In this document: one piece after another, positions 1-57,421 of the stretch | Numbering within the stretch: the first letter of the stretch is position 1 | How the letters are laid out: every line of letters begins with the position of its first letter | Assembly: GCA_008080735.1 (NCBI GenBank) | Contig: SHMW01000018.1 | Coordinates: forward strand, 1-57,421 | Origin: Promethearchaeota archaeon | GTDB lineage: Archaea > Asgardarchaeota > Lokiarchaeia > Sigyniarchaeales > SOKP01 | Reading direction: 5' to 3' | DNA: 57,421 nucleotides | Position numbers and translations under genes: made by a program | The notes under the pieces: generated by a model | What the model saw: only the letters and a program-made list of their open reading frames with translations | Told to the model about the DNA's origin: nothing | The model's database searches: none

Positions 1-147
1 TATCTCGTATATCTGAGAATTATATCTTATTCAGATATTCTTAAGATACAGTATATTTCAAATTCCTTGATATATAGGTTTAAAAGAATTCACTTTTCAA
101 GGGTCTAAACTAAAATAATGAAAAAAAAAATTTAAATAGAATAAAAT

Positions 148-840
148 ATGGGACTTACTGCAGTGGCAAACGGTGAGAATCAGATCGACCTTACATGGGA
201 CACAAATCCGGAATCCGATATCGACTATTACCAGATCTATCGGGACGGCTCGCCCTATGCAACTAGCGTAAGTACGATTTACAGCGACACGGGACTATCC
301 CCAGGATAGTTTCATAGTTATAGCGTAGCAGCGGTCTATACTGCTTCACAAGAGGGACCGGAATCGGTACCCGCCTCAGCGACCACAGCTGAAGAAATTT
401 TAGTACCCAAAAAGGTTGAGGGAATTAAGATTGAACGTTTATCCTCCGAGAACGGAATTCGTTTAAGTTGGAATGCAAATAATGAATCAGAATCCATTAT
501 TCATTATCGAATATATCGAGATGGGTTATTGATTGCAACTACTACAAATACAACATATCAAGATATTTTCGATCCACTGGAAGATATTAAACTGCACACA
601 TATCACGTCTCAGCTACAAACTCGAAAGGAGAAGGGGAAATGTCAGATCCAATTTCTCTCTTATCAATTCAAAAGGAACTCCCATTTATTCCGTATGTAG
701 TTGAAATCTTTATAGTATTCTCAGCAACTTTCGGGATTGGTGCTATGATTTCATTTGGTGGTGCCTCAGTCTCTCGTCGGATTATAAAAAGATCTATACC
801 CAAAAAGAAAAAACTGAATAAGAGAAAATCAACAAAATAA
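148..840 (+). pseudogene. Fibronectin type III repeat, C-terminally membrane-anchored protein, interrupted by an in-frame TAG (307-309) and probably 5'-truncated
   Basis: ATG at 148 is in frame with ORF 529..840. Translation gives two FN3-like repeats (IDLTWD...YYQIYRDG...YSDTGLSPG*FHSYSVAAV; IRLSWN...YRIYRDG...YHVSATN..GEG), then a TM helix and a basic tail. No signal peptide. Confidence 0.75.
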
Positions 841-852
841 ATTTTATTGAAA

Positions 853-879
853 AAGACATCTTATGTCTTCTTTTTTTTT
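853..879 (+). terminator. Hairpin plus oligo-T terminator
   Basis: AAGACAT-ctt-ATGTCTT followed by C and T9, just after the stop at 840. Confidence 0.55.
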
Positions 880-982
880 ACTTTAATTCGTCAAAAACCT
901 AGTTAATAGTTATAGAGAAAAGAATTTTATTAAGAAACATCTCAAAATTTAAAGCTTTCCTCAGTTTAAGAAATTATTTATT

Positions 983-1420
983 CTAATTCTTTATCCTCTT
1001 ATATCTACACATTAATTCCACGGATTTAATGATATAACCTGATAATTTGTCTTCAAAATTCATTTTATTTATTTCCTTTATCTTTGATTTATCCAGTGCA
1101 TATAGAGTGAAAAAGTAGCGATGTTCTCCTTTTTCCGGACACGGGCCCCCATACTCTTGATTTCCAAAATCATTTTCTAACTCATCCCCTGGAACAGGAC
1201 CTCCTCGTGGAATTTCTCGAACATTTTTTGGGATATTTACCATATACCAATGAACCCATGTTCCTGCTTTCGAATCCCTATCGATGCAAGAAAGCGCAAA
1301 ACTTTGGGTTCGTTCTGGAATATCGCTCCATCGCAAATGCGGTGAAATATCATCTCCATCACATGTAAACTTTGGATTTATTTTTGCACCCTCTTCTATA
1401 TCATCACTCATGAGCTTCAT
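983..1420 (-). CDS. YbhB/YbcL family (PEBP/Raf kinase inhibitor-like) protein
   Basis: Motifs CDGDDISPHLRW, D.D...WVHW, YGGPCP..GEHRYFFTLYALD. Confidence 0.93.
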   Translation of the reverse strand: MKLMSDDIEEGAKINPKFTCDGDDISPHLRWSDIPERTQSFALSCIDRDSKAGTWVHWYMVNIPKNVREIPRGGPVPGDELENDFGNQEYGGPCPEKGEHRYFFTLYALDKSKIKEINKMNFEDKLSGYIIKSVELMCRYKRIKN

Positions 1421-1685
1421 ACTATATAAGTGATATAAATCGCTAAAAAAATTACTCTCTTTAAATTATTATGTCTTGATTTTAGAGCTTCACTCCTCCC
1501 GGTCTCTCTTATACACACGGGTTGACGGTATTTTTCTACAACGATTAGGTGATAGATGAGGGAATGGACTCTATGGGGCTCTTTTTGATATTCCATTATG
1601 GAATTATTACCTTAGATTGGATAAAAAGGATATCACTGCTTGAATTTAGTGATTTTTACCCGCCTTCATCCATGCCCTAAAGGAC

Positions 1686-2336
1686 ATGGCTTTCTGCGAA
1701 AAAAACGGTAAAAAATCATTATTTTTATATCTTTTATTTTTGCTCATCTCAATCATAGCATTTGGGGGTTTTTTCCTTATCATTAATGCTAAGACTTTAG
1801 ATTTTTTTCAGCAAATGATTTTTTTAGTATTTCCTCTTTTCCAAATTCTCTTACCTGTCATAGGATTAATCTGGAAATCAAAAATCAGAAATAAGCCCCC
1901 CGTAAGTCTTTTTGGTTTTTTTATTTTTCTCATAACATTATATCAATGGTTTAAATATTATGCTTGGACCCCCACATCATTCAGATACTCATATATAGAT
2001 GCTATTATTGATTTAGCATTAATTTCCTATACATTCTTCTCACTTTTTAAAAATGCAGTCAAAATAAAAAAGAGATTGCCAGAGGTTTTTAAATTGGAAT
2101 CCTTGATACTCCTATTTGTTTGGACAAGAATATCCTCCATGATATTGTTATTAACTGTAGGAGATTATCAATTATTTGGGTTTAGTGCAATTGAAGGATC
2201 CTATCTGATTTCTATTTTTCTCACAATAATTATCGGATTTATTTTGGGAGCTCTGTGGATAAGACAAGGTATAAAGAGGGAAGATTTAGATTTTGAGATT
2301 TCTCTAAAAGAAATAGTAGATGACAATATTCAGTAA
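1686..2336 (+). CDS. Multi-pass membrane protein of unknown function (5' end uncertain)
   Basis: 216-aa ORF with about 6 hydrophobic segments; the upstream 1471-1685 region looks like interrupted coding sequence. Confidence 0.65.
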   Translation: MAFCEKNGKKSLFLYLLFLLISIIAFGGFFLIINAKTLDFFQQMIFLVFPLFQILLPVIGLIWKSKIRNKPPVSLFGFFIFLITLYQWFKYYAWTPTSFRYSYIDAIIDLALISYTFFSLFKNAVKIKKRLPEVFKLESLILLFVWTRISSMILLLTVGDYQLFGFSAIEGSYLISIFLTIIIGFILGALWIRQGIKREDLDFEISLKEIVDDNIQ

Positions 2337-2357
2337 TTTTATTTATTTGGTTTTTTC

Positions 2358-3419
2358 TCAGTGATACCATGTTTCCTTAAGGACTCTTATCCAATTCCGA
2401 AAAGCAATTTTCTCAATTGAATTTTTAGTTAAACCTTCTTTTTTGAGAAATTTAATAAGTATAGGTAGTTTTGACACATGATTTAAAGAATCTATCATTA
2501 TGGCACCATCAAAGTCAGATCCAAGACCAATATGATCTATTCCAATCCTTTGTATAATATAATCAATATGATCAACTATCGTTTTAATTGAGGTATTTTT
2601 ATTTAATTTTCCATCGGGTCGGATATTGCTCGGTTCAAACATCACTCCGATAATCCCATTAGTATCACCGATCGCATCGATTTGATCATCAGTCAGATTC
2701 CTAGTTGAGGGACATATTGAATGAACTCCCGTATGGGAAACTACCAAAGGATGCTCCGATTTATTTTCAGCATCCCAAAATCCCTTTTCGTTTATATGAG
2801 CAAGATCAATCATAATCCCAAGGGAGTTGCATTCTTTTATAAGGTTTTTACCTTCATCTGTTAATCCCGGGCCTATATTCGGAGTATTCGGGAATTCAAA
2901 GGGGACCCCCGTTCCAAAATTATTTGGACGACTCCAGACCAATCCTAATGAGCGTAAATTCTTTTGATAATACCACTCTAGATTACTAATATCTTTCTTT
3001 ATAACTTCTGCGCCTTCAAAATGTAGTATAACCCCCAAATTCTGGTTTTTAAGACCTTTTATTAGGTCTTGATACTTTCTAATAGTATAAATTGTTCCTT
3101 TAGCTCGCACTTTTAATAAATTTAAAAACTTAATTAAGGAATTAGTGTATTTTCGAGCATAATTTGGATCAATAGCATTTGCAAGCCTTTTTCTGTACCC
3201 CTTGTGTGTGAATTCCATCCCGTACATCGGATCCCTTTCTTTCGATGTCATTTTTGGAGGAACAAATATTGAAAAATTCCCATAAAGTAAATTCCCTTTC
3301 TGCGACCCAGGTAAATCTATATCGCATTTTTGGCTTCCTTTGAAAAAAAGATCCAATCCATTTTCTAATGAGTATAATTTTGTCAATGTATCATTATGAC
3401 CATCAAAAATTGGTATCAT
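2358..3419 (-). CDS. Membrane dipeptidase (peptidase M19 family)
   Basis: DGHND, HFEGAE, IDLAH, VVSHT, GSDFDG motifs; start placed at ATG 3419 (MIPIFDGHND). Confidence 0.92.
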   Translation of the reverse strand: MIPIFDGHNDTLTKLYSLENGLDLFFKGSQKCDIDLPGSQKGNLLYGNFSIFVPPKMTSKERDPMYGMEFTHKGYRKRLANAIDPNYARKYTNSLIKFLNLLKVRAKGTIYTIRKYQDLIKGLKNQNLGVILHFEGAEVIKKDISNLEWYYQKNLRSLGLVWSRPNNFGTGVPFEFPNTPNIGPGLTDEGKNLIKECNSLGIMIDLAHINEKGFWDAENKSEHPLVVSHTGVHSICPSTRNLTDDQIDAIGDTNGIIGVMFEPSNIRPDGKLNKNTSIKTIVDHIDYIIQRIGIDHIGLGSDFDGAIMIDSLNHVSKLPILIKFLKKEGLTKNSIEKIAFRNWIRVLKETWYH

Positions 3420-3571
3420 ACTGTGACATTGGTAGGGCAAGATGGAAATTAAAATCTTGTTAATATCACCTTATCTTTCTCAATTACATCTGATATAAAA
3501 TTTAAAGAAATTAAGATTTTTATAGGGTAAAGGATTCATTTGATCATTAACATGAAATGAGATGATTTATT

Positions 3572-4978
3572 TTGGCGAAAAAGGCTTCAAAACCTCCTAA
3601 AGTAGAAAATTTAACTTTTAAAAAATTCTTGCTCACCCTAACCGTGAATAAAATTAAGGACTTAATCAATCTCTATAATGATGATTTCGCTCCGGAAGAA
3701 AATCCCATTAAAAATTATTCTCAATTTCGTAAAAAAGAGCTAATTGAATTTCTCAATGAAAACATCCTCGAAGAAAAAAAAAATATTTTGATTAAAGAAT
3801 TTGAAGAGGATCTTGTTGAAGATTTGGTGATTAGAGCGACTTCATTAATAACCGGAGAGCATAATGTTGAAATTATTAAAAATGCAGCAATAATCGCGGG
3901 AGGAAAAGGATATAATGTGTGGTTTTCAAGTAAATATGCTGCGTTTAAAGCGTCCCTCCATATAGAAAATAATTCCGTGCAGAGATCGTGTAATTGTAAA
4001 ATAGGAAGCTTAGGAGGATTATGTATTCATCAAATGGCAATCTATTTGATGTTGCTAAGTAAAAATGTGATTAATCGAGCCCAAATTCCATTTAATCTTA
4101 ATAAAGAGTTATATAATTCCATCCAAAAACGATTAGAATTACATGCGAGCCAAAAATTGTTTAAAATCGAACCCAGTATTATGTTCGAAGACGGATATAA
4201 AATTTATGTGAATAATAATTTAGTCACCTTAGAATGGGGGGGAGATTTCCCTGGGAAAACAACCAAAGACATATCGAGAAAGGAGGTTGATGTGGATAGG
4301 TGGATATCAGAAAAAGTGACAGATCTAATTGTTAGATACATTAAGGTTAGAAAAAAGGAAGGCAAACCCTCTAAAATGGTTATAGATTCCTATGATATTA
4401 TTTCTAAAATTATGGAATATGAAGATCTAGTTAAAAAAATCCTTAGGAAATTTTCTGCTCTGGCGGATTCAAAACTACCCACAGATGAAAAAAAATTGGA
4501 AAAATACTTGAGAGAGGGTTTAAAAGAATCTTCCATCGATCTCGAGATTGAGCCACCATTTTCTGCATATGAAGGTGAGAAACCTTATATATTTGTGAGT
4601 TATACACATAGAGATAAAGCAGAAGTCTACCCTCTCATAAATAAATTGAATCAAGAGGGGTTTAATATTTGGTACGATGAGGGCATCCACCTAAGTACAG
4701 ATTGGTGCAACACCATTGCTGAAAAGTTAATGGGATGCGCCCTTTTTCTTTCATTCATCTCACCGCATATTAATGAATCAGAAAATTCAAAAGATGAAAT
4801 CTTCCTTGCCACTGAAGAGAACAAACCATTTATCGCCGTATATCTAAAAGAAACAGATTTAGTTCCAGGAATCAAAATGCGAATTCGCAGAATTCAAGGA
4901 ATTATGAAATATGAGATGGATGAATCTAAGGCGTTCGAAAAACTTAAATTAGAAATTGGTCAATTAGTCGCTCAATAA
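3572..4978 (+). CDS. SWIM zinc-finger and TIR domain protein with an N-terminal HeH/Rho_N-like motif
   Basis: SCNC-x8-CIH SWIM motif; C-terminal AYEGEKPYIFVSYTHRD...GFNIWYDEGI...W...SENSKDEI TIR signature; N-terminal LTVNKIKDL...IKNYSQFRKKELIEFL. Confidence 0.85.
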   Translation: MAKKASKPPKVENLTFKKFLLTLTVNKIKDLINLYNDDFAPEENPIKNYSQFRKKELIEFLNENILEEKKNILIKEFEEDLVEDLVIRATSLITGEHNVEIIKNAAIIAGGKGYNVWFSSKYAAFKASLHIENNSVQRSCNCKIGSLGGLCIHQMAIYLMLLSKNVINRAQIPFNLNKELYNSIQKRLELHASQKLFKIEPSIMFEDGYKIYVNNNLVTLEWGGDFPGKTTKDISRKEVDVDRWISEKVTDLIVRYIKVRKKEGKPSKMVIDSYDIISKIMEYEDLVKKILRKFSALADSKLPTDEKKLEKYLREGLKESSIDLEIEPPFSAYEGEKPYIFVSYTHRDKAEVYPLINKLNQEGFNIWYDEGIHLSTDWCNTIAEKLMGCALFLSFISPHINESENSKDEIFLATEENKPFIAVYLKETDLVPGIKMRIRRIQGIMKYEMDESKAFEKLKLEIGQLVAQ

Positions 4979-6216
4979 CTAAACTGCTTTAATCTATCAA
5001 CTGTAGTATACATTTGCCTCCCGCCTTTTCTGAGATAATCCATTGCCTCTTCTATTCCCTCAACGGTTAAATCAAACATCGGGAATATGCTGGCAATGAT
5101 CTTTCTCGTCCATGGCATCCAATCAAAACGGATAACCTCGGGATTTAACCATACCACGTTTTTTGGGAAATGATTCTTAATTTCTTTCAAATAGTAAATG
5201 CCCGGCATCTCGTTGCGGTGATAATAATAAATCGAACCATAACGTTCAGTTAGCTCCCAAGACGCCATAGCAGCATCTCCGACAATTACCACTTTATATT
5301 TATTATCATACTTTTTCAAAAATTCTTCAAATTCAATCGCTTCATCGGGATTTCGCTGGGCGTTCTCATAAAGCTTCTCATAAATGCAGTTATGAAAGTA
5401 ATAATGCTTAAAATCCTTCCAATGAGACATATCATTAGCTGCAGAAAAGATTAGGTTCACTAAATGGGAATATGGAGTCATGCTCCCTCCCACATCCATG
5501 AGAAGAAGCATTTTTACATTATTCTTCCTCCGCTTTTCAAACACCAACTCAATATCTCCCCCATTTTTGGCCGTTTTATCAATGGTTTTATCTATATTCA
5601 GCTCATCTTGTTTTCCAATTTCTTCTAATTTTCTAAGGCGTTTTAAGGCAACCTTGATCTGTCTCGTGTCGAGAACTACATCTTTCCGATAATCTCTAAA
5701 TATACGTTTTTGGGCAATTTGAATAGCCATCCTCATGCCCGTTCCACCCCCTACTCGCATACCCATTGGGTTCTGTCCCCCATGACCAAATTGGGACTGT
5801 CCTTGTGTACCGATCCATTGACTCCCAAAGTTATGCTCCTCATCTTGTTTCCGTAATAACTCCTCAAAATGTTCTTGCAGTTCTTGTATATTAAAATTCA
5901 TATCTAAAAATTCTTGGAACTGTTCTCTGTATTCCGGCGCAATTTCATCGGGCTCGAAAGGTTTCTCCAGCCAATCCCAGATCTCTTGTTTGATCTCATC
6001 TGGAAACTTCAACTGGGCGTTCTTAAAATAGTTCGCAAAAGAGATATCATATACATCAAATTGATGTTCATTTTTACAAAAAATCGACCGTGAGATATAG
6101 TAGAATTCGATCATGTTATTGACTAACCCTTTATCGAGTGCCTCCATGAGTGTCATATATTCCGTTACGCTCACGGGCAATCGCTCCCTCAAATAATAAA
6201 AGAAATCTATAAACAT
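4972..6216 (-). CDS. VWA domain protein (CoxE-like MoxR partner)
   Basis: MIDAS-like MDVGGSM, YYFHNCIYE, IVGDAAM, WLNPE; lies directly downstream of the MoxR ATPase. Confidence 0.92.
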   Translation of the reverse strand: MFIDFFYYLRERLPVSVTEYMTLMEALDKGLVNNMIEFYYISRSIFCKNEHQFDVYDISFANYFKNAQLKFPDEIKQEIWDWLEKPFEPDEIAPEYREQFQEFLDMNFNIQELQEHFEELLRKQDEEHNFGSQWIGTQGQSQFGHGGQNPMGMRVGGGTGMRMAIQIAQKRIFRDYRKDVVLDTRQIKVALKRLRKLEEIGKQDELNIDKTIDKTAKNGGDIELVFEKRRKNNVKMLLLMDVGGSMTPYSHLVNLIFSAANDMSHWKDFKHYYFHNCIYEKLYENAQRNPDEAIEFEEFLKKYDNKYKVVIVGDAAMASWELTERYGSIYYYHRNEMPGIYYLKEIKNHFPKNVVWLNPEVIRFDWMPWTRKIIASIFPMFDLTVEGIEEAMDYLRKGGRQMYTTVDRLKQFSY

Positions 6217-6307
6217 TTCAGAACATCAATTTTTTGGTTTTTTTTTTGCTTTCTTGGTTTTATTTTTGGAATACGTTCATACTCTTAAAAATGAAAAGAT
6301 TGGAAAT

Positions 6308-7189
6308 TTAGGTCGGGAATTTAAGTTTGTCCAACGCTATTTCCAAATCCCGCTCTTTCTTGATTAAAACGCCGAGGAATGGTAATCCTGTTCTTAGCTC
6401 ATTAATTGAAATACCACTCTTTAATAATACCCCAATCCAATCCAATAATTCGGATGTCGAAGGCATTTTTCTAAATTGGGTTATCGCTCGGAGCTGATAA
6501 AACCTCTTTAAACACTGGTCTAAGAGATTCTGTTTCAAGTTCGGATAATGGATATTACAGATATCGGCCATAAACTCTTTGTCTGGAAATTCTATATAAT
6601 GAAACACACATCTCCTTAAAAAGGCATCAGGTAATTCCTTTTCATTATTCGAGGTTATTATCACAATAGGACGATGTTTAGCCTTAATAAACTCATCTGT
6701 TTCCTTAATATAAAATTCCATTACATCTAATTCTTGAAGTAAGTCATTAGGGAATTCTATATCGGCTTTATCAATCTCGTCGATAAGCAGAACCACTTGC
6801 TTATCAGAGTCAAATGCTTGTCCTAATGGTCCGAGCTCAATATAATCGTGGATGTTGTTTACATCTCTCTCTTCAGTGCCAAATCTACTGTCGTTTGATC
6901 CAGAAATTATAATTTAATTCCTGATTAATCTCTGGACAGTATCATATCTGTAAGCACCGTCAATCGCTTCCGTGGTTGATTTGATGTTCCAGACAATCAA
7001 TTTTTTATTTAATGCTTCTGCTATTGCATGGGCAAGGAGGGTCTTTCCCGTTCCAGGCTCCCCTTTGACCAAAAGAGGGCGTCCGAGCGCGATTGACACA
7101 TTGACGATATTTCGTAATTGAGGGTCGGCGATATACTTTACCTTCTCGGTATTTACATTGCCTTGGAATTTATTAAAACTACTACTCAT
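6308..7189 (-). CDS. MoxR-family AAA+ ATPase, predicted join(7189..6925, 6894..6308), 283 aa
   Basis: Walker A GEPGTGKT lies in ORF 6914..7189. Walker B LLIDEIDKAD and TSNNEKELPDAFLRRC lie in ORF 6308..6796. Both are in the same frame; removing 30 nt gives continuous YRYDTVQRLNDSRFGTEERDVNNIHDYIELGPLGQAF. Confidence 0.88.
6895..6924 (-). other. Candidate 30-nt archaeal mRNA intron with a bulge-helix-bulge/loop motif
   Basis: Insert UCAGGAAUUAAAUUAUAAUUUCUGGAUCAA contains in-frame UAA (6916-6914). Fold: 4-bp central helix GAUU/GAUC, 3-nt bulges AAU and AAA, inner stem CAGGAAUU/AAUUUCUG, exon-exon stem UACUGUC/GACAGUA. Confidence 0.8.
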
Positions 7190-7341
7190 AGTTATAAAAG
7201 TTGTGGGAAAATTAAATAATTTTTGATGTTAGCAATAAAGAAGAGATTAAAGTAGAATTGCTTCTAGTTTGCTAGATCATTAACTTGAAAATGCATAGTT
7301 TATGCATAAAAGCATAAATAGATCAAAATATAAATAATTCT

Positions 7342-7905
7342 ATGGGAGGTGGTTCTTATCAGGTTGTCTTATGTGCTAAGGATGAGGAGTTTATTCCGTC
7401 TAAAGCAAAACTAGAACAGTGTTTGGACATTTTGTATAATCACGGAATGTTACGTCTTGAAACGGAGAAAAATTATGATTCTCTGGAGGAAATAATGGGA
7501 AAAAAATGGAGTGAATTTGATTGGGAATTATTTTATTCAGAAGATCAACCAAATTCGGCATATTTTATTGTATACGCGAAAGAGGGGTTTTTCAAGTCAT
7601 TTTATGATAAGATTCTTGAGGAATTGGATCACAAAGATGAAAATGGGTATTGGTATATTGATACTATCTCTTTTATAGATGAATTTTTCATAACCATTTC
7701 TCAGAGATCCCTAACAGGACCTATGGGAATGCCTTTTGATTCAAAATTTGTAATTGCTAATGTATCAATTGGTAATGGTCATTTGCAATACTCAGAAGCT
7801 CAGCAAGTCGCTCAGATATTTAAGGAAACATATTCAGATATTATAAAAGCTCTTGAGAAAGCCCTTGATCAAGAATTAAAAATAATTATAGATTGGGCCG
7901 ATTAG
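7342..7905 (+). CDS. Acidic hypothetical protein
   Basis: 187-aa ORF with ATG start and protein-like composition; no motif recognised. Confidence 0.7.
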   Translation: MGGGSYQVVLCAKDEEFIPSKAKLEQCLDILYNHGMLRLETEKNYDSLEEIMGKKWSEFDWELFYSEDQPNSAYFIVYAKEGFFKSFYDKILEELDHKDENGYWYIDTISFIDEFFITISQRSLTGPMGMPFDSKFVIANVSIGNGHLQYSEAQQVAQIFKETYSDIIKALEKALDQELKIIIDWAD

Positions 7906-8244
7906 TATAATAATATTCAATCAACGAGATGGATAAAATCTATATAGGTTATGGAGATTTTTATATGTGTCTAATGACATTCCAATTGGAACTTATGGCT
8001 GGATGATTACTGATGGAGGTCTGACAAGCTAGCAAATTAAAAAATCAATGGTCCTTAATTGAAGAATCAATTAGACCCAAATTTACATAATTTACATTAT
8101 ATTTATCTAAACAGTCTAAAAGGAGAATTAGTCGATTTCTAATATTCCTTATATATATTAGACATGTTTTTGAATAAAATTCATTATATTCTTGAAATAT
8201 AAGAATACGCTCATTAGATTAGTAGCAGTGGTGATTATTGTGAT

Positions 8245-8679
8245 TTAATATCCTTCAGCATCTAATCTTTCATTACACAATTTATCACAAATATTGATAT
8301 ACGGATTAGTTCGAGGTGTATGAATAAATTCCAGTTTTTCAAATTTCTTTTCTAAGGAAAAAATTTTATTTACAAGGATGGAAAGATGATTAGCTTTGAT
8401 TTTATATTCCTTATTGAGCTGCCTCACAGCCAATTGACTGTCAGAATATAGTTTCACGTTTCCAATGGTAATTTTTTGCGCTTCTTGGAGGGATGCGAAT
8501 ATTCCTGTATATTCTGCAACGTTATTTGTTGCTTTGCCGATAAATTCCGATTTCTCAAAAACCTTTTTCTCCTTATCTATAAAAATGAACGCATACGCAG
8601 CGGGACCTGGATTGCCACGTGAAGCCCCATCAACAAAAATTTTCAACTCTCTTATCCCGCTATGCATTTTGTTGGTCAT
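8245..8679 (-). CDS. rnhA: Ribonuclease HI family protein
   Basis: FVDGASRGNPG, ATNNVAEY, SDSQL, N..CD catalytic acidic residues. Confidence 0.9.
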   Translation of the reverse strand: MTNKMHSGIRELKIFVDGASRGNPGPAAYAFIFIDKEKKVFEKSEFIGKATNNVAEYTGIFASLQEAQKITIGNVKLYSDSQLAVRQLNKEYKIKANHLSILVNKIFSLEKKFEKLEFIHTPRTNPYINICDKLCNERLDAEGY

Positions 8680-8887
8680 AATAAAATAGGTAGATTAGAA
8701 TTACAAATTTATCTTAAAATTGAACTAATAATCATAAAATCATTAATCAATATTAACTCTATTAATATAAATTATCCCATTTGCTTTGCCTTGGCATTTT
8801 GTTAAGAAGCGAGGAGAATAATTCTACTACTAAAAAAGACATTGAATTTGTATGCAAGATAGGTTTTTAAAAGAAAAGTTAGAAATT

Positions 8888-9715
8888 TCAATAGTGATTA
8901 GTTATTTGCGTATTTAGCTCGTGTCCACAATAATGACAATAAATTGCTTTTGGAAGATTTTCTGAACCGCATTTTTCACATATTAGGACATTTTCTTTTA
9001 TTTTTTTAGACGCGCTAATCTTTTCATATTCATCATAGAGGGCATCTAATTCACATTTTTTAAGGTAAAACTTATACTTTTTGACATTATCGCTGATTAA
9101 ATCGATAATTTCTTTCCAAGTATTCCAATCCCCTGAATTTTGTTCCAGAACCGATGTAGTTTTGTTGGATCCAAATATAAGGTTATCTCCCTCGGAAATA
9201 AAAACATTTTCGCTTCCGGGTTCAATATTCAATCTAATTTTTTTTAATCGTTTTTTAGTTTTCCTATTTTCAAGTATACCGAAATCAGAACTGTCCAAAA
9301 TGTATTGAATGAACTCAGTTTTAAGTTTTAGTTGATTATTTTTATTTTTTTCGAAACATATATGATCTTCTGGAATCCTATTTTTCACAAATTCTCTTCT
9401 TCTTCTGATCTCTTGTGAGATTTTCTCTTGAACGCCACTTATCTTCATTTTGATGCTTTCCAATTCCCTATCTTCAGAGATATTCTTATCTCCCGTTTCA
9501 TATTGAAGCTTTGGTTTTTGGTGATCATTCTTGCTGGTATCTTCTATGAGGGGAAAGTTTTGCTGAAATGATCGCTTTTTTATTTGGTTGATGGGTTTTC
9601 TTTGAATACTCCCCTTATTTAAACGCCTGGAGTAATTTACTCTATTCTGTTGAGAAAAATCGCTATAAAAATTTCTACTACCATGTCTTTTTCTTCCATG
9701 CATTTTAATTATCAC
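8888..9715 (-). CDS. Hypothetical protein with basic low-complexity N-terminus and C-terminal zinc ribbon
   Basis: C-terminal CEKCG...AIYCHYCG; Arg/Lys/Gln-rich N-terminus. Confidence 0.72.
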   Translation of the reverse strand: MIIKMHGRKRHGSRNFYSDFSQQNRVNYSRRLNKGSIQRKPINQIKKRSFQQNFPLIEDTSKNDHQKPKLQYETGDKNISEDRELESIKMKISGVQEKISQEIRRRREFVKNRIPEDHICFEKNKNNQLKLKTEFIQYILDSSDFGILENRKTKKRLKKIRLNIEPGSENVFISEGDNLIFGSNKTTSVLEQNSGDWNTWKEIIDLISDNVKKYKFYLKKCELDALYDEYEKISASKKIKENVLICEKCGSENLPKAIYCHYCGHELNTQITNHY

Positions 9716-9891
9716 TCCTTTAGAACTCTTAATTTATTTAATATTTATTCATACTAATTATTGGCTAGTGAATATATATTCATAAACCCATATAAATCTT
9801 ATTCTTATTGAAGTAAACGACTTTATAGATTATTAGAGTATACTTTAATTTTAGCGAATGATTATTCAGAATATTAAAGGTAGGTAAAAAA

Positions 9892-10671
9892 ATGAAAAAG
9901 AAGGTATGTTTTGCAGGAAAAGGTGGTGTAGGGAAAAGTAGCTGCGTAATCCTCTTTTTAAAATATATTATTGCAAATTTTCCAGAAAGTAAAAAGCTGA
10001 TAATCGATGCGGACCCTGATGCGAATATCCTCGATTTGCTTAACGAATCATTAGGATTATATGGCACGATTGGTGGAGAAATAATTGAACTTAAGAAAAA
10101 AATTGACCGCAAGGAAGTGCCTCCTAATGTATCTGAAAGAAAATTAATTGAAGAGACTATCCTCAAAAATATAAAAAAGAATAGGCAATTCGATGTGGTC
10201 GTTCAAGGAAGAAGAGAAGGAGAAGGTTGTTATTGCTCTGTAAATAATGTTGTCAAAAGCATCATTGATACCTTGGAAGAAATATACCAGTTTGTGATTA
10301 TTGACTCCCCTGCAGGGTTGGAATTCTTCTCAAGAAAAACAGCAAAAGACATTGACGATTTAATTTTAGTAACAGATATGAGTAAGATGAGCTTTCATAC
10401 TATAGAAAGATTGATAGAAATTAAAGAAGAAGTAGAAGCCAAATTCCGAAATATCTGGATATTGGTAAACAAATATAATGCGAATACTAAAGCACCCTTT
10501 ATTAAACGTATTGAAGAGTTTTCTAATGGAGAGGCTCGTTTACTTGGATTTCTAGATTACAACCCCGAAATCCAGAGAATAAATTTTGAAACTAAATCTT
10601 TGCTTGAAATATCTAAGGATAATCCAATTTACCACCAAGCTCAGGAAGTATTTTCCAGTCTTTTTAAATGA
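9892..10671 (+). CDS. cooC: CooC/AcsF-like nickel-insertion ATPase (MinD/ParA class)
   Basis: Deviant Walker A GKGGVGKS, IDADPDAN, EGCYC metal motif, DSPAGLEFFSR. Confidence 0.85.
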   Translation: MKKKVCFAGKGGVGKSSCVILFLKYIIANFPESKKLIIDADPDANILDLLNESLGLYGTIGGEIIELKKKIDRKEVPPNVSERKLIEETILKNIKKNRQFDVVVQGRREGEGCYCSVNNVVKSIIDTLEEIYQFVIIDSPAGLEFFSRKTAKDIDDLILVTDMSKMSFHTIERLIEIKEEVEAKFRNIWILVNKYNANTKAPFIKRIEEFSNGEARLLGFLDYNPEIQRINFETKSLLEISKDNPIYHQAQEVFSSLFK

Positions 10672-10799
10672 TTTTTATCAGATATTTCCCATAAAAATAG
10701 ATAAATACCTCAAGATTTCCCTTAGCAAATACTTAAATAGCAGGCAATTCCAATATATTAGCACTCAACTATATTTAATATTAGAGAGAGGAAATTATA

Positions 10800-11168
10800 A
10801 TGTCAAAAGAAGATGAAATGCTTGAAGAGCTTAAGCAAATAAAAGAATTTTTAAAGCCACCTCCGCCTCCACCCCCACCAAAAAATATTTTAGAAGAATT
10901 TAAAAACTTTCTGAATAAGTATAAAGTAATGGGCTTGGCGGTTGCATTCATTATGGGGATTTACTTGGGAAATCTGGTAAAATCATTAGTGGATAATATG
11001 GTTATGCCAATAGTAGAATTTTTTACACCCGAGGGGATAACCTGGGAAACGTTGATGATTGGGCCGTTTGGAGTAGGAGCTTTTATAGGGGAATTGATCA
11101 CGTTTATAATAATAGCGCTTGTTATATTTTTGCTGGTTAAATTCACGAATAGACTGGGAATAAAATAA
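10800..11168 (+). CDS. mscL: Large-conductance mechanosensitive channel (atypical termini)
   Basis: EEFKNFL..YKVMGLAVAFIMG...LVKSLVDNMVMPIV and G.FIGELITFIIIALVIFLLVK match the MscL S1/TM1/TM2 segments. Confidence 0.88.
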   Translation: MSKEDEMLEELKQIKEFLKPPPPPPPPKNILEEFKNFLNKYKVMGLAVAFIMGIYLGNLVKSLVDNMVMPIVEFFTPEGITWETLMIGPFGVGAFIGELITFIIIALVIFLLVKFTNRLGIK

Positions 11169-11190
11169 TAAAGAGCGTTTTTATTTTTTT

Positions 11191-14100
11191 TTATTGAAAT
11201 ATCCTTTCGTATACTTTTACAAATCCCGTGTGAATTTCTTTCGAATATTGATCTATGAGATTGATTAAAGGTTCCAATTCATCATATATCTCGTTCTTGA
11301 CCATCATATTAAGTGCTTCAGCATATGTTTTAATTTCCGGATTTTCAATAGGGAGTTTAAATCCAATTAATTGTGATTCTCCATTATTCCATACAGCATT
11401 TTTACCAAAAATCGTTTTTTTGTTCTCACTTGATATTTCTTTAAGAATATGAAGATTTACAGGAAAATAAAGCTCATCAGTGCCATTTTTTTCTAGTTTA
11501 GTATCAAGTAGATCTTTATAACTTTCTTCAGTTAATAAGGCTTGATCTATATATTTTCGAAAAGAATCGCTTACAGTTGTAGAGGATTCAATTAGTTTCT
11601 TTGCTGTCTCACCGTCATAACGACCTTCATTAATTAGATACATCCTTATATCAATTGGGAGCTCGTAATGGGTTGTATTTAGAATTGATCGAATCCTAAT
11701 CTTATTGATATCCTCAAAATCGTATTCACTTAAAGTATGGTTATCAATTTCTTCCCAAATAATCTCTTTAACATCTTCAACCATATTCGAAATGATTTTT
11801 TCTCTATGAGTGTATTGGGGAGGGTCATATGAAATTTTATTTAGTACATACTGAATGTCATGTTTAAAATACTCCTCCAGATTTGAAATATCCTCAATTA
11901 GAGAATCAAGTCCTTTTTCTGAGATTTTTTCTAAGTTAAAATCTCTTGATATATGGTTCTTATCCTTATGATCCCCTCTAAGGAAATATTTCCTGTCTGA
12001 TTTAGATACATTTCCAGCTATTGTTCGTAAGATCTCAATATTCTTATCTTTGAGTAAGTAAAGTTCATCGGGAATTGTAGGCCTCCGCTTTCGTCCACCG
12101 TTAAGATAATCCTGTAATTTATTAAAGAATTTTGGAATTTTACTCTTTAATCTTTTCTTAAAAGATTCATCCTCAAATCTGTTTGCAAGAAAATGAACAA
12201 ATTTTTGAAAATTATTGGGGAGGTGAAATGATTGTATTAGCATTTCAGAGCTCTCAAAATTAGTTTCTTTCAGATAATCAGCCAAATAATTCATCATAAA
12301 TTTCAAATTAAAAAAATCAGATTTACTATGATATTTCTCAATATTTTCAAATAATTTGTTTAAATAGAGAATTCCATAAACTAGATTAAGGTGAAATATT
12401 ATCATGTTCAACTTTTTTGTAAAAAATTCACCCGGATCAATCTTTACTTTTAGATCTGTTGTAAGTATTTTCTTTACATCCTCAAAAGAAAATTTTCCAA
12501 AATAATCTTCATATATTTTTGCATAAATCCCTACTAAAGCTTCTAAAAGCAAATTATAAGATTTATATTTATATTGTATATCGGATTCCCTAATTAATGA
12601 TTCTGGATTTATAATCGAATTAATCATTCCTTTAATATGGTTATATTGAGGTAGATCCAAGAATTGATTATTTATTTTATCAAGTTTTTGATAAAATTGT
12701 CTAAACTGACTGATATTGTGAATATTTTTCAGTGTTTCTTTTAAATTAATAATTTTATTTGTATCACTAATATAATCTTCATAATCTTCTATTTTGCTAA
12801 TTAATTCATTCACTTTCTTAGATTTTTCCTTATCGACGAGTTTAGAAAGAGACTCAATCAACTCATCTATGATTTTTTTATCATCCTCTAAATAATTTCT
12901 CAAGAGTGATTTAGGATATGATATAATCTGATCATAATTTGTTTTCTCTCCGAAAATTTTCTCCTTATCTTCTAATTTTTCCATTTTGTTAAGAATATCG
13001 TCAAGATAAGTTATATCCCTTTCATAATACCGAATTAAATCTGTTCTTTCCTTTGTTTTAGGTTTTGAATTCAGTAGAATTTCATCTCTAATGAAGAATA
13101 CCCCTTTTTTCAAATCTTCATTTGCGTCTGCTTTATACTTTTCAATAAAGTTGTCTAAAAATTTGAAGAAATCCGCCATCTCATATTTTTTTGTGTAATC
13201 TTCATATTCAGAAATTTGAGTATTTATTTTTTGAATCCACTTTTTGAAAATTTTTGAAGAATTTCTTAATTCTTGCAGTATTATATTCGGTTTAGAATTC
13301 GCAACATCGAGAATTTGGATGAAAGATTCTTTATAATTATTAGGTAAGCTTAGATTATTTATTGTTTTATATATTTCCTCATTTAAACCCGTAGCCTTAA
13401 TAATTTCAGAACAGAAATTAAGAGAATATGAATCTAAAGCTATAACGGGATTCCTTTTTTTAATAGAAAAAGGATTTTCAATGAAGTTCTCATACAAATA
13501 ATCTCCTAAAAAATTTCTGATAAGCTGAATGGCATAATATTTTATTAAATCCTCTGTATAGATTTTTTTTAAGCATTTATCTAACAAAGATGGGAAACTA
13601 AATTTCTGTATTTTTTTTAAGAATATTTTAGCTTGATTAGTTATTTTTCTGATAATGAGAGATTTGATATCTCCAAAATAGGTCAATACATATTTAAATT
13701 TTCTATAAGAGTGGAAAATTTCATTATAAAGAGAATCGATAACCCGAATAATCAGATTATCGCGCATTTGGTTTATTTTTTGATTGACATATCTCCGATA
13801 ATCCTTTAGCACTATATTTTTATCATTATTCAATTCCATGTATTCTAATTCTAGTTGTAGAGGTCCATTTGTGTTTGATGAACTTCCACCTTTTTTTAAT
13901 TCGTTCAATAAAATACTATTGTGCTTTTTGTTTTGAAATCTTACACTTTCATTAAATGCATGGTCAAATTTGTGTTGTATCTTACTCAAATACTCAGAAT
14001 TTTCAGTATTAATCATTTGTCTTATTAATGAAATGATTGATTCAAGATTGTTTTTTAACTCATTCAATTTCAAATAATATTGTTTGGCATCGTCTTTATC

Positions 14101-15189
14101 GATACATTCCGCTTCAATCAATGCACGATTTATTTCTTTTTCCTTGAAATTCGTCAATTTGGTTATTTGATTCAATATGCCCGATTCTCCATCTTGGGAA
14201 TATTCTTGTTTGATTTTTGATATGAAATCATCACAACTCTCTACTTTTGGCAAAGCTTTTTTTAACTTCGATAAAACCCTAAAATTTTCTTCTTGAAATC
14301 TTGTGCTTATCACAGAGATGATCTCATCAAGTAGAATTTGTGTTCGTTCAATAGCAGTAGTTAATGCTCTTTTATTCATAAATCTGGTCTCTTGTTTATC
14401 TTGATACCTTCTAAAATCCTCTCCTAAATTTTGGAATGAGTTATTCTCACCATATATTTTTAAATTCCTAATATAGGTCATATCACGTTCAAATTCTAAA
14501 AATTCCCTTATTTCTTCTTGAATAAATTCTTTAGTTTCCTTGATTTCACGACTATAATTTTCCTGATTACATGTTGAATTTAATGAAATTCGAGATAACA
14601 ATTTCATTAAAACCTTTGTATCCTTGCTAAAAATCGTTTTTAAACTTTTTTCAACGAGATCCTCAAGTATTTTATTGCTTTCGCCAAAAATTTGTATGTC
14701 TTTATAGTGAAATGAATTAATGAGATGATTCAAGATGTCTATATAAATAATCGGGTCGATTGTTCTTTCTGGTGTTAACTCTCCAAGCATATAACGGTAG
14801 ATAATCTCATCATTCAAGGATTTAATAAATCTTAATATTTTATTATAAGCATATTCTTCCATTTCCGGACCAGACACTTGTAGCATCGTAGTTATGACCG
14901 GAATTGAAGTTTGCCCATGGTCTGAATTGATTTGACTTCCCCATGTGCTATAAAGAATTAAACGTTTTGCTCCACCTTTGAGGTTTTCGAAATTATATTT
15001 GCTAACCTCATCAGATGTAACCATCTCTTGACTGAGATTTTGACTTGCTGTAACATATCCAGCTATTATATCTAAATCTGCTAATTTACTCCCTTCATTT
15101 CCACATTTTCCTATGGCAATACCCATATCTGAATTGATATTGAGGAACCATACATTTCTTACCAGATTATTTTCCAAAGTTAATTTCAC
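11191..15189 (-). CDS. Large (1332 aa) helical protein with a probable N-terminal longin/roadblock-like domain
   Basis: Long uninterrupted ORF. N-terminal VWFLNINSDMGIAIG...DLDIIAGYVTASQNLSQEM resembles the longin beta-beta-alpha pattern; the remainder is K/E/I/L-rich and helical. Confidence 0.75.
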   Translation of the reverse strand: MKLTLENNLVRNVWFLNINSDMGIAIGKCGNEGSKLADLDIIAGYVTASQNLSQEMVTSDEVSKYNFENLKGGAKRLILYSTWGSQINSDHGQTSIPVITTMLQVSGPEMEEYAYNKILRFIKSLNDEIIYRYMLGELTPERTIDPIIYIDILNHLINSFHYKDIQIFGESNKILEDLVEKSLKTIFSKDTKVLMKLLSRISLNSTCNQENYSREIKETKEFIQEEIREFLEFERDMTYIRNLKIYGENNSFQNLGEDFRRYQDKQETRFMNKRALTTAIERTQILLDEIISVISTRFQEENFRVLSKLKKALPKVESCDDFISKIKQEYSQDGESGILNQITKLTNFKEKEINRALIEAECIDKDDAKQYYLKLNELKNNLESIISLIRQMINTENSEYLSKIQHKFDHAFNESVRFQNKKHNSILLNELKKGGSSSNTNGPLQLELEYMELNNDKNIVLKDYRRYVNQKINQMRDNLIIRVIDSLYNEIFHSYRKFKYVLTYFGDIKSLIIRKITNQAKIFLKKIQKFSFPSLLDKCLKKIYTEDLIKYYAIQLIRNFLGDYLYENFIENPFSIKKRNPVIALDSYSLNFCSEIIKATGLNEEIYKTINNLSLPNNYKESFIQILDVANSKPNIILQELRNSSKIFKKWIQKINTQISEYEDYTKKYEMADFFKFLDNFIEKYKADANEDLKKGVFFIRDEILLNSKPKTKERTDLIRYYERDITYLDDILNKMEKLEDKEKIFGEKTNYDQIISYPKSLLRNYLEDDKKIIDELIESLSKLVDKEKSKKVNELISKIEDYEDYISDTNKIINLKETLKNIHNISQFRQFYQKLDKINNQFLDLPQYNHIKGMINSIINPESLIRESDIQYKYKSYNLLLEALVGIYAKIYEDYFGKFSFEDVKKILTTDLKVKIDPGEFFTKKLNMIIFHLNLVYGILYLNKLFENIEKYHSKSDFFNLKFMMNYLADYLKETNFESSEMLIQSFHLPNNFQKFVHFLANRFEDESFKKRLKSKIPKFFNKLQDYLNGGRKRRPTIPDELYLLKDKNIEILRTIAGNVSKSDRKYFLRGDHKDKNHISRDFNLEKISEKGLDSLIEDISNLEEYFKHDIQYVLNKISYDPPQYTHREKIISNMVEDVKEIIWEEIDNHTLSEYDFEDINKIRIRSILNTTHYELPIDIRMYLINEGRYDGETAKKLIESSTTVSDSFRKYIDQALLTEESYKDLLDTKLEKNGTDELYFPVNLHILKEISSENKKTIFGKNAVWNNGESQLIGFKLPIENPEIKTYAEALNMMVKNEIYDELEPLINLIDQYSKEIHTGFVKVYERIFQ

Positions 15190-15442
15190 CTATTTTCTAA
15201 AGAATACTCGAAGGAGTTAAAAATAATGCAAAACTTGTTTAAACCCTATTATGATAATTATTCAATAAAAAAGAAATTATAGTTTTATTTAAATTATCTC
15301 CATTAAATTTATTTAGTAAATTATGGATATATTTTTGGCTAATAGAGCAGTGCCTTAAATACATTGAAATGTTTTAGTACTAAATAACTCGGATTCCTCT
15401 ATTAGCGTCAAGAATTATTTGAAATCGGGTGTATTTTTATTA

Positions 15443-16381
15443 TTATTTTTTTCTTTTCATTGTCTCCAAAAATGCCTGTATTGTACCAAAGGTATCATAT
15501 TTTGGCTTCCATTCAAGAATTTTCTTAGCTTTTGAGGAATCTACTATGATCGGATATTTAGCAATCCGCAACCACCCGGGATCAGCTTCTGGAATTATAC
15601 GCAATCTATAAAAAATATTCATGAAAAATAAAGCAGGACGATAGGGTACATTAATTATTTTCTTATTCAATCGCTCAGCAATTACCTCCGAAGATAAAGG
15701 GTTGTCAGCGCCTAGATTAAATGCTCCTGCCAGATCCTTCTTCAATGCCAAATAAAAGGCTTGAGCAACATCTTCAGCCCAAACATATTGGGTGAGATTC
15801 TTAGGAAAAAATGAATAGATTCTTTCTTTTTGAAAGGAATTTTGGAAAAAGTTATTTATATTCTCGCCAAGGAATATATGCGGTCGTAATCGAACAATGT
15901 TCATGTCAGGATGTTGTTGTTCCAATTTATCGAGAAATTTTTCAACAACGTACTTCGTTTCATGATAATAATATGGTTTTTCCATTAATCGTATTGGGTG
16001 CTCTTCGGTGATTGGAATGGGATTATTTTCAAAAGAACCATAGGCAGCTACAGAACTCGCATGAATAATTTTACTTATGCCCGCCTTTATAGCACACTTG
16101 AAAATATTCTTGCTTCCTTCAATATTGATAGAATACATCTCTTTTTCACTCTTAAGTGGGCTCACGATAAATGCAAGATGAATTATTGCATCATAACCAT
16201 TAAGTTGATTTTTTATTGAAGGATCTCTTACATCCTTCCGAATGAATTTAAGCTTATTAGATCTAAAAGAAGGTTTGACCAAATCAATTCCCAACACTTC
16301 TTCTATTTCATTATCGTTTTCCAAAAAGGGGTAAAGTTCGGAGGCTAAATATGAGGAAATACCTGTAATTACAACTCTCAT
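15443..16381 (-). CDS. NAD-dependent epimerase/dehydratase (extended SDR)
   Basis: MRVVITGISSYLA, IHLAF, SSVAAYG, YHETK (YxxxK); start moved to ATG 16381. Confidence 0.9.
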   Translation of the reverse strand: MRVVITGISSYLASELYPFLENDNEIEEVLGIDLVKPSFRSNKLKFIRKDVRDPSIKNQLNGYDAIIHLAFIVSPLKSEKEMYSINIEGSKNIFKCAIKAGISKIIHASSVAAYGSFENNPIPITEEHPIRLMEKPYYYHETKYVVEKFLDKLEQQHPDMNIVRLRPHIFLGENINNFFQNSFQKERIYSFFPKNLTQYVWAEDVAQAFYLALKKDLAGAFNLGADNPLSSEVIAERLNKKIINVPYRPALFFMNIFYRLRIIPEADPGWLRIAKYPIIVDSSKAKKILEWKPKYDTFGTIQAFLETMKRKK

Positions 16382-16464
16382 ATAAATATTTATATTATTA
16401 GGCTCTTTAAATATTCTAAAAAAATTTTCATTAGAAATAATATATATTTTATTCATCTTAATCA

Positions 16465-16812
16465 GTGAAGAAAATGAAATTCAATCTGAAGAAAAATTGT
16501 ATTGATTGTGGGAAAAAGGAATTTTACTATGGAGCGAAACTCAATAAAAATATCAAGGACACATATCTTGGGATGGGGTATTTAGAACAAAATGAAGATA
16601 AAAGAAAAATAGGACCTGGTAGACATCATGAGGAGATATTATGCGTTTTAAATGGGAGATTACAGATATCATCCGGAGATGAGGCGGAGGAATTGAAAGA
16701 GGGGGAAGTATATTTTTTAGAAGATGGGAAAAAAATTCACCTTAGAAATTTAACGGATGAAAGAGTTTATTTTGTGGTGGCGGGAGGTCATACAAAACAT
16801 CATAAGCATTAA
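16465..16812 (+). CDS. Cupin domain protein
   Basis: HHEEILCVLNG...LKEGEVYFL...IHLRN cupin motifs. Confidence 0.8.
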   Translation: MKKMKFNLKKNCIDCGKKEFYYGAKLNKNIKDTYLGMGYLEQNEDKRKIGPGRHHEEILCVLNGRLQISSGDEAEELKEGEVYFLEDGKKIHLRNLTDERVYFVVAGGHTKHHKH

Positions 16813-16989
16813 CTCATCTTCTTTCTTTCAAAAACTCAATAATTTAGAATATTGATGTTCTTTCGCAATCTTGGATTATATCATCTTCAAACCCCATTAG
16901 ATTTGGGAAGAATTCGGATATTCCTAGAGAGAATGAGAATAATTATTTTATATAGAAGTATGAAGAATTAATATACAAGGTTTTTTAAA

Positions 16990-17652
16990 ATGAATCTAAA
17001 TAAAAAGGCTTATTTACTCGAAATATTAAGCATTGTTGTATTTATAGTCCTAATTCTAATTGCCATGTTTACATACGGAGGAGGAACCAAGTTTGATTCA
17101 ACTATTACGGGTTATTCATTTTGGGGGAATACTTTTAGTGATTTAGGAAGAACAATATCGTATAGTGGAAATGTCAATATCATTTCAATGGTGTTGTTTT
17201 CAATCGCTTATCTTGGAATTACGTTTGGTTTCCTTCCCTTTTACTATGTTTTTCCAAGAGTATTTAAGAATGGAACTATCCAAATGAAATGCGCCAAACT
17301 TGGCTCTATATTTGGTTATATTTCTTCAATTGGATTTTTTGGAGTTGTTCTCACCCCTGCAGATCTATTACGTCCACCTCATATGATATTAGCAATTATT
17401 GCCTACGCGTGTATTTTTTTTATGAGTCTCTTTTATTCCGTTTCTCTGCTGAAGAGTTCGGAATTTTCAAATAGCTACTTCTATCTTTTTGTAGTTTTTT
17501 CAATCTTATTCTTTATTACCTTGATGATGCAGCTTGTAGGTGATTTAATAGCTAATAGGATTATGGCTGTTATAGGGCAGAAAATAGGTAGGATCGCGAT
17601 TTTTATTACATATCCCATCCTAACCTATAAACTCTGGAAATTGGAGAAATAA
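16990..17652 (+). CDS. Membrane protein (DUF998-like)
   Basis: YGGG...GYSFWGNTFSDLG followed by 5-6 TM helices with a conserved His. Confidence 0.75.
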   Translation: MNLNKKAYLLEILSIVVFIVLILIAMFTYGGGTKFDSTITGYSFWGNTFSDLGRTISYSGNVNIISMVLFSIAYLGITFGFLPFYYVFPRVFKNGTIQMKCAKLGSIFGYISSIGFFGVVLTPADLLRPPHMILAIIAYACIFFMSLFYSVSLLKSSEFSNSYFYLFVVFSILFFITLMMQLVGDLIANRIMAVIGQKIGRIAIFITYPILTYKLWKLEK

Positions 17653-17792
17653 AAACAAATTTTTCAAGTTTTATCTATTTTTTTCTAATCCTTACCACGA
17701 GAAGTCTATTCTGGAAAGCTTTAGTATGTAATATATGCTCATCATCTTTTTATCATAATCTTTATACTAAATTCAGTTATGAAAAAGAGATT

Positions 17793-18446
17793 TTACTCTT
17801 TAAAGCGATTTTTCATGTCAGTAATAATTTCCATAAAATCTACAAATTCCATATGAGTGATTTCTTCTTCTTTGCATAGATTTGCTAGTTTTGAATTCTT
17901 CACGACGTAAGCATAATCCGCAACTCGTACCCCTTCGAAATCTGACAACCCATTTCCAATATATATTGAGATATTGTCTATTTTATTGTATTTAAGGACT
18001 ATATCTTGTTTAAAATTTTTTGATTTTTTATCCTCTAAAGGGGGAAAGGTAAGCCTCACTTTATTATTCAGAAACTCGGTTTTAGGGGAATATAAGGGAA
18101 TATTATACGAATTATTAAACTGTTCCATATAATAATTTATCGCAAAATCGAGTCCTGCGCTTAAAATTATAAATGGTATATTGTTCTGATGGCAAAATTC
18201 AATGAATTTTTCTGTGTTAGGACGTAAATTCACGCTCTTAATTAATACTTCGAGAATCTCTTCTTTGTTACCTTTCAACATTTCAAATTGCGTTTTTATG
18301 CATTCCTCGAGGGTAATTTCTTCACTTTCCAGCAATTTATCATAATGTCTCCAATCCTCATCCGTGAAATTATCGAGTGCCACGACTCCAGTATCTTCAA
18401 TAGTGATTGTTCCGTCAAAATCGCATAAAATAACAAGGTTTTTCAT
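17793..18446 (-). CDS. MtnX-like HAD-IB phosphatase
   Basis: CDFDGTIT..D, ILSAG, K, YIGNGLSD HAD motifs I-IV. Confidence 0.88.
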   Translation of the reverse strand: MKNLVILCDFDGTITIEDTGVVALDNFTDEDWRHYDKLLESEEITLEECIKTQFEMLKGNKEEILEVLIKSVNLRPNTEKFIEFCHQNNIPFIILSAGLDFAINYYMEQFNNSYNIPLYSPKTEFLNNKVRLTFPPLEDKKSKNFKQDIVLKYNKIDNISIYIGNGLSDFEGVRVADYAYVVKNSKLANLCKEEEITHMEFVDFMEIITDMKNRFKE

Positions 18447-18679
18447 TGGAATGAGCTTGAAATGTTAATCTTCCTAACTATTCTAATTAATTTTTGCATA
18501 TCAAATTTCCTACATCCAATTTAATAAGCAATAGGACATAAATTGATATTTATTTTCTAAAAAAAAAATCTAGCTCTATATTTACTTCAAAAATTAGACG
18601 ATGGATTCCGTTTTATTTTAACAACCTTAAAATTTTATATCTTTACTTCCTTCTCAATTTTAAAAGAAGAGAATAGCTT

Positions 18680-19039
18680 ATGCAAAATAAAACCGGAAAA
18701 AACTTATATGAAATTCTTGGAATAGATGAAGATGCCGATGAGCGCGAAATCAAGATCGCTTATCGCAAACTAGCTAAAAAATATCATCCGGACGTCAATA
18801 AGACAGACCCGAACGCAAAAGAAAAATTTATAGAAATTAAAGAGGCTTATGAAACATTAAAGGATCCTCAAAGCCGAGAAGAGTATGATTATCAGAGAAA
18901 ACACGGAACCTATGAAAATCTTAGAGATATTTACGGTCGCCATGAATTTAATCATATAAGAGATATTTTGCGAGAAATTTTTGGTCAGCAAAGCAGAGCT
19001 AGCTATAATCGACCTCCCCCTGAAGGAATGTATATATAA
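18680..19039 (+). CDS. Small J-domain (DnaJ class C) protein
   Basis: YEILG...[17 protein letters not shown]...[11 protein letters not shown]. Confidence 0.93.
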
Positions 19040-19153
19040 TTTCAGATAATTATTGAATCAATTACTAGTGGAAGTTATTGATCAAATGAAGAAAGAACTT
19101 AAAAAAAAAATAAAAAGTTTAATTGAAAATTGAAGTAAAAAACCTAATAAGAG

Positions 19154-20341
19154 TTATTGGTTTTGCTCCAAAATAGTCACTGAGCATACACAGAATGCCC
19201 CGCCGAGATTATGACATAATCCAATCTTCGCATCTGGCACTTGTCGTCCTTCGGCTCTTCCTTGAAGCTGCTTGGTAATTTCTTGAAGCATTCTACATCC
19301 TGTAGAACCAATCGGGTGTCCGAAAGATTTCAATCCTCCAGAAGGATTAACTGCAGTTTCTCCGTCATAATTAAAGGTTCCGTTCTTTAATTCTTCAGCT
19401 GCTTGACCTCGTTCACAGAATTGTAGATCTTGGCAATTTATCAATTCCGTTATTGTAAAGCAATCATGAACTTCTGCTGCATCGATTTCTTGTCTTGGAT
19501 TAGTGATTCCCGCTTCTTTATACGCATATTCAGCAGCTTTCGTGGTTGCCGGAAAATGTGTAAAATCAGCACCAGGACCTCCAGGTGGTACGTACCATGG
19601 AAAATTGGTCCTACATGAAATTGCGTTAGCTTTTACGACCACATAATCATCTCCATGCGCATAACTTGGTGCCATTTCTGGGGTTGTCAAGATTAATGCC
19701 GCCGCTCCGTCAGACATGGCGCAGCAATCGAAGCGTCCCAGCGGATCTGCAATCATTGGCGCCCGCATTACTGTATCGACATCCACTTTACTTCTGAAGT
19801 GTGCCTTTGGATGATAATACCCATTCTCATGATTCTTCACGGCGACTCGTGCTAAGTCTTCTTTTTGCCAGCCAAATTCTTTAAAACTTCGAGTGGCAGC
19901 CATTGAAAACATAGCGGGGGCAGAAGGAGTTGGAAATACTGGATGTCCAAAGATCTTAAATCCAGGAAGTCCGCTTGAACCTTCATCCATCAATTTTTCC
20001 ACACCACAAGCCATAACCACATCATAAGCACCTGACGCAATAGCAAAGCAAGCATTACGAAACGCATCCATACCAGAAGCGCAGTAATTTTCTGTTCTCG
20101 TTACCGGTTTTCCGCCCAATTTTAATATATCCTCCACTGTTGAACCAGATAACCCCGTGAAATAATAAAAAATTCCTACCCATGCCGCATCGATGTCGTC
20201 TTTTGTTATCCCCGCGTCGTCAAATGCGCCATGTGCCGCTTCATATAAGAGATCATATTGATTATAATCCCATAATTCCCCATATTTCGTGGCATCTGCT
20301 CCAATTATAGCTACTTTATCTCTAATTCCTTTTCTAACCAT
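19154..20341 (-). CDS. Thiolase (archaeal/SCP2-type acetyl-CoA acetyltransferase)
   Basis: ENYCASG, EVHDCF, NPSGGLKSFGHPIG; AGGAGGTG RBS precedes ATG 20341. Confidence 0.92.
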   Translation of the reverse strand: MVRKGIRDKVAIIGADATKYGELWDYNQYDLLYEAAHGAFDDAGITKDDIDAAWVGIFYYFTGLSGSTVEDILKLGGKPVTRTENYCASGMDAFRNACFAIASGAYDVVMACGVEKLMDEGSSGLPGFKIFGHPVFPTPSAPAMFSMAATRSFKEFGWQKEDLARVAVKNHENGYYHPKAHFRSKVDVDTVMRAPMIADPLGRFDCCAMSDGAAALILTTPEMAPSYAHGDDYVVVKANAISCRTNFPWYVPPGGPGADFTHFPATTKAAEYAYKEAGITNPRQEIDAAEVHDCFTITELINCQDLQFCERGQAAEELKNGTFNYDGETAVNPSGGLKSFGHPIGSTGCRMLQEITKQLQGRAEGRQVPDAKIGLCHNLGGAFCVCSVTILEQNQ

Positions 20342-20342
20342 T

Positions 20343-21803
20343 TTATTTTTCACCTCCTACGATATCAGGTCGACCGCGAACGGGACGACACTTCCAATAA
20401 TAATTGATAAAATCCGCACCTTCGTGTTCCTTGCGAAAGGTAAGCTCTACTCTCATACCAATCTCGACATTCTTTTCTGGATTTTCAATTTCCGTCATAT
20501 TCATTAAAACACGTCCGCCACCATCAAGATCAATAACACATCGAGGGACTGGAGTATCATAATAATTACCTCCAACAAGATGATCAAGAGTAAAGGTAAA
20601 AATTTCACCTTGATAAGAAAGTTTAATTTTCTCCAGCTGACCATCGGCTTGACAAACATAGCATGATTTATGATTGACGGGATATTGGATAGCTCCACAA
20701 TTCGTACATTTTAATCCATAATTTCGATACACAGAATCCGCATCTCTCCATATGGTGACGGCGGAACTCTTACGTGTGTATCTGTCCTTTTCCAATAATT
20801 CTTTACTTTCGATGAATTTATTATAGTTTTTCAACTGTTCCATCGATTTTTGATGTCCATTAACTCCCAATCTTGTTTTTCCAAGATTTCTAACAGCCCT
20901 TCTATCTTGGACTTTCATAAGAATGGCATCTGCTCCATCGCCATACCCCGCCATTAAAATATTAGCATCCTCATCGGGTCTACGTAATGCGCTAATCAAT
21001 AACAAGATAGGCATAGGAGTGCCTAAATCTCCTATTTGGAAAAACATTCCATTTTGAGCTACACCCCGTTCAAATTCCATTCTTTTCGAAATTCCCGCAT
21101 GCATCTTAGGATTATTGTAATAATATGCAGCATGTTGTATGTCTTTAGGGCCTAAATTGTTTTTCTCCAATAATTTATTCATTACGGTTAATAGACTCTG
21201 CATATATAATTTTGCATCCATCTTCACCTCAAAGGTACGTATAAAGTTATCCTTGTCTCTTCGTTTCCAAGGTCCCAAAATATTTTTGGCGACGGAATAG
21301 GTATCTTCGATCGAAATAGGGATTTTTTCCTCATCAGCGATCAAAAGAGCACCCGCTCCATCTGCGAATCCATATTCCCACATAGTTGCTGGTTCGGGTT
21401 CTCTTTGATCAGCAGCAAGTACGAGAATACTTTTAATATCATCATTCGCTTTTATAGTTTCATAAGCACGCGCTACTGCAGTACTCCCCGCTTTCAGTGA
21501 ATCCGTAAAATCTGCCGTGACAATATCATCCCGCAGATCTAAAACGGCGGAAATAATTGAAGCGGAATCCTTTTCCGTATATACTTGGGTGGTGGTAGCA
21601 TAATATAATCCATCAACCGATTTTGGATCAAATCCCGCAAGGCAATCCAATCCCGCTTCTACGGCCATAGTGAGACTATCTTCATCTGCAAGGGCGAATG
21701 CCTTCGTACCAGGAACTATCGGAAAGTCCCATGCTTTACCGATTAACTTCCTTGGCAAAAGATATTTCGGCAGATAAGCTCCATATGATTTAATTCCAAT
21801 CAT
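20343..21803 (-). CDS. HMG-CoA-synthase-like domain fused to a DUF35 (Zn-ribbon + OB-fold) domain
   Basis: MIGIKSYGAYLP, DEDSLTMAVEAG, GYGDGADA; C-terminal CTNCG...CYVC and VEIGMRVELTFRK. Confidence 0.9.
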   Translation of the reverse strand: MIGIKSYGAYLPKYLLPRKLIGKAWDFPIVPGTKAFALADEDSLTMAVEAGLDCLAGFDPKSVDGLYYATTTQVYTEKDSASIISAVLDLRDDIVTADFTDSLKAGSTAVARAYETIKANDDIKSILVLAADQREPEPATMWEYGFADGAGALLIADEEKIPISIEDTYSVAKNILGPWKRRDKDNFIRTFEVKMDAKLYMQSLLTVMNKLLEKNNLGPKDIQHAAYYYNNPKMHAGISKRMEFERGVAQNGMFFQIGDLGTPMPILLLISALRRPDEDANILMAGYGDGADAILMKVQDRRAVRNLGKTRLGVNGHQKSMEQLKNYNKFIESKELLEKDRYTRKSSAVTIWRDADSVYRNYGLKCTNCGAIQYPVNHKSCYVCQADGQLEKIKLSYQGEIFTFTLDHLVGGNYYDTPVPRCVIDLDGGGRVLMNMTEIENPEKNVEIGMRVELTFRKEHEGADFINYYWKCRPVRGRPDIVGGEK

Positions 21804-21954
21804 TTATCTTATTCCTTTTGTTATTTTTTATATTTTTATATTTGTATATTAAATATATTTTAGATCTATTAGGTTAAAAAGCTTTCTTGATTAAATTCAC
21901 AAATAACGATGAGAGATTAAAATCAAGAAGAAAAGAAGATCTTGGAAGGATTAT

Positions 21955-22860
21955 TTACATTCGACAGCTTTTTATATTTTTTGTTAAGTATACTTGTATT
22001 GTGGATTCCGTAATATCAAACTTTTGATGAATATAATCTGTCACTTTTTGTAGAAATACATCTTGATCCACACCCTCTTGTAATTGTAGATGAGTTGTGA
22101 GCACTAATAATGAGGGAGTAATGGTCCATAAATGAGTGTGCTTTACCTCTTCAATTTCCTTGAAACTTTCAGCTAAGTCATTTTCAATTGTATCAACATC
22201 TAAACCTTTTGGTGCCATCTCAAGTAAAATACGACCCGAATCGCCTAATATGTTTATTGACCAAGAGATAATTAATCCAGCTATAAGAAACCCAATTAAA
22301 GGGTCCAAAAAAGTAAAGCCTGTATAATAAATAACGATTGCAGCAACGACGACGCCTACAGATGAGATTGCATCTCCAATCATGTGGTAAAACACTCCTT
22401 TTACATTAAGATCCTTATCACGGCTTCCTTGTAATATTAAAATGCTTGTGATATTTACACTTAGACCGATCAAAGCAATAAATATCATATAAATTATTTC
22501 AATCTCAACTGGATTAAGTAACCTTTCGATGGCTTCAAAAATAATCAATCCAACCATTACCAATAAGAAAAGCCCATTGATAAATGCAGCAAGAACTTCT
22601 GCTCTATACATACCAAAAGTTCTATGATGGCAAGTTGGCTTTTGAGCTAAGTATATGGCAAACAAACTAATACTAATAGCAAAGGCATGGGTAAACATGT
22701 GCCCCGCGTCAGTTATCAACGCAATACTATTCGAAAAAATTCCTCCGACCACCTCTACAATCATAACAGAAAGAGTAATAACGAGGGAAATAATTAAGCG
22801 TTTTTTTTCAACTTCGCGAAATTCGAAAATTCTATCCTTTGGGGTTTGGGGGGTTTTCAT
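21955..22860 (-). CDS. Cation diffusion facilitator (CzcD/ZitB-like Zn/Co/Cd exporter)
   Basis: SIALITDAGHM, TFGMYRAEVLAA, HMIGDAISS, H.HLWTIT. Confidence 0.93.
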   Translation of the reverse strand: MKTPQTPKDRIFEFREVEKKRLIISLVITLSVMIVEVVGGIFSNSIALITDAGHMFTHAFAISISLFAIYLAQKPTCHHRTFGMYRAEVLAAFINGLFLLVMVGLIIFEAIERLLNPVEIEIIYMIFIALIGLSVNITSILILQGSRDKDLNVKGVFYHMIGDAISSVGVVVAAIVIYYTGFTFLDPLIGFLIAGLIISWSINILGDSGRILLEMAPKGLDVDTIENDLAESFKEIEEVKHTHLWTITPSLLVLTTHLQLQEGVDQDVFLQKVTDYIHQKFDITESTIQVYLTKNIKSCRM

Positions 22861-22990
22861 GGTATATCTCTCTTATCTACAAAACCAGTTTAAGTTTTTA
22901 ATTCTTATGATAATATTTCATTAGAAACTGTTCTCAATGATGGGGTGATTCTAATCTATATGGTCTTATAGAGAAATTTTTGGAAAGAGT

Positions 22991-23120
22991 GGCTCCTGTT
23001 CGGTCTAAGAGGCGTCAAAAAGGAAAAAAGACGCCAAAATAAAAGAAATAAGGAGGAGAAAGTGTGCGCCTAACGCTACACTAACCAAAAGACAAAAATC
23101 CAGGGAACCTCACAGGAGCC
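22991..23120 (+). ncRNA. Putative structured non-coding RNA of unknown family (strand not certain)
   Basis: GC-rich island in an AT-rich spacer. Closing stem GGCTCCTGT(22991-99)/ACAGGAGCC(23112-20); hairpins GGCGTC/GACGCC and AGTGT-GCG/CGC-t-ACACT; followed immediately by TTATTTTTTT. Confidence 0.6.
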
Positions 23121-23543
23121 TTATTTTTTTGTATTATTTTAGATAGGTTTTACTTTTATGTAAATTTTCCTTTTATTATTACAATTTTATGTTAATTTTT
23201 GTATAAAAATTTTTATTTTTATTAAGGAAAGTAAGATATTTAAATTTTTAAACCTCTCTCTTATAATTAACAATTAAACCAAAAACGTTAGATTTGTACT
23301 ATTGTCCACAAGATAACAAGGGAACTAATCTAAGTATCTAAATGGCAATTAAAATTTGACATATACTTAACCAAAATACAGATCTCCGATATATTGGTTG
23401 AAAAAAGTTTTCACAAATGTGAAAATAAAAAAGTAAGTGTTAATATTTTTAATTAAATGGATTAGATAGTTCAATTATAAAGGGATTATTTAAAAAACAA
23501 ATTATATCCAATAAATTTACATAAATTAGAGGAGGTATCAATC

Positions 23544-23831
23544 GTGAATTACTGTCCCGAATGTGGTTCAAAAATCGAAGAAAATTCAAAAGTATGTCAA
23601 TTTTGTGGTTATTCCTTAACGAGTCTTTCAAAACCCGAAAGTTCTTCTGAAAAAGATAAGCGAATACAAGAATTAGAGAAGAAAATTGAGAGATTAGAAA
23701 AAAGCACACAATCTAAGCAAAAGTCGTCAGGGTCTGGAAATGAGAATACACCTTGGGTGTTTATAACACCGATAGCGTTTGCTGCGATTTTCTTTTTGTT
23801 TGTATTCATGATAATTTTTATCACGCGATAA
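23544..23831 (+). CDS. Zinc-ribbon, coiled-coil, C-terminally membrane-anchored small protein
   Basis: YCPECG...CQFCG, KDKRIQELEKKIERLEK, terminal TM helix; GGAGGT RBS upstream of the GTG start. Confidence 0.85.
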   Translation: MNYCPECGSKIEENSKVCQFCGYSLTSLSKPESSSEKDKRIQELEKKIERLEKSTQSKQKSSGSGNENTPWVFITPIAFAAIFFLFVFMIIFITR

Positions 23832-23897
23832 AATACTTTTTTTTACCGTATTCTAATTATCAAATTGCCAACTTAGTCTTATGCTTTATTTCGATTT

Positions 23898-24701
23898 TTA
23901 TAAGAGGACTCTTTCTTGAGTAGAAAAATGCTCTATACCGTACAACTTAATGATTCGAATATCCATAAAAACATAAAAAGTGCTTACCAGAATTATGGCG
24001 ATGAGAGAGATTTGTTGGGAAGTCACCAGATTATAAGATATATGTAAGAGAATTATCATTAACAGGTTTCCATTAGATTGGTTAAAGAGAAAAGTAAATA
24101 CAATAGAACCCGTCAGCATTAGAGGAAACATAAATACAAACCCATATAATAAATTAAAACGATAGAAAAAGGTGGGAAAATGCCAGAACCACCAGACTAA
24201 AGTTAAAATAAGAGTGGATCTTAGGGCATTAAATTTTTCTTGTAAATGAGGTAAGAAAAACCCACGCCATCCAATCTCTTCAAAAAATCCATAAAAAAGA
24301 CTCGGTAAGATAAAAACGAGAAGATTTATCGGATCATATAGGGAGTTTTGTTCAATAAACTGGACTATGTTAAATAAGCCAAAAATAGACTCAAAAAGCA
24401 AGCTTATCAAAAGAATGATCAATGGAACAAAAGCAAATACTAAGATTTTCCAGCCTGAAAATTTGGTAAGTCTATCCTTGAGCAAGAATAATCCTTCTCT
24501 TTTCTTTAATAGCGAGAGTGCAACTAAACCTCCGATTGCAGGACCGATAGATCCGAGAGAGTGCCAAATTTCTCTTGACACATAATTCATATCGTTGTAA
24601 ACTATACTTAAAGGAAATAATATCGACCAAGTAATAACATATGAGAGAATGATATAAATCAGGCTCATTAGAGGGAAATGAGGATTTGTTCGCGTCATCA
24701 T
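23898..24701 (-). CDS. CPBP (CAAX/Abi) family intramembrane metalloprotease
   Basis: EEIGWRG, WH.P, H.SYN motifs with multiple TM helices. Confidence 0.92.
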   Translation of the reverse strand: MMTRTNPHFPLMSLIYIILSYVITWSILFPLSIVYNDMNYVSREIWHSLGSIGPAIGGLVALSLLKKREGLFLLKDRLTKFSGWKILVFAFVPLIILLISLLFESIFGLFNIVQFIEQNSLYDPINLLVFILPSLFYGFFEEIGWRGFFLPHLQEKFNALRSTLILTLVWWFWHFPTFFYRFNLLYGFVFMFPLMLTGSIVFTFLFNQSNGNLLMIILLHISYNLVTSQQISLIAIILVSTFYVFMDIRIIKLYGIEHFSTQERVLL

Positions 24702-24860
24702 ATTGATTAGTATAATGGAATATCTAATAAATTATGGTAAGTTACTATTAGAGTAAAATAAAAATTAAAGCATTTCTTATAATGAGAAAAAAAGACAATG
24801 ATAAGCGATTTTTATCATTTTAATCGTACTCATTAATCATATGCAAATATGGAAAAGATT

Positions 24861-26528
24861 TTAAATTTTTAAGACAGCTCCTTTGTCTGCAGAAGTAACT
24901 AATGCTCGATATTTTAGTAATGTCTTACTATTAATTTCTTTCTCATAGGGAGTCCAATCTTGGAATCTTGTTTGGATTTCACTCTTATCCAATTTAAGAT
25001 GAATCTTACGATTAGGTATGTCTATTTGGATTAAATCTCCGTTTTCGATAATCGCAATGGGACCACCCACATAAGCTTCAGGGGAGATATGTCCTATACA
25101 CGGACCTTCAGTGGCACCCGAAAATCTCCCATCAGTAATTAAAGCGACCTCATCCATATCCTTCCTGAGCATCAGGTTTGCGGTCATCGCGACTAATTCC
25201 GGCATACCAGGCCCTCCCTTTGGTCCTTCATATCTAATAACAATAATATCACCATTTTCAATCTCATGTTTTGACAGTGCATTAATGGCATCCTTTTCAG
25301 AATTATAAACTCGTGCGGGTCCCTCACATTCCAGCATTTTATTATTAGAAATCGCAGATTGTTTTACAACCGCACCGTCTGGAGCTAAATTCCCTTTTAG
25401 AATGACGGTGCCTCCTTGTGTAAATACTGGATTATCAAGAGGTCTAATAATCTTGTCATTCAGAACTTTAACTCTTCGAATATTCTTTTTTAACGGTTTT
25501 CCGGTAACCGTCATACAGTCCAAATGTAAATAGTCTTTAAGTCTTGTCAGAACTGCTGGGATTCCACCCGCTTTATATAAGTCAGTAGTGCCATATTCTC
25601 CAGAAGGAGAGACATTCACTATCATGGGAATTTGTTCGCTATACTTATTAAAAATATCTAAATCCAAATCTATTCCCATTTCATAAGCTATTGCTGGTAA
25701 ATGGAGTGTTGAATTAGTGGACCCTCCTAATGCCATATCGGCAATCACCGCATTTTCTAGGGACTCCCTTGTTAATATCTTTGATGGGGTAATATTTTTT
25801 TCCAATAAATCTATAATCTGCCTCCCAGAATTCTTAGCGATCACATATTTCATTCTCGTCATAGCTGGAATCGTAGCCGCATTTGGCAGAGTCATCCCCA
25901 TCACTTCCATTAAACATTGGATCGTATTCGCAGTTCCCATAAATTCACATGCCCCATAGGTTGCACAAGAGACGCACATAGTTTTTTCCACAAAATCATC
26001 ATAGAGTTTATTATCAATTCCTTTATAATTGGGAGAGAATTCAATTTCAAAGAGATTCGGCCCACCTGGTACGCAAATCGTTGGAATGTCCACTCGCATC
26101 GCAGCCATTAAGACCGCCGGATTTATTTTATCACAACTTGACAAGGTCACCATCGCGTCTAACCTGTGAGCTTCGACCATAGACTCGATAGAATCAGCAA
26201 TAATTTCTCTTTGAGGCAAGATATATCTCATCCCGACATTCCCGTTTGCCCAACCATCGCAAGGTCCTACAGTACAGAATTCAAAAGGTAACCCACCCGC
26301 CTCAATGATGCCTTCTTTTACGGCTGTTGCCAATCTATTGAGATGCTTATGCCCAGGATTTAATTCATTCCATGTATTCACGATGCCAATGAAAGGTTTG
26401 TTTTTCAATTCCTTTTCTTCTAAGCCTAATCCACTGATTATTCCCAAAGGAGCAAAATAATACGGAGTACTTTTTATCACTTCAAATATTTCCTTACTTC
26501 TCTTTTTCAAGTTAGAATTATCTTTCAT
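24861..26528 (-). CDS. Dihydroxy-acid/sugar-acid dehydratase (IlvD/Edd family)
   Basis: PCDG, SCDKINP, GACEFMGTANT, GGSTN, YEGPKGGPGMPE, TDGRFSG, GHISPEA. Substrate (ilvD vs sugar acid) not determinable. Confidence 0.93.
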   Translation of the reverse strand: MKDNSNLKKRSKEIFEVIKSTPYYFAPLGIISGLGLEEKELKNKPFIGIVNTWNELNPGHKHLNRLATAVKEGIIEAGGLPFEFCTVGPCDGWANGNVGMRYILPQREIIADSIESMVEAHRLDAMVTLSSCDKINPAVLMAAMRVDIPTICVPGGPNLFEIEFSPNYKGIDNKLYDDFVEKTMCVSCATYGACEFMGTANTIQCLMEVMGMTLPNAATIPAMTRMKYVIAKNSGRQIIDLLEKNITPSKILTRESLENAVIADMALGGSTNSTLHLPAIAYEMGIDLDLDIFNKYSEQIPMIVNVSPSGEYGTTDLYKAGGIPAVLTRLKDYLHLDCMTVTGKPLKKNIRRVKVLNDKIIRPLDNPVFTQGGTVILKGNLAPDGAVVKQSAISNNKMLECEGPARVYNSEKDAINALSKHEIENGDIIVIRYEGPKGGPGMPELVAMTANLMLRKDMDEVALITDGRFSGATEGPCIGHISPEAYVGGPIAIIENGDLIQIDIPNRKIHLKLDKSEIQTRFQDWTPYEKEINSKTLLKYRALVTSADKGAVLKI

Positions 26529-26668
26529 TTATATCAATTTAATATGTTTCTCAGTTCTATAAAAAACTTTATCAAACTGTGTCAATATTTAAAGAACTCT
26601 ACTTATACTCCACTGAGAGTTTTTTTACCTAAAAATAAATAGATTCCTAAAAAAGTAAGAAGATTAAA

Positions 26669-27163
26669 TTAATTATCTTGCTCTAATTTCTTTTCCAATA
26701 CGATAAGGATGGGATTGAATCCGGATTTTTTAAATACTTCTATTAATTTACGAGATTGCTCCCCCCATCCAATGTTTATCCTAACTGACTCACAACCCCA
26801 ACTTACAAGTATTTGAACTGCACGATCAGCTAATATTTTACCAACTTTCTTGCCGATATAATCCTTATGAACTGCCCAATTATCCAAATACCCGATATAT
26901 CTTCCTAAAGTGTTTTTTACGGCTTCAACCATACCCATACCTATCACGTCTCCAGTTTCTTTAAGTTCAGCAATTAAGGTAATTCTCTTTAAATTAGGCT
27001 TGAATTGTCGTAATCCAGAGGATTTCTTCCATTTATCCTCATCCAATCCAATATCGAATTCATTATGTAGTTGCTGTAATATTTCCAGAGTTGCTGTATA
27101 ATCAGAAGTGCGATAATTTCGAATAATGATTTCATCCTCTTCTATTGTCTCTTCTTCAGACAT
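26669..27163 (-). CDS. GNAT family N-acetyltransferase
   Basis: YLDNWAVHKDYIGKKVGKIL acetyl-CoA-binding motif A; F.KSGF. Confidence 0.82.
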   Translation of the reverse strand: MSEEETIEEDEIIIRNYRTSDYTATLEILQQLHNEFDIGLDEDKWKKSSGLRQFKPNLKRITLIAELKETGDVIGMGMVEAVKNTLGRYIGYLDNWAVHKDYIGKKVGKILADRAVQILVSWGCESVRINIGWGEQSRKLIEVFKKSGFNPILIVLEKKLEQDN

Positions 27164-27181
27164 TATGATTTCCTCTTAAAT

Positions 27182-28186
27182 TTAATTATTATTTTCTTTT
27201 TGTAAAGTCTCTAAATCAATTTTTTTGGTAAGAAGTTTTTCATTATTTTCTTCTTGAATCAAGAAAAATAAATATTCATTAATATGTGGGATAATTGGAG
27301 AGATGAAGAGAAGCTCTTCTTCGGGATACCACTCATCGATAGTCTGGTTCATTATTTCCTTTTCAAAAAATTCCTTAACATGAGTAATCTTAACGGAAAT
27401 TTCCCTAAAATTCTTTTCTGTATTATTACTCACCAGAATCTCAAGTTCACTGGAATCTTCGACCATATCTATATCTACGATCTCGAAAGGTCTCTGTAGA
27501 CTATACTCTCCTCCCTCTTTTTTGGTTGGATCAAAAATTTTGATATTTGAAAATGAAGAATCACCCATAATATGGCTCACATCAATTCCTTTCAATGCTA
27601 AAAAAGAGATTGCTTTTTGTTTTTTAATCGAACTTGAATCTCTCTCTTTTATCACAGAAGAAAAATATTTCTTACACGTATTGCGGATATCCTCCTTTAT
27701 TTCCTTTTTAGTTTCTTCGCCTTCTTGAATACATTGCTTAATTTTCGGTGTTTTGATTACCTCATCTCTTGCGATTTCGCATTCGATAACTTCGTATAGC
27801 TCCTCATCGTATTTTTCTTTAATGAGCTCTGTTATTTTTCTGATTAATTCATCGCCAAAAATATCTAAATCATTCGGTAGAGAAATAATAATGATAATAG
27901 TTTCGGGAGTTTCTTTTTGTAATCCTGCCCGACGCTTTTCTCGTTCAGATTTTGCAAGAAATTTTTTCCCAAAGAAGGTATAACCTTTATATTCCAAATC
28001 GATATGATCCAACGCTTCACTCTCTTCGAGTTCTAGGAACCAAATAGGATGATATTTAATAGGACGCATGAAGGATTTATTATCCTTTAACTCCTCATTT
28101 GGAAACATAATAAGCGGAATATGGCCTTTCTCCTCATCAAAATAGAGGACATACACGTAGCATAATTCTTCTAAGGGATTCTTCAT
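27182..28186 (-). CDS. Hypothetical protein with an N-terminal uDENN/longin-like domain
   Basis: VYVLYFDEEKGHIPLIMFP and RRAG...ETIIIIISLP resemble uDENN FD...G....P and RG....SLVI.S.LP patterns; beta-rich C-terminal domain. Confidence 0.7.
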   Translation of the reverse strand: MKNPLEELCYVYVLYFDEEKGHIPLIMFPNEELKDNKSFMRPIKYHPIWFLELEESEALDHIDLEYKGYTFFGKKFLAKSEREKRRAGLQKETPETIIIIISLPNDLDIFGDELIRKITELIKEKYDEELYEVIECEIARDEVIKTPKIKQCIQEGEETKKEIKEDIRNTCKKYFSSVIKERDSSSIKKQKAISFLALKGIDVSHIMGDSSFSNIKIFDPTKKEGGEYSLQRPFEIVDIDMVEDSSELEILVSNNTEKNFREISVKITHVKEFFEKEIMNQTIDEWYPEEELLFISPIIPHINEYLFFLIQEENNEKLLTKKIDLETLQKENNN

Positions 28187-28322
28187 TTTGCTATGATTTT
28201 ATCTAATTTTCACTAATTCTAAGTGTTTTTAAATTAAATATCAACAAAACAATTAAATAATTCTTAAACTAAAAATTTTTACAATAGCAAAAAATTTTTA
28301 ATTATTAAGGAGTGAACGAGAT

Positions 28323-29411
28323 ATGAAAATAACTGATGTTAAAACTCATATGTTAGAATTAGACTTTAAAATTAAAATAGGCTCGATGCCGCGATTTAAA
28401 GCTTGTGGACTTTATACTAATCTAATAACGGACGAAGGTATTGACGGATGGGCACTTTCCCATTGGAATTTAAGCAATTTAGCACAAAAACAATTCATTG
28501 ATGAAGCATTAAAAAAACTTGTAATTGGAAAAGACCCCTTCATGACGGAAGAGATTTTTTATCAAATCTACCAAAATACCAATCGGATAATGTTTGGGAT
28601 TCCTCAAGCAACCTCTGCTATTCAGATTGCGTGTTGGGATATTATCGGTAAAGCGACGGGTCAACCCATCTATAAATTACTTGGAGGAATGAAAAGGAAA
28701 GTAAAAGCTTACGCATCTATGCCAAGAGGATATAAAGCAAAAGCAGCAGCTGGAGCTGTAGAAGCGGTGACCAATCCCGAATTGGGAGGATTTAAAGCAG
28801 TAAAGTTACGAATAGGAAATGGCGCAAAAAAGGACGAAAAATTACTAAAAGAAGTGAGAGATGCGTTTCCTAAACTCGATATTATGGTAGATGCAAATTC
28901 CGCCTATCATTCTGTAACGGAAGCGTTAGAGATTGCAAAAATTTGCGAGAAATATAATGTTACTTGGTTAGAAGAACCAATCCCAACAGATAACCTTAAC
29001 GCCCTTGCTAAGCTTCGTAAATTAAGTCCAGTACCGATTGCAGGGGGAGAAAACGATATGGGCATCTTCCGATTTGAAGATATTCTTTCGAAAGATACTT
29101 TCGATATTGTTCAACCCGATGTGACTCGCAGCGGAGGTTTCCTCCAATTAAAAAAAATTGACGCAATGGCGGAAGTGAAAGGTGTGCGCTGCATACCCCA
29201 TATATTCGGCTTCGGCCATATTCTCGCAGCAAATCTCCATTATGTTATGTCTACGAGATGTGAATGGTGTGAATTCCCCTTTATTCCAGATGAATATCAA
29301 CTTTTAGAAGCACCAATCAAATGTGAGAAGGGATATGTCAAAGCATTAGATAAGCCAGGACTAGGAGTTGAGATCAATCAAGAAATGTTCGAGGAAAACG
29401 TAATTTCTTAA
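28323..29411 (+). CDS. Mandelate racemase/muconate lactonizing (enolase superfamily) enzyme
   Basis: WDIIGKA.GQPIYKLLGG, KAVKLR, MVDAN, WLEEP, GGEN, QPD, PH. Confidence 0.92.
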   Translation: MKITDVKTHMLELDFKIKIGSMPRFKACGLYTNLITDEGIDGWALSHWNLSNLAQKQFIDEALKKLVIGKDPFMTEEIFYQIYQNTNRIMFGIPQATSAIQIACWDIIGKATGQPIYKLLGGMKRKVKAYASMPRGYKAKAAAGAVEAVTNPELGGFKAVKLRIGNGAKKDEKLLKEVRDAFPKLDIMVDANSAYHSVTEALEIAKICEKYNVTWLEEPIPTDNLNALAKLRKLSPVPIAGGENDMGIFRFEDILSKDTFDIVQPDVTRSGGFLQLKKIDAMAEVKGVRCIPHIFGFGHILAANLHYVMSTRCEWCEFPFIPDEYQLLEAPIKCEKGYVKALDKPGLGVEINQEMFEENVIS

Positions 29412-29610
29412 ATCTTTCATTTTTCCATTTATCTGTGTGTTACTCGAGTGAATTTTTAAAAATTTATAATCTAAATATTGAAGCCCTATTTCTATTTTTC
29501 TGATGAAATCAGATAACGGTTTTTGTAAATAATTTATATGGTGTAGTTTTATCAAATTGCTTTAACACTAAAGAATTATACAATAAAATAAAGAAGGTGA
29601 GCAGACTAAA

Positions 29611-30057
29611 ATGCCAGTACGGACAGGACAAGCTATATGGGAAGGAAGTCTTAAAAGAGGAAAAGGAGAAATGGAAACCGAGAGTGGTGCTTTAAAGGCA
29701 TCGTATACGTTTGGATCCAGATTTCAACAAAAAAAGGGGTCAAATCCCGATGAACTTATCGCTGCGGCACATGCAGGGTGTTTTTCGCAAGCGCTCGCGT
29801 TAGTTTTAGGTGAGAAAGGTTTTGAACCAACAAGGATAGAGACCACTGCTAAGGTGACTATAAAAGATGTAGATGGAGCTCCAACTATTACTTCATCGAA
29901 ATTGACAAGTGAGGCGGCTGTTCCTGAAATTGAAGAAAACACATTCCGAGAAATCGCAAGTAAAGCTAAGGAAGTATGCCCGGTCAGTAGAGCTTTAGGT
30001 GCTATTTCTGTTGAAGTCGATGTAAAACTTGTTCCAGAGAGCTATATCGTGTCATAA
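29611..30057 (+). CDS. osmC: OsmC family peroxiredoxin
   Basis: W.GSLKRGKG, NPDELIAAAHAGCFS, AKEVCPVSRAL. Confidence 0.92.
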   Translation: MPVRTGQAIWEGSLKRGKGEMETESGALKASYTFGSRFQQKKGSNPDELIAAAHAGCFSQALALVLGEKGFEPTRIETTAKVTIKDVDGAPTITSSKLTSEAAVPEIEENTFREIASKAKEVCPVSRALGAISVEVDVKLVPESYIVS

Positions 30058-30234
30058 ATTTCGCTGAAGCATTTCTCATATATTTCGAGAAAACTTTAAA
30101 AATTTTTTATACTCTCTTCCACCTTTTCTTTATGGTCTATAACTAACAATAATAAATGGACTATAAAAGATTATTATTTATTCGAGAATAAATTCACTTA
30201 ATTCAATCTCAATTTGAATAAAAAAGAAAATACC

Positions 30235-31005
30235 ATGGAAAAAACACAATTTACTCGGGAATTTGAAGATTTCGGGATTAAAATGTACGTGCTCGCGATT
30301 CTCTCCATAATAAGCATTTTTACAGGTGGACTTATCCAATTAGCGATGTTTATTATTATGCTATTCGCACTCGGGGATATCAAGAAAGCCAATCTAGAAA
30401 TGCAAAACGAGAAACTAGAGAATTTTCGAAAATATATAATATATGCGGTAATTGTCGGTATCGTGGGAGCTATTTTAATCATCGCCATAATCGCTATTAT
30501 AGTAGTTCTTTTCTTTGTTTCACTTCCAGGATTTACCTTTAGTGCTCCGATAACTGTTTCAGAATTCCAACAGATTTCTCCCTTAATTGAAATTCTATTG
30601 TTAATATTATTAGGTGGGCTTCCAGTAGGAGCAATTGCTTTAGGACTCCTTGTTATGGCATGGAATAACTTCTATATGTTCTTATCGAGAAATTCTGGGT
30701 TATTCCCGGCCCATGTTGCCGAAAAAGCTACAGAAGGAGCGGCTAAAATAAAAAAATCATATCTATATTTGCTTATTTCATTGATAATCGGAGCAGTGCT
30801 GGTTTTAATTGCGTTCTTTGTTTATCCTCAAATCGAAGCTATAATCATTGATTTTATTGAAGGAACAACTCCCTCAGTAGAACAATTTGGAGGACTCATC
30901 GCTCTTTTTGCCATTCCTGGCATAGGGATCGCGATCCTCGGAATAGCAAGCTTTATCCTAATGATTCTTGGGTATTTCAGGCTCTCAGAATTAAAACATC
31001 TTTAA
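30235..31005 (+). CDS. Multi-pass membrane protein of unknown function
   Basis: ORF with about 5-6 long hydrophobic segments in an internally repeated arrangement. Confidence 0.75.
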   Translation: MEKTQFTREFEDFGIKMYVLAILSIISIFTGGLIQLAMFIIMLFALGDIKKANLEMQNEKLENFRKYIIYAVIVGIVGAILIIAIIAIIVVLFFVSLPGFTFSAPITVSEFQQISPLIEILLLILLGGLPVGAIALGLLVMAWNNFYMFLSRNSGLFPAHVAEKATEGAAKIKKSYLYLLISLIIGAVLVLIAFFVYPQIEAIIIDFIEGTTPSVEQFGGLIALFAIPGIGIAILGIASFILMILGYFRLSELKHL

Positions 31006-31019
31006 TCTTTAATTATTTT

Positions 31020-31838
31020 TTATTTTTTCTTTATTGCGTATAACATATGAACATCTAAAATAGTTTCTCTTGTCTCATCTCCATAATCTATACTAAAGCC
31101 TTTTCTTTCTAAAAACTCTGTTAATTCCATGAGCAGATTTTCCCCTTCAGGAATATGTTGATGCACCTCCATAGCAATTTGCTGAATTTTTGGCCAATCA
31201 TGTTCTTCTATTCCTGCGATCACGTGTTTTTCATAATTTTCCGCATCGATCTTTAGTAAATCGATTTTTTGAATAGTATATTTCTCAATTATTTTAGAAA
31301 GAGGGGTTATATGACAACGTATTGACTCACTTGAGTAGAAATTCTGTAATCCTCTTCTGACGACCCAATTTCTTAAAAATTTTGGGACAATTCGAGCAAT
31401 AGGTAGCTCTTGGCAAATTGTTTCTTTATAATGTTTCACATAAAGATCTGTTTTACGCTCTAGATCGAATGGTACTGCTGTAGAATCACCACTAACTTTT
31501 GGATAGTAATTAAATTCGGTCTCCTTTTCCTCTTCTCCAAGTCCTACATTAAAAAGCATAATTTGGGATTCTAACGGTTTCAAATTAGCCTCCAGAACCT
31601 CAAAGATTTGGGGAATAGGTTCAAATGCATATATAGAAAGTTTTGAGGCTTGAGTTAAAGTAAATAAAGAGAATAATCCAATATTCGCACCAACGTCCAC
31701 TATCACATCATTGTTGTTAATTTCAATTCCTCTCTTAAGATATTCTTTTTCTACAAATATCTCATCATATACATATAATGCCGTTAACTCATCAATACAA
31801 TATATTGTGTCTCCATTTGGTAAACGAATTTCTTTCAT
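31020..31838 (-). CDS. FkbM family methyltransferase
   Basis: VDVGANIGLF, YAFEP.P, IDLLKIDAE, QIAMEVH. Confidence 0.92.
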   Translation of the reverse strand: MKEIRLPNGDTIYCIDELTALYVYDEIFVEKEYLKRGIEINNNDVIVDVGANIGLFSLFTLTQASKLSIYAFEPIPQIFEVLEANLKPLESQIMLFNVGLGEEEKETEFNYYPKVSGDSTAVPFDLERKTDLYVKHYKETICQELPIARIVPKFLRNWVVRRGLQNFYSSESIRCHITPLSKIIEKYTIQKIDLLKIDAENYEKHVIAGIEEHDWPKIQQIAMEVHQHIPEGENLLMELTEFLERKGFSIDYGDETRETILDVHMLYAIKKK

Positions 31839-31943
31839 GATGCTAGAAAGGTCTTAGTTAATGAATATAAAATATAAAGGAATAATTCTTGATATTAATA
31901 TTAAAGCTAAATTATATTTAAAATATTCAATGGGGCGTTACTC

Positions 31944-34535
31944 ATTTCTAATAAGAATAATTCAATAAAAATTACCAACTGGAAGCTCAAAAATGCAGAA
32001 AAAGATATTAGCATTGATATCATTACTCCAGAAACGGTATTTGGAGCTTTGGTTAAAAAAAAGATTATAGAAAATCCTTTTTACGGATTAAATGAAAAGA
32101 AAGTTAAATGGGTATATGAATCAACTTGGAATTATACTGCTAAATTTGATCTTAAAGAAGACTTTTTGAAAAGTTCCGTTATTTTTCTAGAATTAGAAGG
32201 TCTGGACACAATTGCTGACATTTATTTAAATGGCGAATTACTGGATTCAGTGAAAAATATGTTTCGATCCTATAAATACTCAGTCAAATCAAAATTGAAA
32301 AAAACCTCCAATAACCTTACACTATTCTTTCATAGCCCAACAGAATTTGCTAAAGATATGATTGATAAATATGATATGAAATTAAACACAGGGGAAGAAA
32401 ATCGGGCATTTCCCGGAGTACCATACCTAAGAAAAGCGCAATATTCTTTTGGTTGGGATTGGGGTCCAATTCTACCGGACATTGGAATTTGGAAAGATGT
32501 AAAATTAACTGCTATGAATACGCCAAAGATTGAATCAATATATGTTTTTCAAGATTTTAAATATGACCAAAATACCAATGAGATAAACTCTGTAAATCTA
32601 AATATAAATATCGAAATTGAGAGCGTCTTTGATAATATTTCAAATCAAGACATGGATTTATTGTGTATTTTAAAAGATCCCCATGGAAAAAGTATCCAAA
32701 AGGAGAAAACCGTTAACTCTTTGAAGGAAGGCATTCAATTTAAAATAGACAATCCAAAACTCTGGTGGACACATGATCTAGGCCTACAAAACCTCTATAA
32801 CTTAACTATTCAACTAAGAAATAATGAAATACTCGATGAGTATCAACAAAAAATAGGATTGAGAGATCTAAAATTAATAAGAAATTCCGATAAATGGGGA
32901 AAAAGTTTCTATTTTCAATTAAATGGCATACCAATCTTTGCGAAAGGAGCCAATTGGATTCCAGTGGATAGCTTCATTCCCAGAGGAAAACGAGCAGGAT
33001 TATATGAGATGAATCTACATTTTGCAAAAGAAGCCAATATGAATATGATCCGAGTATGGGGTGGCGGGATATATGAAGATGAGTTGTTTTATCAAATTTG
33101 TAATAAGTTGGGCATATTAGTATGGCAAGATTTTCCCTTCGCGTGTGCTATTTATCCCATTCATGATGAATTTTATGAAAATATTCAACAAGAATTTAAG
33201 GATAACATCAAACGACTGAGAAATCATCCCTCTTTAGCCTTATGGTGCGGAAACAATGAAATCGAATATTTATGGAATTTTCTAAAAGTATCGGCGGGAA
33301 TAACTGATGAGGAAATCGAAAAGAATTATAAAAAAGGATATGTGAAAATATTCGAAAACATGCTTCCAAGGACCCTCGAAAAACTCGACCCTAATCGTCC
33401 CTTCTGGCCCAGTTCTCCCTCAAATGGTCATTGCGGAATGAGTTTAGGGACCATTAATTCAAACTCTCCTGATGAAGGAGATTCTCATTATTGGAGTGTA
33501 TGGCATGGAGGTAAGCCGTTTAGAGCGTATCGACGATTCAATTCAAGATTCATGTCCGAATTTGGATTTGAATCTTTTCCCTCCTTGAAAACGATATCAA
33601 GCTTTTGTCCAAAAGATCAATATTATATTAATTCTCCAATTATGGAAAACCACCAAAAAAACGATGCCGGAAATGATCTTATAATGCGCTATATTAAAAG
33701 GCGGTATAATGTACCCAAGGATTTTCGAAAACAGGTTATTCTCTCTCAAATTACTCAAGCGGAAGCAGTCGAGTATGGAGTAAAATATTGGCGTTCGCAG
33801 ACTGCCAATTTCCATTGTATGGGATCCCTTTATTGGCAATTGAATGATTGCTGGCCAGTAGCAAGCTGGTCTTCAATTGACTATTACGGACGTTGGAAAG
33901 CACTACATTATTTAGCTAAGAGGTTTTATCAACCCATTATCGTTGAGGTGTATGTCACTACAAAGAAAATAGAATTTGCACTCATTAATGATTCATTGGT
34001 CTCTTATGATGTCATTTTACAATTGAATATTTTAAATTCAGGTGGTCAAATCGTAAAAAGATCTAATTCTGGATATGAACTAAATGCGATGGAAAGTAAA
34101 AAAGGAGATCTCGTTGAAATTAAAGATTTAGCAAGTTCGATGGATTTGAAAAACGATTGCATTGTATTTTATACATTAATGAATAAGAATACAAAAAATA
34201 TAATATATCGAGGATTTAAATTATTTGATAGCCCCAATTCTTTTCATCTCAAAGATCCCCATCTCAAATTTCATATTTATGAAACGTCTGATAATGAGAC
34301 TGAGAATTGCAAGCTCAACATTCAAATAACTTCTGAAAATATATCATTATATACATTCATCGAATCAGATATTGTCGATTTTATAGCATCTGATAATTTC
34401 TTTGCAATGGAACCAAATGAATTAAGAAAAATTGAGATTAGAATCACTAAAAACAAAAATTTCTCAAAAAAATATACATCAAATGAAATCAAAGAATCCT
34501 TTCGAGTAAACTCCTTATACGATCTGCTAACCTAA
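31944..34535 (+). CDS. GH2 beta-mannosidase-like glycoside hydrolase (start uncertain; called ORF begins 32049)
   Basis: LRKAQYSFGWDWGP, KGANWIP, RVWGGGIYE, WCGNNE (acid/base), FMSEFG (nucleophile), YWQLNDCWP. Family-like sequence continues in frame upstream of 32049. Confidence 0.9.
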   Translation: MSNKNNSIKITNWKLKNAEKDISIDIITPETVFGALVKKKIIENPFYGLNEKKVKWVYESTWNYTAKFDLKEDFLKSSVIFLELEGLDTIADIYLNGELLDSVKNMFRSYKYSVKSKLKKTSNNLTLFFHSPTEFAKDMIDKYDMKLNTGEENRAFPGVPYLRKAQYSFGWDWGPILPDIGIWKDVKLTAMNTPKIESIYVFQDFKYDQNTNEINSVNLNINIEIESVFDNISNQDMDLLCILKDPHGKSIQKEKTVNSLKEGIQFKIDNPKLWWTHDLGLQNLYNLTIQLRNNEILDEYQQKIGLRDLKLIRNSDKWGKSFYFQLNGIPIFAKGANWIPVDSFIPRGKRAGLYEMNLHFAKEANMNMIRVWGGGIYEDELFYQICNKLGILVWQDFPFACAIYPIHDEFYENIQQEFKDNIKRLRNHPSLALWCGNNEIEYLWNFLKVSAGITDEEIEKNYKKGYVKIFENMLPRTLEKLDPNRPFWPSSPSNGHCGMSLGTINSNSPDEGDSHYWSVWHGGKPFRAYRRFNSRFMSEFGFESFPSLKTISSFCPKDQYYINSPIMENHQKNDAGNDLIMRYIKRRYNVPKDFRKQVILSQITQAEAVEYGVKYWRSQTANFHCMGSLYWQLNDCWPVASWSSIDYYGRWKALHYLAKRFYQPIIVEVYVTTKKIEFALINDSLVSYDVILQLNILNSGGQIVKRSNSGYELNAMESKKGDLVEIKDLASSMDLKNDCIVFYTLMNKNTKNIIYRGFKLFDSPNSFHLKDPHLKFHIYETSDNETENCKLNIQITSENISLYTFIESDIVDFIASDNFFAMEPNELRKIEIRITKNKNFSKKYTSNEIKESFRVNSLYDLLT

Positions 34536-34555
34536 TTTCAATACTATTTCTATTT

Positions 34556-36538
34556 TCAGATATCTTTTATTCTTGAAAATAATTTGGCAAACTGGGAGTC
34601 TTTCCGATAAAATACTGGCGGTTTTCCTATTGGAGCTTGAACATTCGTCCATCCTCCCTCATATTCATCTCCATTCCATATATGAATCCATAAATCCTTC
34701 GGCAGATATACTCTCCATAGGGACTTTTTTGGTTTTATAACTGGAGCGATTAGGAGATCTGCGCCTAAGAGATATTGATATTTAAGATTATGAAAAATTA
34801 TATCATCAGGATAATGTAAAAAACAACCCCTCATAATGGGCAAGCCTTTCTTTTGATATTCCTCAGACAGTCTTTCCAAATAAGGCTTTAGATGAACATG
34901 AACCTTGACCATTTTACTCAAATGTTCCAAAGTTTCTTTATCGGAATCAAATTGCCAGTTATCCCAAGGGCGAATTCCTTCATGAGTTCGCATAACCACA
35001 GAAAAGGCAGCAAGCTCCGCCCATCTCATAAAGACTTCTTTCGTGCGTTTGAAATCTCCTAGAGAATGAAAACCTCCTATATCGAAATGAAAATATCCAA
35101 TACCACAGAGTCCCGCAGAAATACCTGCGGGAATAACAGAGGCAAGCCCATCATCTATACTCCAAGTTACTAATTGATCTCCCGCCCATATCATGGGAGC
35201 ATATTTGGATGAGTGAGTATACCCAGAACGCATAAAGAATGTTACCTTGTCCAGAGAATCGCTTTTTTTGAGAGCTTCATAATTTACTTTTGCCCATAAT
35301 ACGGGATATTGATTATGGAATTCTTCTCCACTTATTCCTGAATGACATGATACATCAATGGGAGTATATTCACCATAATCGCACATATAGCCATCCATCC
35401 CAATCTCAATCATATTTTTAATGATTACGGACTTAATCCAGTCAAACGTTTGAGGATTTGAAAGATCTAAAATTCCAAAGCAATTTTCTGCGGTAGAATC
35501 ATCATATAAAATCTCACCGTCTTTGATTTTTATAAGACATCCCTTCTCTAAAGCCTCATCGTGGAGTGGGGCTTTATCATTCAAATAAGGATTAATATAA
35601 CCAAGAAATTTGATTCCACTCTTGTTTAACTCCTCAATATATTGGGGCAAATCTGGATATAATTCTTCATCGTATTCCCAGTTCCAAAAGAGTTGCTTTC
35701 CTTGAGAAGTCATGTTGATTCCTTCCCAATCTTGACACCATACAGCATTTACGCTAATGTTATGCTCTTTTGCTTTAGAGATCTTTGCGTTAACTACCTC
35801 CCTTCCTCCTTGCAAACCTAGCCATAATCCATCATAGACCCAATCTACTAATTTCGGTTGTCTACCTAGGAATGAAGACAATTTGGACACAGTTTCTATT
35901 AATGAATTATATTTTCCAAGGATTATTTTATTCGGAATTTCCCAAATATATAAAACATGTTTTTGAGGATCTTTAAAATTGAATTTTGAATAATAAAATG
36001 TCTCAATATGGCAAAAATAATTATGAGAGGAGATATATGTTGGTTGCGGGAAATAAGTCGTATACCAGTCTCCTGTGATGGGAGGATCTCCTCGTCCCAC
36101 TCCTTGTTCTTCAACAAATAGAGGAAGTTCCTTACCCCTCATATTTATTTCAGAAAATTGCTCTCCACATCCAAATATGGCCTCTTCTTGTGAAGCTTTT
36201 ATTTTAATCCAAAATCTATTAATCTTTTTGTCATTGCATTCAGGATAGATTTCTATACAGTCTGTTTTCGTATTTTCGTTAATACTGATATCTAAGCTGT
36301 GGTCATTTGAGTTTAATTCAATTCTTAAAGTTCCCTCGCCTTCGGAAAGAATTCTGTAATTGGAAAGAGGGATCCTTCTTTTGAGTTTATCTCTAATTTT
36401 AAAATCTCCCATCCTCATTCTATACTTTCCTTTTGCAATGCCGATTTCGAATGCGGGATCTTTTTCTGTGTGATGGATGAATAAACAGCCTTTATAAAAA
36501 ATTTTAAATTCCTTTTCCATTAATTTCCATTCAAGCAT
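34556..36538 (-). CDS. GH31 alpha-glycosidase, YihQ/sulfoquinovosidase-like
   Basis: GCGEQFS, EQGVGR, TYFPQPTY, LGLQGG, WCQDWEG...LFWNW, YMCDYGEY (nucleophile), WAGDQ (acid/base), MRTHEG: the YihQ subfamily pattern as I recall it. Confidence 0.88.
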   Translation of the reverse strand: MLEWKLMEKEFKIFYKGCLFIHHTEKDPAFEIGIAKGKYRMRMGDFKIRDKLKRRIPLSNYRILSEGEGTLRIELNSNDHSLDISINENTKTDCIEIYPECNDKKINRFWIKIKASQEEAIFGCGEQFSEINMRGKELPLFVEEQGVGRGDPPITGDWYTTYFPQPTYISSHNYFCHIETFYYSKFNFKDPQKHVLYIWEIPNKIILGKYNSLIETVSKLSSFLGRQPKLVDWVYDGLWLGLQGGREVVNAKISKAKEHNISVNAVWCQDWEGINMTSQGKQLFWNWEYDEELYPDLPQYIEELNKSGIKFLGYINPYLNDKAPLHDEALEKGCLIKIKDGEILYDDSTAENCFGILDLSNPQTFDWIKSVIIKNMIEIGMDGYMCDYGEYTPIDVSCHSGISGEEFHNQYPVLWAKVNYEALKKSDSLDKVTFFMRSGYTHSSKYAPMIWAGDQLVTWSIDDGLASVIPAGISAGLCGIGYFHFDIGGFHSLGDFKRTKEVFMRWAELAAFSVVMRTHEGIRPWDNWQFDSDKETLEHLSKMVKVHVHLKPYLERLSEEYQKKGLPIMRGCFLHYPDDIIFHNLKYQYLLGADLLIAPVIKPKKSLWRVYLPKDLWIHIWNGDEYEGGWTNVQAPIGKPPVFYRKDSQFAKLFSRIKDI

Positions 36539-36627
36539 TATGACTCTTATTAAAAATTCATAGCTTAATGAATAAATTAATCATCTGTTATTTAAGAAGG
36601 AAATTATTACAAAAAAGGAAGAGTTTT

Positions 36628-38043
36628 TTATCTCATATCGTCCATATCAACAACATTTTTCCCTAATCTGGACTTTTCAGCCGCAAAACCCATTAAATGA
36701 GATTCTAAGGACGCTCGGGCTGAAGTAAGTACTTCATTTTCGCCCTTATCACCAATTAATAAAGAATTCACAAACGACTCCATGAGACCTGCATCGCCAT
36801 CACTATGCGCCTCAAAAGTAATATCCGATTCCCAGAGTACCCTCTCATCGACATATCTATGATCATAATAAAGTAATTTCTCTCCTCCGTATGTAAAACG
36901 CCCTAAGAGGGATCCCTTTGAGCCAGATATTCTGATCCATCGTCCATCTAAATATGAATGACCATGCATGGTCATAGTCGCTGTAGTCCCATTTTCGAAC
37001 TGAATGGAGACAATTTGATGATCTGGAACATCATTATCGCATTTAAATACGCAACGTCCCCAAGGACCTTCTTGGAGTGCTTTCATCTTTCCTTCATAGG
37101 AAAGATCTTCAGTAATTACAGTAGCGGGCCAACGATTCCACTTTACCAATCCTCTCAACGGTTTAATGATATAGCTGAGAATTTTTGAAATTTTTCTATG
37201 GTTTATCAGAAGGTTCCCTATAACTCTTAACCAGCGCTTGTTAGATCTTTTAGTGACTCGAAGAATTGGCTCGCCCTTAATATATAAGCGTGGGGCATAC
37301 CATGGACAATCTTCAGCCACGGGACAGCCATCAGTACAACGGTCGGGAGCCCCCTCTGGTGTGTTTTTGGATTTATAAAAGGTCAATTCACCAAACGAAT
37401 GAATATACTTTGCTTTCGACTCAACCAACCAATATAGTAAATCCAGGTCGTGACAAGTTTTTGCTAATATCACTGGGCTTGAATCATCCGCTCTTCTCCA
37501 AGTGCCTCTCACATATCCATGGGGGAAATGCCAGTAGGCAACATTTTCAGAATGTTCGATATTTATAATTCTCCCTACTAATCCATCTTTTATAGCTTTT
37601 TTAATTTTTGAGAACATTGTAGTATATCGTGCAACATGACAAATCCTTAGTTGTTTATTTGCCTTCTCGGAAGCTTTTACTAGTTTTTTACACTCCTCTT
37701 CGGTTGTCGCCATCGGTTTTTCCAGTAATACATGGTACCCCAATTCAAGTGCTTTCAAAGCCGGTTCAGTATGCATTTTATCTTGGGTGCATATCAAACA
37801 AGCATCGGCAAGTTTTCCGATCTCAGGATTTAATAATGCTTCCCAATTTGAAAAGCAATAATTATTGGGGACATTCCATTCATTAGCAAAGCCAATCCTT
37901 CTTTCTTCAATAGGTTCGGCAACAGCAACAAAATTAATTTTATGTTTATTTTTAAGACCCCATTTTCCATAGGCATATCTTCCACGAGCTCCTGCACCAA
38001 TTAACACTGCTCTTATTTGAGATTTCTTTTTTTTCTCTTTCAT
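36628..38043 (-). CDS. Gfo/Idh/MocA family oxidoreductase
   Basis: IGAGARG, LLEKPMA, HGYVRG.W, AKTCHDLD; start moved to ATG 38043. Confidence 0.9.
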   Translation of the reverse strand: MKEKKKKSQIRAVLIGAGARGRYAYGKWGLKNKHKINFVAVAEPIEERRIGFANEWNVPNNYCFSNWEALLNPEIGKLADACLICTQDKMHTEPALKALELGYHVLLEKPMATTEEECKKLVKASEKANKQLRICHVARYTTMFSKIKKAIKDGLVGRIINIEHSENVAYWHFPHGYVRGTWRRADDSSPVILAKTCHDLDLLYWLVESKAKYIHSFGELTFYKSKNTPEGAPDRCTDGCPVAEDCPWYAPRLYIKGEPILRVTKRSNKRWLRVIGNLLINHRKISKILSYIIKPLRGLVKWNRWPATVITEDLSYEGKMKALQEGPWGRCVFKCDNDVPDHQIVSIQFENGTTATMTMHGHSYLDGRWIRISGSKGSLLGRFTYGGEKLLYYDHRYVDERVLWESDITFEAHSDGDAGLMESFVNSLLIGDKGENEVLTSARASLESHLMGFAAEKSRLGKNVVDMDDMR

Positions 38044-38057
38044 ATTAACAAACTTCC

Positions 38058-38912
38058 TTAAATTTGGTTTTTCGGAGTCTTTAATGTATCCCAATCGGTG
38101 GTGATAGTATAATCTGGATGTCCACGAATATGTGTTACGGGATAGTCATCCCCAGGATGTCCCAATAATGCAATTCGCAAGATAAGATTCGCCCAATCAT
38201 AAGAGGACCCATTTCTACAGTATAATCGAATTTTTTGCGCATTTAATACTTGTTTCATTCCTATAGTGTATGCTTCTTTGGGAAAATTTTCCAAATTACC
38301 TCCCACTTCAGCGCGTATAGCATTAATCGTTATAGTAAACTTATTCAACCTGACTTTTCTGGGACTTGAATTCTTTACACACTCTTGGGGTTCATTAAAT
38401 GCAACATGTCCATGAATTCCAATACCTCCATAGCATACATCAATCCCGCCGATTTCATTAATGACATCTTCCAAGTCGTTAATATTAGTCTCATCTGGAA
38501 AAAATACTTGTTCTTCTTTCAAATTTAAAAAATTCTCAAGTAAATCAAAAAATAGAGTTTTTGCCACTTTTTTAAAGCTTAGTGGATGAGAAATATCAAC
38601 TGCATTTCCATCTTCATCGCAATATTCATCCATAAAGAAGAACCAACAGTTCTCTAAGGATATATGTTCTTCATTCAATAATTCAGCTAAGATCGGATAT
38701 TGACCAGTTGGTCCTACTGGTAAAATAAAACGAGAGAGTTTATTATTGTTGTTATTCCTTTTTATCTCATCTCTAATATTTTCTGCAAACCTTAGATGCA
38801 ATACATCAAGGTCTTTACACACGATAATATTATCACCCGCGCGTTTTATTACTTCTTGGGGGGTTAATCGTGCGAGCTTCCTAACCTCTTGCCTTCTATC
38901 ATCCATTTTCAA
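38058..38912 (-). CDS. NagB-like sugar-phosphate deaminase/isomerase (PVGP type)
   Basis: FMDEY and GGIGIHGHVAFNEP catalytic motifs; phosphate loop reads ILPVGPT rather than LATGST. Confidence 0.85.
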   Translation of the reverse strand: MKMDDRRQEVRKLARLTPQEVIKRAGDNIIVCKDLDVLHLRFAENIRDEIKRNNNNNKLSRFILPVGPTGQYPILAELLNEEHISLENCWFFFMDEYCDEDGNAVDISHPLSFKKVAKTLFFDLLENFLNLKEEQVFFPDETNINDLEDVINEIGGIDVCYGGIGIHGHVAFNEPQECVKNSSPRKVRLNKFTITINAIRAEVGGNLENFPKEAYTIGMKQVLNAQKIRLYCRNGSSYDWANLILRIALLGHPGDDYPVTHIRGHPDYTITTDWDTLKTPKNQI

Positions 38913-39684
38913 TCATTCCTAATAAATTTAAAATATTATTTGCAAAATATAGCTTTTGTGTCGTTTTATCGATATTATATTGAATTAACCAATTTTTATC
39001 TTGGTTTAAATTGTCTGGAATCTTGGAATAATGCACATCTGTTCCAAAAACAAGCTTTTTAAAAGCACCCTCCCACCAAAGCCATTTTCTCAGCCCAATT
39101 CTATCAGCACGCACACGCCACCCATCGGGTTCCCCTGTGATATCAGAATATACATTTGGTCGCATTCGAATTAATTCGGCAGCTTCATTATTCCAATGTA
39201 CCCCAAGATGAGCAATAATAATATTCAATTTATTGAAATTATTCGCAATGGGTTCCAAACGCATAGGATGCATATCCCAAGATGAATAAGATATCTCTTT
39301 TGATGGATTTGGAATAGTAACTATTCCAGTATGAAATAATATTGGCATCTTTAGTTTTTCTGCCATTTCCCACAGAGGATAAAATGACTTGTGATTATAT
39401 GGTTTGGTGGGAATCGTCACTTTTAGCATTTTAAAACCATCATTATATGCTTCTTGAATCTCATCAATTCCAGACACTCCTGGTTGGATATAATATGAGC
39501 CAATTATCTTATCAGGATTCATTTTGAATGCTCTTTTTACATCTGAATTGTTTCTACAAAAGAATTTTTCACCCAATCCACTCAAACAACATTTTTCTAT
39601 TTCATTTATCTCCATAGTTTTTAACAGATTTTTAAGGTAATGTGGTTCATCCAAATAATGTGCATGAGCATCAATAATCAGCAT
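38899..39684 (-). CDS. Amidohydrolase_2 family metallohydrolase
   Basis: IIDAHAH, ILFHTG, IIAHLG, FGTD. Confidence 0.88.
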   Translation of the reverse strand: MLIIDAHAHYLDEPHYLKNLLKTMEINEIEKCCLSGLGEKFFCRNNSDVKRAFKMNPDKIIGSYYIQPGVSGIDEIQEAYNDGFKMLKVTIPTKPYNHKSFYPLWEMAEKLKMPILFHTGIVTIPNPSKEISYSSWDMHPMRLEPIANNFNKLNIIIAHLGVHWNNEAAELIRMRPNVYSDITGEPDGWRVRADRIGLRKWLWWEGAFKKLVFGTDVHYSKIPDNLNQDKNWLIQYNIDKTTQKLYFANNILNLLGMIENG

Positions 39685-39885
39685 TTAAACACCTTCCTCT
39701 AATTGCTACTAAGTTTAAATCAATTCTCACTAATAAAAAAAACCTATGGAAATTAAAATACTAATTGCTTTAACTTTCACATTGCTTACAATCACAAAAT
39801 CAAAAGGATCTTTAGAGAATGTGTATAAAATAATTAAAAAAGATTAGATATTTTATTGGTGTGGATTAGATTTTATATAATCATC

Positions 39886-41184
39886 TTAGTAATGCCCTTT
39901 CATTTCATGTCTCTCGTCTTCTATTTTCCCTTTCAGAAGCGGATCATTTGTACTAATCATCCAGTCGTTTAATTCCGTCCTTAATTCATATAAAATATCA
40001 CTATAATCTGCGTTTTCAATTAGATTATTCATCTCATTTGGATCATTCTTAAGGTCATATAATTCCTCCATAGCGCGTGGTTCTTGACTTCTTTCCTTCA
40101 TCACTTTACCCGAAGGATCCATCATAATATCTTTAGGTATTTGATAAAGAGAATCCAATTTTTTAAAATTCTTTATATATTTGAATTTATGTGTCCTTAC
40201 CCCTCTCATTGGGTCATAGATCTCATGATATGTTTTTTCCGCATATATTTTATTATGAATCTCTTCTTTCTCTCCTTTTAGAATAGGTATAAAGCTTTTT
40301 CCTTCAATTCTTTCTCCTATCTTGCCACCTACTAAATCTATAAGAGATGGTAATAAATCGATATTGCTTAACATACTTTTCACTACCTTTCCTCCGCTCA
40401 AGTATTCTGCGCCCGGATAGTGCATTAAAAGAATTGTTTTTAATCCAGGATCGTATAGCGTGCATTTAGCTCTTGGATAAGGGATACCGTGATCTGTGGT
40501 GTAAATGAATATAGTATTTTCTAATATACCAAGATCATCCAAATGGTCCCAAATTGTTCCAATTGTCTGATCTACAATCTCAACATTCCCGTAAAATCCC
40601 GCTAAATCTTCTCTAATCTCATCAATATCCGGTAAATAAGGCGGGACCTTCACTCTCGCTGGATCAACTGGTTCTGCCCACGCTTGATAAGGTCGGTGCA
40701 CCTCGATTGTCCCTATATTGACAAAAAATGGCTTCTCATCATCTTTATGCTCACTAAGAAATTTTAAATATTTTCTTTCCATCCGAGCTCGAGAGTATTT
40801 AAATTCTGGACCTCGTTTGCTAATAGTATCGTATCCTAAGGTATTCGCATCATGAACTTCATGCTGTAGTCCTAAAAGGTGTGTGGTATAACCATTTTCT
40901 TTTAAATACATTGGGAGTGTTTTATTATCTTCGGGCATGCTCCATCCAAGGTTTACAAGTCCCATTAAACCATTCTGATGAGGATATAAAGATGTTTTTA
41001 TTGAACTTCTACTGGGACTACATTGCGGAGCGGTACAAAAATAATTAGTAAATTGAACCCCCTCTTGAGCAATTTTGTCTATATTCGGAGTATTCAACGA
41101 ATTTGGTACTTCGGAATCATAACATCCAGCATACTGTCCTTGATCATGGGTAATAAATAAAACAATATTCGGTTTTTTATTCAT
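39886..41184 (-). CDS. Cys-type S1 sulfatase, sulfamidase (N-sulfoglucosamine sulfohydrolase)-like
   Basis: KPNIV, CSPSR formylglycine motif, VHRPY, PPYLPD, TDHGIPYPRAKCTLYDPG, ELYDL..DP.E..NL. Confidence 0.9.
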   Translation of the reverse strand: MNKKPNIVLFITHDQGQYAGCYDSEVPNSLNTPNIDKIAQEGVQFTNYFCTAPQCSPSRSSIKTSLYPHQNGLMGLVNLGWSMPEDNKTLPMYLKENGYTTHLLGLQHEVHDANTLGYDTISKRGPEFKYSRARMERKYLKFLSEHKDDEKPFFVNIGTIEVHRPYQAWAEPVDPARVKVPPYLPDIDEIREDLAGFYGNVEIVDQTIGTIWDHLDDLGILENTIFIYTTDHGIPYPRAKCTLYDPGLKTILLMHYPGAEYLSGGKVVKSMLSNIDLLPSLIDLVGGKIGERIEGKSFIPILKGEKEEIHNKIYAEKTYHEIYDPMRGVRTHKFKYIKNFKKLDSLYQIPKDIMMDPSGKVMKERSQEPRAMEELYDLKNDPNEMNNLIENADYSDILYELRTELNDWMISTNDPLLKGKIEDERHEMKGHY

Positions 41185-41366
41185 AATCTTAATTTAGGTT
41201 ATCATTGGGAGTATTAATATCTTTTAGATTTAACAATTTAGAGAAGGAACTAAAAAATTTTGATACAATAGAAAATATTTATCCGAATTAAGAAAATTTT
41301 TTTTGAATCAATAATAAATCCAATTAACATATAAAATCAATCTAATCTAATTTTTAACAATAGAAT

Positions 41367-42035
41367 ATGAAGTATTTTTTAGATAGTGCGATAATTGACG
41401 AAATAATATATGCGAAAGAAAACTGGGGCATTGTAGGGGTTACTTCCAATCCTAAGCATGTGAAGACATCTGGAAAGGAGTTTTTTACCGTCGTGAAAGA
41501 ATTCGCTGATACTTTTGATGATGATAATTTTCCTATTTCTGTAGAAATTGACCCGCATATTAAAGACGCTGAAACCATGATTAGTGAAGCAAAAAAGATC
41601 GCCGCTCTCTCTAATAATTTCGTTATTAAAATTCCATGTAATGAACAAGGGTTAATTGCAACAAAAAAATTATCAGATAAGGGAATCAAAGTAAATGTGA
41701 CCTTAGTATTCACAAGCTCACAAGCCTTACAAGTTGGACGCATAGGAGCTCGATATTGTTCTCCGTTCATTGGATGGCAGGAGGCGAGTGGCGTGGATTG
41801 TTATAATTTAATCGCAGACATCGTCACCATGTATCATAACTACGATTTTGATACAGAAATTATCGTTGCAGCCGTGAGAAATGGAAAACAAATCGCCGAC
41901 GCAGCGGTGATGGGTGCGGATATAGTTACCGCTGGTTTTGATGTATATAAAGGGAGCTTTGAACACCCCTTTACGGATAAAGGATTAAAGATTTTCCAAG
42001 ATGCATGGGATGAAACCGACATAGGTTCTCTCTAA
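41367..42035 (+). CDS. Transaldolase, sulfofructose transaldolase (SqvA/SftT)-like
   Basis: MKYFLDSA, GVTSNPKH, FPISVEI, VIKIPC (Schiff-base Lys), NVTLVF, SPFIGW (Trp where phosphate-binding transaldolases have Arg), AAVRNGKQI. Confidence 0.85.
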   Translation: MKYFLDSAIIDEIIYAKENWGIVGVTSNPKHVKTSGKEFFTVVKEFADTFDDDNFPISVEIDPHIKDAETMISEAKKIAALSNNFVIKIPCNEQGLIATKKLSDKGIKVNVTLVFTSSQALQVGRIGARYCSPFIGWQEASGVDCYNLIADIVTMYHNYDFDTEIIVAAVRNGKQIADAAVMGADIVTAGFDVYKGSFEHPFTDKGLKIFQDAWDETDIGSL

Positions 42036-42086
42036 TGAGAATAACTCAACTTTAAAAATTTTAAAACTTTTTTCAACTTACTATAA

Positions 42087-43457
42087 ATGACTACTAATAA
42101 AGTCTCTGAAACAAAAAGAAAACAATCTAGAATCTCGGAGCCTCCGTTAACAATAAAATCATTTTTAAAATATCTTGGACCTGCTTTTATCTTTACTGCA
42201 GCCCAAATTGGGGGTGGAGAATTTATTACTGTTCCGTTGCTTGGAGCATATTTCGGGATGAGTGGTTTATTTCTTGTGCCTATTATAGCATATATTAAGA
42301 TTTTTGGGCAATATTATTTAGTGCAGTATGGAGTAACACGTGGGAAAACATTTCTACAGACTAGTTGGGACCATAAATGGCTAAGATGGATGTTTTTTGC
42401 TCTAATGGGAGGATGTTTTCTTCATGCCATAATGATGGCGGGATTATTAGGAGAAACTTCAGGAACGTTTAATTTTGTTTTTCCAATTGATATCAAAATA
42501 TGGATAATTATCATCGCGATCGCTGGATTTATAATTGTTTCAACTAGAAGCTATAATTTGTTGGAAAAAACTTCCACTGTGTTATTATGGGTTTTTCTTT
42601 CATTGATTATCATCGTTGCCATATTGTTTTGGCCTACCATTGACCAATGGATAGTTGGGTTCACACCTACCTTTCCGGGAGCAAACCCAGGCTTGGAAAC
42701 CACTTCAGGTATACAGACTCTTGCCGTTTTATTTGTCGTGTTGGGAGCGGGATTTGGTCCAACCGTTTCCTATATTTTTTACGCAAAAGATAAAAATATG
42801 GGCATGTTTGAAGCATCTTCTAAAGGATTCGACATCAAACCAGAAGATCTAACTGAAGAAGAAATAAAGAGGCTTAAAGGATGGAAAAAGGTTGTACTAT
42901 ATCAAAACCTTGTTTCTGCGACTATTTTAAGCATATTTTCAATTCTAATCTGGACCGCGGCAGCTGGAACACTTTTTAAAGAAGGTATTAAACCCAGAGG
43001 AGATGATCTCGTCGCACAAATGATACTAATATTTACATCGACATACGGTGAATGGTCTGGCTATTTATTTATGATTTGTGGATCTCTTGCTCTATTTAGT
43101 TCTGTGATTGGTCCACTATATGGCTTCTCTCGATTATGGGAAGAAAGTTTTGAACGTCTAGGATTATATCGTAAATATAAAATTGATAAAAAGATTGTGT
43201 TTAGATTATGTTTAGTAATGTTTACACTATTTCCCCTTGTTCTCGCCTTAGTCTTCGATAATCCCATGCAACTATTTTCATTTTCAGGAATAGTGACGGG
43301 TCCGATTTTAGGCCTGGTCTATATAGTTCCAATAATCGTGCTTTACTATGAAATGAAAAAAACAGCGCCAGAATTAAAACCACGCCGATATTGGGCAATG
43401 GCACTTGCGATTCTCAGCGGTATACTCATGATAGTTTTAGCTTTGATGGGTTTTTAG
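42087..43457 (+). CDS. Nramp-like / APC-superfamily secondary transporter
   Basis: LGPAFIFTAAQIGGGEFI..P..GA.FG start and about 11 TM helices. Confidence 0.85.
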   Translation: MTTNKVSETKRKQSRISEPPLTIKSFLKYLGPAFIFTAAQIGGGEFITVPLLGAYFGMSGLFLVPIIAYIKIFGQYYLVQYGVTRGKTFLQTSWDHKWLRWMFFALMGGCFLHAIMMAGLLGETSGTFNFVFPIDIKIWIIIIAIAGFIIVSTRSYNLLEKTSTVLLWVFLSLIIIVAILFWPTIDQWIVGFTPTFPGANPGLETTSGIQTLAVLFVVLGAGFGPTVSYIFYAKDKNMGMFEASSKGFDIKPEDLTEEEIKRLKGWKKVVLYQNLVSATILSIFSILIWTAAAGTLFKEGIKPRGDDLVAQMILIFTSTYGEWSGYLFMICGSLALFSSVIGPLYGFSRLWEESFERLGLYRKYKIDKKIVFRLCLVMFTLFPLVLALVFDNPMQLFSFSGIVTGPILGLVYIVPIIVLYYEMKKTAPELKPRRYWAMALAILSGILMIVLALMGF

Positions 43458-43668
43458 TCAAATTTTATTCTATTTTATTTTACTTTTTTTCTCACAATAT
43501 AAATCTTAAGATCTTTCAACAAAAATTAAAAATTTTAAATATTTTTAAAAAAGAATCAGATTAAATGAACAGAACATCACGAAAATACCAAAGAAAAAGC
43601 TAATTAAGAGCTAAAAATAACCTAGAATACTAAACAAATTACTCATAAATTTATTTTAAATTTATCAG

Positions 43669-43893
43669 ATGAGCGGAAAAATCAAAATTAAGGAAGAATA
43701 TTGTAAAGGATGCGGATTTTGCGTTGAGATTTGTCCTAAAAGCGTTTTAAAACAAAATTCGAAATCGAATGCTAAAGGATTTATTCTTCCAGAAGTAATA
43801 AATAGAGAGGAATGCATATTTTGTAAAAAATGTGAACTAATTTGCCCTGAGATGGCTATATCTATAATAAACGAGGAGGAAAATAATGAATGA
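43669..43893 (+). CDS. korD: 2-oxoacid:ferredoxin oxidoreductase delta subunit (2x[4Fe-4S])
   Basis: CKGCGFCVEICP and CIFCKKCELICP; first gene of the OFOR operon. Confidence 0.88.
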   Translation: MSGKIKIKEEYCKGCGFCVEICPKSVLKQNSKSNAKGFILPEVINREECIFCKKCELICPEMAISIINEEENNE

Positions 43894-45064
43894 AATTAAT
43901 GTAGACGATATATTACAACCAAAAACGCAATTTGCCACTGGAAATGAAGCAATTGTTTATGGTGCCTTATTAGCTAATTGTCGTTTTTTTGCAGGATACC
44001 CTATTACACCAGCAAGCGAAATATTAGAATTAATGTCAAAATACTTACCTCTTCTAGAAAATGGCTATTTTTTACAGATGGAAGACGAAATAGCTTCCAT
44101 CGCAGCTATTATTGGAGCAAGCTGGAATAATTTTCGGACAATGACAGCTACATCTGGACCAGGTTTTTCTTTAATGCAAGAAAATATAGGCTTCGCGTGT
44201 ATGACTGAAACGCCATGTGTAATTGTTGATGTTCAGAGATCTGGTCCATCTACAGGTCAGCCTACAAAACCAGCCCAAGGAGACACGATGGAAGTAAGAT
44301 ACGGAACCCATGGAGATCATAATATTATCGCATTATATCCAAATAGTATTCAAGAATGTCTATGGTTGACCATCCGAGCATTTAACTTGGCAGATAAATA
44401 TAGAGTTCCAGTAATTTTGCTTTCGGACGCAGCCATCGCCCATATGAGAGAAAAATTAGTTATTCCAAATCAAAATGAAATAGATATTATTGCTCGAGTA
44501 CCGGTTACAATTGAGAAACAAAAATATCATCCTTTTCGTACAGGATATACAAGACCAAGCAAGGTTCCTGAAATGGACAGATTTGGGAACAAATATCATA
44601 CATATTTAACTGGTTTAACTCATGATTGGAAGGCATTACCAGAAACCGATGACCCCGAAGTACACGAGAAACTAATTCGGCGATTTTATGAAAAAATTGA
44701 AGATAATAAAGATGATATTGTAACTTATGAAAAATCAAATACCGAAGATGCTGATATCATCATCGTGTCCTATGGAATAAGCTCCAGAACAGTTAATACA
44801 GCGATTCAGAAGGCGAGAGAACAAGGGTATAGAGTCGGGCATTTACGTTTAATTACATTATGGCCATTCCCATCAGAACAAATATTAGACCTTTCCTTGG
44901 AAATTAAAAAATTTATTGTGGTTGAGATGAATTTAGGGCAAATGTATCACTCTGTTGTGGAGTTTTCACAAGGTAACTGTCAAGTTGATTCTTTATTTTC
45001 AATCGGTGGGAAGATTCCAAGCCCTAGGGAAATATTAAAAATCATTAAAAAGAGGATTTTATAA
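43886..45064 (+). CDS. korA: 2-oxoacid:ferredoxin oxidoreductase alpha subunit
   Basis: GNEA, FAGYPITPAS, QMEDE, TATSGPG, QRSGPSTG.PT. Confidence 0.92.
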   Translation: MNEINVDDILQPKTQFATGNEAIVYGALLANCRFFAGYPITPASEILELMSKYLPLLENGYFLQMEDEIASIAAIIGASWNNFRTMTATSGPGFSLMQENIGFACMTETPCVIVDVQRSGPSTGQPTKPAQGDTMEVRYGTHGDHNIIALYPNSIQECLWLTIRAFNLADKYRVPVILLSDAAIAHMREKLVIPNQNEIDIIARVPVTIEKQKYHPFRTGYTRPSKVPEMDRFGNKYHTYLTGLTHDWKALPETDDPEVHEKLIRRFYEKIEDNKDDIVTYEKSNTEDADIIIVSYGISSRTVNTAIQKAREQGYRVGHLRLITLWPFPSEQILDLSLEIKKFIVVEMNLGQMYHSVVEFSQGNCQVDSLFSIGGKIPSPREILKIIKKRIL

Positions 45065-45066
45065 AA

Positions 45067-45948
45067 TTGAAATCTGCAGAAGAGTTACGAGAGAAATATT
45101 TACGTAAAGACCTTTTACCTTCAATCTTTTGTCCTGGATGCGGAATTGGACAAATTATGCAATATGTAGTGAGAGCTATTGATGACTTGCAAATCTCCCA
45201 AGACAATCTGGTATTTGTCTCTGGAATAGGATGTTCTTCTAGGTTGCCTGCATATTTTGAAGCATATGGCATTCATACACTACACGGTCGAGCATTAGCA
45301 TATGCAACCGGTATTAAAGTCACAAATCCCGATTTAACGGTAATTGTATTCACGGGTGACGGCGATCTTGCTGCTATTGGCTTGAGTCATTTCCTCCACG
45401 CAATTAGACGAAATATAGACATAACCGTGATATGTGTAAATAATGAGACGTATGGAATGACTGGTGGCCAAGTTAGCCCGACGACTTCAATGGGAACCAT
45501 AACTAAAACTACCCCTTATAAAAATATTGAACATTCATTTAATCTTTCATTTTTAGCTAAAGCTGCTGGCGCGGTATATGTTTCTAGGTGGACCACGGCA
45601 CATTCTATGCAAGTAATAAAGTCTATTAAGAAGGGGATACAAAAGAAAGGGTTATCATTCATAGAATTAATTTCTTCGTGCCCTACAAGTAATAAAAGAT
45701 TTGAAGATACTACCGATTATCTGAACTTTTTTCTCAATGAAACAATTAATTATTCAAAAGCTTGTAAGGACGAATATTCAAGCCACGTATTTAAGGATTT
45801 AGATGAATGTTTTACCGCTAGATATCAAGGAAAATTAATTATTGGGGAAATAACGGACCTTGATAAACCCGATTATCATACACTATATAAACAATTAAAA
45901 GAGAGGATTAAAGATGAATTTTGGGAGCAACGTTCAAAAAGAGGTTAG
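45067..45948 (+). CDS. korB: 2-oxoacid:ferredoxin oxidoreductase beta subunit
   Basis: CPGCG, SGIGCS, HTLHGR, GDGD...NN TPP motif, YGMTGGQ.SPT. Confidence 0.92.
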   Translation: MKSAEELREKYLRKDLLPSIFCPGCGIGQIMQYVVRAIDDLQISQDNLVFVSGIGCSSRLPAYFEAYGIHTLHGRALAYATGIKVTNPDLTVIVFTGDGDLAAIGLSHFLHAIRRNIDITVICVNNETYGMTGGQVSPTTSMGTITKTTPYKNIEHSFNLSFLAKAAGAVYVSRWTTAHSMQVIKSIKKGIQKKGLSFIELISSCPTSNKRFEDTTDYLNFFLNETINYSKACKDEYSSHVFKDLDECFTARYQGKLIIGEITDLDKPDYHTLYKQLKERIKDEFWEQRSKRG

Positions 45949-46462
45949 TATCCGATTTTGTGGTGCTGGGGGGATGGGTGTTATTCTTGCCAGTATAATT
46001 TTGGGCAGAGCAGCAATTGCAGACGGAAAAAATTCAATTCAAACTCAATCCTATGGTGCTGAACAAAGAGGTACAAAAGTTAAAAGTGATATTCTTATTT
46101 CTGAATTTGAAGAACCAACTTTCCCTTTGTTTAATCACGTAGACATATTAATCGCATTCTCTCAAGATGCGTTCAATCACTTTTTCTCGAGCATAAAGAA
46201 GGAAGGTATTGTTGTTATAAATGAAGATCTTGTAGAAACAAATCAAAAAGACAAGAAAATATATAAAGTATCCGCCAGCACCTTGGCAGAAGAACTCAAA
46301 AATTCTAAAATTATGAATATCATAATGCTAGGGAGTTTAATTAAACTTACAAATATTGTATCAAAACAATCTATAATTGATACTATTAACACATCGGTTC
46401 CAAAAAAATATAAACATATCAATATAGAAGGATTTCGAAAAGGATATAATCTAAACTTTTAA
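45914..46462 (+). CDS. korC: 2-oxoacid:ferredoxin oxidoreductase gamma subunit
   Basis: G.GGMGVIL, QSYGAEQRG, NIIMLG. Confidence 0.9.
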   Translation: MNFGSNVQKEVSIRFCGAGGMGVILASIILGRAAIADGKNSIQTQSYGAEQRGTKVKSDILISEFEEPTFPLFNHVDILIAFSQDAFNHFFSSIKKEGIVVINEDLVETNQKDKKIYKVSASTLAEELKNSKIMNIIMLGSLIKLTNIVSKQSIIDTINTSVPKKYKHINIEGFRKGYNLNF

Positions 46463-46507
46463 TATTTATTTTATACTTTTAATTAAGATTAAAAGGTTAT
46501 GTGAAAA

Positions 46508-47731
46508 TTGAAGAGAGTAGCAATTATTGGCGTTGGACATACTAAATTCGGAAAGCTTGAAGACAAGAATCTCATGGATCTCTTATGCGATGCTTCTTTA
46601 GAAGCGATACATGATTCTAATACCGAAAATGAGAAATTTGATTCTGTTTATGTTGGATGTATGAGTGCGCATGCATTTAATAACATCTCTGGTATTGCGA
46701 GTGCTTTAGTAGACAAAATTGGAATAATCCCGGCTGCGGCGAATCATATAAAAAATGGTCCCGCAAGTGGAGGTTCAGCAATCATCGCAGGTTTTCAATC
46801 AATAGCATCGGGTTTGAGTGATTTAACACTCGTTGTTGGAGCTGAAAAGATGACACATATTTCAACTCCAGGATATATCACATCAAATGTCGCAACATTA
46901 ACACATCCAGAAGCAGAGCGAATTCATGGAATATCATTACCTGGGATGGCGGGTTTGTTAGCGAGAACATATTTGAAAAAATATAATGCTAAATTAAGTT
47001 GGCTTTCAGATATCGCTATAAAAAACCATGATAATGGAGCGCTCAATTCATTAGCCCATTTCCAACGATCCATCAAAAATTTCATGGAAAGTGCTATCAA
47101 GAAGGGAAAAGGAACGTGGGATAATGTCCATGAATTTTTAGAGGATGATGATAGAAATCCAATAATTGCAGACCCTCTTCGATTATTCCATATCTGCCCA
47201 ATTTCAGATGGAGCAGCTGCGCTTGTTCTCTGTGATGCAAAGAAAGCAAAAAATTATTGTGATAGGCCCATTTTAATTTCAGGAATTGGACAAGCGACCG
47301 ATACCCACATAGTCTATGAACGAGAGGATATAACTACTTTAAGAGCTCTGAAAATATGTTCGCAAAAAGCATACCAAATGGCGGGATTAAAACCATCAGA
47401 TATTGATGTAGCTGAATTGCATGACGCATTTGAAATATTAGAGGCTGTAGAGAGTGAAGATATAGGTTTTTTTGCTAAAGGAGAAGGTGCAAAAGCAGCT
47501 CATGAAGGGCTAACACAAATCGATGGTCAAATCCCTATTAATCCTTCTGGAGGCTTAAAAGCACGGGGACATCCTTTAGGTGCAACAGGAGTTGCTCAAG
47601 TAGTCGAATTATTTTGGCAATTACGTGGGGAGGCGGAAAAAAGACAAGTTCAAGATGCAGAGAAGGGCATAACGTGCAATTTTGGTGGATTTGGAAATAA
47701 TATTATATCCGTTATCGTAGAAAAGATGTGA
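46508..47731 (+). CDS. Thiolase-fold protein lacking the catalytic cysteines
   Basis: PISDGAAA and NPSGGLKARGHPLGATG are present, but NGPASG replaces N.CASG and HDAF replaces HDCF. Confidence 0.88.
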   Translation: MKRVAIIGVGHTKFGKLEDKNLMDLLCDASLEAIHDSNTENEKFDSVYVGCMSAHAFNNISGIASALVDKIGIIPAAANHIKNGPASGGSAIIAGFQSIASGLSDLTLVVGAEKMTHISTPGYITSNVATLTHPEAERIHGISLPGMAGLLARTYLKKYNAKLSWLSDIAIKNHDNGALNSLAHFQRSIKNFMESAIKKGKGTWDNVHEFLEDDDRNPIIADPLRLFHICPISDGAAALVLCDAKKAKNYCDRPILISGIGQATDTHIVYEREDITTLRALKICSQKAYQMAGLKPSDIDVAELHDAFEILEAVESEDIGFFAKGEGAKAAHEGLTQIDGQIPINPSGGLKARGHPLGATGVAQVVELFWQLRGEAEKRQVQDAEKGITCNFGGFGNNIISVIVEKM

Positions 47732-47737
47732 GTTCAT

Positions 47738-48103
47738 ATGATGAAAAACCAAGAATTTGAGGTAAATTGGAAAAAATGCAAGAATTGCGGATTTATACAA
47801 CATCATTCTCATATAAGATGTTTGAAATGTAAAAATGAACAATTTACTACAACAGAACCATCTGGAAAGGCTACCCTTATAAGTTATACGATTTTGAAGT
47901 CACCTCCCATGGAATTTCGAGATAAACATTCCTATGCATTAGGAATAATTGAATTTGAAAATGGAATTAGATTAATGGGGCAGATTAAGGAGAATGCCGA
48001 TTTAGAAATTGGAATAGAAGTAAAACTTCACAATGAGACCATCTGTAAGGATTTAGATGGAAGGGAAATTATTACATACATTTTTGAACCCGTTAAAAGT
48101 TAA
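47738..48103 (+). CDS. DUF35 Zn-ribbon/OB-fold protein
   Basis: CKNCG...CLKC, G...SYT, LEIGIEV; adjacent to the thiolase-fold gene. Confidence 0.9.
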   Translation: MMKNQEFEVNWKKCKNCGFIQHHSHIRCLKCKNEQFTTTEPSGKATLISYTILKSPPMEFRDKHSYALGIIEFENGIRLMGQIKENADLEIGIEVKLHNETICKDLDGREIITYIFEPVKS

Positions 48104-48127
48104 ATTCATATAAGGAGGACGTGGAAT

Positions 48128-49804
48128 ATGTTTTCAGAAGAGGAATTAAAAAAGTTAAAGGAAATAAAAGAAAGATGGAAATCAAAAGTATTAGAAAAAT
48201 ATATAAAAAAAGGAGAGAGAAGAGAAGAATTTAAGACACCTTCGGGAATTCCCATAAAGCAAATATATGATCCTTTGGATATAGAAGATTTGAATTATAT
48301 AAAAGATCTTTCCTATCCGGGATTAACTCCTTTTACAAGGGGTGTGTATCCAACCATGTATAGAGGAAGGATCTGGACAATGCGACAATATAGTGGATTC
48401 GCTGACGCGAAAAAAACAAATGAACGCTTTAAATATTTAATCTCCCAAGGACAGAAGGGTTTATCTATTGCGTTTGATCTTCCCACGCAGATGGGGTATG
48501 ATCCCGATAATGAAATATGTTATGGAGAAGTTGGAAAGGTTGGTGTTTCTATTAGTTCGTTAAAAGATTTCGAGGTTTTATTTCAAGACATTCCTTTAGA
48601 TAAGATATCTACAAGCATGACTATTAATTCCCCAACAGCAGTACTATTAGCGATGTATATAGCAATGGCTGAAAAAAGAGGAATAGATAAAAAGGAATTA
48701 AGAGGGACTGTGCAAAATGATATATTAAAAGAATATATTGCCAGAGGAACTTATATATTCCCACCAGAACCTTCCTTACGGTTAACTGCGGACATCATTG
48801 AATATTGCTCTGACTACATGCCTCGCTTCAATACAATAAGTATAAGTGGATATCATATGAGAGAAGCGGGTTCAAATGCGATACAAGAACTTGCTTTTAC
48901 TTTAGCGAACGGTATTGCTTATGTAAAAGAGGTTTTAAAAAGGGGAATTGATATTGATGATTTTGCTCCAAGATTATCTTTTTTCTTCGCAGCTCAAAAT
49001 GATGTGTTTGAGGAGATAGCAAAATTTAGAGCCGCAAGGCGATTATGGGCTCATATAATGAAAGAAAAGTTCAATGCAAAAAACCCGAATTCTTTTAAGA
49101 TGAGATTTCATACACAAACCGCGGGTATAACGCTCACAGCTCAACAACCAAAAGTAAATATCATAAGAGTGGCCATACAGGCATTATCGAGCATCTTGGG
49201 TGGCACTCAAAGTCTACATACCTGCGGAGCTGATGAGGCCCTAAGTATTCCCACCGAAGATTCTGTAAGAATTTCCCTAAGAACTCAACAAGTCCTTGCC
49301 TATGAATCGGGAATTACTAATGTGGTTGATCCTGTCGGCGGATCATACTATCTTGAATATTTAACAAAGGAATTGGAACAAAAAACTATGGAATATATAA
49401 ATAAAATTGAAAAAATGGGTGGAATGACTGCGGCAATAAACTCAAATTATATACAAAACGAAATTTCTGAAAATGCTTACCTAACCCAGAGGAGAATTGA
49501 AAAGGGAGAAAAAACAATTGTTGGGGTAAATGCCTTTCAAACAGAAGAAGATTTAAAAATTGAAACGTTCACATTTGACGAAAATATTACTAAAAGGAAA
49601 ATTGATGAATTGTATACCCTAAAGGAAGAAAGAGATAATAATTTGGTGCAAAATCGTTTAGTAGATCTGAAAAGAGTCGCTGAAAGTAATGAAAACATTA
49701 TGCCTGCAGTAATAAATGCCGTGAAAGCTTACGCGACACTACAAGAGATCTGTGATATACTTAGAGAGGTTTTTGGTGAATATCAAAGTAGAACTATCTT
49801 TTAA
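48128..49804 (+). CDS. Methylmalonyl-CoA mutase, substrate-binding (large) subunit
   Basis: PFTRGVYPTMY, WTMRQYSGF, AFDLPTQMGYD, QNDILKEYIARG, ISISGYH, GGTQSLHT; no B12-binding domain. Confidence 0.93.
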   Translation: MFSEEELKKLKEIKERWKSKVLEKYIKKGERREEFKTPSGIPIKQIYDPLDIEDLNYIKDLSYPGLTPFTRGVYPTMYRGRIWTMRQYSGFADAKKTNERFKYLISQGQKGLSIAFDLPTQMGYDPDNEICYGEVGKVGVSISSLKDFEVLFQDIPLDKISTSMTINSPTAVLLAMYIAMAEKRGIDKKELRGTVQNDILKEYIARGTYIFPPEPSLRLTADIIEYCSDYMPRFNTISISGYHMREAGSNAIQELAFTLANGIAYVKEVLKRGIDIDDFAPRLSFFFAAQNDVFEEIAKFRAARRLWAHIMKEKFNAKNPNSFKMRFHTQTAGITLTAQQPKVNIIRVAIQALSSILGGTQSLHTCGADEALSIPTEDSVRISLRTQQVLAYESGITNVVDPVGGSYYLEYLTKELEQKTMEYINKIEKMGGMTAAINSNYIQNEISENAYLTQRRIEKGEKTIVGVNAFQTEEDLKIETFTFDENITKRKIDELYTLKEERDNNLVQNRLVDLKRVAESNENIMPAVINAVKAYATLQEICDILREVFGEYQSRTIF

Positions 49805-49954
49805 TTTGTGTAGTTTCTAATCGAGCTTTAAAAACAGATTTATTTGAGATACTATCTTATCCAATATAGAAGATATTCTTATTACAAACCAAAATTTTGT
49901 AAGTTACATAAGATTTTCATTCGATTTACTTGATCATTAATCAAAGAATCATCA

Positions 49955-50458
49955 GTGAAAGAGCTTATGAAGAAAAAAGTTTTAGTCTTTGAGCCTAAAA
50001 AATGTATTGGATGCCGATTATGTGAGGGTTACTGTGCAATGACTCATTATGGAGTTAATAACCCCTCAAAATCACGTATTCGTATTATAAGAAATCATAA
50101 AAAACAAATAGATATTGCGATCTATTGTCATCAATGTATTAACCCTCCTTGTGTGGAAGCATGCAAATTTAATGCTCTAAGTGTTGATTCTGAAACTGGA
50201 GCGATTTCCGTTGAAGAGGAGAATTGCACAGCTTGCAGAATGTGTGTTGAAAAATGTCCTTATGCGGTACCATCTATTCATCCAGATAACAATATTATAA
50301 TGATCTGTGATTTATGTGGAGGAGAACCTAAATGCGTAGAGATATGTCCAGAAAACGCAATTCAATACCTTGAGATTCATAAAGCCGACAATATATACAA
50401 GTCAATATATACTAAACAAGCAGCAGAAAATTTAACTTATAGGGAGGAGGGAAAATGA
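49955..50458 (+). CDS. 4x[4Fe-4S] electron-transfer subunit (AOR-associated)
   Basis: CIGCRLCEGYC, CHQC..PPCVEAC, CTACRMCVEKCP, CDLCGGEPKCVEICP. Confidence 0.92.
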   Translation: MKELMKKKVLVFEPKKCIGCRLCEGYCAMTHYGVNNPSKSRIRIIRNHKKQIDIAIYCHQCINPPCVEACKFNALSVDSETGAISVEEENCTACRMCVEKCPYAVPSIHPDNNIIMICDLCGGEPKCVEICPENAIQYLEIHKADNIYKSIYTKQAAENLTYREEGK

Positions 50459-52281
50459 AAAAATCTTTTGGAATGATGGGTAAATTATTAAGGGTTAATC
50501 TCACAACAGAAAAGATTTCAACTGAATCTATAAGCTTCAAATTATGGGAAGCCTTTTTGGGTGGCCGAGGACTTGGAGCCTACTATTTAATGAAAGAGGT
50601 TCCTCCAGATACAGACCCACTAAGTCCAGATAATAAACTTATTTTCATGAATGGACCATTAGCGGGTACGATAATTCCTGGAAATAATAAAATATGTGTT
50701 ACTTTTAAATCATATCTCACAGAAAGTTATTCCTATTCATTATGTGGAGGCTTTTGGGGTCCAGAATTAAAATATGCTGGCTATGATGGTCTTATAATGG
50801 AAGGGAAGGCATCAAAACCAGTGTATCTTTGGATTGATGATGAAAATATTGAAATCAAGGTTGCAGATCATATTTGGGGAGAGATGATCTCTGAAAGTGA
50901 GGAACAAATTCGTAGAGAACTTGGAGGCGATGAAACAATTCAAATTGCAGTTATAGGTCCCGCAGGAGAGAAAAAGGTGGCTTATGCATGTATCACTGCT
51001 GGTCAATATAGGGAATTTGGGAGAGGAGGTTCTGGTGCAATAATGGGATCAAAGAATTTGAAAGGAATCGCACTGCGAGGGTCTCATGATGTTATCGTTG
51101 GCAAACCAGATGAATTAATCCCCTTATCTAAAAGATTAATTCAAAATCTACAAAAATCATCTGGAGGTCAGATTCGAAGGAAATATGGCACGATGGAATT
51201 GGTTGAAAGAATAAATGATGCGGGCTTTTGGGTAACTCGGAATTTTTCAGGAGGATATTTTGAAGAGGGTTATAAACTGGAAGGAGAACAAATGCGCCAA
51301 GAGATTGTGAGTGGCGATAGTTCCTGTTTTGGTTGTCCTATAGGGTGTGGCAAATGGACCTATGTTCAAACTAAGGATGGAGAGATCTTACAAATGGAGG
51401 GTCCTGAGTTTGAGAGTGTTGGAATGTTAGGGTCAAACTGTGGTATTAGCGATTGGAAAACCATAATGGCTGCCACTAAAATCTGTGATACTTATGGGTT
51501 TGATACTATTAATGGTGGTGGAATTATAGGGATGCTTATGGAAGCCTATGAATCAGGTGCCTTGGACAAAGAGAATATCGATGGAATTGACTTGACTTTT
51601 GGGAATGGGGATGCCCTCTTGAAAATGTTGAAGAAAATAGGAAAAAGAGAAGGTATCGGGGATATTCTCGCAAAAGGTATAGAACGTGCCGGAAGGGAAT
51701 TAGGCATATTAGAATTTGCGGTTCATTCAAAAGGACAAACTTTCCCTGTATACGATCCTCGTGGCGCAAAGGCGATGGCATTGACATATTCCACCAGCCC
51801 AAAAGGAGCGCATCATATGTTCGCGACTACTTTCGGAGCTGAGTTAACAATGGGCAATAGGTTCGAAGAGGAAGGAAAAGCGAGTTTAGAAAGAACTCAT
51901 CAATTCAGTATGGCAATTGTAGACTCTATTGCTCTATGCTCGACAATGCGAGCGGGAATAACGTTGAATGATCAAGCGGAAGCATATTCGGTTGTCACAG
52001 GAATGCAAATGGATATAGATAAATTAAATGAAGCCGCGGAGCGTATTATTAACCTTGAAAGAATGTATAATGTTCTTATCGGTTATAATCGTGAGAATGA
52101 TACTTTACCGAGTAAATTTCTAAATGTAGCTATGCCGAAAGGTGAAAGCAAAGGTCAAACTGTAAATCTTAGTTTAATGTTGGATGAATATTATGACGTT
52201 ATGGGTTGGACAATTGATGGAATTCCAACTAAAGAGAAGCTACATCAATTAGAACTAAATCGTTTTATTGATGGAATCTAA
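50455..52281 (+). CDS. aor: Tungsten-dependent aldehyde:ferredoxin oxidoreductase family protein
   Basis: LGGRGLG, GPELKYAGYD, GRGG.GAIMGSKNLK, CFGCPIGC, GPEFE, D.YG.DTI, YDPRG. Confidence 0.92.
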   Translation: MKKSFGMMGKLLRVNLTTEKISTESISFKLWEAFLGGRGLGAYYLMKEVPPDTDPLSPDNKLIFMNGPLAGTIIPGNNKICVTFKSYLTESYSYSLCGGFWGPELKYAGYDGLIMEGKASKPVYLWIDDENIEIKVADHIWGEMISESEEQIRRELGGDETIQIAVIGPAGEKKVAYACITAGQYREFGRGGSGAIMGSKNLKGIALRGSHDVIVGKPDELIPLSKRLIQNLQKSSGGQIRRKYGTMELVERINDAGFWVTRNFSGGYFEEGYKLEGEQMRQEIVSGDSSCFGCPIGCGKWTYVQTKDGEILQMEGPEFESVGMLGSNCGISDWKTIMAATKICDTYGFDTINGGGIIGMLMEAYESGALDKENIDGIDLTFGNGDALLKMLKKIGKREGIGDILAKGIERAGRELGILEFAVHSKGQTFPVYDPRGAKAMALTYSTSPKGAHHMFATTFGAELTMGNRFEEEGKASLERTHQFSMAIVDSIALCSTMRAGITLNDQAEAYSVVTGMQMDIDKLNEAAERIINLERMYNVLIGYNRENDTLPSKFLNVAMPKGESKGQTVNLSLMLDEYYDVMGWTIDGIPTKEKLHQLELNRFIDGI

Positions 52282-52347
52282 TTTTTCTTATATTATAGTT
52301 TATTGAAAAAAATCATTGAATTCTAAACCATAAAAATATTTTAAGGG

Positions 52348-53604
52348 ATGCGAGCTCAAAAATTTCCGAAGATGCGGTTTGTCACTCAAGCTATCAGATT
52401 TCCTGAAGTGGAGAATCTTGAATCTTTGATCACTAACAAGCTTAAGGACTTTGGATTAAATAAGAGGGTTTCTAATGGTGAAAGGATCGCATTAACTGCT
52501 AGTTCACGGGGAATAAAATCCCAAGCGCTTATTCTTCGACTTCTAGTAGATTATCTAAAGACCTTAGGCACTAAACCATATATAATTCCCGCGATGGGGA
52601 GCCACGGAGGCGCAACTGCTAAGGGACAAATGGAAATCTTAAAAGAATATGGAATAACTACTCAGTCCATGGGTTGTCCAATTAGAGCTACTATGGAAGT
52701 GGTTAAACTTGGAGTCACTGAATTTGGAACCCCTTTAGTTGTTAATAAACATGTATTAGATGCAGATAAAATTTTTATAATCAACAAAATCAATACTCAT
52801 TCCAAATTCGTGGGGCCGGTAGAGAGTGGTCTTAGTAAAATGTGCTTAATTGGCCTCGGAAGCCATCAAGGAGCTAAACTTTATCATCGACTCATTGAAA
52901 AATATTCTTGGACGACTGTTATCCAATCTCTAAGTAACTTAATCATAGAGAAATTACCTATTATGGCAGGTTTAGCAATAATTCAGAATGCTTATAATAA
53001 AGTTTCTGAGATTCATTTTTTAAAACCAGAAGAATTTGTTGAGAAAGAACCAGAATTACTAGAGAGATGTAAAGAAATCAAGCCTAAAATTCCTTTTAAT
53101 GAATTGGACCTCCTCATTATTGATGAGATGGGCAAAAATATCTTCGGTACGGGTATGGATACCCAAATCACAGGTAAGAAACGCAACTCTGAGATGAATG
53201 TTCAATGGGTATTTGTCAGAGATCTCACGGAAGAAACTCATGGAAATGCTCAAGGTATAGGTCTTGCGGATTTTACTACCAAACGTTTAGTAGATAAAAT
53301 AGATTTCTCACAGACCTATGAGAATGCTTTGACAGCTTATCGTACAGATTCTCCAAAAATTCCCATTTTCCTTCCCACTGACAAGGATATATTGAATAAA
53401 ATATTCGATGTATCGGGCATAAAAAACCCTTCGGAATTTCGAATAGTTTGGATTAAAAATACCTTAGAACTCGGAAAGATGTTAGTTTCTGAAGCTTTTT
53501 TTGATGAAATAGAAAGTAAAATTAATCTTAATTCTGTTGAGGGTGTAGAAGATATACAATTTGACAAGCAAGGTTATCTAACTAACTCTAAAAAATATTG
53601 GTAA
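52348..53604 (+). CDS. Lactate-racemase-N (DUF2088/DUF362)-like protein
   Basis: SRGI, IPAMGSHGGATA.GQ, ESGL.KM..IGLG...GA, GKNI.GTGMD, HGNA.GIGLAD. Confidence 0.8.
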   Translation: MRAQKFPKMRFVTQAIRFPEVENLESLITNKLKDFGLNKRVSNGERIALTASSRGIKSQALILRLLVDYLKTLGTKPYIIPAMGSHGGATAKGQMEILKEYGITTQSMGCPIRATMEVVKLGVTEFGTPLVVNKHVLDADKIFIINKINTHSKFVGPVESGLSKMCLIGLGSHQGAKLYHRLIEKYSWTTVIQSLSNLIIEKLPIMAGLAIIQNAYNKVSEIHFLKPEEFVEKEPELLERCKEIKPKIPFNELDLLIIDEMGKNIFGTGMDTQITGKKRNSEMNVQWVFVRDLTEETHGNAQGIGLADFTTKRLVDKIDFSQTYENALTAYRTDSPKIPIFLPTDKDILNKIFDVSGIKNPSEFRIVWIKNTLELGKMLVSEAFFDEIESKINLNSVEGVEDIQFDKQGYLTNSKKYW

Positions 53605-53701
53605 AGCTTGTATATGTGAAGGAAATAGTTATTTTTATTGGGAAATAAAAATTAGCGTTTTTAATTGGGTTTTAAATATATAAACAAATTCTCAACTGAA
53701 A

Positions 53702-54631
53702 ATGGCTGATGTCAACTATACATTCTTGCTTTCTTTAACCATAATTACCTTGGGATATTTACTGAAAAAAGCTAATATCATCTCAGAAGAGAATGGAAGA
53801 TCTATCGCAAAAGTTGTGTTCAATGCTACATTGCCAGCTCTTATTTTTAAAACAGTTGTATCAATCGAAATTACCCCAACTCTAATCCTACTCACAGTAA
53901 TTCCATTATTATATGCTGGTTTTGTATTTACTCTCTCATATTTCATATATCGTAAAGATCATCCTTCAATAACAGGGCTTTCATTGATGAGTGTTATAGG
54001 TTTTAATGTTGTACATTTAGCATTTCCTTTAATAGAGAGAATTTGGGGAACCGAGGGGTTAAAATATATAGCGATGTTCGATATCGCAAACGGTTTTGTT
54101 ATATTTGTGATGTGTTATTTAATAGGTTCAATATTTTCTCCTAAAAACGAGAGAGTAAATAAAAGAGACATTTTTAAAAAGAGTGCAAGAAAGCTATTAT
54201 CTTCTGGACCGCTGATTGCATATTTCATCGCTTTAATTCTAAATCTCTCCGGGCTTCTAATTCCCAACTTCATTAGTGATATTATGGATATCCTTGGAAG
54301 AGCTAATTCAGCTCTAACCTTATTATTACTCGGAATATTCTTGAATTTTCATTTTGAGAAAAGTAAATGGAAAAATATTTTAAAAATCTTAGGTATTAGA
54401 TATTTGTTTGGACTCGTAATAGGTATCTCTCTCTTTTTCTTGTTGCCCTTTAATCTCCTTTATAGAGGTATATTATCTATTGCTCTAATTTTACCAATAG
54501 GCCTCGCGATGATTCCGTATGCCGTCGAATTTGAATATGATGAAGAATTGATGGGAATGGCAATCAATTTATCGTTGGTAATTTCATTTGTTTTGATGTG
54601 GCTATTAATCCTAATTTTAGGTTTCGGATAA
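53702..54631 (+). CDS. AEC (auxin efflux carrier/malate permease) family transporter
   Basis: V....LPALIF, N.....FP...IWG.EG, L.LLLLGI, two 5-TM repeats. Confidence 0.85.
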   Translation: MADVNYTFLLSLTIITLGYLLKKANIISEENGRSIAKVVFNATLPALIFKTVVSIEITPTLILLTVIPLLYAGFVFTLSYFIYRKDHPSITGLSLMSVIGFNVVHLAFPLIERIWGTEGLKYIAMFDIANGFVIFVMCYLIGSIFSPKNERVNKRDIFKKSARKLLSSGPLIAYFIALILNLSGLLIPNFISDIMDILGRANSALTLLLLGIFLNFHFEKSKWKNILKILGIRYLFGLVIGISLFFLLPFNLLYRGILSIALILPIGLAMIPYAVEFEYDEELMGMAINLSLVISFVLMWLLILILGFG

Positions 54632-54681
54632 CTCTTTACTCCTTTAATTAGAATATTAAGAAATAGAAAAAAATATAATTT

Positions 54682-55227
54682 CTATAATGAAACTTTCTGG
54701 AATTCATACAAACTGTCGACTTTTCCAACATATCGAAATAAATCTGTGCTGAGTATGCGAGATTTTATTTGCTGCTCATCAAAATGATGATCGTCCACCC
54801 AGAGTCTCCCATCCTTTTTCAATACTCTATAAAACTCTTTTAGATGACTTTCATAGTTTTCTAATCCGTGTAAAACATCTATCAATACTACTTTATCAAT
54901 TGAGCTTTTCTCTAAATCCACCTTACAATCGGTGGTGATTGTATCAATATTACTGAGGTCATTCTTATCTGCTCGTTTTTTTACTTTTTCTGATGCTAAT
55001 GGATGGATATCTGCTGCGAATACCTTTCCTGTAGGTCCAATCTTTTCTGCTATGGGAATTGTATAGCTTCCAGGACCGCATCCGTATTCTAAGATATAAT
55101 CACCTTTTTGAAGATCTACTTTTTCGATTTTTTTCATAGGATCCTTAAAAAAGTCCCTAATTTTAAAGAAAAAAGCCATTATTTTAAAATCTATATTACT
55201 TTTATGTTCACTGTCATAATTATTCAT
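54682..55227 (-). CDS. Class I SAM-dependent methyltransferase
   Basis: ILEYGCGPG, VFAADI, DVLH...EFYRVLK..G. Confidence 0.9.
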   Translation of the reverse strand: MNNYDSEHKSNIDFKIMAFFFKIRDFFKDPMKKIEKVDLQKGDYILEYGCGPGSYTIPIAEKIGPTGKVFAADIHPLASEKVKKRADKNDLSNIDTITTDCKVDLEKSSIDKVVLIDVLHGLENYESHLKEFYRVLKKDGRLWVDDHHFDEQQIKSRILSTDLFRYVGKVDSLYEFQKVSL

Positions 55228-55460
55228 TTTTTTTTATCACTCCCATTAGGCTCAAATGCTTGGAATAATTTAGCGGCAAATCCATTTAATTCTGAAGCTT
55301 TGATTAATCCCAATCCTTTATTGATATCACCAAATACCAAGATCTTGTCTCCTTCATTTATGTTGAATAACTCTCTCGCTTCTTTGGGAATCGTTATTTG
55401 GCCTCTCTCACCGACTGTTGATGAGCCAAAAAACATTCTGTTTTTTTTGTGTTTTTTCAT
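55224..55460 (-). CDS. AbrB/MazE/SpoVT family DNA-binding protein
   Basis: TVGERGQITIPKEARELFNINEGDKILV; overlaps the methyltransferase start by 4 nt. Confidence 0.92.
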   Translation of the reverse strand: MKKHKKNRMFFGSSTVGERGQITIPKEARELFNINEGDKILVFGDINKGLGLIKASELNGFAAKLFQAFEPNGSDKKK

Positions 55461-55480
55461 ATTATTTCATCTTGATGCGA

Positions 55481-55525
55481 ATTCATATGATTCATATTAT
55501 TCATACTAATCATATCTTGCATACT
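55481..55525. repeat. Five degenerate 9-bp tandem repeats, probable operator of the AbrB-family gene
   Basis: ATTCATATG ATTCATATT ATTCATACT AATCATATC TTGCATACT, lying between the AbrB start (55460) and a TTTATAAA box. Confidence 0.75.
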
Positions 55526-55532
55526 TTATAAA
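55525..55532 (-). promoter_or_regulatory. Probable archaeal TATA box for the abrB-methyltransferase operon
   Basis: TTTATAAA immediately upstream (minus strand) of the repeat array. Confidence 0.5.
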
Positions 55533-55856
55533 TATTTTGGAACTCCTAAAATGTAAAAATTAATTGTTGAATAAATTAACAAATACTTTTCTTTTATCTA
55601 TTTCATAGCCATTCTAGGATAAGATATAGATTAGAATGAAAATGAAGAATTGAATGGAATAGGTTCTTAATCAAATCACATTTTTTGAAATCCTATTTAA
55701 ATCAAATAAAAGAATTACATGAAATCCTTATCATTTATTTTTTATTGAAATTGATCTAATCGCAATAAAACTATAAATTATAGTCATAGAAAATTTATTG
55801 AGAGATACATGGTTCTTCCTTAGTAAAACTAATCTTAAAAATAATCTATTTATGAG

Positions 55857-57182
55857 TTGAATGAAATGAAAGAAAAGATCAAGATCGGGGTTTGTTGCTT
55901 GGCACGCAAAACTTTTGATTTTAATGCCGCTCTTAATATTTATAAAAAGATTCAAGGAGAATTGAAACAGATTGAAGCAATCGAATGGGTTTTTATTGAA
56001 GACTTGGTTATTGAAATAGAAGAAGGTCAAGAAGCGTCGCATTATTTTGCATCTCAAGAGGTCGATGGATTAGTGGTAATAAGTGGAACATTTGCGTTAG
56101 GACATCTAGTATTGGAACTTAATAAACGAGTACAAAAATCTATTCTTTTATGGGGATTGGAAGAATTACCGTATGATGGAGGAAGAATACGATTAAATTC
56201 CGTGTGTGGAATAAATTTAAATGCGTCTAATTTGTATAAAGCGGGTGTAAAAAATTTCCATGTGGTAATTGGAGAGAAAATCGATGAAGATTGGTTGGAT
56301 GCTATCCGTATTAAAAGAGCCCTCTCAGAAGCACACATAGGGGTAATTGGCTCCAGAGCTCATGGGTTTTTCAATCTTGATGTTGATGAATTGTATTTAT
56401 ATAAAGAACTCGGGGTTCTTGTGGATTTTTATCCGCTTGGCGATTTATTCAACCAAGAAATTGATTACGATAAGCTTCCCGAGAGAAAAACTCAATTAGA
56501 AACGTTATTTGACCTTTCCAGATTAGAGGAGCATCAAGTAGAAAAAGTAGCGGACTTAATAATAAAGTTTGAGACTTTTATTGAAAACAATCACCTCACC
56601 TCTATTGCAATACGCTGCTGGCCAGAATTCGCCGCTAAATTTGGAATATCGCCTTGCGCCGCGATGTCAGTACTTCAATCAGAAGGGAAAGTTCTGACGT
56701 GTGAAGGAGATGTGTTGGGCAGCCTATCTATGCTCGCGCACTCCGCTATTGGTGGAGAAACACCATACTTAGCTGATTTTTCTCAAGTCGATTTTAAGGA
56801 GGATTTTGGCCTTTTATGGCATTGCGGAGTGGCCCCATGCAATCTCTGGGATGGAAAATGTATACGGGCTTTAGATTCTGATTTTGCTGGCGGTAAAGGA
56901 GTAACGGCAGATTTTGTGATGAAACCCGGGGACATTTCTCTCTTACGATTTGATTATGCTCCAGGAGAATATAGGGTATTCATTCAAAAAGGCGAGGCAA
57001 TCCCAATGAAAAAGGAATTAAAAGGAACCTACGCTAAAGTTAAATTTAAAGATCATGTACGAGTCGTATTGGATAAGATAATTGAAAATGGAATTGCGCA
57101 TCATATCTCCGTAGTGTATGGTGATTTTATTAGACCTTTAAAAATATTCGGAAAAATTATAGGTTGGAAAATAATCAAATAA
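55857..57182 (+). CDS. L-fucose/L-arabinose isomerase family protein, candidate sulfoquinovose isomerase (SqvD/SftI-like)
   Basis: ARKTFD, RLNSVCG, AIRCWPEF, CEGD, WHCG, G.AHH...YG metal-binding motifs; functional call rests on gene context. Confidence 0.8.
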   Translation: MNEMKEKIKIGVCCLARKTFDFNAALNIYKKIQGELKQIEAIEWVFIEDLVIEIEEGQEASHYFASQEVDGLVVISGTFALGHLVLELNKRVQKSILLWGLEELPYDGGRIRLNSVCGINLNASNLYKAGVKNFHVVIGEKIDEDWLDAIRIKRALSEAHIGVIGSRAHGFFNLDVDELYLYKELGVLVDFYPLGDLFNQEIDYDKLPERKTQLETLFDLSRLEEHQVEKVADLIIKFETFIENNHLTSIAIRCWPEFAAKFGISPCAAMSVLQSEGKVLTCEGDVLGSLSMLAHSAIGGETPYLADFSQVDFKEDFGLLWHCGVAPCNLWDGKCIRALDSDFAGGKGVTADFVMKPGDISLLRFDYAPGEYRVFIQKGEAIPMKKELKGTYAKVKFKDHVRVVLDKIIENGIAHHISVVYGDFIRPLKIFGKIIGWKIIK

Positions 57183-57325
57183 TGAAAAATTAAGAAAACT
57201 ATCAAATTTTCTTAGCTTTTTATTATAGATTTATTTGAAAAATTACCACGTATTAAAGAACTCTATTTTCATATCTTTAATTAAATTAATAATATATCAG
57301 ATACTAAAAAAAAGAAAAAGAATAA

Positions 57326-57421
57326 CTAAATATTTAGCTTCTCTAATTCTAAAATGGTTTTTTCTAAGTCTTCTTGGGAAATTGTATAAAGTTTCCAGAA
57401 AGCAATTGCACCAATACCCAT
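57326..57421 (-). CDS. C-terminal fragment of a probable MFS/GPH sugar transporter (runs off the window)
   Basis: Minus strand reads ...MGIGAIAFWKLYTISQEDLEKTILELEKLNI*, a typical GPH-family last TM plus tail. Confidence 0.55.
   Translation of the reverse strand: MGIGAIAFWKLYTISQEDLEKTILELEKLNI

What the first reader, a model, noticed from the sequence alone, without database searches (positions are those of the whole stretch)
6886..6941. Candidate bulge-helix-bulge mRNA intron inside a MoxR ATPase gene
Seen: the two MoxR ORFs are in one frame, separated by 10 extra codons (IRN*IIISGS) inside the conserved YxYDxVxRL^xDS segment. The minus-strand RNA folds as exon stem UACUGUC(6941-35)/GACAGUA(6892-86), central 4-bp helix GAUU(6930-27)/GAUC(6900-6897), 3-nt bulge AAU(6926-24), inner stem CAGGAAUU(6923-16)/AAUUUCUG(6908-01), and second bulge AAA(6896-94) opposite an unpaired CAGA (relaxed BHL form). 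Established: archaeal splicing endonuclease (EndA) cuts after the 2nd nucleotide of each bulge, RtcB ligates, and mRNA introns of this type are known mainly from crenarchaeal cbf5. Applying that rule removes exactly 6924..6895 (30 nt), deletes the stop and yields AGA TTA AAC GAC AGT (RLNDS), a 283-aa intact MoxR. Structure and protein conservation agree independently, and the rest of the gene and its VWA partner are undecayed. Inference: tRNA-type splicing of a protein-coding mRNA in a probable Asgard archaeon, possibly a regulatory switch for a chaperone, reminiscent of HAC1/XBP1-type non-spliceosomal splicing. I know of no report of this for a MoxR gene. Gene callers would mis-annotate it as a pseudogene.
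Basis: partly seen in the sequence, partly recalled or inferred. Interest (0 to 1): 0.93.

Follow-up and report, generated by a model that had tools for sequence, protein, structure and literature searches.

The report
tRNA-type mini-intron in Asgard MoxR gene
A 30-base hairpin with a stop codon splits a conserved ATPase gene of a Loki-type Asgard archaeon, and comparison with relatives indicates it is an intron cut out of the mRNA by the tRNA-splicing enzymes, which the papers I could search report inside an archaeal coding sequence for one gene only (cbf5).

Summary

- Nine distinct orthologues (7 genomes in 3 genera, 2 metagenome contig types) carry 14 such 30-32-nt hairpin inserts at three sites: Walker A, RL|NDS (this one), and just after Walker B. 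About 90 orthologues have none.
- One rule, cutting after nucleotide 2 of the bulge that follows each strand of a 4-bp helix, removes every insert exactly and restores an intact 283-aa protein with its invariant residues.
- The helices covary: 6 of 19 pairs (this intron) and 7 of 13 (the Walker B one) changed on both sides.
- Gene pairs that share an intron have dN/dS 0.02-0.035, so these are not pseudogenes.
- The genome encodes a crenarchaeal-type alpha plus a second EndA subunit and two RtcB ligases.

Translational bypass, mobile-repeat and artefact readings failed their tests. No RNA-level proof exists, and the "regulatory switch" idea is untested.

Papers I could search report this inside archaeal coding sequences only for cbf5. 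This scan had already noted similar mini-introns on other DNA: other genes of this genome, and MoxR genes of other Asgard genomes.

The parts
6925..7189 (-). MoxR-like AAA+ ATPase, exon 1 (265 nt; ATG 7189-7187; ends ...AGA UUA A)
   Evidence: ORF and translation; AAA/AAA_5 hits; aligns to residues 1-89 of intact orthologues.
6895..6924 (-). 30-nt mini-intron 'I2' (phase 1, inside the Asn codon of RLNDS); in-frame TAA at 6916-6914
   Evidence: Absent from about 90 orthologues. Present at the same site in G005 and in metagenome contigs L120-L123. Excision restores the invariant L and N.
6308..6894 (-). MoxR-like ATPase, exon 2 (587 nt including stop 6310-6308)
   Evidence: Exon 1 plus exon 2 is 852 nt, i.e. 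283 codons plus stop, the same as the orthologues.
6927..6930 (-). Central helix H, 5' strand (GAUU, exon 1)
   Evidence: Pairs with 6897-6900. 100% paired in the 3 distinct I2 variants.
6897..6900 (-). Central helix H, 3' strand (GAUC, intron)
6924..6926 (-). 5' bulge AA|U; predicted 5' cut between 6925 and 6924
   Evidence: 3-nt bulge in the MFE. The rule 'cut after bulge nt 2' was validated on relatives whose two bulges differ in sequence.
6893..6896 (-). 3' splice-site loop AA|AC opposite unpaired CAGA (6931-6934); predicted 3' cut between 6895 and 6894. This is the relaxed form (4x4 internal loop rather than a 3-nt bulge)
6901..6923 (-). Intron hairpin h' (8-9 bp stem, loop AAAUUAU)
   Evidence: In 5 of its 8 pairs both sides changed among the 3 variants.
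6935..6941 (-). Outer exon stem h, 5' arm (UACUGUC; codons of D-T-V)
   Evidence: Pairing is 7/7 in all intron-bearing genes, against 7/7 in only 4 of 78 intronless junction contexts.
6886..6892 (-). Outer exon stem h, 3' arm (GACAGUA; codons of D-S-R)
4972..6216 (-). Downstream VWA (CoxE-like) partner gene, intact
   Evidence: PF05762 hit. Full-length, gap-free match to the partner in G005 and others.

Best explanation
The 30 nt at 6895-6924 (minus strand) are a tRNA-type (bulge-helix-bulge, relaxed HBh' form) intron in the pre-mRNA of a MoxR-like AAA+ ATPase of a Loki-type Asgard archaeon.

Shown:
- The transcript can fold into a 7-bp exon stem, a 4-bp central helix made of exon 1 and the intron's 3' end, a 3-nt bulge, and an 8-9-bp intron hairpin.
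- The fold is conserved by compensatory change.
- Excision at the canonical positions restores the conserved protein.
- The gene stays under strong purifying selection with the intron in place.
- The genome encodes the enzymes required.

Inferred:
- The (alpha-beta)2 splicing endonuclease EndA cuts after the second nucleotide following each strand of the 4-bp helix (6925|6924 and 6895|6894).
- RtcB joins the exons and probably circularises the 30-mer.
- Only the spliced mRNA yields the 283-aa ATPase; unspliced mRNA would give a 91-aa fragment ending ...RLIRN.

The intron is one of three sister mini-introns (Walker A, RL|NDS, after Walker B) that occur singly or together in this gene in some relatives and are absent from most.
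For: (1) Anatomy: the MFE equals the proposed structure, z -3.4.

(2) Same site, diverged copies: I2 occurs in G000, G005/L121/L123 and L120/L122. Of 19 pairs, 96.5% of cells are paired and 6 pairs changed on both sides; slid controls give 23-46% paired.

(3) Sister introns follow the same design:
- I1, 31 nt, in GEPG|TGKT (G005, G043, L120).
- I3, 31-32 nt, in DKAD|IEFP (G003, G005, L120, L121, G074, G108, G109).
- For I3, 7 of 13 pairs changed on both sides, including one pair of the 4-bp helix; 93.8% paired against 18-54% slid.

(4) One cutting rule yields intact 283-aa ORFs in all 8 full-length interrupted genes. G109, whose gene starts at its contig end, was checked at the I3 junction only. 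Where the two bulges differ in sequence (I1 of G043 and L120, AA|A versus AG|C; I3 of G109), only the canonical offset restores Thr47 and Asp143, which are invariant in 90 of 90 intact orthologues.

(5) Selection between pairs that share introns:
- G005-L121: dN/dS 0.035 (dS 0.58; 82 nt but 8 aa differences; differences by codon position 10/2/70).
- G000-L120: 0.021.
- G074-G108: 0.033.
At 139 columns that are at least 97% conserved, four interrupted genes have 0, 3, 0 and 0 mismatches. The introns change more slowly than synonymous sites: 1 of 61 nt between G005 and L121.

(6) Machinery:
- A catalytic EndA alpha most like the A. pernix and S. tokodaii alpha subunits (1.8e-37), aligned without gaps through the N-terminal loop region.
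- A second, divergent paralogue.
- Two RtcB copies.
- Asgard EndAs are reported as (alpha-beta)2 with the L1 loop that goes with broad specificity (PMC5829648).

(7) The genome's own tRNA genes are intron-rich, and at least one tRNA intron has the same 4+3+hairpin+4+3 build. A second protein gene, an AMP/thymidine-phosphorylase-like gene at G000:C49 14366-14395, carries a 30-nt insert of the same design restoring DKHST|GGVPGNK.
Against: - No RNA-level data: no spliced read, no circular intron, no cleavage assay.
- The 3' splice site is not a canonical 3-nt bulge but sits in a 4x4 internal loop, so cleavage depends on a broad-specificity enzyme whose range in Asgard has not been measured.
- My two generic genome-wide motif-plus-ORF scans gave no enrichment over shifted-cut controls (337 vs 317-364; 18 vs 19-30). 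I therefore could not count such introns independently.
- The covariation rests on few distinct sequences (3 for I2), and these are related.
- Part of the exon stem is favoured by the coding sequence itself: intronless genes already pair 5 of 7 on average.
Confidence: 0.85

Rival explanations
1. Translational bypass (ribosome hopping), as in T4 gene 60 or the 'byp' elements of Magnusiomyces mitochondria. Under this reading the insert stays in the mRNA and the ribosome jumps over it.
For: The inserts are short (30-32 nt), begin near a hairpin and contain stops, as bypass elements do (my own knowledge of gene 60 and byps). In G005 the I3 insert is flanked by a 7-nt direct repeat, AUAGAAU, which could offer matched take-off and landing codons.
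Against: - Matched take-off and landing codons are missing for I2 (UUA vs UCA) and I1 (GGA vs AGA).
- They fail for I3 in G108 and G109 (AUA vs AUU).
- For I1 of G043 and L120, landing one codon upstream would give Ala instead of Thr47, which is invariant in 90 of 90.
- Bypass does not require pairing between the 5' exon end and the 3' end of the insert, yet that 4-bp helix is kept and covaries (C-G to A-U in I3).
Confidence: 0.05
2. Decaying pseudogene. The hairpin inserts are disabling insertions in a dispensable gene, and nothing removes them.
For: The insert has an in-frame stop, or causes a frameshift at I1 and I3. Gene callers split the gene. The gene was not found in about a quarter of the family's genomes.
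Against: - dN/dS is 0.02-0.035 between pairs that both carry the inserts, with differences concentrated at third codon positions.
- There is no other stop or frameshift in the eight interrupted genes reconstructed in full.
- Four of them have 0-3 mismatches at 139 conserved columns.
- The inserts themselves evolve by compensatory change and more slowly than synonymous sites.
- The VWA partner is intact.
Confidence: 0.03
3. A mobile palindromic DNA element (MITE-like, site-specific) that inserts repeatedly, or an RNA element removed by some nuclease and ligase other than EndA and RtcB.
For: The distribution is sporadic, with close relatives differing in intron content. G005 and L121 differ by I1 at protein distance 0.05, and G043's nearest relatives lack I1. 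P0002, 93% identical to G000, lacks I2. I1 and I3 share an AUAGA...UCUAC signature. There are short imperfect direct repeats at the insert ends.
Against: - Each insert sequence is single-copy in its genome: I2 in G000, and I3 in G003 and G005 at up to 3 mismatches.
- A covariance model of I1 plus I3 finds nothing significant in G000.
- Purifying selection on the host gene means the insert must be removed from the RNA or skipped, whatever its origin.
- The geometry (4-bp helix, cut 2 nt into the following unpaired nucleotides, on both strands) is exactly that of EndA substrates.
Confidence: 0.05
4. Assembly or sequencing artefact in a metagenome-assembled genome.
For: The genome is a 140-contig MAG with 7% estimated contamination.
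Against: The same insert at the same site, with diverged sequence, appears in an independent genome (G005) and on four contigs from two JGI metagenomes.
Confidence: 0.01

Closest known systems
BHB intron in the cbf5 (pseudouridine synthase) pre-mRNA of Desulfurococcales and Sulfolobales (Watanabe 2002; Yoshinari 2006; Yokobori 2009 = PMC2738675)
   Same: Both are short introns inside a protein-coding sequence with a relaxed BHB-like motif. The cbf5 intron is cut by a hetero-oligomeric (alpha-beta) EndA. Both are sporadically present or absent among relatives.
   Different: The host gene (MoxR-like AAA+ ATPase) and the phylum (Asgard, Loki-type) differ. Up to three introns occur in one gene, at three sites, all 30-32 nt. 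Turnover is seen between very close relatives. There is no RT-PCR or cleavage evidence here, whereas cbf5 splicing was shown experimentally.
[quoted passage not shown]
   Same: The build is identical: 4-bp helix, unpaired nucleotides carrying the cut, and a short intron hairpin. Sizes are similar (ARAGORN reports tRNA introns of about 7-52 nt in this genome, several of 24-31 nt). The enzymes are presumed to be the same.
   Different: The substrate is an mRNA with no tRNA body to help recognition. [quoted passage not shown] The preprint covers tRNA genes only; a term search found no 'mRNA' or 'cbf5' in it.
46-nt BHB intron in the 5' UTR of Haloferax volcanii HVO_1309 (PMC7714728)
   Same: It is an EndA substrate in an mRNA, shown there by circRNA-seq and in vitro cleavage.
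   Different: It lies in the untranslated leader, not in the reading frame. It has a canonical BHB and is cut by a homodimeric euryarchaeal EndA.
HAC1/XBP1 unconventional mRNA splicing (IRE1 cleavage; ligation by Trl1 in yeast or RtcB in metazoa)
   Same: Both are non-spliceosomal removal of a short intron from a coding mRNA at stem-loop-defined sites, with tRNA-ligase joining. The intron blocks production of the full-length protein.
   Different: The nuclease differs (IRE1, not EndA) and so does the motif. HAC1/XBP1 splicing is stress-regulated, and there is no evidence of regulation here.
Translational bypass elements (T4 gene 60; 'byps' of Magnusiomyces mitochondria)
   Same: Both are short hairpin-bearing inserts with stops inside otherwise intact coding sequences.
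   Different: The matched take-off and landing codons that define bypass are absent at I1 and I2 and at I3 of G108 and G109. Pairing across the insert ends covaries, which bypass does not need.

Membership tests
Archaeal EndA/RtcB-spliced (bulge-helix-bulge) intron | 4-bp central helix formed between exon and intron sequence | tested here: met
   GAUU (6930-6927) pairs with GAUC (6900-6897). It is 100% paired in the 3 I2 variants. In I3 one pair of this helix switches from C-G to A-U.
Archaeal EndA/RtcB-spliced (bulge-helix-bulge) intron | Two 3-nt bulges on opposite strands flanking that helix (canonical hBHBh') | tested here: not met
   The 5' site is a true 3-nt bulge between H and h'. The 3' site lies in a 4x4 internal loop (AAAC opposite CAGA), and the exon helix h is displaced by 4 nt. 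The motif is therefore the relaxed HBh'/BHL form, a recognised non-canonical class (PMC5829648), not the canonical one.
Archaeal EndA/RtcB-spliced (bulge-helix-bulge) intron | Cuts after the 2nd unpaired nucleotide 3' of each helix strand give a functional product | tested here: met
   The rule removes exactly 30 nt and restores RLNDS. The same rule works for all 14 inserts (eight genes rebuilt in full; G109 checked at its junction). Only this offset restores the invariant T47 and D143 where the two bulges differ. The cut position comes from my knowledge of tRNA BHB substrates, and the papers read confirm one cut in each bulge.
Archaeal EndA/RtcB-spliced (bulge-helix-bulge) intron | Structure maintained by compensatory substitutions | tested here: met
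   I2: 6 of 19 pairs changed on both sides, 96.5% paired. I3: 7 of 13, 93.8%. The sequences are few and related.
Archaeal EndA/RtcB-spliced (bulge-helix-bulge) intron | Host encodes a splicing endonuclease able to cut relaxed motifs, and an RtcB ligase | tested here: met
   Two PF01974 genes. One is crenarchaeal alpha-like and keeps the ...Y..H...K region. The other is divergent and lacks it on inspection. Two RtcB genes. The L1 loop is inferred only from the gap-free alignment to A. pernix alpha and from PMC5829648.
Archaeal EndA/RtcB-spliced (bulge-helix-bulge) intron | Demonstrated cleavage, exon ligation and a circular intron | not testable with these tools
   No transcriptome is available.
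MoxR-like AAA+ ATPase with VWA partner | AAA+ core with Walker A GxxGxGKT and Walker B hhhhDE, AAA_5-type domain, adjacent VWA gene | tested here: met
   GEPGTGKT and LLIDEID are present. The intact orthologue hits AAA (3.6e-13) and AAA_5 (1.1e-11). Public records name homologues 'MoxR family ATPase' or 'AAA family ATPase'. The neighbour is VWA_CoxE. No NCBIfam equivalog reaches its cut-off; the best is MadB family at 110 bits against a cut-off of 475.
Translational bypass element | Identical (or cognate) take-off and landing codons flanking the skipped gap | tested here: not met
   I2: UUA vs UCA. I1: GGA vs AGA. I3 of G108 and G109: AUA vs AUU.
Pseudogene | Relaxed selection (dN/dS near 1, further disabling mutations) | tested here: not met
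   dN/dS is 0.021-0.035 between intron-sharing pairs. There are no other stops or frameshifts.

The most novel reading that the evidence does not exclude
These mini-introns form a dynamic, possibly self-propagating population.
- The Walker A and post-Walker B introns share an AUAGA...UCUAC signature.
- Intron content differs between genes only 5% apart in protein sequence.
- The same sites are occupied in different genera.
- All three sites lie in or beside invariant motif codons.

If the introns move between sites, for example by reversal of the EndA/RtcB reaction followed by reverse transcription and recombination, then protein genes of the closest prokaryotic relatives of eukaryotes are undergoing ongoing intron gain and loss. 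That would be a living model of intron invasion of coding sequences before eukaryogenesis. A further, less likely layer is that splicing is conditional and gates production of the ATPase.
Probability: 0.25. Interest if true: 0.95.

Novelty: new variant of a known kind. Interest (0 to 1): 0.85.

Why it matters
Archaeal protein genes are treated as intron-free. The one published exception inside a coding sequence is cbf5 in Crenarchaeota, plus a 5'-UTR case in Haloferax (PMC2738675, PMC7714728).

Here a single Asgard gene carries up to three tRNA-type introns, kept by selection and turned over between close relatives. The same genome has at least one more such gene. If confirmed at the RNA level:
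- Loki-type Asgard archaea routinely splice mRNAs with the tRNA machinery.
- Gene callers systematically mis-annotate such genes as pseudogenes or fragments.
- Coupled transcription-translation has to coexist with splicing.
- The question of how introns colonise coding sequences becomes testable in prokaryotes related to the eukaryotic ancestor.

This locus is a good test bed. It offers three sites, presence/absence variants, and a 68-nt minimal substrate with predicted cut sites.

Tried and rejected
(1) Generic genome-wide scans of G000 for the design (4-bp helix + 3 nt + hairpin + helix + 3 nt) whose excision fuses open frames. Hits equalled those from shifted-cut controls (337 vs 317-364; 18 vs 19-30). 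Adjacent genes fuse by chance as often, so the scans cannot count introns. One hit inside this window (10544-10580, +) is only a hairpin within an intact 259-aa ORF.

(2) blastn-short of the five intron sequences against G000 found no second copy; the best other match is 16 nt.

(3) Covariance model R1 (I1 + I3) against G000: best E 2.2, nothing credible.

(4) Pattern search for I3's hairpin in five same-genus genomes found only the MoxR sites.

(5) An exact-pattern scan of JGI metagenome contigs for the G000 junction, spliced or unspliced, gave 0 hits. A looser I2 pattern gave the four useful contigs.

(6) The protein database search hoped for a spliced-form product of the G000 population.

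(7) An apparent split of the VWA partner in G001 is a run of 10 N (scaffold gap), not an intron.

(8) NG86 dS was saturated for most pairs, so I used the close intron-sharing pairs instead.

(9) Rfam found no family in 6200-7400.

(10) ARAGORN intron boundaries for the tRNA genes are approximate and were used only as a size and shape comparison.
Full report
**1. The observation**

On the minus strand, window 6308-7189 encodes a MoxR-like AAA+ ATPase. It reads ...YRYDTVQRL-IRN*IIISGS-NDSRFG.... Two ORFs (6914-7189 and the frame continuing to 6308) are in one frame and are separated by ten extra codons with TAA at 6916-6914.

- a 7-bp exon stem (6941-6935 / 6892-6886);
- unpaired CAGA;
- a 4-bp helix, GAUU (6930-6927) with GAUC (6900-6897);
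- a 3-nt bulge AAU (6926-6924);
- an 8-9-bp intron hairpin (6923-6901);
- unpaired AAAC (6896-6893).

The energy is -17.2 kcal/mol against -8.7 ± 2.5 for shuffles (z -3.4).

The two halves hit AAA and AAA_5. The gene downstream (4972-6216, minus strand) is a VWA_CoxE protein. It is full length and 82% identical to its orthologue in a relative. Rfam has nothing in this region.

**2. Organism and machinery**

Relatives of the gene sit in Promethearchaeota/Promethearchaeia (Loki-type Asgard) MAGs. The window's genome has 4.1 Mb, 140 contigs and 34% GC. It has two PF01974 endonuclease genes.
- One (200 aa) is most like the catalytic alpha subunits of the heterotetrameric enzymes of Aeropyrum pernix, Sulfolobus tokodaii and Pyrobaculum (1.8e-37). 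It aligns without gaps from the N-terminal loop region through the ...Y..H...K catalytic region.
- The other (205 aa) is divergent and, on inspection of its sequence, lacks those residues.

This fits the (alpha-beta)2 architecture with the L1 loop reported for Asgard archaea, the enzyme type that cuts relaxed motifs (PMC5829648). Two RtcB ligase genes are present.

ARAGORN finds introns in 16 of its tRNA calls. Several are 24-31 nt long, and at least one (tRNA-Thr GGU) has the same 4 + 3 + hairpin + 4 + 3 build.

**3. Relatives: three sister introns in one gene**

Among 135 genomes of the same family, 103 have the gene, nearly always as an uninterrupted 283-codon frame. Seven genomes do not, and four JGI metagenome contigs add two more gene types.

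| Intron | Site | Length | Carriers |
|---|---|---|---|
| I1 | inside Walker A (GEPG\|TGKT) | 31 nt | G005, G043 (another genus), contigs L120/L122 |
| I2 | RL\|NDS (the finding) | 30 nt | G000, G005, L121/L123, L120/L122 (three distinct sequences) |
| I3 | five codons after Walker B (DKAD\|IEFP) | 31-32 nt | G003, G005, L120, L121; in a third genus G074, G108, G109 |

That makes 14 inserts in 9 distinct genes. G005 and L120 carry all three.

Every insert has the same design: four exon nucleotides, three unpaired nucleotides (A-A/U-N), a 23-25-nt hairpin, four nucleotides complementary to the first four, then unpaired A-N-N.

**4. One rule removes them all**

The rule is to cut after the second unpaired nucleotide that follows each strand of the 4-bp helix. 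It excises 30, 31 or 32 nt. In all eight full-length interrupted genes it leaves an intact 283-codon frame with GEPGTGKT, RLNDS and DKADIEFP restored. G109's gene starts at its contig end, so I checked only its I3 junction, which reads ADIEF after excision.

Often the two bulges begin with the same letters, so neighbouring offsets would give the same product. In I1 of G043 and L120 (AA|A versus AG|C) and in I3 of G109 (AU|A versus AG|A) they differ. There, only the canonical offset gives Thr47 and Asp143, which are invariant in 90 of 90 intact orthologues.

**5. Structure is under selection**

- I2: across the three distinct sequences, 96.5% of 57 cells pair. Six of 19 pairs changed on both sides, five in the intron hairpin and one in the exon stem. 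Sliding the 3' partners by 1-3 columns drops pairing to 23-46%.
- I3: across five sequences, 7 of 13 pairs changed on both sides, including C-G to A-U in the 4-bp helix. Pairing is 93.8% against 18-54% when slid.
- I1 shows the same pattern on inspection.
- The exon stem of I2 is fully paired (7/7) in all intron-bearing genes, against 4 of 78 intronless contexts (mean about 5 of 7). This is modest support, because the codons for D-T-V...D-S are partly self-complementary anyway.

**6. The host gene is alive**

Most pairwise dS values are saturated while dN is 0.08-0.19. The decisive comparisons are pairs that share introns, so that their divergence most parsimoniously happened with the intron in place.

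| Pair | Shared introns | nt differences | aa differences | By codon position | dN/dS |
|---|---|---|---|---|---|
| G005 vs L121 | I2, I3 | 82 | 8 | 10/2/70 | 0.035 (dS 0.58) |
| G000 vs L120 | I2 | 148 | 20 | 20/10/118 | 0.021 |
| G074 vs G108 | I3 | 183 | 41 | not computed | 0.033 |

At 139 alignment columns that are at least 97% conserved in 90 intact orthologues, four interrupted genes show 0, 3, 0 and 0 mismatches. None has any other stop or frameshift. The introns themselves change more slowly than synonymous sites: 1 of 61 intron nucleotides between G005 and L121, against dS 0.58. G000 has no second copy of the gene.

**7. Rivals**

- *Pseudogene.* Contradicted by section 6.
- *Translational bypass.* It needs matched take-off and landing codons. 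These are UUA/UCA at I2, GGA/AGA at I1, and AUA/AUU at I3 of G108 and G109. For G043 and L120 it would put Ala in place of the invariant Thr. It also gives no reason for the covarying 4-bp helix that joins the exon end to the insert's 3' end.
- *Multi-copy mobile DNA hairpin.* Not seen: each insert is unique in its genome, and a covariance model of I1 + I3 finds nothing in G000.
- *Assembly artefact.* Excluded by independent genomes and metagenomes.

**8. What remains inferred**

Cleavage by EndA, ligation by RtcB and a circular 30-mer are all inferences. No RNA data were available.

The 3' site is not a canonical bulge but part of a 4x4 internal loop. The motif is therefore the relaxed HBh'/BHL class, and it depends on a broad-specificity enzyme whose range in Asgard has not been measured. 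One inference of mine bears on it: because archaeal translation can start on nascent RNA, unspliced message would yield a 91-aa fragment, so splicing efficiency must matter for expression.

**9. Turnover and origin**

A protein tree (FastTree, 99 sequences) and the database search give these relations.

| Gene | Nearest relative | Distance / identity | Intron content |
|---|---|---|---|
| G000 | L120 | 0.147 | I2 vs I1 + I2 + I3 |
| G005 | L121 | 0.05 | I1 + I2 + I3 vs I2 + I3 |
| G043 (I1), G074 (I3) | their nearest neighbours | not listed | neighbours are intronless |
| G000 | P0002, the closest database protein | 93% identical | P0002 lacks I2 |

So introns are gained or lost on short time scales.
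- G000's sequence at the empty I1 and I3 sites equals the spliced junctions of its intron-bearing relatives. This is compatible with precise loss.
- I1 and I3 share an AUAGA...UCUAC signature in a gap-free alignment. This hints at common descent or a common constraint.
- I3 in the third genus has an unrelated hairpin sequence at the same phase-0 site. That means either old divergence or independent gain.

**10. Wider context and novelty**

A second protein gene of G000, an AMP/thymidine-phosphorylase-like gene at C49 14366-14395 (minus strand), carries a 30-nt insert of identical design that restores DKHST|GGVPGNK.

Earlier notes of this scan report similar mini-introns in several other genes of this genome, and in MoxR genes of other Asgard genomes at the Walker A and post-Walker B sites. 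These are AI notes, and they agree with what I found independently in relatives.

In the searchable literature:
- Introns inside archaeal coding sequences are reported only for cbf5 of Crenarchaeota (PMC2738675; restated in 2020 by PMC7714728, which adds a 5'-UTR intron in Haloferax).
- The October 2026 preprint on Asgard introns deals with tRNA genes only.

I therefore class this as a new variant of a known kind. The mechanism is known. What is new is the host gene, the lineage, the multiplicity (three sites in one gene) and the dynamics.

**11. Verdict**

I put about 0.85 on a genuine EndA-type spliced mRNA intron. Interest is high, pending RNA-level proof.

Noticed in passing
G000:C49 14366-14395 (minus strand; another contig of the same genome): A 30-nt insert of the same design (UAGC AC|A, hairpin, GCUA AC|A) with several in-frame stops splits DKHST|GGVPGNK of an AMP/thymidine-phosphorylase-like gene. 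Excision by the same rule restores the motif.
   Followed up: partly
L028 (G005) 2271-2308 and 1950-1987; L102 (G043) 2125-2162; L120 2663-2700: The Walker A intron (I1) and the post-Walker B intron (I3) align without gaps and share AUAGA at the 5' end and U.UAC at the 3' end (alignment A7). This may mean common origin or a shared sequence constraint.
   Followed up: partly
L116 (G055:C8, contig end at 17564) and L117 (G044:C290, contig end at 4776): Two assemblies break within about 10 nt of the I3 site of this gene. G044 reads through the site without an intron. This could reflect strain mixtures differing in intron content, or simply a very conserved stretch. It is unexplained.
   Followed up: partly
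P0002 (Logan assembly, 308 aa as called): The closest database relative of the G000 protein (93% identical over the exons) has no insert at the I2 site.
   Followed up: partly
window 10544-10580 (+): A perfect 8-bp hairpin flagged by my scan lies inside an intact 259-aa ORF (9892-10671) and is read through as ...GFLDYNPEIQRINFE.... It is not an intron.
   Followed up: yes
L004 (G001) about 540-550: The VWA partner gene of the intronless relative appears split, but the break is a run of 10 N (scaffold gap).
   Followed up: yes
window 3572-4978 (+): This 468-aa ORF has a C-terminal part (…PYIFVSYTHRDKAEVYPLINKLNQEGFNIWYDEGI…) that looks like a TIR-type domain on inspection. It converges on the VWA gene and was not analysed.
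   Followed up: no
G000:C10 27830-29137 and C1 51843-53150: There are two full-length RtcB ligase genes in one genome (570 and 556 bits). I did not examine whether one is dedicated to a particular substrate class.
   Followed up: no

Follow-up and report, generated by a model that had tools for sequence, protein, structure and literature searches.

Sulfoquinovose, a sulfur sugar, is abundant in algae and plants. One pathway for its breakdown, sulfofructose-transaldolase (sulfo-TAL or SFT) sulfoglycolysis, is known from Priestia (Bacillus) aryabhattai SOS1, P. megaterium DSM 1804 and Eubacterium rectale, and the bacterial set comprises SftG/YihQ, SftI/SqvD, SftT/SqvA and either SftR or SftD (PMC7491151, PMC9594981). 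The literature searched places this pathway in bacteria, with no archaeal case. Here we examine a 57,421-nucleotide stretch (the window, to which all coordinates refer) of contig SHMW01000018.1 from the 93%-complete MAG of a Promethearchaeota (Lokiarchaeia-type) Asgard archaeon. Proteins were matched to Pfam and NCBIfam profiles and to solved structures (PDB), and 61 genomes were searched for transaldolase and isomerase orthologues. A previous, sequence-only reading had proposed a sulfo-TAL pathway here, and every gene it named (GH31, transaldolase, isomerase, aldehyde:ferredoxin oxidoreductase (AOR) with FeS subunit, two transporters and a GPH/MFS fragment) is present (Table 1). The core of that proposal stands, while three points, on the GH31 pocket, the AOR and unlinked enzymes, need correcting. 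We put at roughly three in four the probability that the predicted core steps together constitute an archaeal version of sulfo-TAL.

Table 1. Genes of the window and the basis of their assignment.
Feature	Position	Strand	Basis or remark
GH2 glycosidase, separate glycan branch	32049..34535	+	Pfam
YihQ-family GH31, sulfoquinovosidase-like, non-canonical sulfonate pocket, 660 aa	34556..36538	-	solved structures, NCBIfam
GFO/IDH/MocA oxidoreductase, NagB-like, Amidohydro_2, sulfatase	36628..41184	-	divergent from transaldolase
Sulfofructose-type transaldolase, SftT/SqvA-like, TAL_FSA, 222 aa	41367..42035	+	solved-structure match, motif
Nramp-family transporter	42087..43457	+	Pfam Nramp; NCBIfam Nramp_1 118 bits, cut-off 50
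2-Oxoacid:ferredoxin oxidoreductase alpha/beta/gamma, thiolase, OB protein, methylmalonyl-CoA-mutase-type gene	43886..49804	+	Pfam
Poly-[4Fe-4S] electron-transfer subunit of AOR	49955..50458	+	Fer4_11
Tungsten/molybdenum-pterin AOR, candidate sulfolactaldehyde oxidase	50455..52281	+	AFOR_N + AFOR_C
LarA-like nickel-pincer (NPN) 2-hydroxyacid racemase/epimerase homologue, between AOR and AEC	52348..53604	+	NCBIfam, AlphaFold
AEC-family (Mem_trans) transporter	53702..54631	+	Pfam
SAM methyltransferase and AbrB/MazE-type small DNA-binding protein	54682..55460	-	between AEC and isomerase, genus-conserved
SftI/SqvD-like sulfoquinovose isomerase, divergent FucI-family, Fucose_iso_C	55857..57182	+	PF02952, NCBIfam
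GPH/MFS_2 sugar transporter, C-terminal 31 residues	57329..57421	-	tblastn with sister-contig MFS_2 genes

The window shares with the Priestia and Eubacterium systems the three core enzyme families and a kinase-free logic, and its transaldolase has both the catalytic triad and the W-A-R sulfonate motif (as defined in PMC11659671); its relatives resemble anaerobic Firmicutes in having a YihU-family reductase as well. It differs in that the host is archaeal, identity between the isomerase and bacterial SftI-like genes is only about 25-28% (28% for that of one bacterial cluster), the GH31 retains just one of the three canonical residues for sulfonate binding (R301Q, Y508F), an AEC-family transporter replaces the TauE-type exporter, and, in the genus of the window, FeS-AOR plus a LarA-like gene replace the NAD-dependent reductase or dehydrogenase.

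In the route we propose, a GPH-type transporter would bring in a sulfoquinovosyl glycoside, from which the cytoplasmic GH31 (visual inspection of its N-terminus reveals no evident signal peptide) would liberate sulfoquinovose; the SftI-like isomerase would convert this to sulfofructose, and the W-A-R-type transaldolase would move C1-C3 of sulfofructose to glyceraldehyde-3-phosphate, yielding fructose-6-phosphate and sulfolactaldehyde. With the YihU-family reductase absent from this genus, and FeS-AOR-LarA-like in its place directly upstream of AEC, the AOR would oxidise sulfolactaldehyde to (S)-sulfolactate and reduce ferredoxin, the LarA-like enzyme may racemise sulfolactate, and the AEC transporter would then export the product. 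Taken as a whole for this window, AOR branch included, this explanation is offered tentatively.

The best solved match of the transaldolase is the Bacillus sulfofructose transaldolase BmSF-TAL (8BC3, 296 bits; best ordinary transaldolase 163 bits), and D6, E60, K88, N110 and S132 are kept together with W137, A169 and R171. All the SqvA motifs named in the sequence-only reading (MKYFLDSA, ENW, NPKH, FPISVEI, PFIGW, RNGKQI) occur in the translation. The catalytic residues and W-A-R are also present in 34 further archaeal and four bacterial sequences of this type, whereas two ordinary Bdellovibrio-type transaldolases in the same alignment have R-S-R, bearing out the suggestion that tryptophan has replaced the phosphate-binding arginine. 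In the tree, the W-A-R clade is set apart by a long branch; as anticipated, the transaldolase groups with sulfofructose enzymes, not ordinary ones.

The core reading is well supported because the transaldolase (TAL), isomerase (ISO) and GH31 genes form tight operons in relatives from three families. The arrangements TAL-ISO-GH31, TAL-AEC-ISO-GH31 and TAL-YihU-like-AEC-ISO were seen in families f1, f2 and f4, as well as in numerous other Promethearchaeota genomes (MAGs); Ca. Lokiarchaeum ossiferum, which is cultured, is among them. This agrees with the co-conservation expected earlier. Among the 61 genomes, 22 carry a W-A-R transaldolase, 22 an isomerase orthologue and 20 both. Isomerase orthologues sit between transaldolase and GH31 in relatives, and the family (Pfam) is that of SqvD (PMC9594981). 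Its sole NCBIfam match is SftI (NF048012; 229 bits over the full length, under the cut-off of 700). Public gene calls are 438 aa long, so the start is probably three codons later than 55857. A search for DUF4867 (putative mutarotase SqvB/SftX) gave no match, but the control queries of the same search were equally silent.

The MFS_2 fragment at the window's edge is real but tiny: it is 84% identical to its counterpart in L117, and the beginning of another contig of the same genome encodes residues 1-416 (G000:C42:1-1248, 90%). The same gene also comes after the isomerase in L117, L120 and L121, and the transporter is likely to act as an importer. The Nramp-family gene recurs beside the cluster in G003 and G017 and possibly supplies Mn2+ to the isomerase; the GH2 gene recurs around the cluster in relatives.

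The end of the FeS gene and the beginning of the AOR gene share 4 nt. Among solved structures, the FeS product best matches the corresponding subunits of WOR5 (6X6U_B, 125 bits) and AorA (8C0Z_C), and the AOR best matches P. furiosus AOR (1AOR, 450 bits) and WorL (9MQX_D, 440 bits). Like P. furiosus AOR and the two-subunit WorSL/AorAB-type tungsten enzymes (1AOR, 9MQX, 8C0Z, 6X6U), the AOR has full-length AFOR domains, and like the latter it has a poly-ferredoxin small-subunit gene directly upstream; unlike any of them, it is set inside a sulfosugar cluster. No AOR is linked to sulfolactaldehyde in the literature searched. The LarA-like gene did not figure in the sequence-only reading. Its product matches NCBIfam NF052515 ('NPN-dependent isomerase, group 22'; 462 bits, cut-off 400), the top 19 PDB folds for its AlphaFold model (pLDDT 80) are malate and lactate racemases, and the same genome also encodes LarC. 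As in the SlcC/ComC sulfolactate racemase system and LarA-type racemases, a 2-hydroxyacid-inverting function would follow aldehyde oxidation. The two-dehydrogenase version adjoins an AOR in a bacterial (SAR324) contig, whereas in the window one enzyme with the LarA fold, from the uncharacterised group 22, would suffice; the searched literature pairs no lactate racemase with sulfolactate, and this candidate role is speculative.

The position of these genes, and analogy, speak for an AOR acting on sulfolactaldehyde. Four species-level lineages of the genus (window, G003, L117, L120/121) have an uninterrupted FeS-AOR-LarA-like-AEC run; the gap upstream of AEC is 9 nt behind the LarA-like gene of G003 and 8 nt behind the YihU-like gene of G012, and the module thus occupies the reductase's position. 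AEC orthologues also adjoin the isomerase in at least nine relatives, and since the transporter is so tightly coupled to an aldehyde-converting gene in relatives, its proposed role as exporter of the C3-sulfonate product is upheld as likely. All seven genomes with this AOR orthologue carry a W-A-R transaldolase. On the SAR324 contig an unrelated AOR (33% identity) accompanies an SftI-like gene, a W-A-R transaldolase and the two 2-hydroxyacid dehydrogenases (one 2-Hacid_dh, one Ldh_2/ComC family). The cluster-type reductase occurs in seven genomes, none of them among the seven with this AOR, though this complementarity is not independent evidence because the distribution follows phylogeny.

Alternatively, the core pathway may be as proposed, with FeS-AOR-LarA-like an independent module in a variable interval of the cluster, handling 2-oxoacid- or amino-acid-derived aldehydes and 2-hydroxyacids, or lactaldehyde, and sulfolactaldehyde left to an unlinked ALDH, Fe-ADH or another AOR. 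AORs classically partner 2-oxoacid:ferredoxin oxidoreductases or amino-acid dehydrogenases in peptide fermentation. The AOR directly follows 2-oxoacid:ferredoxin oxidoreductase genes in three lineages (window, L117, L120/121), and in G005 it is preceded by a Glu/Leu/Phe/Val dehydrogenase, has no LarA-like neighbour and lies ~175 kb from the cluster. The module was found off cluster in other genera and in two same-genus genomes, in full in G001, G009, G014 and G024. Unrelated insertions occupy the TAL-to-AEC interval: ~12 kb of surface-type genes in G005 and, in the window, the 43886..49804 block, which is probably unrelated or only loosely linked to the pathway, being missing from the matching G003 interval and reduced in sister contigs to the oxidoreductase genes beside FeS-AOR. 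The earlier statement that no NAD-dependent sulfolactaldehyde enzyme is evident holds within the window and, for YihU-type reductases, genome-wide, but three full-length ALDH and four Fe-ADH genes lie elsewhere, as do ten of the genome's 11 AOR genes. In the relatives G019, G028, G042 and G054, which have the core operon, both the cluster-type reductase and this AOR are missing, so the step must fall to an unlinked enzyme. Set against the replacement of the YihU-like gene, the seven-of-seven co-occurrence and the separate SAR324 linkage, an independent module is a possible explanation, only slightly less likely than an AOR acting on sulfolactaldehyde; that step in our preferred route is itself short of probable.

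A second alternative keeps the enzyme logic (glycosidase, aldose-ketose isomerase, kinase-free transaldolase) and changes the substrate to another C6-modified sugar, such as a 6-O-sulfated, 6-deoxy or 6-carboxy glucoside, leaving a different 2-hydroxyaldehyde. The GH31 bears on this in both directions. Its best solved matches are sulfoquinovosidases (8R56, 2e-197; EcYihQ 5AED, 6e-196; next class YicI, 1e-47), it passes the NCBIfam YihQ equivalog (NF007746; 829 bits, cut-off 553) and it is 44% identical to YihQ (661 residues). With E. coli YihQ and the A. tumefaciens SQase (GH31; 5AED, 5OHS) it shares D405, D472, Q288, W304 and H537, and from them it differs by R301Q, Y508F, T509H and a shorter loop after the EQGVGR motif; the first two of these changes remove the R and the Y of Q/E-RWY, the defining signature of YihQ-type sulfoquinovosidases. 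The alignment included 22 other archaeal orthologues, and in each of them R301 and/or Y508 is substituted, leaving the sulfonate triad incomplete. However, F508 is always paired with H509, and Y508 with T509, so the sulfonate hydrogen bond could be supplied by the histidine instead, and absence of the RWY motif has been reported for other active sulfoquinovosidases (PMC12780224). Because the pocket is non-canonical, sulfoquinovose is a likely, not a certain, substrate.

Another sugar would also fit the sulfatase, NagB-like isomerase/deaminase and amidohydrolase conserved beside the transaldolase; this block, possibly a second feeder branch, is kept there in L050, L051, L053, L058, L066 and L069, and its GFO protein shows little similarity (26 bits) to 8QC2, an NAD-dependent sulfoquinovosidase. 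In Planctomycetes a NagB-like gene adjoins W-A-R transaldolases, with a sulfatase nearby. The reductase that relatives place between transaldolase and AEC is, by score, a better match to tartronate-semialdehyde reductase than to sulfolactaldehyde reductase, and a K stands at the position of YihU R123. Yet the W-A-R motif and the match to BmSF-TAL, together with SftI as the isomerase's only curated relative, make a different sugar unlikely. That an ordinary pentose-phosphate transaldolase, a fucose/arabinose isomerase and an alpha-glucosidase adjoin by chance is very improbable: no second TAL_FSA gene was found in the genome and the three genes are spread across 23 kb, but the transaldolase motif and the synteny contradict this, many relatives have an ordinary transaldolase besides or none at all, and neither the FucI nor the AraA model matches the isomerase.

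If sulfo-TAL with an AOR branch is the correct reading, bacterial-type sulfoquinovose breakdown would operate in a Loki-type Asgard archaeon, with the usual last enzyme replaced by a tungsten-type aldehyde oxidiser, and the reduction of ferredoxin by this enzyme would suit a syntroph releasing hydrogen or formate.

The 32-57 kb part of the window was mapped from the ORF listing together with Pfam and NCBIfam scans, as set out in the table.

Genes of the 32-57 kb region (AOR, aldehyde:ferredoxin oxidoreductase)
Feature	Position	Strand	Remark
GH2	32049-34535	plus	
GH31	34556-36538	minus	
GFO/IDH/MocA	36628-38094	minus	
NagB-like protein	38058-38912	minus	
Amidohydro_2	38899-39684	minus	
Sulfatase	39886-41184	minus	
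Transaldolase	41367-42035	plus	divergent from sulfatase
Nramp-family transporter	42087-43457	plus	
2-oxoacid:ferredoxin oxidoreductase (OFOR) alpha/beta/gamma	43886-46462	plus	
Thiolase + OB protein	46508-48103	plus	
Methylmalonyl-CoA-mutase-type gene	48128-49804	plus	
4Fe-4S subunit	49955-50458	plus	
AOR	50455-52281	plus	
LarA-like protein	52348-53604	plus	
AEC transporter	53702-54631	plus	
SAM methyltransferase + small AbrB/MazE-type protein	54682-55460	minus	
FucI-family isomerase	55857-57182	plus	
MFS_2/GPH transporter, C-terminal 31 residues	57329-57421	minus	

ORF and domain map bear out every element that the sequence-only reading had listed here: a YihQ-like GH31, a transaldolase, a fucose-isomerase-family protein, an AOR with its FeS subunit, two transporters and a GPH/MFS fragment. 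The fragment is real, the remainder of the gene lying at the start of another contig of the same assembly (G000:C42:1-1248); as the gene is divided between the end of the window (C18) and the start of C42, these contigs adjoin in the genome. The source assembly (G000) has 140 contigs totalling 4.15 Mb, with a completeness of 93%. A few kb upstream lie an IlvD/Edd-family dehydratase gene (24861-26528) and a mandelate-racemase/enolase-superfamily gene (28323-29411), neighbours which point to a metabolism of sugar acids within this island.

The three best solved matches to the transaldolase are all entries for the sulfofructose transaldolase of Bacillus megaterium, BmSF-TAL (8BC3, 8BC4 and 8BC2, 292-296 bits, with 8BC3 at 296), against 163 bits for the best ordinary transaldolase, 1VPX. 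As described in a passage of PMC11659671, citing Snow et al. 2023, the catalytic residues of BmSF-TAL are D6, E61 and K89, the sugar is oriented by N111 and S133, and a W-A-R motif orients the sulfonate. The window protein retains the catalytic triad and the sugar-orienting residues (D6, E60, K88, N110, S132), and its sulfonate motif is intact (W137, A169, R171), which agrees with the likeness to SqvA, including Trp for the phosphate-binding Arg, that the sequence-only reading had noted. The same D/E/K/N/S plus W-A-R pattern is found in 34 further archaeal sequences (all cluster-linked archaeal orthologues have W-A-R) and, among the aligned bacteria, in SAR324, Secundilactobacillus and two Planctomycete sequences; both ordinary Bdellovibrio-type transaldolases of the alignment carry R-S-R. 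A quick tree parts the W-A-R sequences from ordinary transaldolases by a long branch and groups the SAR324 sequence among archaeal ones with weak support, but as it contains few bacterial sequences and none from Bacillus, it is of little help in identifying the donor lineage. No second TAL_FSA gene was found in the source genome. Relatives carry the ordinary transaldolase, both types or neither, so the W-A-R type is no housekeeping necessity. Close relatives of the window transaldolase sit in Promethearchaeota/Promethearchaeia genomes, as the description 'Asgard-like' had implied. Plasmid records, searched for a canonical Firmicute cluster that could serve as reference, yielded only ordinary transaldolases, at <45% identity.

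The SqvD/SftI isomerases do belong to the FucI family, as the sequence-only reading had assumed (PF02952; PMC9594981). The window isomerase matches PF02952 weakly (34 bits, cut-off 29.3), and its sole NCBIfam match is a full-length one to the SftI equivalog NF048012, at 229 bits and below the cut-off of 700; the bacterial SftI-like genes of SAR324 (310 bits) and Secundilactobacillus (288 bits) likewise fall below it. With an SftI-like protein encoded in a bacterial cluster it shares 28% identity over the full length, and the CE-x-D and HH motifs, candidate Mn2+ ligands, coincide in the sequence alignment of the two; the Nramp-family transporter may supply Mn2+ to this FucI-type enzyme. Public data hold more than 100 orthologues at 67% identity or above, labelled, where a taxon is given, Lokiarchaeota, Promethearchaeota, Hodarchaeota or Hermodarchaeota. 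The isomerase lies 14 kb from the transaldolase in the window and is adjacent to transaldolase (TAL) and GH31 in many relatives.

Conservation of the core was surveyed in 61 genomes (the source genome and 60 relatives; transaldolase threshold at least 65% identity). W-A-R-type transaldolase and isomerase orthologue are each present in 22 of the 61, and both in 20. Writing ISO for the isomerase, and with G and L numbers denoting searched genomes and fetched loci, the order is TAL-ISO-GH31 in G054, G028 and many MAGs, TAL-AEC-ISO-GH31 in G009 and G051, TAL-YihU-like-ISO-GH31 in L051, and TAL-YihU-like-AEC-ISO in G012, G043, L077 and, with a 3-kb gap before AEC, Candidatus Lokiarchaeum ossiferum Loki-B35 (G055, CP104013.1), which belongs to the same order as the source organism. 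The YihU-like gene of relatives encodes a beta-hydroxyacid dehydrogenase of about 294 aa, from the family of the YihU sulfolactaldehyde reductase; its scores mark it as generic, and its identity to YihU is 31%. Conservation in relatives had been proposed as a check on the sequence-only reading, and physical linkage of the core genes across them clearly sets aside the objection that they are not conserved together. On sequence evidence, the core sulfo-transaldolase pathway is supported.

In some copies the cluster seems to have decayed. The G009 isomerase is interrupted by an in-frame TAA (G009:C85:108662-109981), and the N-terminal portion of the G017 GH31 contains three stops (G017:C4:30080-30610); at the Secundilactobacillus similis locus (L079) GH31 is split and SftI truncated, making this degraded locus unfit as a clean reference. 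In many Promethearchaeota (L050, L051, L053, L058, L066, L069) the W-A-R transaldolase again has the NagB-like/Amidohydro_2/(GFO)/sulfatase block (36628-41184) and GH2 as neighbours. In two Planctomycete contigs (L080, L085), one of them with a sulfatase nearby, the W-A-R-type transaldolase is likewise flanked by a NagB-like gene, at 51-53% identity. The block may be a second feeder branch, for instance from an amino- or sulfated sugar to a fructose-6-sulfate-like ketose.

For the window GH31, the solved matches ranked best are all sulfoquinovosidases (E. rectale-type 8R56, 2e-197; EcYihQ, 6e-196; 5OHS, 1e-154), the next class being YicI at 1e-47, and the protein scores 829 bits on the NCBIfam YihQ equivalog NF007746, above its cut-off of 553. 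When aligned with E. coli YihQ (K-12 record) and 22 archaeal orthologues, it retains the two catalytic residues, nucleophile and acid/base (EcYihQ D405 and D472), as do all 22 orthologues, and also Q262, Q288, W304 and H537. YihQ-type sulfoquinovosidases carry a Q/E-RWY motif consisting of Q288 (or an E/K pair), R301, W304 and Y508, the last three of which recognise the sulfonate (PMC12780224; bioRxiv preprint). In the window protein R301 is replaced by Gln (GKQLFWNW) and Y508 by Phe, followed by His (DIGGFHSL). Across the archaeal orthologues position 301 is Q, R or L, and positions 508/509 strictly covary as Y-T or F-H, independently of the R/Q switch at 301; the three pocket types R301/F508-H509, Q301/Y508-T509 and Q301/F508-H509 occur within one operon context. 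None of the aligned archaeal orthologues has the complete R301/W304/Y508 triad, nor does the alignment show a single compensating basic residue for the Q301 group. One orthologue (L024, G014) has L301 and Y304. Other active sulfoquinovosidases without the RWY motif are on record (PMC12780224), so the pocket change does not exclude this activity; since two of the defining sulfonate residues are replaced, we name the window enzyme YihQ-family, or sulfoquinovosidase-like, and not a proven sulfoquinovosidase. The pocket of this family departs from the signature now used for recognising sulfoquinovosidases in metagenomes, and if the archaeal enzymes act on sulfoquinovosides, motif-based surveys undercount them. 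The GFO/IDH/MocA gene was considered as an NAD-dependent sulfoquinovosidase of the SqgA/GH188 type and rejected, as it matches 8QC2 at only 26 bits, the level of generic members.

What becomes of the sulfolactaldehyde? The sequence-only reading had seen no NAD-dependent dehydrogenase or reductase for it, and for YihU-type reductases this holds for window and whole genome: no YihU-type reductase is found in the window, the best genome match reaches 21 bits, and tblastn of the source genome with EcYihU and the archaeal cluster reductase returned nothing. Queried with E. coli YihO-V and CsqR, the window gave only YihQ matches; the source genome gave nothing for YihR, YihS, YihT and YihU, and distant family members only for the remaining queries. 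A search for DUF4867 (SqvB/SftX) found no match, but is uninformative as control genomes were silent too.

The window AOR has AFOR_N and AFOR_C domains and an Fe-S partner gene. In G003, from the same genus, the order is uninterrupted, TAL-Nramp-FeS-AOR-LarA-like-AEC-ISO, with 9 nt from LarA-like to AEC. Metagenome sister contigs read OFOR-thiolase-OB-mutase-FeS-AOR-LarA-like-AEC...ISO-MFS_2 (L117, isomerase 82% identical) and OFOR-FeS-AOR-LarA-like-AEC...ISO-MFS_2 (L120 and L121, isomerase 76%). The YihU-like gene of G012 ends 8 nt before AEC, directly in front of it, so FeS-AOR-LarA-like occupies the reductase slot directly upstream of the transporter. The cluster-type reductase is present in seven genomes and this AOR orthologue in seven, with no overlap, a complementary distribution that is not significant when genera instead of genomes are counted; all seven genomes with the AOR orthologue have a W-A-R transaldolase.

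Other observations speak against a role for the AOR in sulfolactaldehyde oxidation. Enzymes of this kind classically oxidise aldehydes from 2-oxoacid metabolism, and OFOR genes precede this AOR in three lineages. FeS-AOR-LarA-like is also a self-contained module, found among unrelated neighbours in four other genomes (G001, G009, G014, G024), and in G005 FeS-AOR stands without the LarA-like gene, after an amino-acid dehydrogenase. The TAL-to-AEC interval is permissive to insertions, namely the OFOR/thiolase/mutase block in the window and about 12 kb of surface-type genes in G005. The latter insert (G005:C10, L035:8510-15615) includes a tandem run of five ORFs, each of about 450 aa and lacking a Pfam match, and GtrA-like, amine-oxidase-like and methyltransferase genes. 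The source genome has ten more AORs, three ALDHs and four Fe-ADHs. For two of the Fe-ADHs, an AOR paralogue is encoded at a distance of at most about 1-1.5 kb (G000:C11 26753-29359; G000:C2 112204-115308), and these neighbours may be aldehyde/alcohol/acid interconversion pairs. From gene position and analogy, sulfolactaldehyde is a possible substrate of the window AOR, a tentative assignment to which we would give not quite even odds; no paper in the literature searched joins the two. The window would then show a possible ferredoxin-dependent, NAD-independent disposal of sulfolactaldehyde.

An independent bacterial case of AOR linkage to sulfo-TAL genes is found in a SAR324 MAG (contig JANQGX010000038.1; L073, L116). 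Genes for 2-Hacid_dh, Ldh_2 (ComC family) and an AOR 33% identical to the window AOR diverge there from GFO/IDH/MocA, an SftI-like gene, a GntR regulator and then a W-A-R transaldolase that shares 67% identity with its archaeal counterpart. The cluster has the appearance of a sulfo-TAL variant based on an AOR, in which two dehydrogenases would serve as sulfolactate racemase. Because the SAR324 transaldolase nests among Asgard sequences, its phylogeny suggests an inter-domain transfer.

The LarA-like protein passes NF052515, 'NPN-dependent isomerase, group 22' (462 bits against a cut-off of 400), and had no PDB match by sequence and profile search. The 19 PDB folds that rank highest against its AlphaFold model (pLDDT 80, pTM 0.75) are of LarA type, malate and lactate racemases (E 2e-10 to 1e-7). 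H86, H151, K164 and H180 are invariant in 10 LarA-like orthologues and are spaced much like H108, H174, K184 and H200 of LarA, so that they may be the catalytic His pair, the Lys that tethers the cofactor and the His that binds Ni; the source genome also encodes LarC. Sulfoquinovose yields (2S)-sulfolactaldehyde and (2S)-sulfolactate, the sulfo-lyase SuyAB uses the (2R) form, and bacteria bridge the two sulfolactates by two dehydrogenases. The SAR324 cluster has that SlcC/ComC-type system, of which the LarA-like protein would be a one-enzyme equivalent. By this analogy, a LarA-type racemase acting on sulfolactate after the AOR is an attractive, though speculative, proposal; none of the papers searched connects lactate racemase to sulfolactate.

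The likely importer is the MFS_2/GPH gene that follows the isomerase, a member of the Pfam family (MFS_2) that also includes the E. coli transporters YihO/YihP; AEC, coupled to an aldehyde-converting gene in both cluster types, is likely an exporter. Within the genus, between AEC and isomerase and on the opposite strand, the window, L117, L120 and L121 share a methyltransferase and an AbrB/MazE-type protein of 78-82 aa, which may be a local regulator.

In the scheme we propose, a tungsten-type AOR would convert sulfolactaldehyde to (S)-sulfolactate, passing electrons to ferredoxin, and a LarA-type nickel-pincer enzyme would racemise the sulfolactate; the AEC carrier would then export the product to partners that respire sulfite or sulfonates, or the product would be fitted for an (R)-specific sulfo-lyase. 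That some Lokiarchaeia perform such ferredoxin-linked oxidative sulfoglycolysis (AOR, then LarA-type sulfolactate racemase, then export or supply of an (R)-lyase) has in our estimate a probability of roughly 0.3. A split UxaA/SuyAB-like dehydratase (92 + 394 aa) is encoded on G000:C36, and its orthologues are widespread in one family of relatives (f1), including many genomes without the transaldolase; as they do not track the pathway, we reject a link to sulfolactate desulfonation, which gains no specific support. The dehydratase adjoins an ArsR-type regulator, another AOR, an aminotransferase and a ThDP enzyme weakly similar to Xsc (sulfoacetaldehyde acetyltransferase) (L110:7291-8750, 10002-11831, 11940-15142), possibly an organosulfonate or sugar-acid locus.

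Annual sulfoquinovose production is put at about 10 billion tonnes (PMC12890257). According to a 2026 review, the known sulfoquinovose degradation pathways are all bacterial, with none characterised in archaea; other recent papers make no mention of archaeal degraders, and no paper in the literature searched joins sulfosugars and Asgard in a degradation context. Particular to this window are the one-genus FeS-AOR-LarA-like-AEC arrangement, the double GH31 pocket substitution and the divided GPH gene. The Asgard pathway is directly testable, since the cultured Ca. L. ossiferum carries transaldolase, reductase, AEC, isomerase and GH31 genes. If true, the oxidative scheme would provide the first sulfolactate racemase of the LarA nickel-pincer kind, and sulfosugar-derived low-potential electrons for Asgard archaea. 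For Asgard archaea, whose physiology is little known, a conserved sulfo-transaldolase operon in Promethearchaeota would mean a defined sugar as an additional substrate and a link to organosulfonate cross-feeding in anoxic sediments.

Follow-up and report, generated by a model that had tools for sequence, protein, structure and literature searches.

A hydrolase/NagB-like gene pair recurs beside sulfosugar-cleaving enzymes and may form a kinase-free route from an amino sulfosugar to sulfofructose

Gene arrangement at the Asgard locus

The window analyzed here is a 57,421-nucleotide stretch of contig SHMW01000018.1 from a Promethearchaeota archaeon (GCA_008080735.1). The source contig is low in GC and of Asgard type, not haloarchaeal. 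Open reading frames and profile searches identified a run of five genes on the minus strand, encoding in order a sulfatase, an Amidohydro_2 hydrolase, a NagB-like protein, a Gfo/Idh/MocA oxidoreductase and a GH31 glycosidase. This order and co-orientation had been proposed in a sequence-only reading of the same DNA and was borne out. The genes of the cluster and its surroundings are as follows:

26669-29411: trio of genes for GNAT, a protein without a known family (334 aa) and an MR/MLE acid-sugar dehydratase
32049-34535, plus: GH2 glycosidase of beta-mannosidase/exo-glucosaminidase architecture (PF22666, PF00703, PF17753)
34556-36538, minus: GH31 glycosidase of the YihQ clade, sulfonate pocket altered (PRK10426/YihQ model)
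36628-38094, minus: Gfo/Idh/MocA NAD(P) oxidoreductase, 488 aa (PF01408, PF22725, PF02894)
38058-38912, minus: NagB-like deaminase/isomerase lacking the canonical phosphate loop (TIGR00502, motifs)
38899-39684, minus: Amidohydro_2 metal-dependent hydrolase, a proposed N-deacylase (PF04909, E 6e-15)
39886-41184, minus: Cys-type sulfatase that opens the operon; S1_8-like, sulfamidase family (PF00884 and SGSH_C)
41367-42035, plus, divergent from the operon: sulfofructose (SF)-transaldolase-type enzyme (BmSF-TAL, 8bc3)
42087-43457, plus, downstream of the transaldolase: Nramp-family membrane transporter (NF037982, 118 bits)
50455-54631, plus: aldehyde:ferredoxin oxidoreductase (AOR), LarA-like nickel-pincer isomerase and AEC transporter
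55857-57182, plus: SftI-like sugar isomerase (NF048012, sulfoquinovose isomerase)

The overlap or abutting of the middle genes was also real, its extent being set by the choice of start codon. The Amidohydro_2 gene is translationally coupled to the NagB-like gene, which most likely starts at the ATG at 38906. Database homologues of 282 aa use this ATG, and with it the NagB-like frame shares the last 8 nt of the amidohydrolase gene, up to its stop. Between the Gfo and NagB-like genes the overlap is 37 nt and depends on a TTG start for Gfo. As had been noted from the letters alone, the cluster lacks a sugar kinase: none was present among the 36 ORFs scanned between 19 and 57 kb, and none was found in any NagB-like cluster examined, in the window or in related loci.

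The GH31 protein scored 829 bits against the PRK10426/YihQ model (cut-off 553) and 656 bits against E. coli YihQ (5aed) over a nearly full-length alignment. Trp304, Asp405 and Asp472 of YihQ are kept, Arg301 is replaced by Gln and Tyr508 by Phe. The transaldolase matched the SF transaldolase of Bacillus megaterium (8bc3) with 296 bits and ~63% identity (counted from the alignment), and carries NPKH and GWQE where that enzyme has NPRH and GWKE. The changes of Arg301 to Gln and of GWKE to GWQE each remove one cationic residue, from the Asgard GH31 and from the transaldolase respectively, so the group at C6 may not be a plain sulfonate. The SftI-like protein scored 229 bits against NF048012 (cut-off 700), and its homologues adjoin GH31 genes in related loci L002, L005, L010 and L012.

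The sulfatase carries the CSPSR Cys-type motif, and an anSME maturase is encoded in the genome. Its best solved relatives are S1_8A and S1_8B sulfatases and human SGSH, with which it shares the CxPxR motif and the SGSH_C domain; unlike these enzymes, it lacks a signal peptide and is therefore cytoplasmic. The sulfatase gene was found in only 7 of 47 long loci, occupying the same operon position in L011 and L015. The solved relatives of the Gfo protein are all distant (WlbA-type, YjhC, DgpA and SqgA 8qc2). A long Gfo gene follows the NagB-like gene in L001, L003, L011, L015, L016, L027 and L042, and shorter Gfo genes take this place in bacterial loci. The sulfatase and the long Gfo gene are lineage-specific additions to the operon.

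Further neighbors are also conserved, the GH2 gene in L001, L002, L011 and L012 and the GNAT/334-aa/MR-MLE trio in L002, L004, L011 and L012. The AOR, LarA-like and AEC genes may possibly serve in the handling and export of sulfolactaldehyde; LarA-like and AOR genes recur next to NagB-like genes in bacterial loci.

The NagB-like protein and its partner hydrolase

The NagB-like protein had no match in a Pfam search and scored 79 bits against TIGR00502, the cut-off of which is 237. The claim that it keeps the NagB catalytic motifs held, as MDEY and GIHGHVAFNEP are present; equivalents of Asp72, His143 and Glu148 are retained, and Asp141 is replaced by His. The altered phosphate loop was likewise confirmed (ILPVGPTGQY vs LPTGGTP in NagB). 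Here the TGGT of NagB is reduced to VG, which leaves the loop two residues shorter and without either Thr. The equivalent of NagB Lys208 is Lys or Arg in most of ~90 homologues, drawn from loci of 29-70% GC, and an Arg one residue ahead of the Arg172 position is kept in most of them. Because these basic residues are conserved, the protein probably still binds an anion. It is encoded by the only NagB-family gene of the genome, in which no canonical NagB was found. Database labels of the homologues read GlcN-6-P deaminase or 6-phosphogluconolactonase. A lone NagA-like gene lies on contig 34.

In the partner Amidohydro_2 protein, the HxH motif, the His residues of LFHTG and AHLG and the Asp of GTDV are kept across 11 homologues. 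Its AF2 model (pLDDT 84.5) matched only the generic Amidohydro_2 fold, and the solved structures closest to it are those of lactonases, decarboxylases and hydratases. Across genomes and metagenomes, 77 loci were informative, and in 65 of these a hydrolase adjoins the NagB-like gene. These 65 partners comprise 53 Amidohydro_2 proteins, five PIG-L proteins (PF02585, BshB1-like), five DUF2334 proteins and two Amidohydro_1 proteins, four families that are mutually unrelated. We know of no N-deacetylase in Amidohydro_2, the commonest of them. Sugar N-deacetylases occur in PIG-L and in Amidohydro_1, the family of NagA. That unrelated hydrolase families take one another's place here, and that two or more of them include sugar N-deacetylases, points to an amide at C2.

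The same functional pairing is found physically joined in the NagB-PIG-L fusion proteins of Bacteroidota (NF002557, 'glucosamine-6-phosphate deaminase-like protein'). In contrast to these fusions, which have a recognizable PF01182 domain, the genes here are separate and the NagB part represents a distinct subfamily. NagC-type ROK/MarR regulators lie upstream of the hydrolase/NagB-like pair in four loci.

Association with sulfosugar-cleaving enzymes

Co-occurrence of the NagB-like gene with a SqvA-type transaldolase had been set beforehand as a test of the proposed link. Among 301 Asgard genomes, an SF-TAL-type gene was present in 17 overall and in 10 of the 11 that carry the NagB-like gene (Fisher p = 1e-13, with kinship ignored). 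The two genes lay no more than 10 kb apart in 7 of the 10 genomes with both. The hydrolase/NagB-like pair recurs beside sulfosugar-splitting enzymes in many archaea and bacteria, and the amidohydrolase/NagB-like pair adjoins or diverges from GH31-SftI-SF-TAL genes in many loci. The NagB-like gene itself directly adjoins transaldolase (TAL) or transketolase (TK) genes in many loci, which indicates that its product is a TAL/TK substrate. Sulfofructose is the metabolite common to the TAL and TK routes.

Bacterial locus L059 places a member of the NagB-like family beside an NPRH-type SF-TAL and an aldehyde dehydrogenase. L061 contains an ABC importer, aldose epimerase, TAL, NagB-like protein, YihU-like reductase and EamA exporter. 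Further neighbors of NagB-like genes include aldose epimerases, YihU-like reductases and, in L075 and L094, a ComA-type phosphosulfolactate synthase and a YeiH exporter. The transaldolases of several bacterial loci are of the classical rather than the SF-TAL type (NPT[HK], FVGRLD), with the phosphate-binding Arg kept.

The sulfo-TAL (sulfo-SFT) pathway, which degrades sulfoquinovose, a sulfosugar of plants, is known from Bacillus megaterium/aryabhattai and gut Firmicutes, where it comprises SftG/SqvC, SftI/SqvD, SftT/SqvA and a SLA reductase or dehydrogenase (PMC7491151, PMC12890257). The window resembles it in its YihQ-clade GH31, SftI-like isomerase, closely similar transaldolase and lack of a kinase, and the relatives of the window also encode a YihU-like reductase and an MFS transporter. 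Unlike that pathway, the present locus belongs to an Asgard archaeon; according to a 2026 review, none has been characterized in archaea (PMC12890257). The Gln at Arg301 and the NPKH and GWQE motifs also set it apart, no DUF4867 or TauE gene was recognized among the window ORFs scanned, and the deacylase/NagB-like pair is additional. A text search of PMC7491151 and PMC12890257 found no mention of this pair. The sulfo-TK pathway uses a split transketolase, SqwGH, and SqwI (PMC12890257); similarly, a split transketolase and an RpiB-like gene adjoin the NagB-like gene in L049, L054, L069 and L070. Unlike in sulfo-TK, these loci have the NagB-like gene, alone or together with Amidohydro_2, at the place expected for SqvD, an arrangement absent from the window.

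Proposed function of the pair

Our leading, still tentative reading, to which we give somewhat less than an even chance, is that the pair acts as a kinase-free analogue of NagA/NagB that converts an N-acyl 2-amino-6-sulfo sugar to sulfofructose. Gene order, motifs, co-occurrence and the families of the neighbors were observed directly; we infer the substrate and reaction direction, as well as the roles of the sulfatase and Gfo protein. The Amidohydro_2 hydrolase would take the N-acyl group off a 2-acylamino-2-deoxy hexose that bears a non-phosphate anion at C6. This anion would most likely be a sulfonate, making the substrate an amino analogue of sulfoquinovose; a 6-O-sulfate is less probable. 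Ring opening, isomerization and imine hydrolysis by the NagB-like enzyme would follow, yielding ammonia and 6-deoxy-6-sulfofructose or its sulfate-ester analogue. The SF-type transaldolase next to the pair would then cleave this product and pass C1-C3 on to glyceraldehyde-3-P as acceptor. The cytoplasmic S1_8-type sulfatase, added in the lineage of the window, may perform N-desulfation. The sequence-only reading had named sulfoquinovosamine as a component of some haloarchaeal S-layer glycans. Neither this name nor its N-acetyl variants appeared in the literature searched by text, which named no natural 2-amino-6-sulfonate hexose, and the amino-sulfosugar substrate is thus hypothetical.

Deacylation followed by deamination was supported in part. 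The replacement of the partner hydrolase by PIG-L, DUF2334 or Amidohydro_1 in other lineages favors it. Against it weigh the lack of known N-deacetylases in Amidohydro_2, the classical type of several bacterial partner transaldolases and the cationic residues lost from the Asgard GH31 and transaldolase. In addition, of the 28 TAL/TK loci that carry a NagB-like gene, 20 lack SftI in the available DNA, and eight of these also lack a hydrolase. Because of these eight, the NagB-like protein could simply isomerize an aldose to the ketose used by TAL or TK, or open its ring, the substrate being a sulfosugar without an amine, either sulfoquinovose or an epimer (sulfofucose or sulforhamnose, for example); we regard this main alternative as possible but unlikely. 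The protein would then replace SftI/YihS without kinship, and the hydrolase would perform, for example, O-deacylation or lactone hydrolysis. L061, whose genes appear to make up a whole sulfo-TAL set in which the NagB-like gene takes the isomerase slot, and L049, with split TK, RpiB-like and NagB-like genes in one row, fit this, and NagB chemistry comprises an aldose-ketose isomerization. However, a hydrolase adjoins most NagB-like genes, and the characterized sugar-active members of PIG-L and Amidohydro_1 cleave the N-acetyl of 2-amino sugars. SftI already co-occurs with the NagB-like gene in eight low-GC (Asgard-type) loci, the window being one of them, and a second sulfoquinovose isomerase would be redundant there. 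The complete NagB Asp/His/Glu set would also be unnecessary, yet it is retained.

Less probable still is degradation of a sulfur-free amino sugar by the pair, such as GlcNAc/GlcN, a 6-deoxy amino sugar (QuiNAc) or an amino-uronic acid, with a shared source glycan rather than an intermediate linking it to SF-TAL. Archaeal N-glycans with sulfoquinovose do contain GlcNAc (PMC11284389). PIG-L deacetylases, ROK regulators and GH2 beta-mannosidase/glucosaminidase are typical of GlcNAc/chitobiose systems, the MR/MLE dehydratase, KduI/IolB and LarA-like neighbors would suit uronate-type chemistry, and the classical bacterial transaldolases retain their phosphate-binding Arg. Conversely, the basic residues at or beside two NagB phosphate-contact positions favor an anionic substrate and fit neutral sugars poorly. 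The co-occurrence with SF-TAL in Asgard genomes and the direct adjacency to TAL/TK genes argue against it as well, and the ComA-type and YeiH genes indicate sulfonate chemistry. It is highly improbable that the protein is a standard GlcN-6-phosphate deaminase whose loop has diverged and whose substrate is supplied by a kinase encoded elsewhere: its being the sole NagB-family gene product, the lone NagA-like gene and the database labels would agree with this, but the sub-threshold score against the TIGR00502 equivalog, the shortened loop without Thr, the Asp141 to His change, the lack of a kinase in the clusters examined and the consistent placement with sulfoglycolysis genes do not.

The tentatively preferred kinase-free analogue would resemble NagA/NagB (EC 3.5.1.25 / 3.5.99.6) in that a NagB-fold enzyme carrying the Asp/His/Glu set acts after an amidohydrolase-superfamily hydrolase, and in that the proposed product is a 6-substituted fructose entering a glycolysis-like pathway. 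It differs in that the hydrolase is not a NagA orthologue, the deaminase falls far under the NagB model cut-off, and the module has no kinase/PTS and is embedded in sulfosugar clusters. The pair would provide a second entry to the sulfoglycolytic core that GH31 and SftI serve for sulfoquinovosides. If this reading is correct, an undescribed amino form of sulfosugar feeds sulfoglycolysis via the pair.

The gene row and its NagB-like protein

An ORF and profile scan of the window, whose contig has a GC content of 33%, found the five-gene row described in the sequence-only reading, with all five genes on the minus strand, together with a divergent transaldolase gene and a more distant isomerase gene. 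Judged by the names that databases give to the best homologues, the DNA belongs to the Loki-type Asgard archaea (Promethearchaeota).

Genes of the row and associated genes in the window
41184-39886, minus: sulfatase, 432 aa; PF00884 plus SGSH_C, CSPSR motif, without signal peptide
39684-38899, minus: Amidohydro_2 protein, 261 aa
38912-38058, minus: NagB-like protein, 284 aa
38094-36628, minus: Gfo/Idh/MocA oxidoreductase, 488 aa
36538-34556, minus: GH31, 660 aa; passes the YihQ equivalog model, 829 bits versus a cut-off of 553
41367-42035, divergent from the five-gene row: transaldolase, 222 aa; 296 bits versus 8bc3
55857-57182, 14 kb beyond the transaldolase: SftI-like (sulfoquinovose isomerase-like) protein; NF048012, 229 bits, below the cut-off of 700

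The overlaps that had been noted within the row are present, but their extent hangs on TTG starts; when the ATG of database homologues is taken as the start, the NagB-like and amidohydrolase genes overlap by 8 nt. The reported absence of a sugar kinase was borne out: no such gene turned up in a scan of 36 ORFs covering 19 to 57 kb.

The NagB-like protein scored 79.2 bits against TIGR00502, under the cut-off of 236.9, and a search for PF01182 gave no match at E <= 0.001 and no Pfam match at all. Residues were mapped onto E. coli NagB with HMMER, MAFFT and hhalign, and the same alignment was obtained from all three. Asp72, His143 and Glu148 (E. coli numbering) are retained, with the MDEY and GHVAFNEP motifs aligning there, and this catalytic Asp/His/Glu set is invariant in 11 aligned homologues and was seen in about 90 loci. 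The position of Asp141 is occupied by His. The phosphate loop LPTGGTP is replaced by LPVG--PTGQY, a two-residue deletion in which Thr41 becomes Val and Thr44 is gone. In the sequence alignment, a Lys or Arg conserved in most members aligns to Lys208, and the Arg172 column holds Ala, with a conserved Arg one residue earlier inside a two-residue insertion. We read this as NagB chemistry kept and the phosphate-specific loop lost, with anion binding probably retained.

A whole-genome profile scan found no other NagB-family gene in the genome. Because the motifs of the NagB-like protein hardly vary among about 90 homologues, whose loci range from 29 to 70% GC, these proteins are, as judged by sequence, one orthologous group with members in Asgard archaea and in several bacterial phyla. 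In the Atlas, look-alike clusters were most frequent in Lentisphaerota, Armatimonadota, Chloroflexota, Actinomycetota and Bacillota, and loci were observed in Chloroflexota and Sumerlaeota. Three related loci (L009:944-1795, L054 and L067; loci are numbered with L, and coordinates are internal to the locus) hold, in one cluster with the main type, a further and more distant NagB-like paralogue (PVGPLD..., G.G.[TN]GH.AFN[DE]P).

The partner hydrolase, the sulfatase and the oxidoreductase

Neighbour-cluster HMMs were run on 93 sequences (92 loci and the window), in which 77 NagB-like genes were informative. A hydrolase lay no more than 500 bp away from 65 of these 77 genes.

Hydrolases adjacent to the informative NagB-like genes
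Amidohydro_2: 53 loci
PIG-L (PF02585; nearest to the GlcNAc-malate deacetylase BshB1): 5 loci
DUF2334: 5 loci
Amidohydro_1, NagA family: 2 loci
No adjacent hydrolase: 12 loci

Bacteroidota have a NagB-PIG-L fusion family, and ROK/MarR regulators of the NagC type lie upstream of the pair formed by the hydrolase and NagB-like genes in 4 loci. We infer that the NagB-like step is preceded by removal of an amide on C2, since unrelated hydrolases swap in for one another and at least two come from families with 2-amino-sugar N-deacetylases; this displacement is the strongest argument for such a step. N-deacylation followed by deamination, as proposed in the sequence-only reading, thereby gained support, but a plain isomerase is a serious rival.

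The window hydrolase belongs to PF04909 (Amidohydro_2), falls outside PF01979 and TIGR00221, and has no NCBIfam match. Its full metal-ligand set (HxH, His, His, Asp) is conserved, and among solved structures it comes closest to LigI-like lactonases, decarboxylases and BB4693. A PDB sequence and profile search and a Foldseek search with the AF2 model turned up nothing beyond generic Amidohydro_2 relatives and gave no clue to function. We know of no N-deacetylase in the Amidohydro_2 family (PF04909). A NagA-like gene on contig 34 was discarded as a candidate, as it is isolated among unrelated genes.

The sulfatase is S1_8-like, as judged by its CSPSR (CxPxR) motif, its SGSH_C domain (PF16347) and its nearest solved relatives in that family, and its best solved matches were 9bb9 (S1_8A), 4mhx (human SGSH) and 9bbd (S1_8B). 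A literature search on the activity of the S1_8A structures gave no lead. The enzyme is cytoplasmic and could be matured by the one anaerobic sulfatase-maturating enzyme of the genome (406 bits). The same genome encodes 15 PF00884 sulfatases, a repertoire that suggests broad use of sulfated glycans by the Asgard host. N-desulfation in place of N-deacetylation would be an attractive fit, purely as conjecture. A sulfatase was found in 7 of 47 long loci, and in the same operon position only in L011 and L015, the close relatives of the window. Both carry a sulfotransferase (PF13469; L011:5313-6140) between the transaldolase and sulfatase genes and a LuxE-like acyl-protein synthetase between the sulfatase and amidohydrolase genes, neither of which is present in the window. 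The 488-aa Gfo protein follows the NagB-like protein in one Asgard subgroup, and most pair-bearing Asgard loci lack Gfo. Bacterial loci have a shorter Gfo gene after the NagB-like gene, often with a xylose-isomerase-type TIM barrel.

Association with enzymes that use sulfofructose

The window transaldolase is about 63% identical, counted from the alignment, to the solved sulfofructose transaldolase (SF-TAL) of Bacillus megaterium (8bc3), and its score against that enzyme and its retained Trp-containing FxGW motif identify it as an SF-TAL orthologue. Co-occurrence was assessed in 301 Asgard genomes, with SF-TAL-type genes counted at 65% identity or more. The NagB-like gene was found in 11 genomes and an SF-TAL-type gene in 17, with both in 10; in 7 of these 10 the two lie on the same contig no more than 10 kb apart. 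Fisher tests gave p = 1e-13 across the phylum and 1e-7 when restricted to the family, values that overstate significance because the genomes are related. Among genome and metagenome loci, the pair is recurrently divergent from or adjoining a GH31-SftI-(YihU-like reductase)-SF-TAL set with an MFS transporter. The sequence-only reading had named a failure of the gene set to co-occur with SqvA-like transaldolases elsewhere as grounds for abandoning it; the shared occurrence in Asgard genomes and the recurrent adjacency speak for the association.

The genes surrounding the module match those of the Firmicutes sulfo-TAL pathway (PMC7491151). An SftI-like gene adjoins GH31 in relatives of the window, and a YihU-like beta-hydroxyacid dehydrogenase adjoins SF-TAL in L002 and L004. 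No sulfolactaldehyde reductase or dehydrogenase was recognised in the window, where an AOR at 50455-52281 is only a candidate. An apparently complete sulfo-TAL core (GH31, SftI-like, YihU-like, SF-TAL and MFS) is present in L002:3681-8512, L004, L012, L023 and L057. Several other genes were observed in these neighbourhoods. In six Asgard loci (L005:5252-7120, L018, L019, L023, L024 and L057), the gene between SftI and SF-TAL encodes a 620-aa protein in which a Glu/Leu/Phe/Val-type amino-acid dehydrogenase is fused to a CBS pair. Beside SF-TAL in L023:6035-7087, L012 and L024 is a sulfite-oxidase-type molybdopterin oxidoreductase with a fused DUF4079/cytochrome b561-like membrane domain, which hints at sulfite handling. 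A metallo-beta-lactamase and an OMP-decarboxylase/HUMPS-family protein flank an MFS gene (L002:13508-16564, L004, L026 and L030), a pairing that recalls UlaG/UlaD.

The GH31 of the window belongs to the YihQ clade, yet it departs from the sulfonate triad Arg301/Trp304/Tyr508. Gln replaces the sulfonate-binding Arg301 (GKQLFW) in all five Asgard GH31 copies compared (window, L002, L005, L010 and L012); Trp304 and both catalytic Asp residues are retained in the five, and Tyr508 is replaced by Phe in the window copy only. All 12 aligned Asgard-type (low-GC) transaldolases, from the window and 11 loci, read NPKH...FIGWQE where the B. megaterium enzyme reads NPRH...FVGWKE. Given the changes at GH31 Arg301 and Tyr508 and in the transaldolase NPKH and GWQE motifs, the C6 substituent processed in Asgard archaea may differ from a plain sulfonate. 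The loss of a cationic residue in the transaldolase parallels the GH31 change, and the bacterial locus L059 retains NPRH and GWRE.

Beyond Asgard archaea, L059 (43% GC) and L008 (Chloroflexota) each carry an aldehyde dehydrogenase, DUF2334 and the NagB-like gene, accompanied by an NPRH-type SF-TAL in L059 and by an SftI-like gene in L008. In L049:3-3086, L054, L069 and L070, split transketolase (TK) N and C subunits (238 bits versus a solved split-chain enzyme), an RpiB-like isomerase and the NagB-like gene stand in one row, a layout similar to that of the sulfo-TK pathway but without SqvD. Classical-type transaldolases occur in several bacterial partner loci. An aldose epimerase is present in L061 and L067, and L061 also has a YihU-like reductase. 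In L094:16572-20381 and L075:4941-7774, a ComA-type (2R)-phospho-3-sulfolactate synthase (296 bits) is accompanied by a membrane protein of the YeiH/PF03601 exporter family, a combination that may serve reverse-ComA desulfonation of sulfolactate. A LarA-like nickel-pincer isomerase at 52348-53604 of the window falls in NPN isomerase group 22, and LarA-like genes recur near the NagB-like gene in the bacterial loci L061, L075, L079, L086 and L094. Sulfofructose is the intermediate common to the TAL and TK routes, and the simplest reading is that the NagB-like enzyme produces it.

Candidate functions of the module and their meaning

Our best reading, held tentatively and at somewhat less than even confidence, is that the pair is a kinase-free analogue of NagA/NagB that would convert an N-acyl 2-amino-6-sulfo sugar to sulfofructose. 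The module would work as NagA and NagB do, but its proteins fall outside both families in membership tests. Confidence was held at this level because of the lack of literature mention, the isomerase rival, the classical-type bacterial transaldolases and the changed Asgard GH31 and transaldolase residues. A literature text search found no mention of sulfoquinovosamine or of the synonyms searched; matches to 'dideoxy-6-sulfo', all in sulfoquinovose-catabolism papers, were assumed to denote the sulfo-ED intermediate KDSG. The statement in the sequence-only reading that sulfoquinovosamine is a component of some haloarchaeal S-layer glycans found no support in this search, and the organism is not a haloarchaeon.

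That the NagB-like protein is simply an isomerase of sulfoquinovose to sulfofructose we consider a less likely but serious rival, because 20 of 28 TAL/TK loci lack SftI in the sequence examined, 8 of these lack a hydrolase too, and L061 resembles a full sulfo-TAL set in which the NagB-like gene takes the place of the isomerase. Such an enzyme would leave unexplained both the adjacency of the hydrolase and the co-existence with SftI in Asgard archaea. An oxidative sulfo-ED-like branch (Gfo dehydrogenase, Amidohydro_2 lactonase and MR/MLE dehydratase) was set aside because the hydrolase is swapped for PIG-L, DUF2334 or Amidohydro_1 and because Gfo is missing from most pair-bearing Asgard loci.

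In both Asgard archaea and bacteria of several phyla, a conserved, uncharacterised two-enzyme module thus stands where sulfo-TAL-type and sulfo-TK-like clusters begin their pathway, and it would form a new branch leading into a known type of pathway. Sulfoquinovose turnover contributes substantially to the sulfur cycle, and the characterised sulfoquinovose pathways are, to our knowledge, all bacterial. The loci also show what looks like a full set of sulfoglycolysis genes in archaea. According to a 2026 review (PMC12890257), no archaeal sulfoquinovose pathway has yet been characterised, and text searches of that review and of PMC7491151 revealed no enzyme pair of this kind.

If the pair are amino-sulfosugar enzymes, they predict an unreported metabolite, and the NagB family would gain a specificity. 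It is rather unlikely, though worth consideration, that a natural N-acyl 2-amino analogue of sulfoquinovose exists in sediments and microbial glycans and that a widespread, as yet unrecognised deacylase/deaminase module of Asgard archaea and several bacterial phyla feeds it into sulfoglycolysis; a hypothetical example is N-acetylsulfoquinovosamine (C8H15NO8S), with an expected [M-H]- near m/z 284.04. The amino-sulfosugar and isomerase outcomes are the two likely ones. Should the NagB-like protein act only as an isomerase, it would represent a third, unrelated family of sulfoquinovose isomerases; if the natural amino-sulfoquinovose reading is true, the protein would be the first in the NagB family with specificity for a sulfonated substrate, acting on a new class of metabolite.
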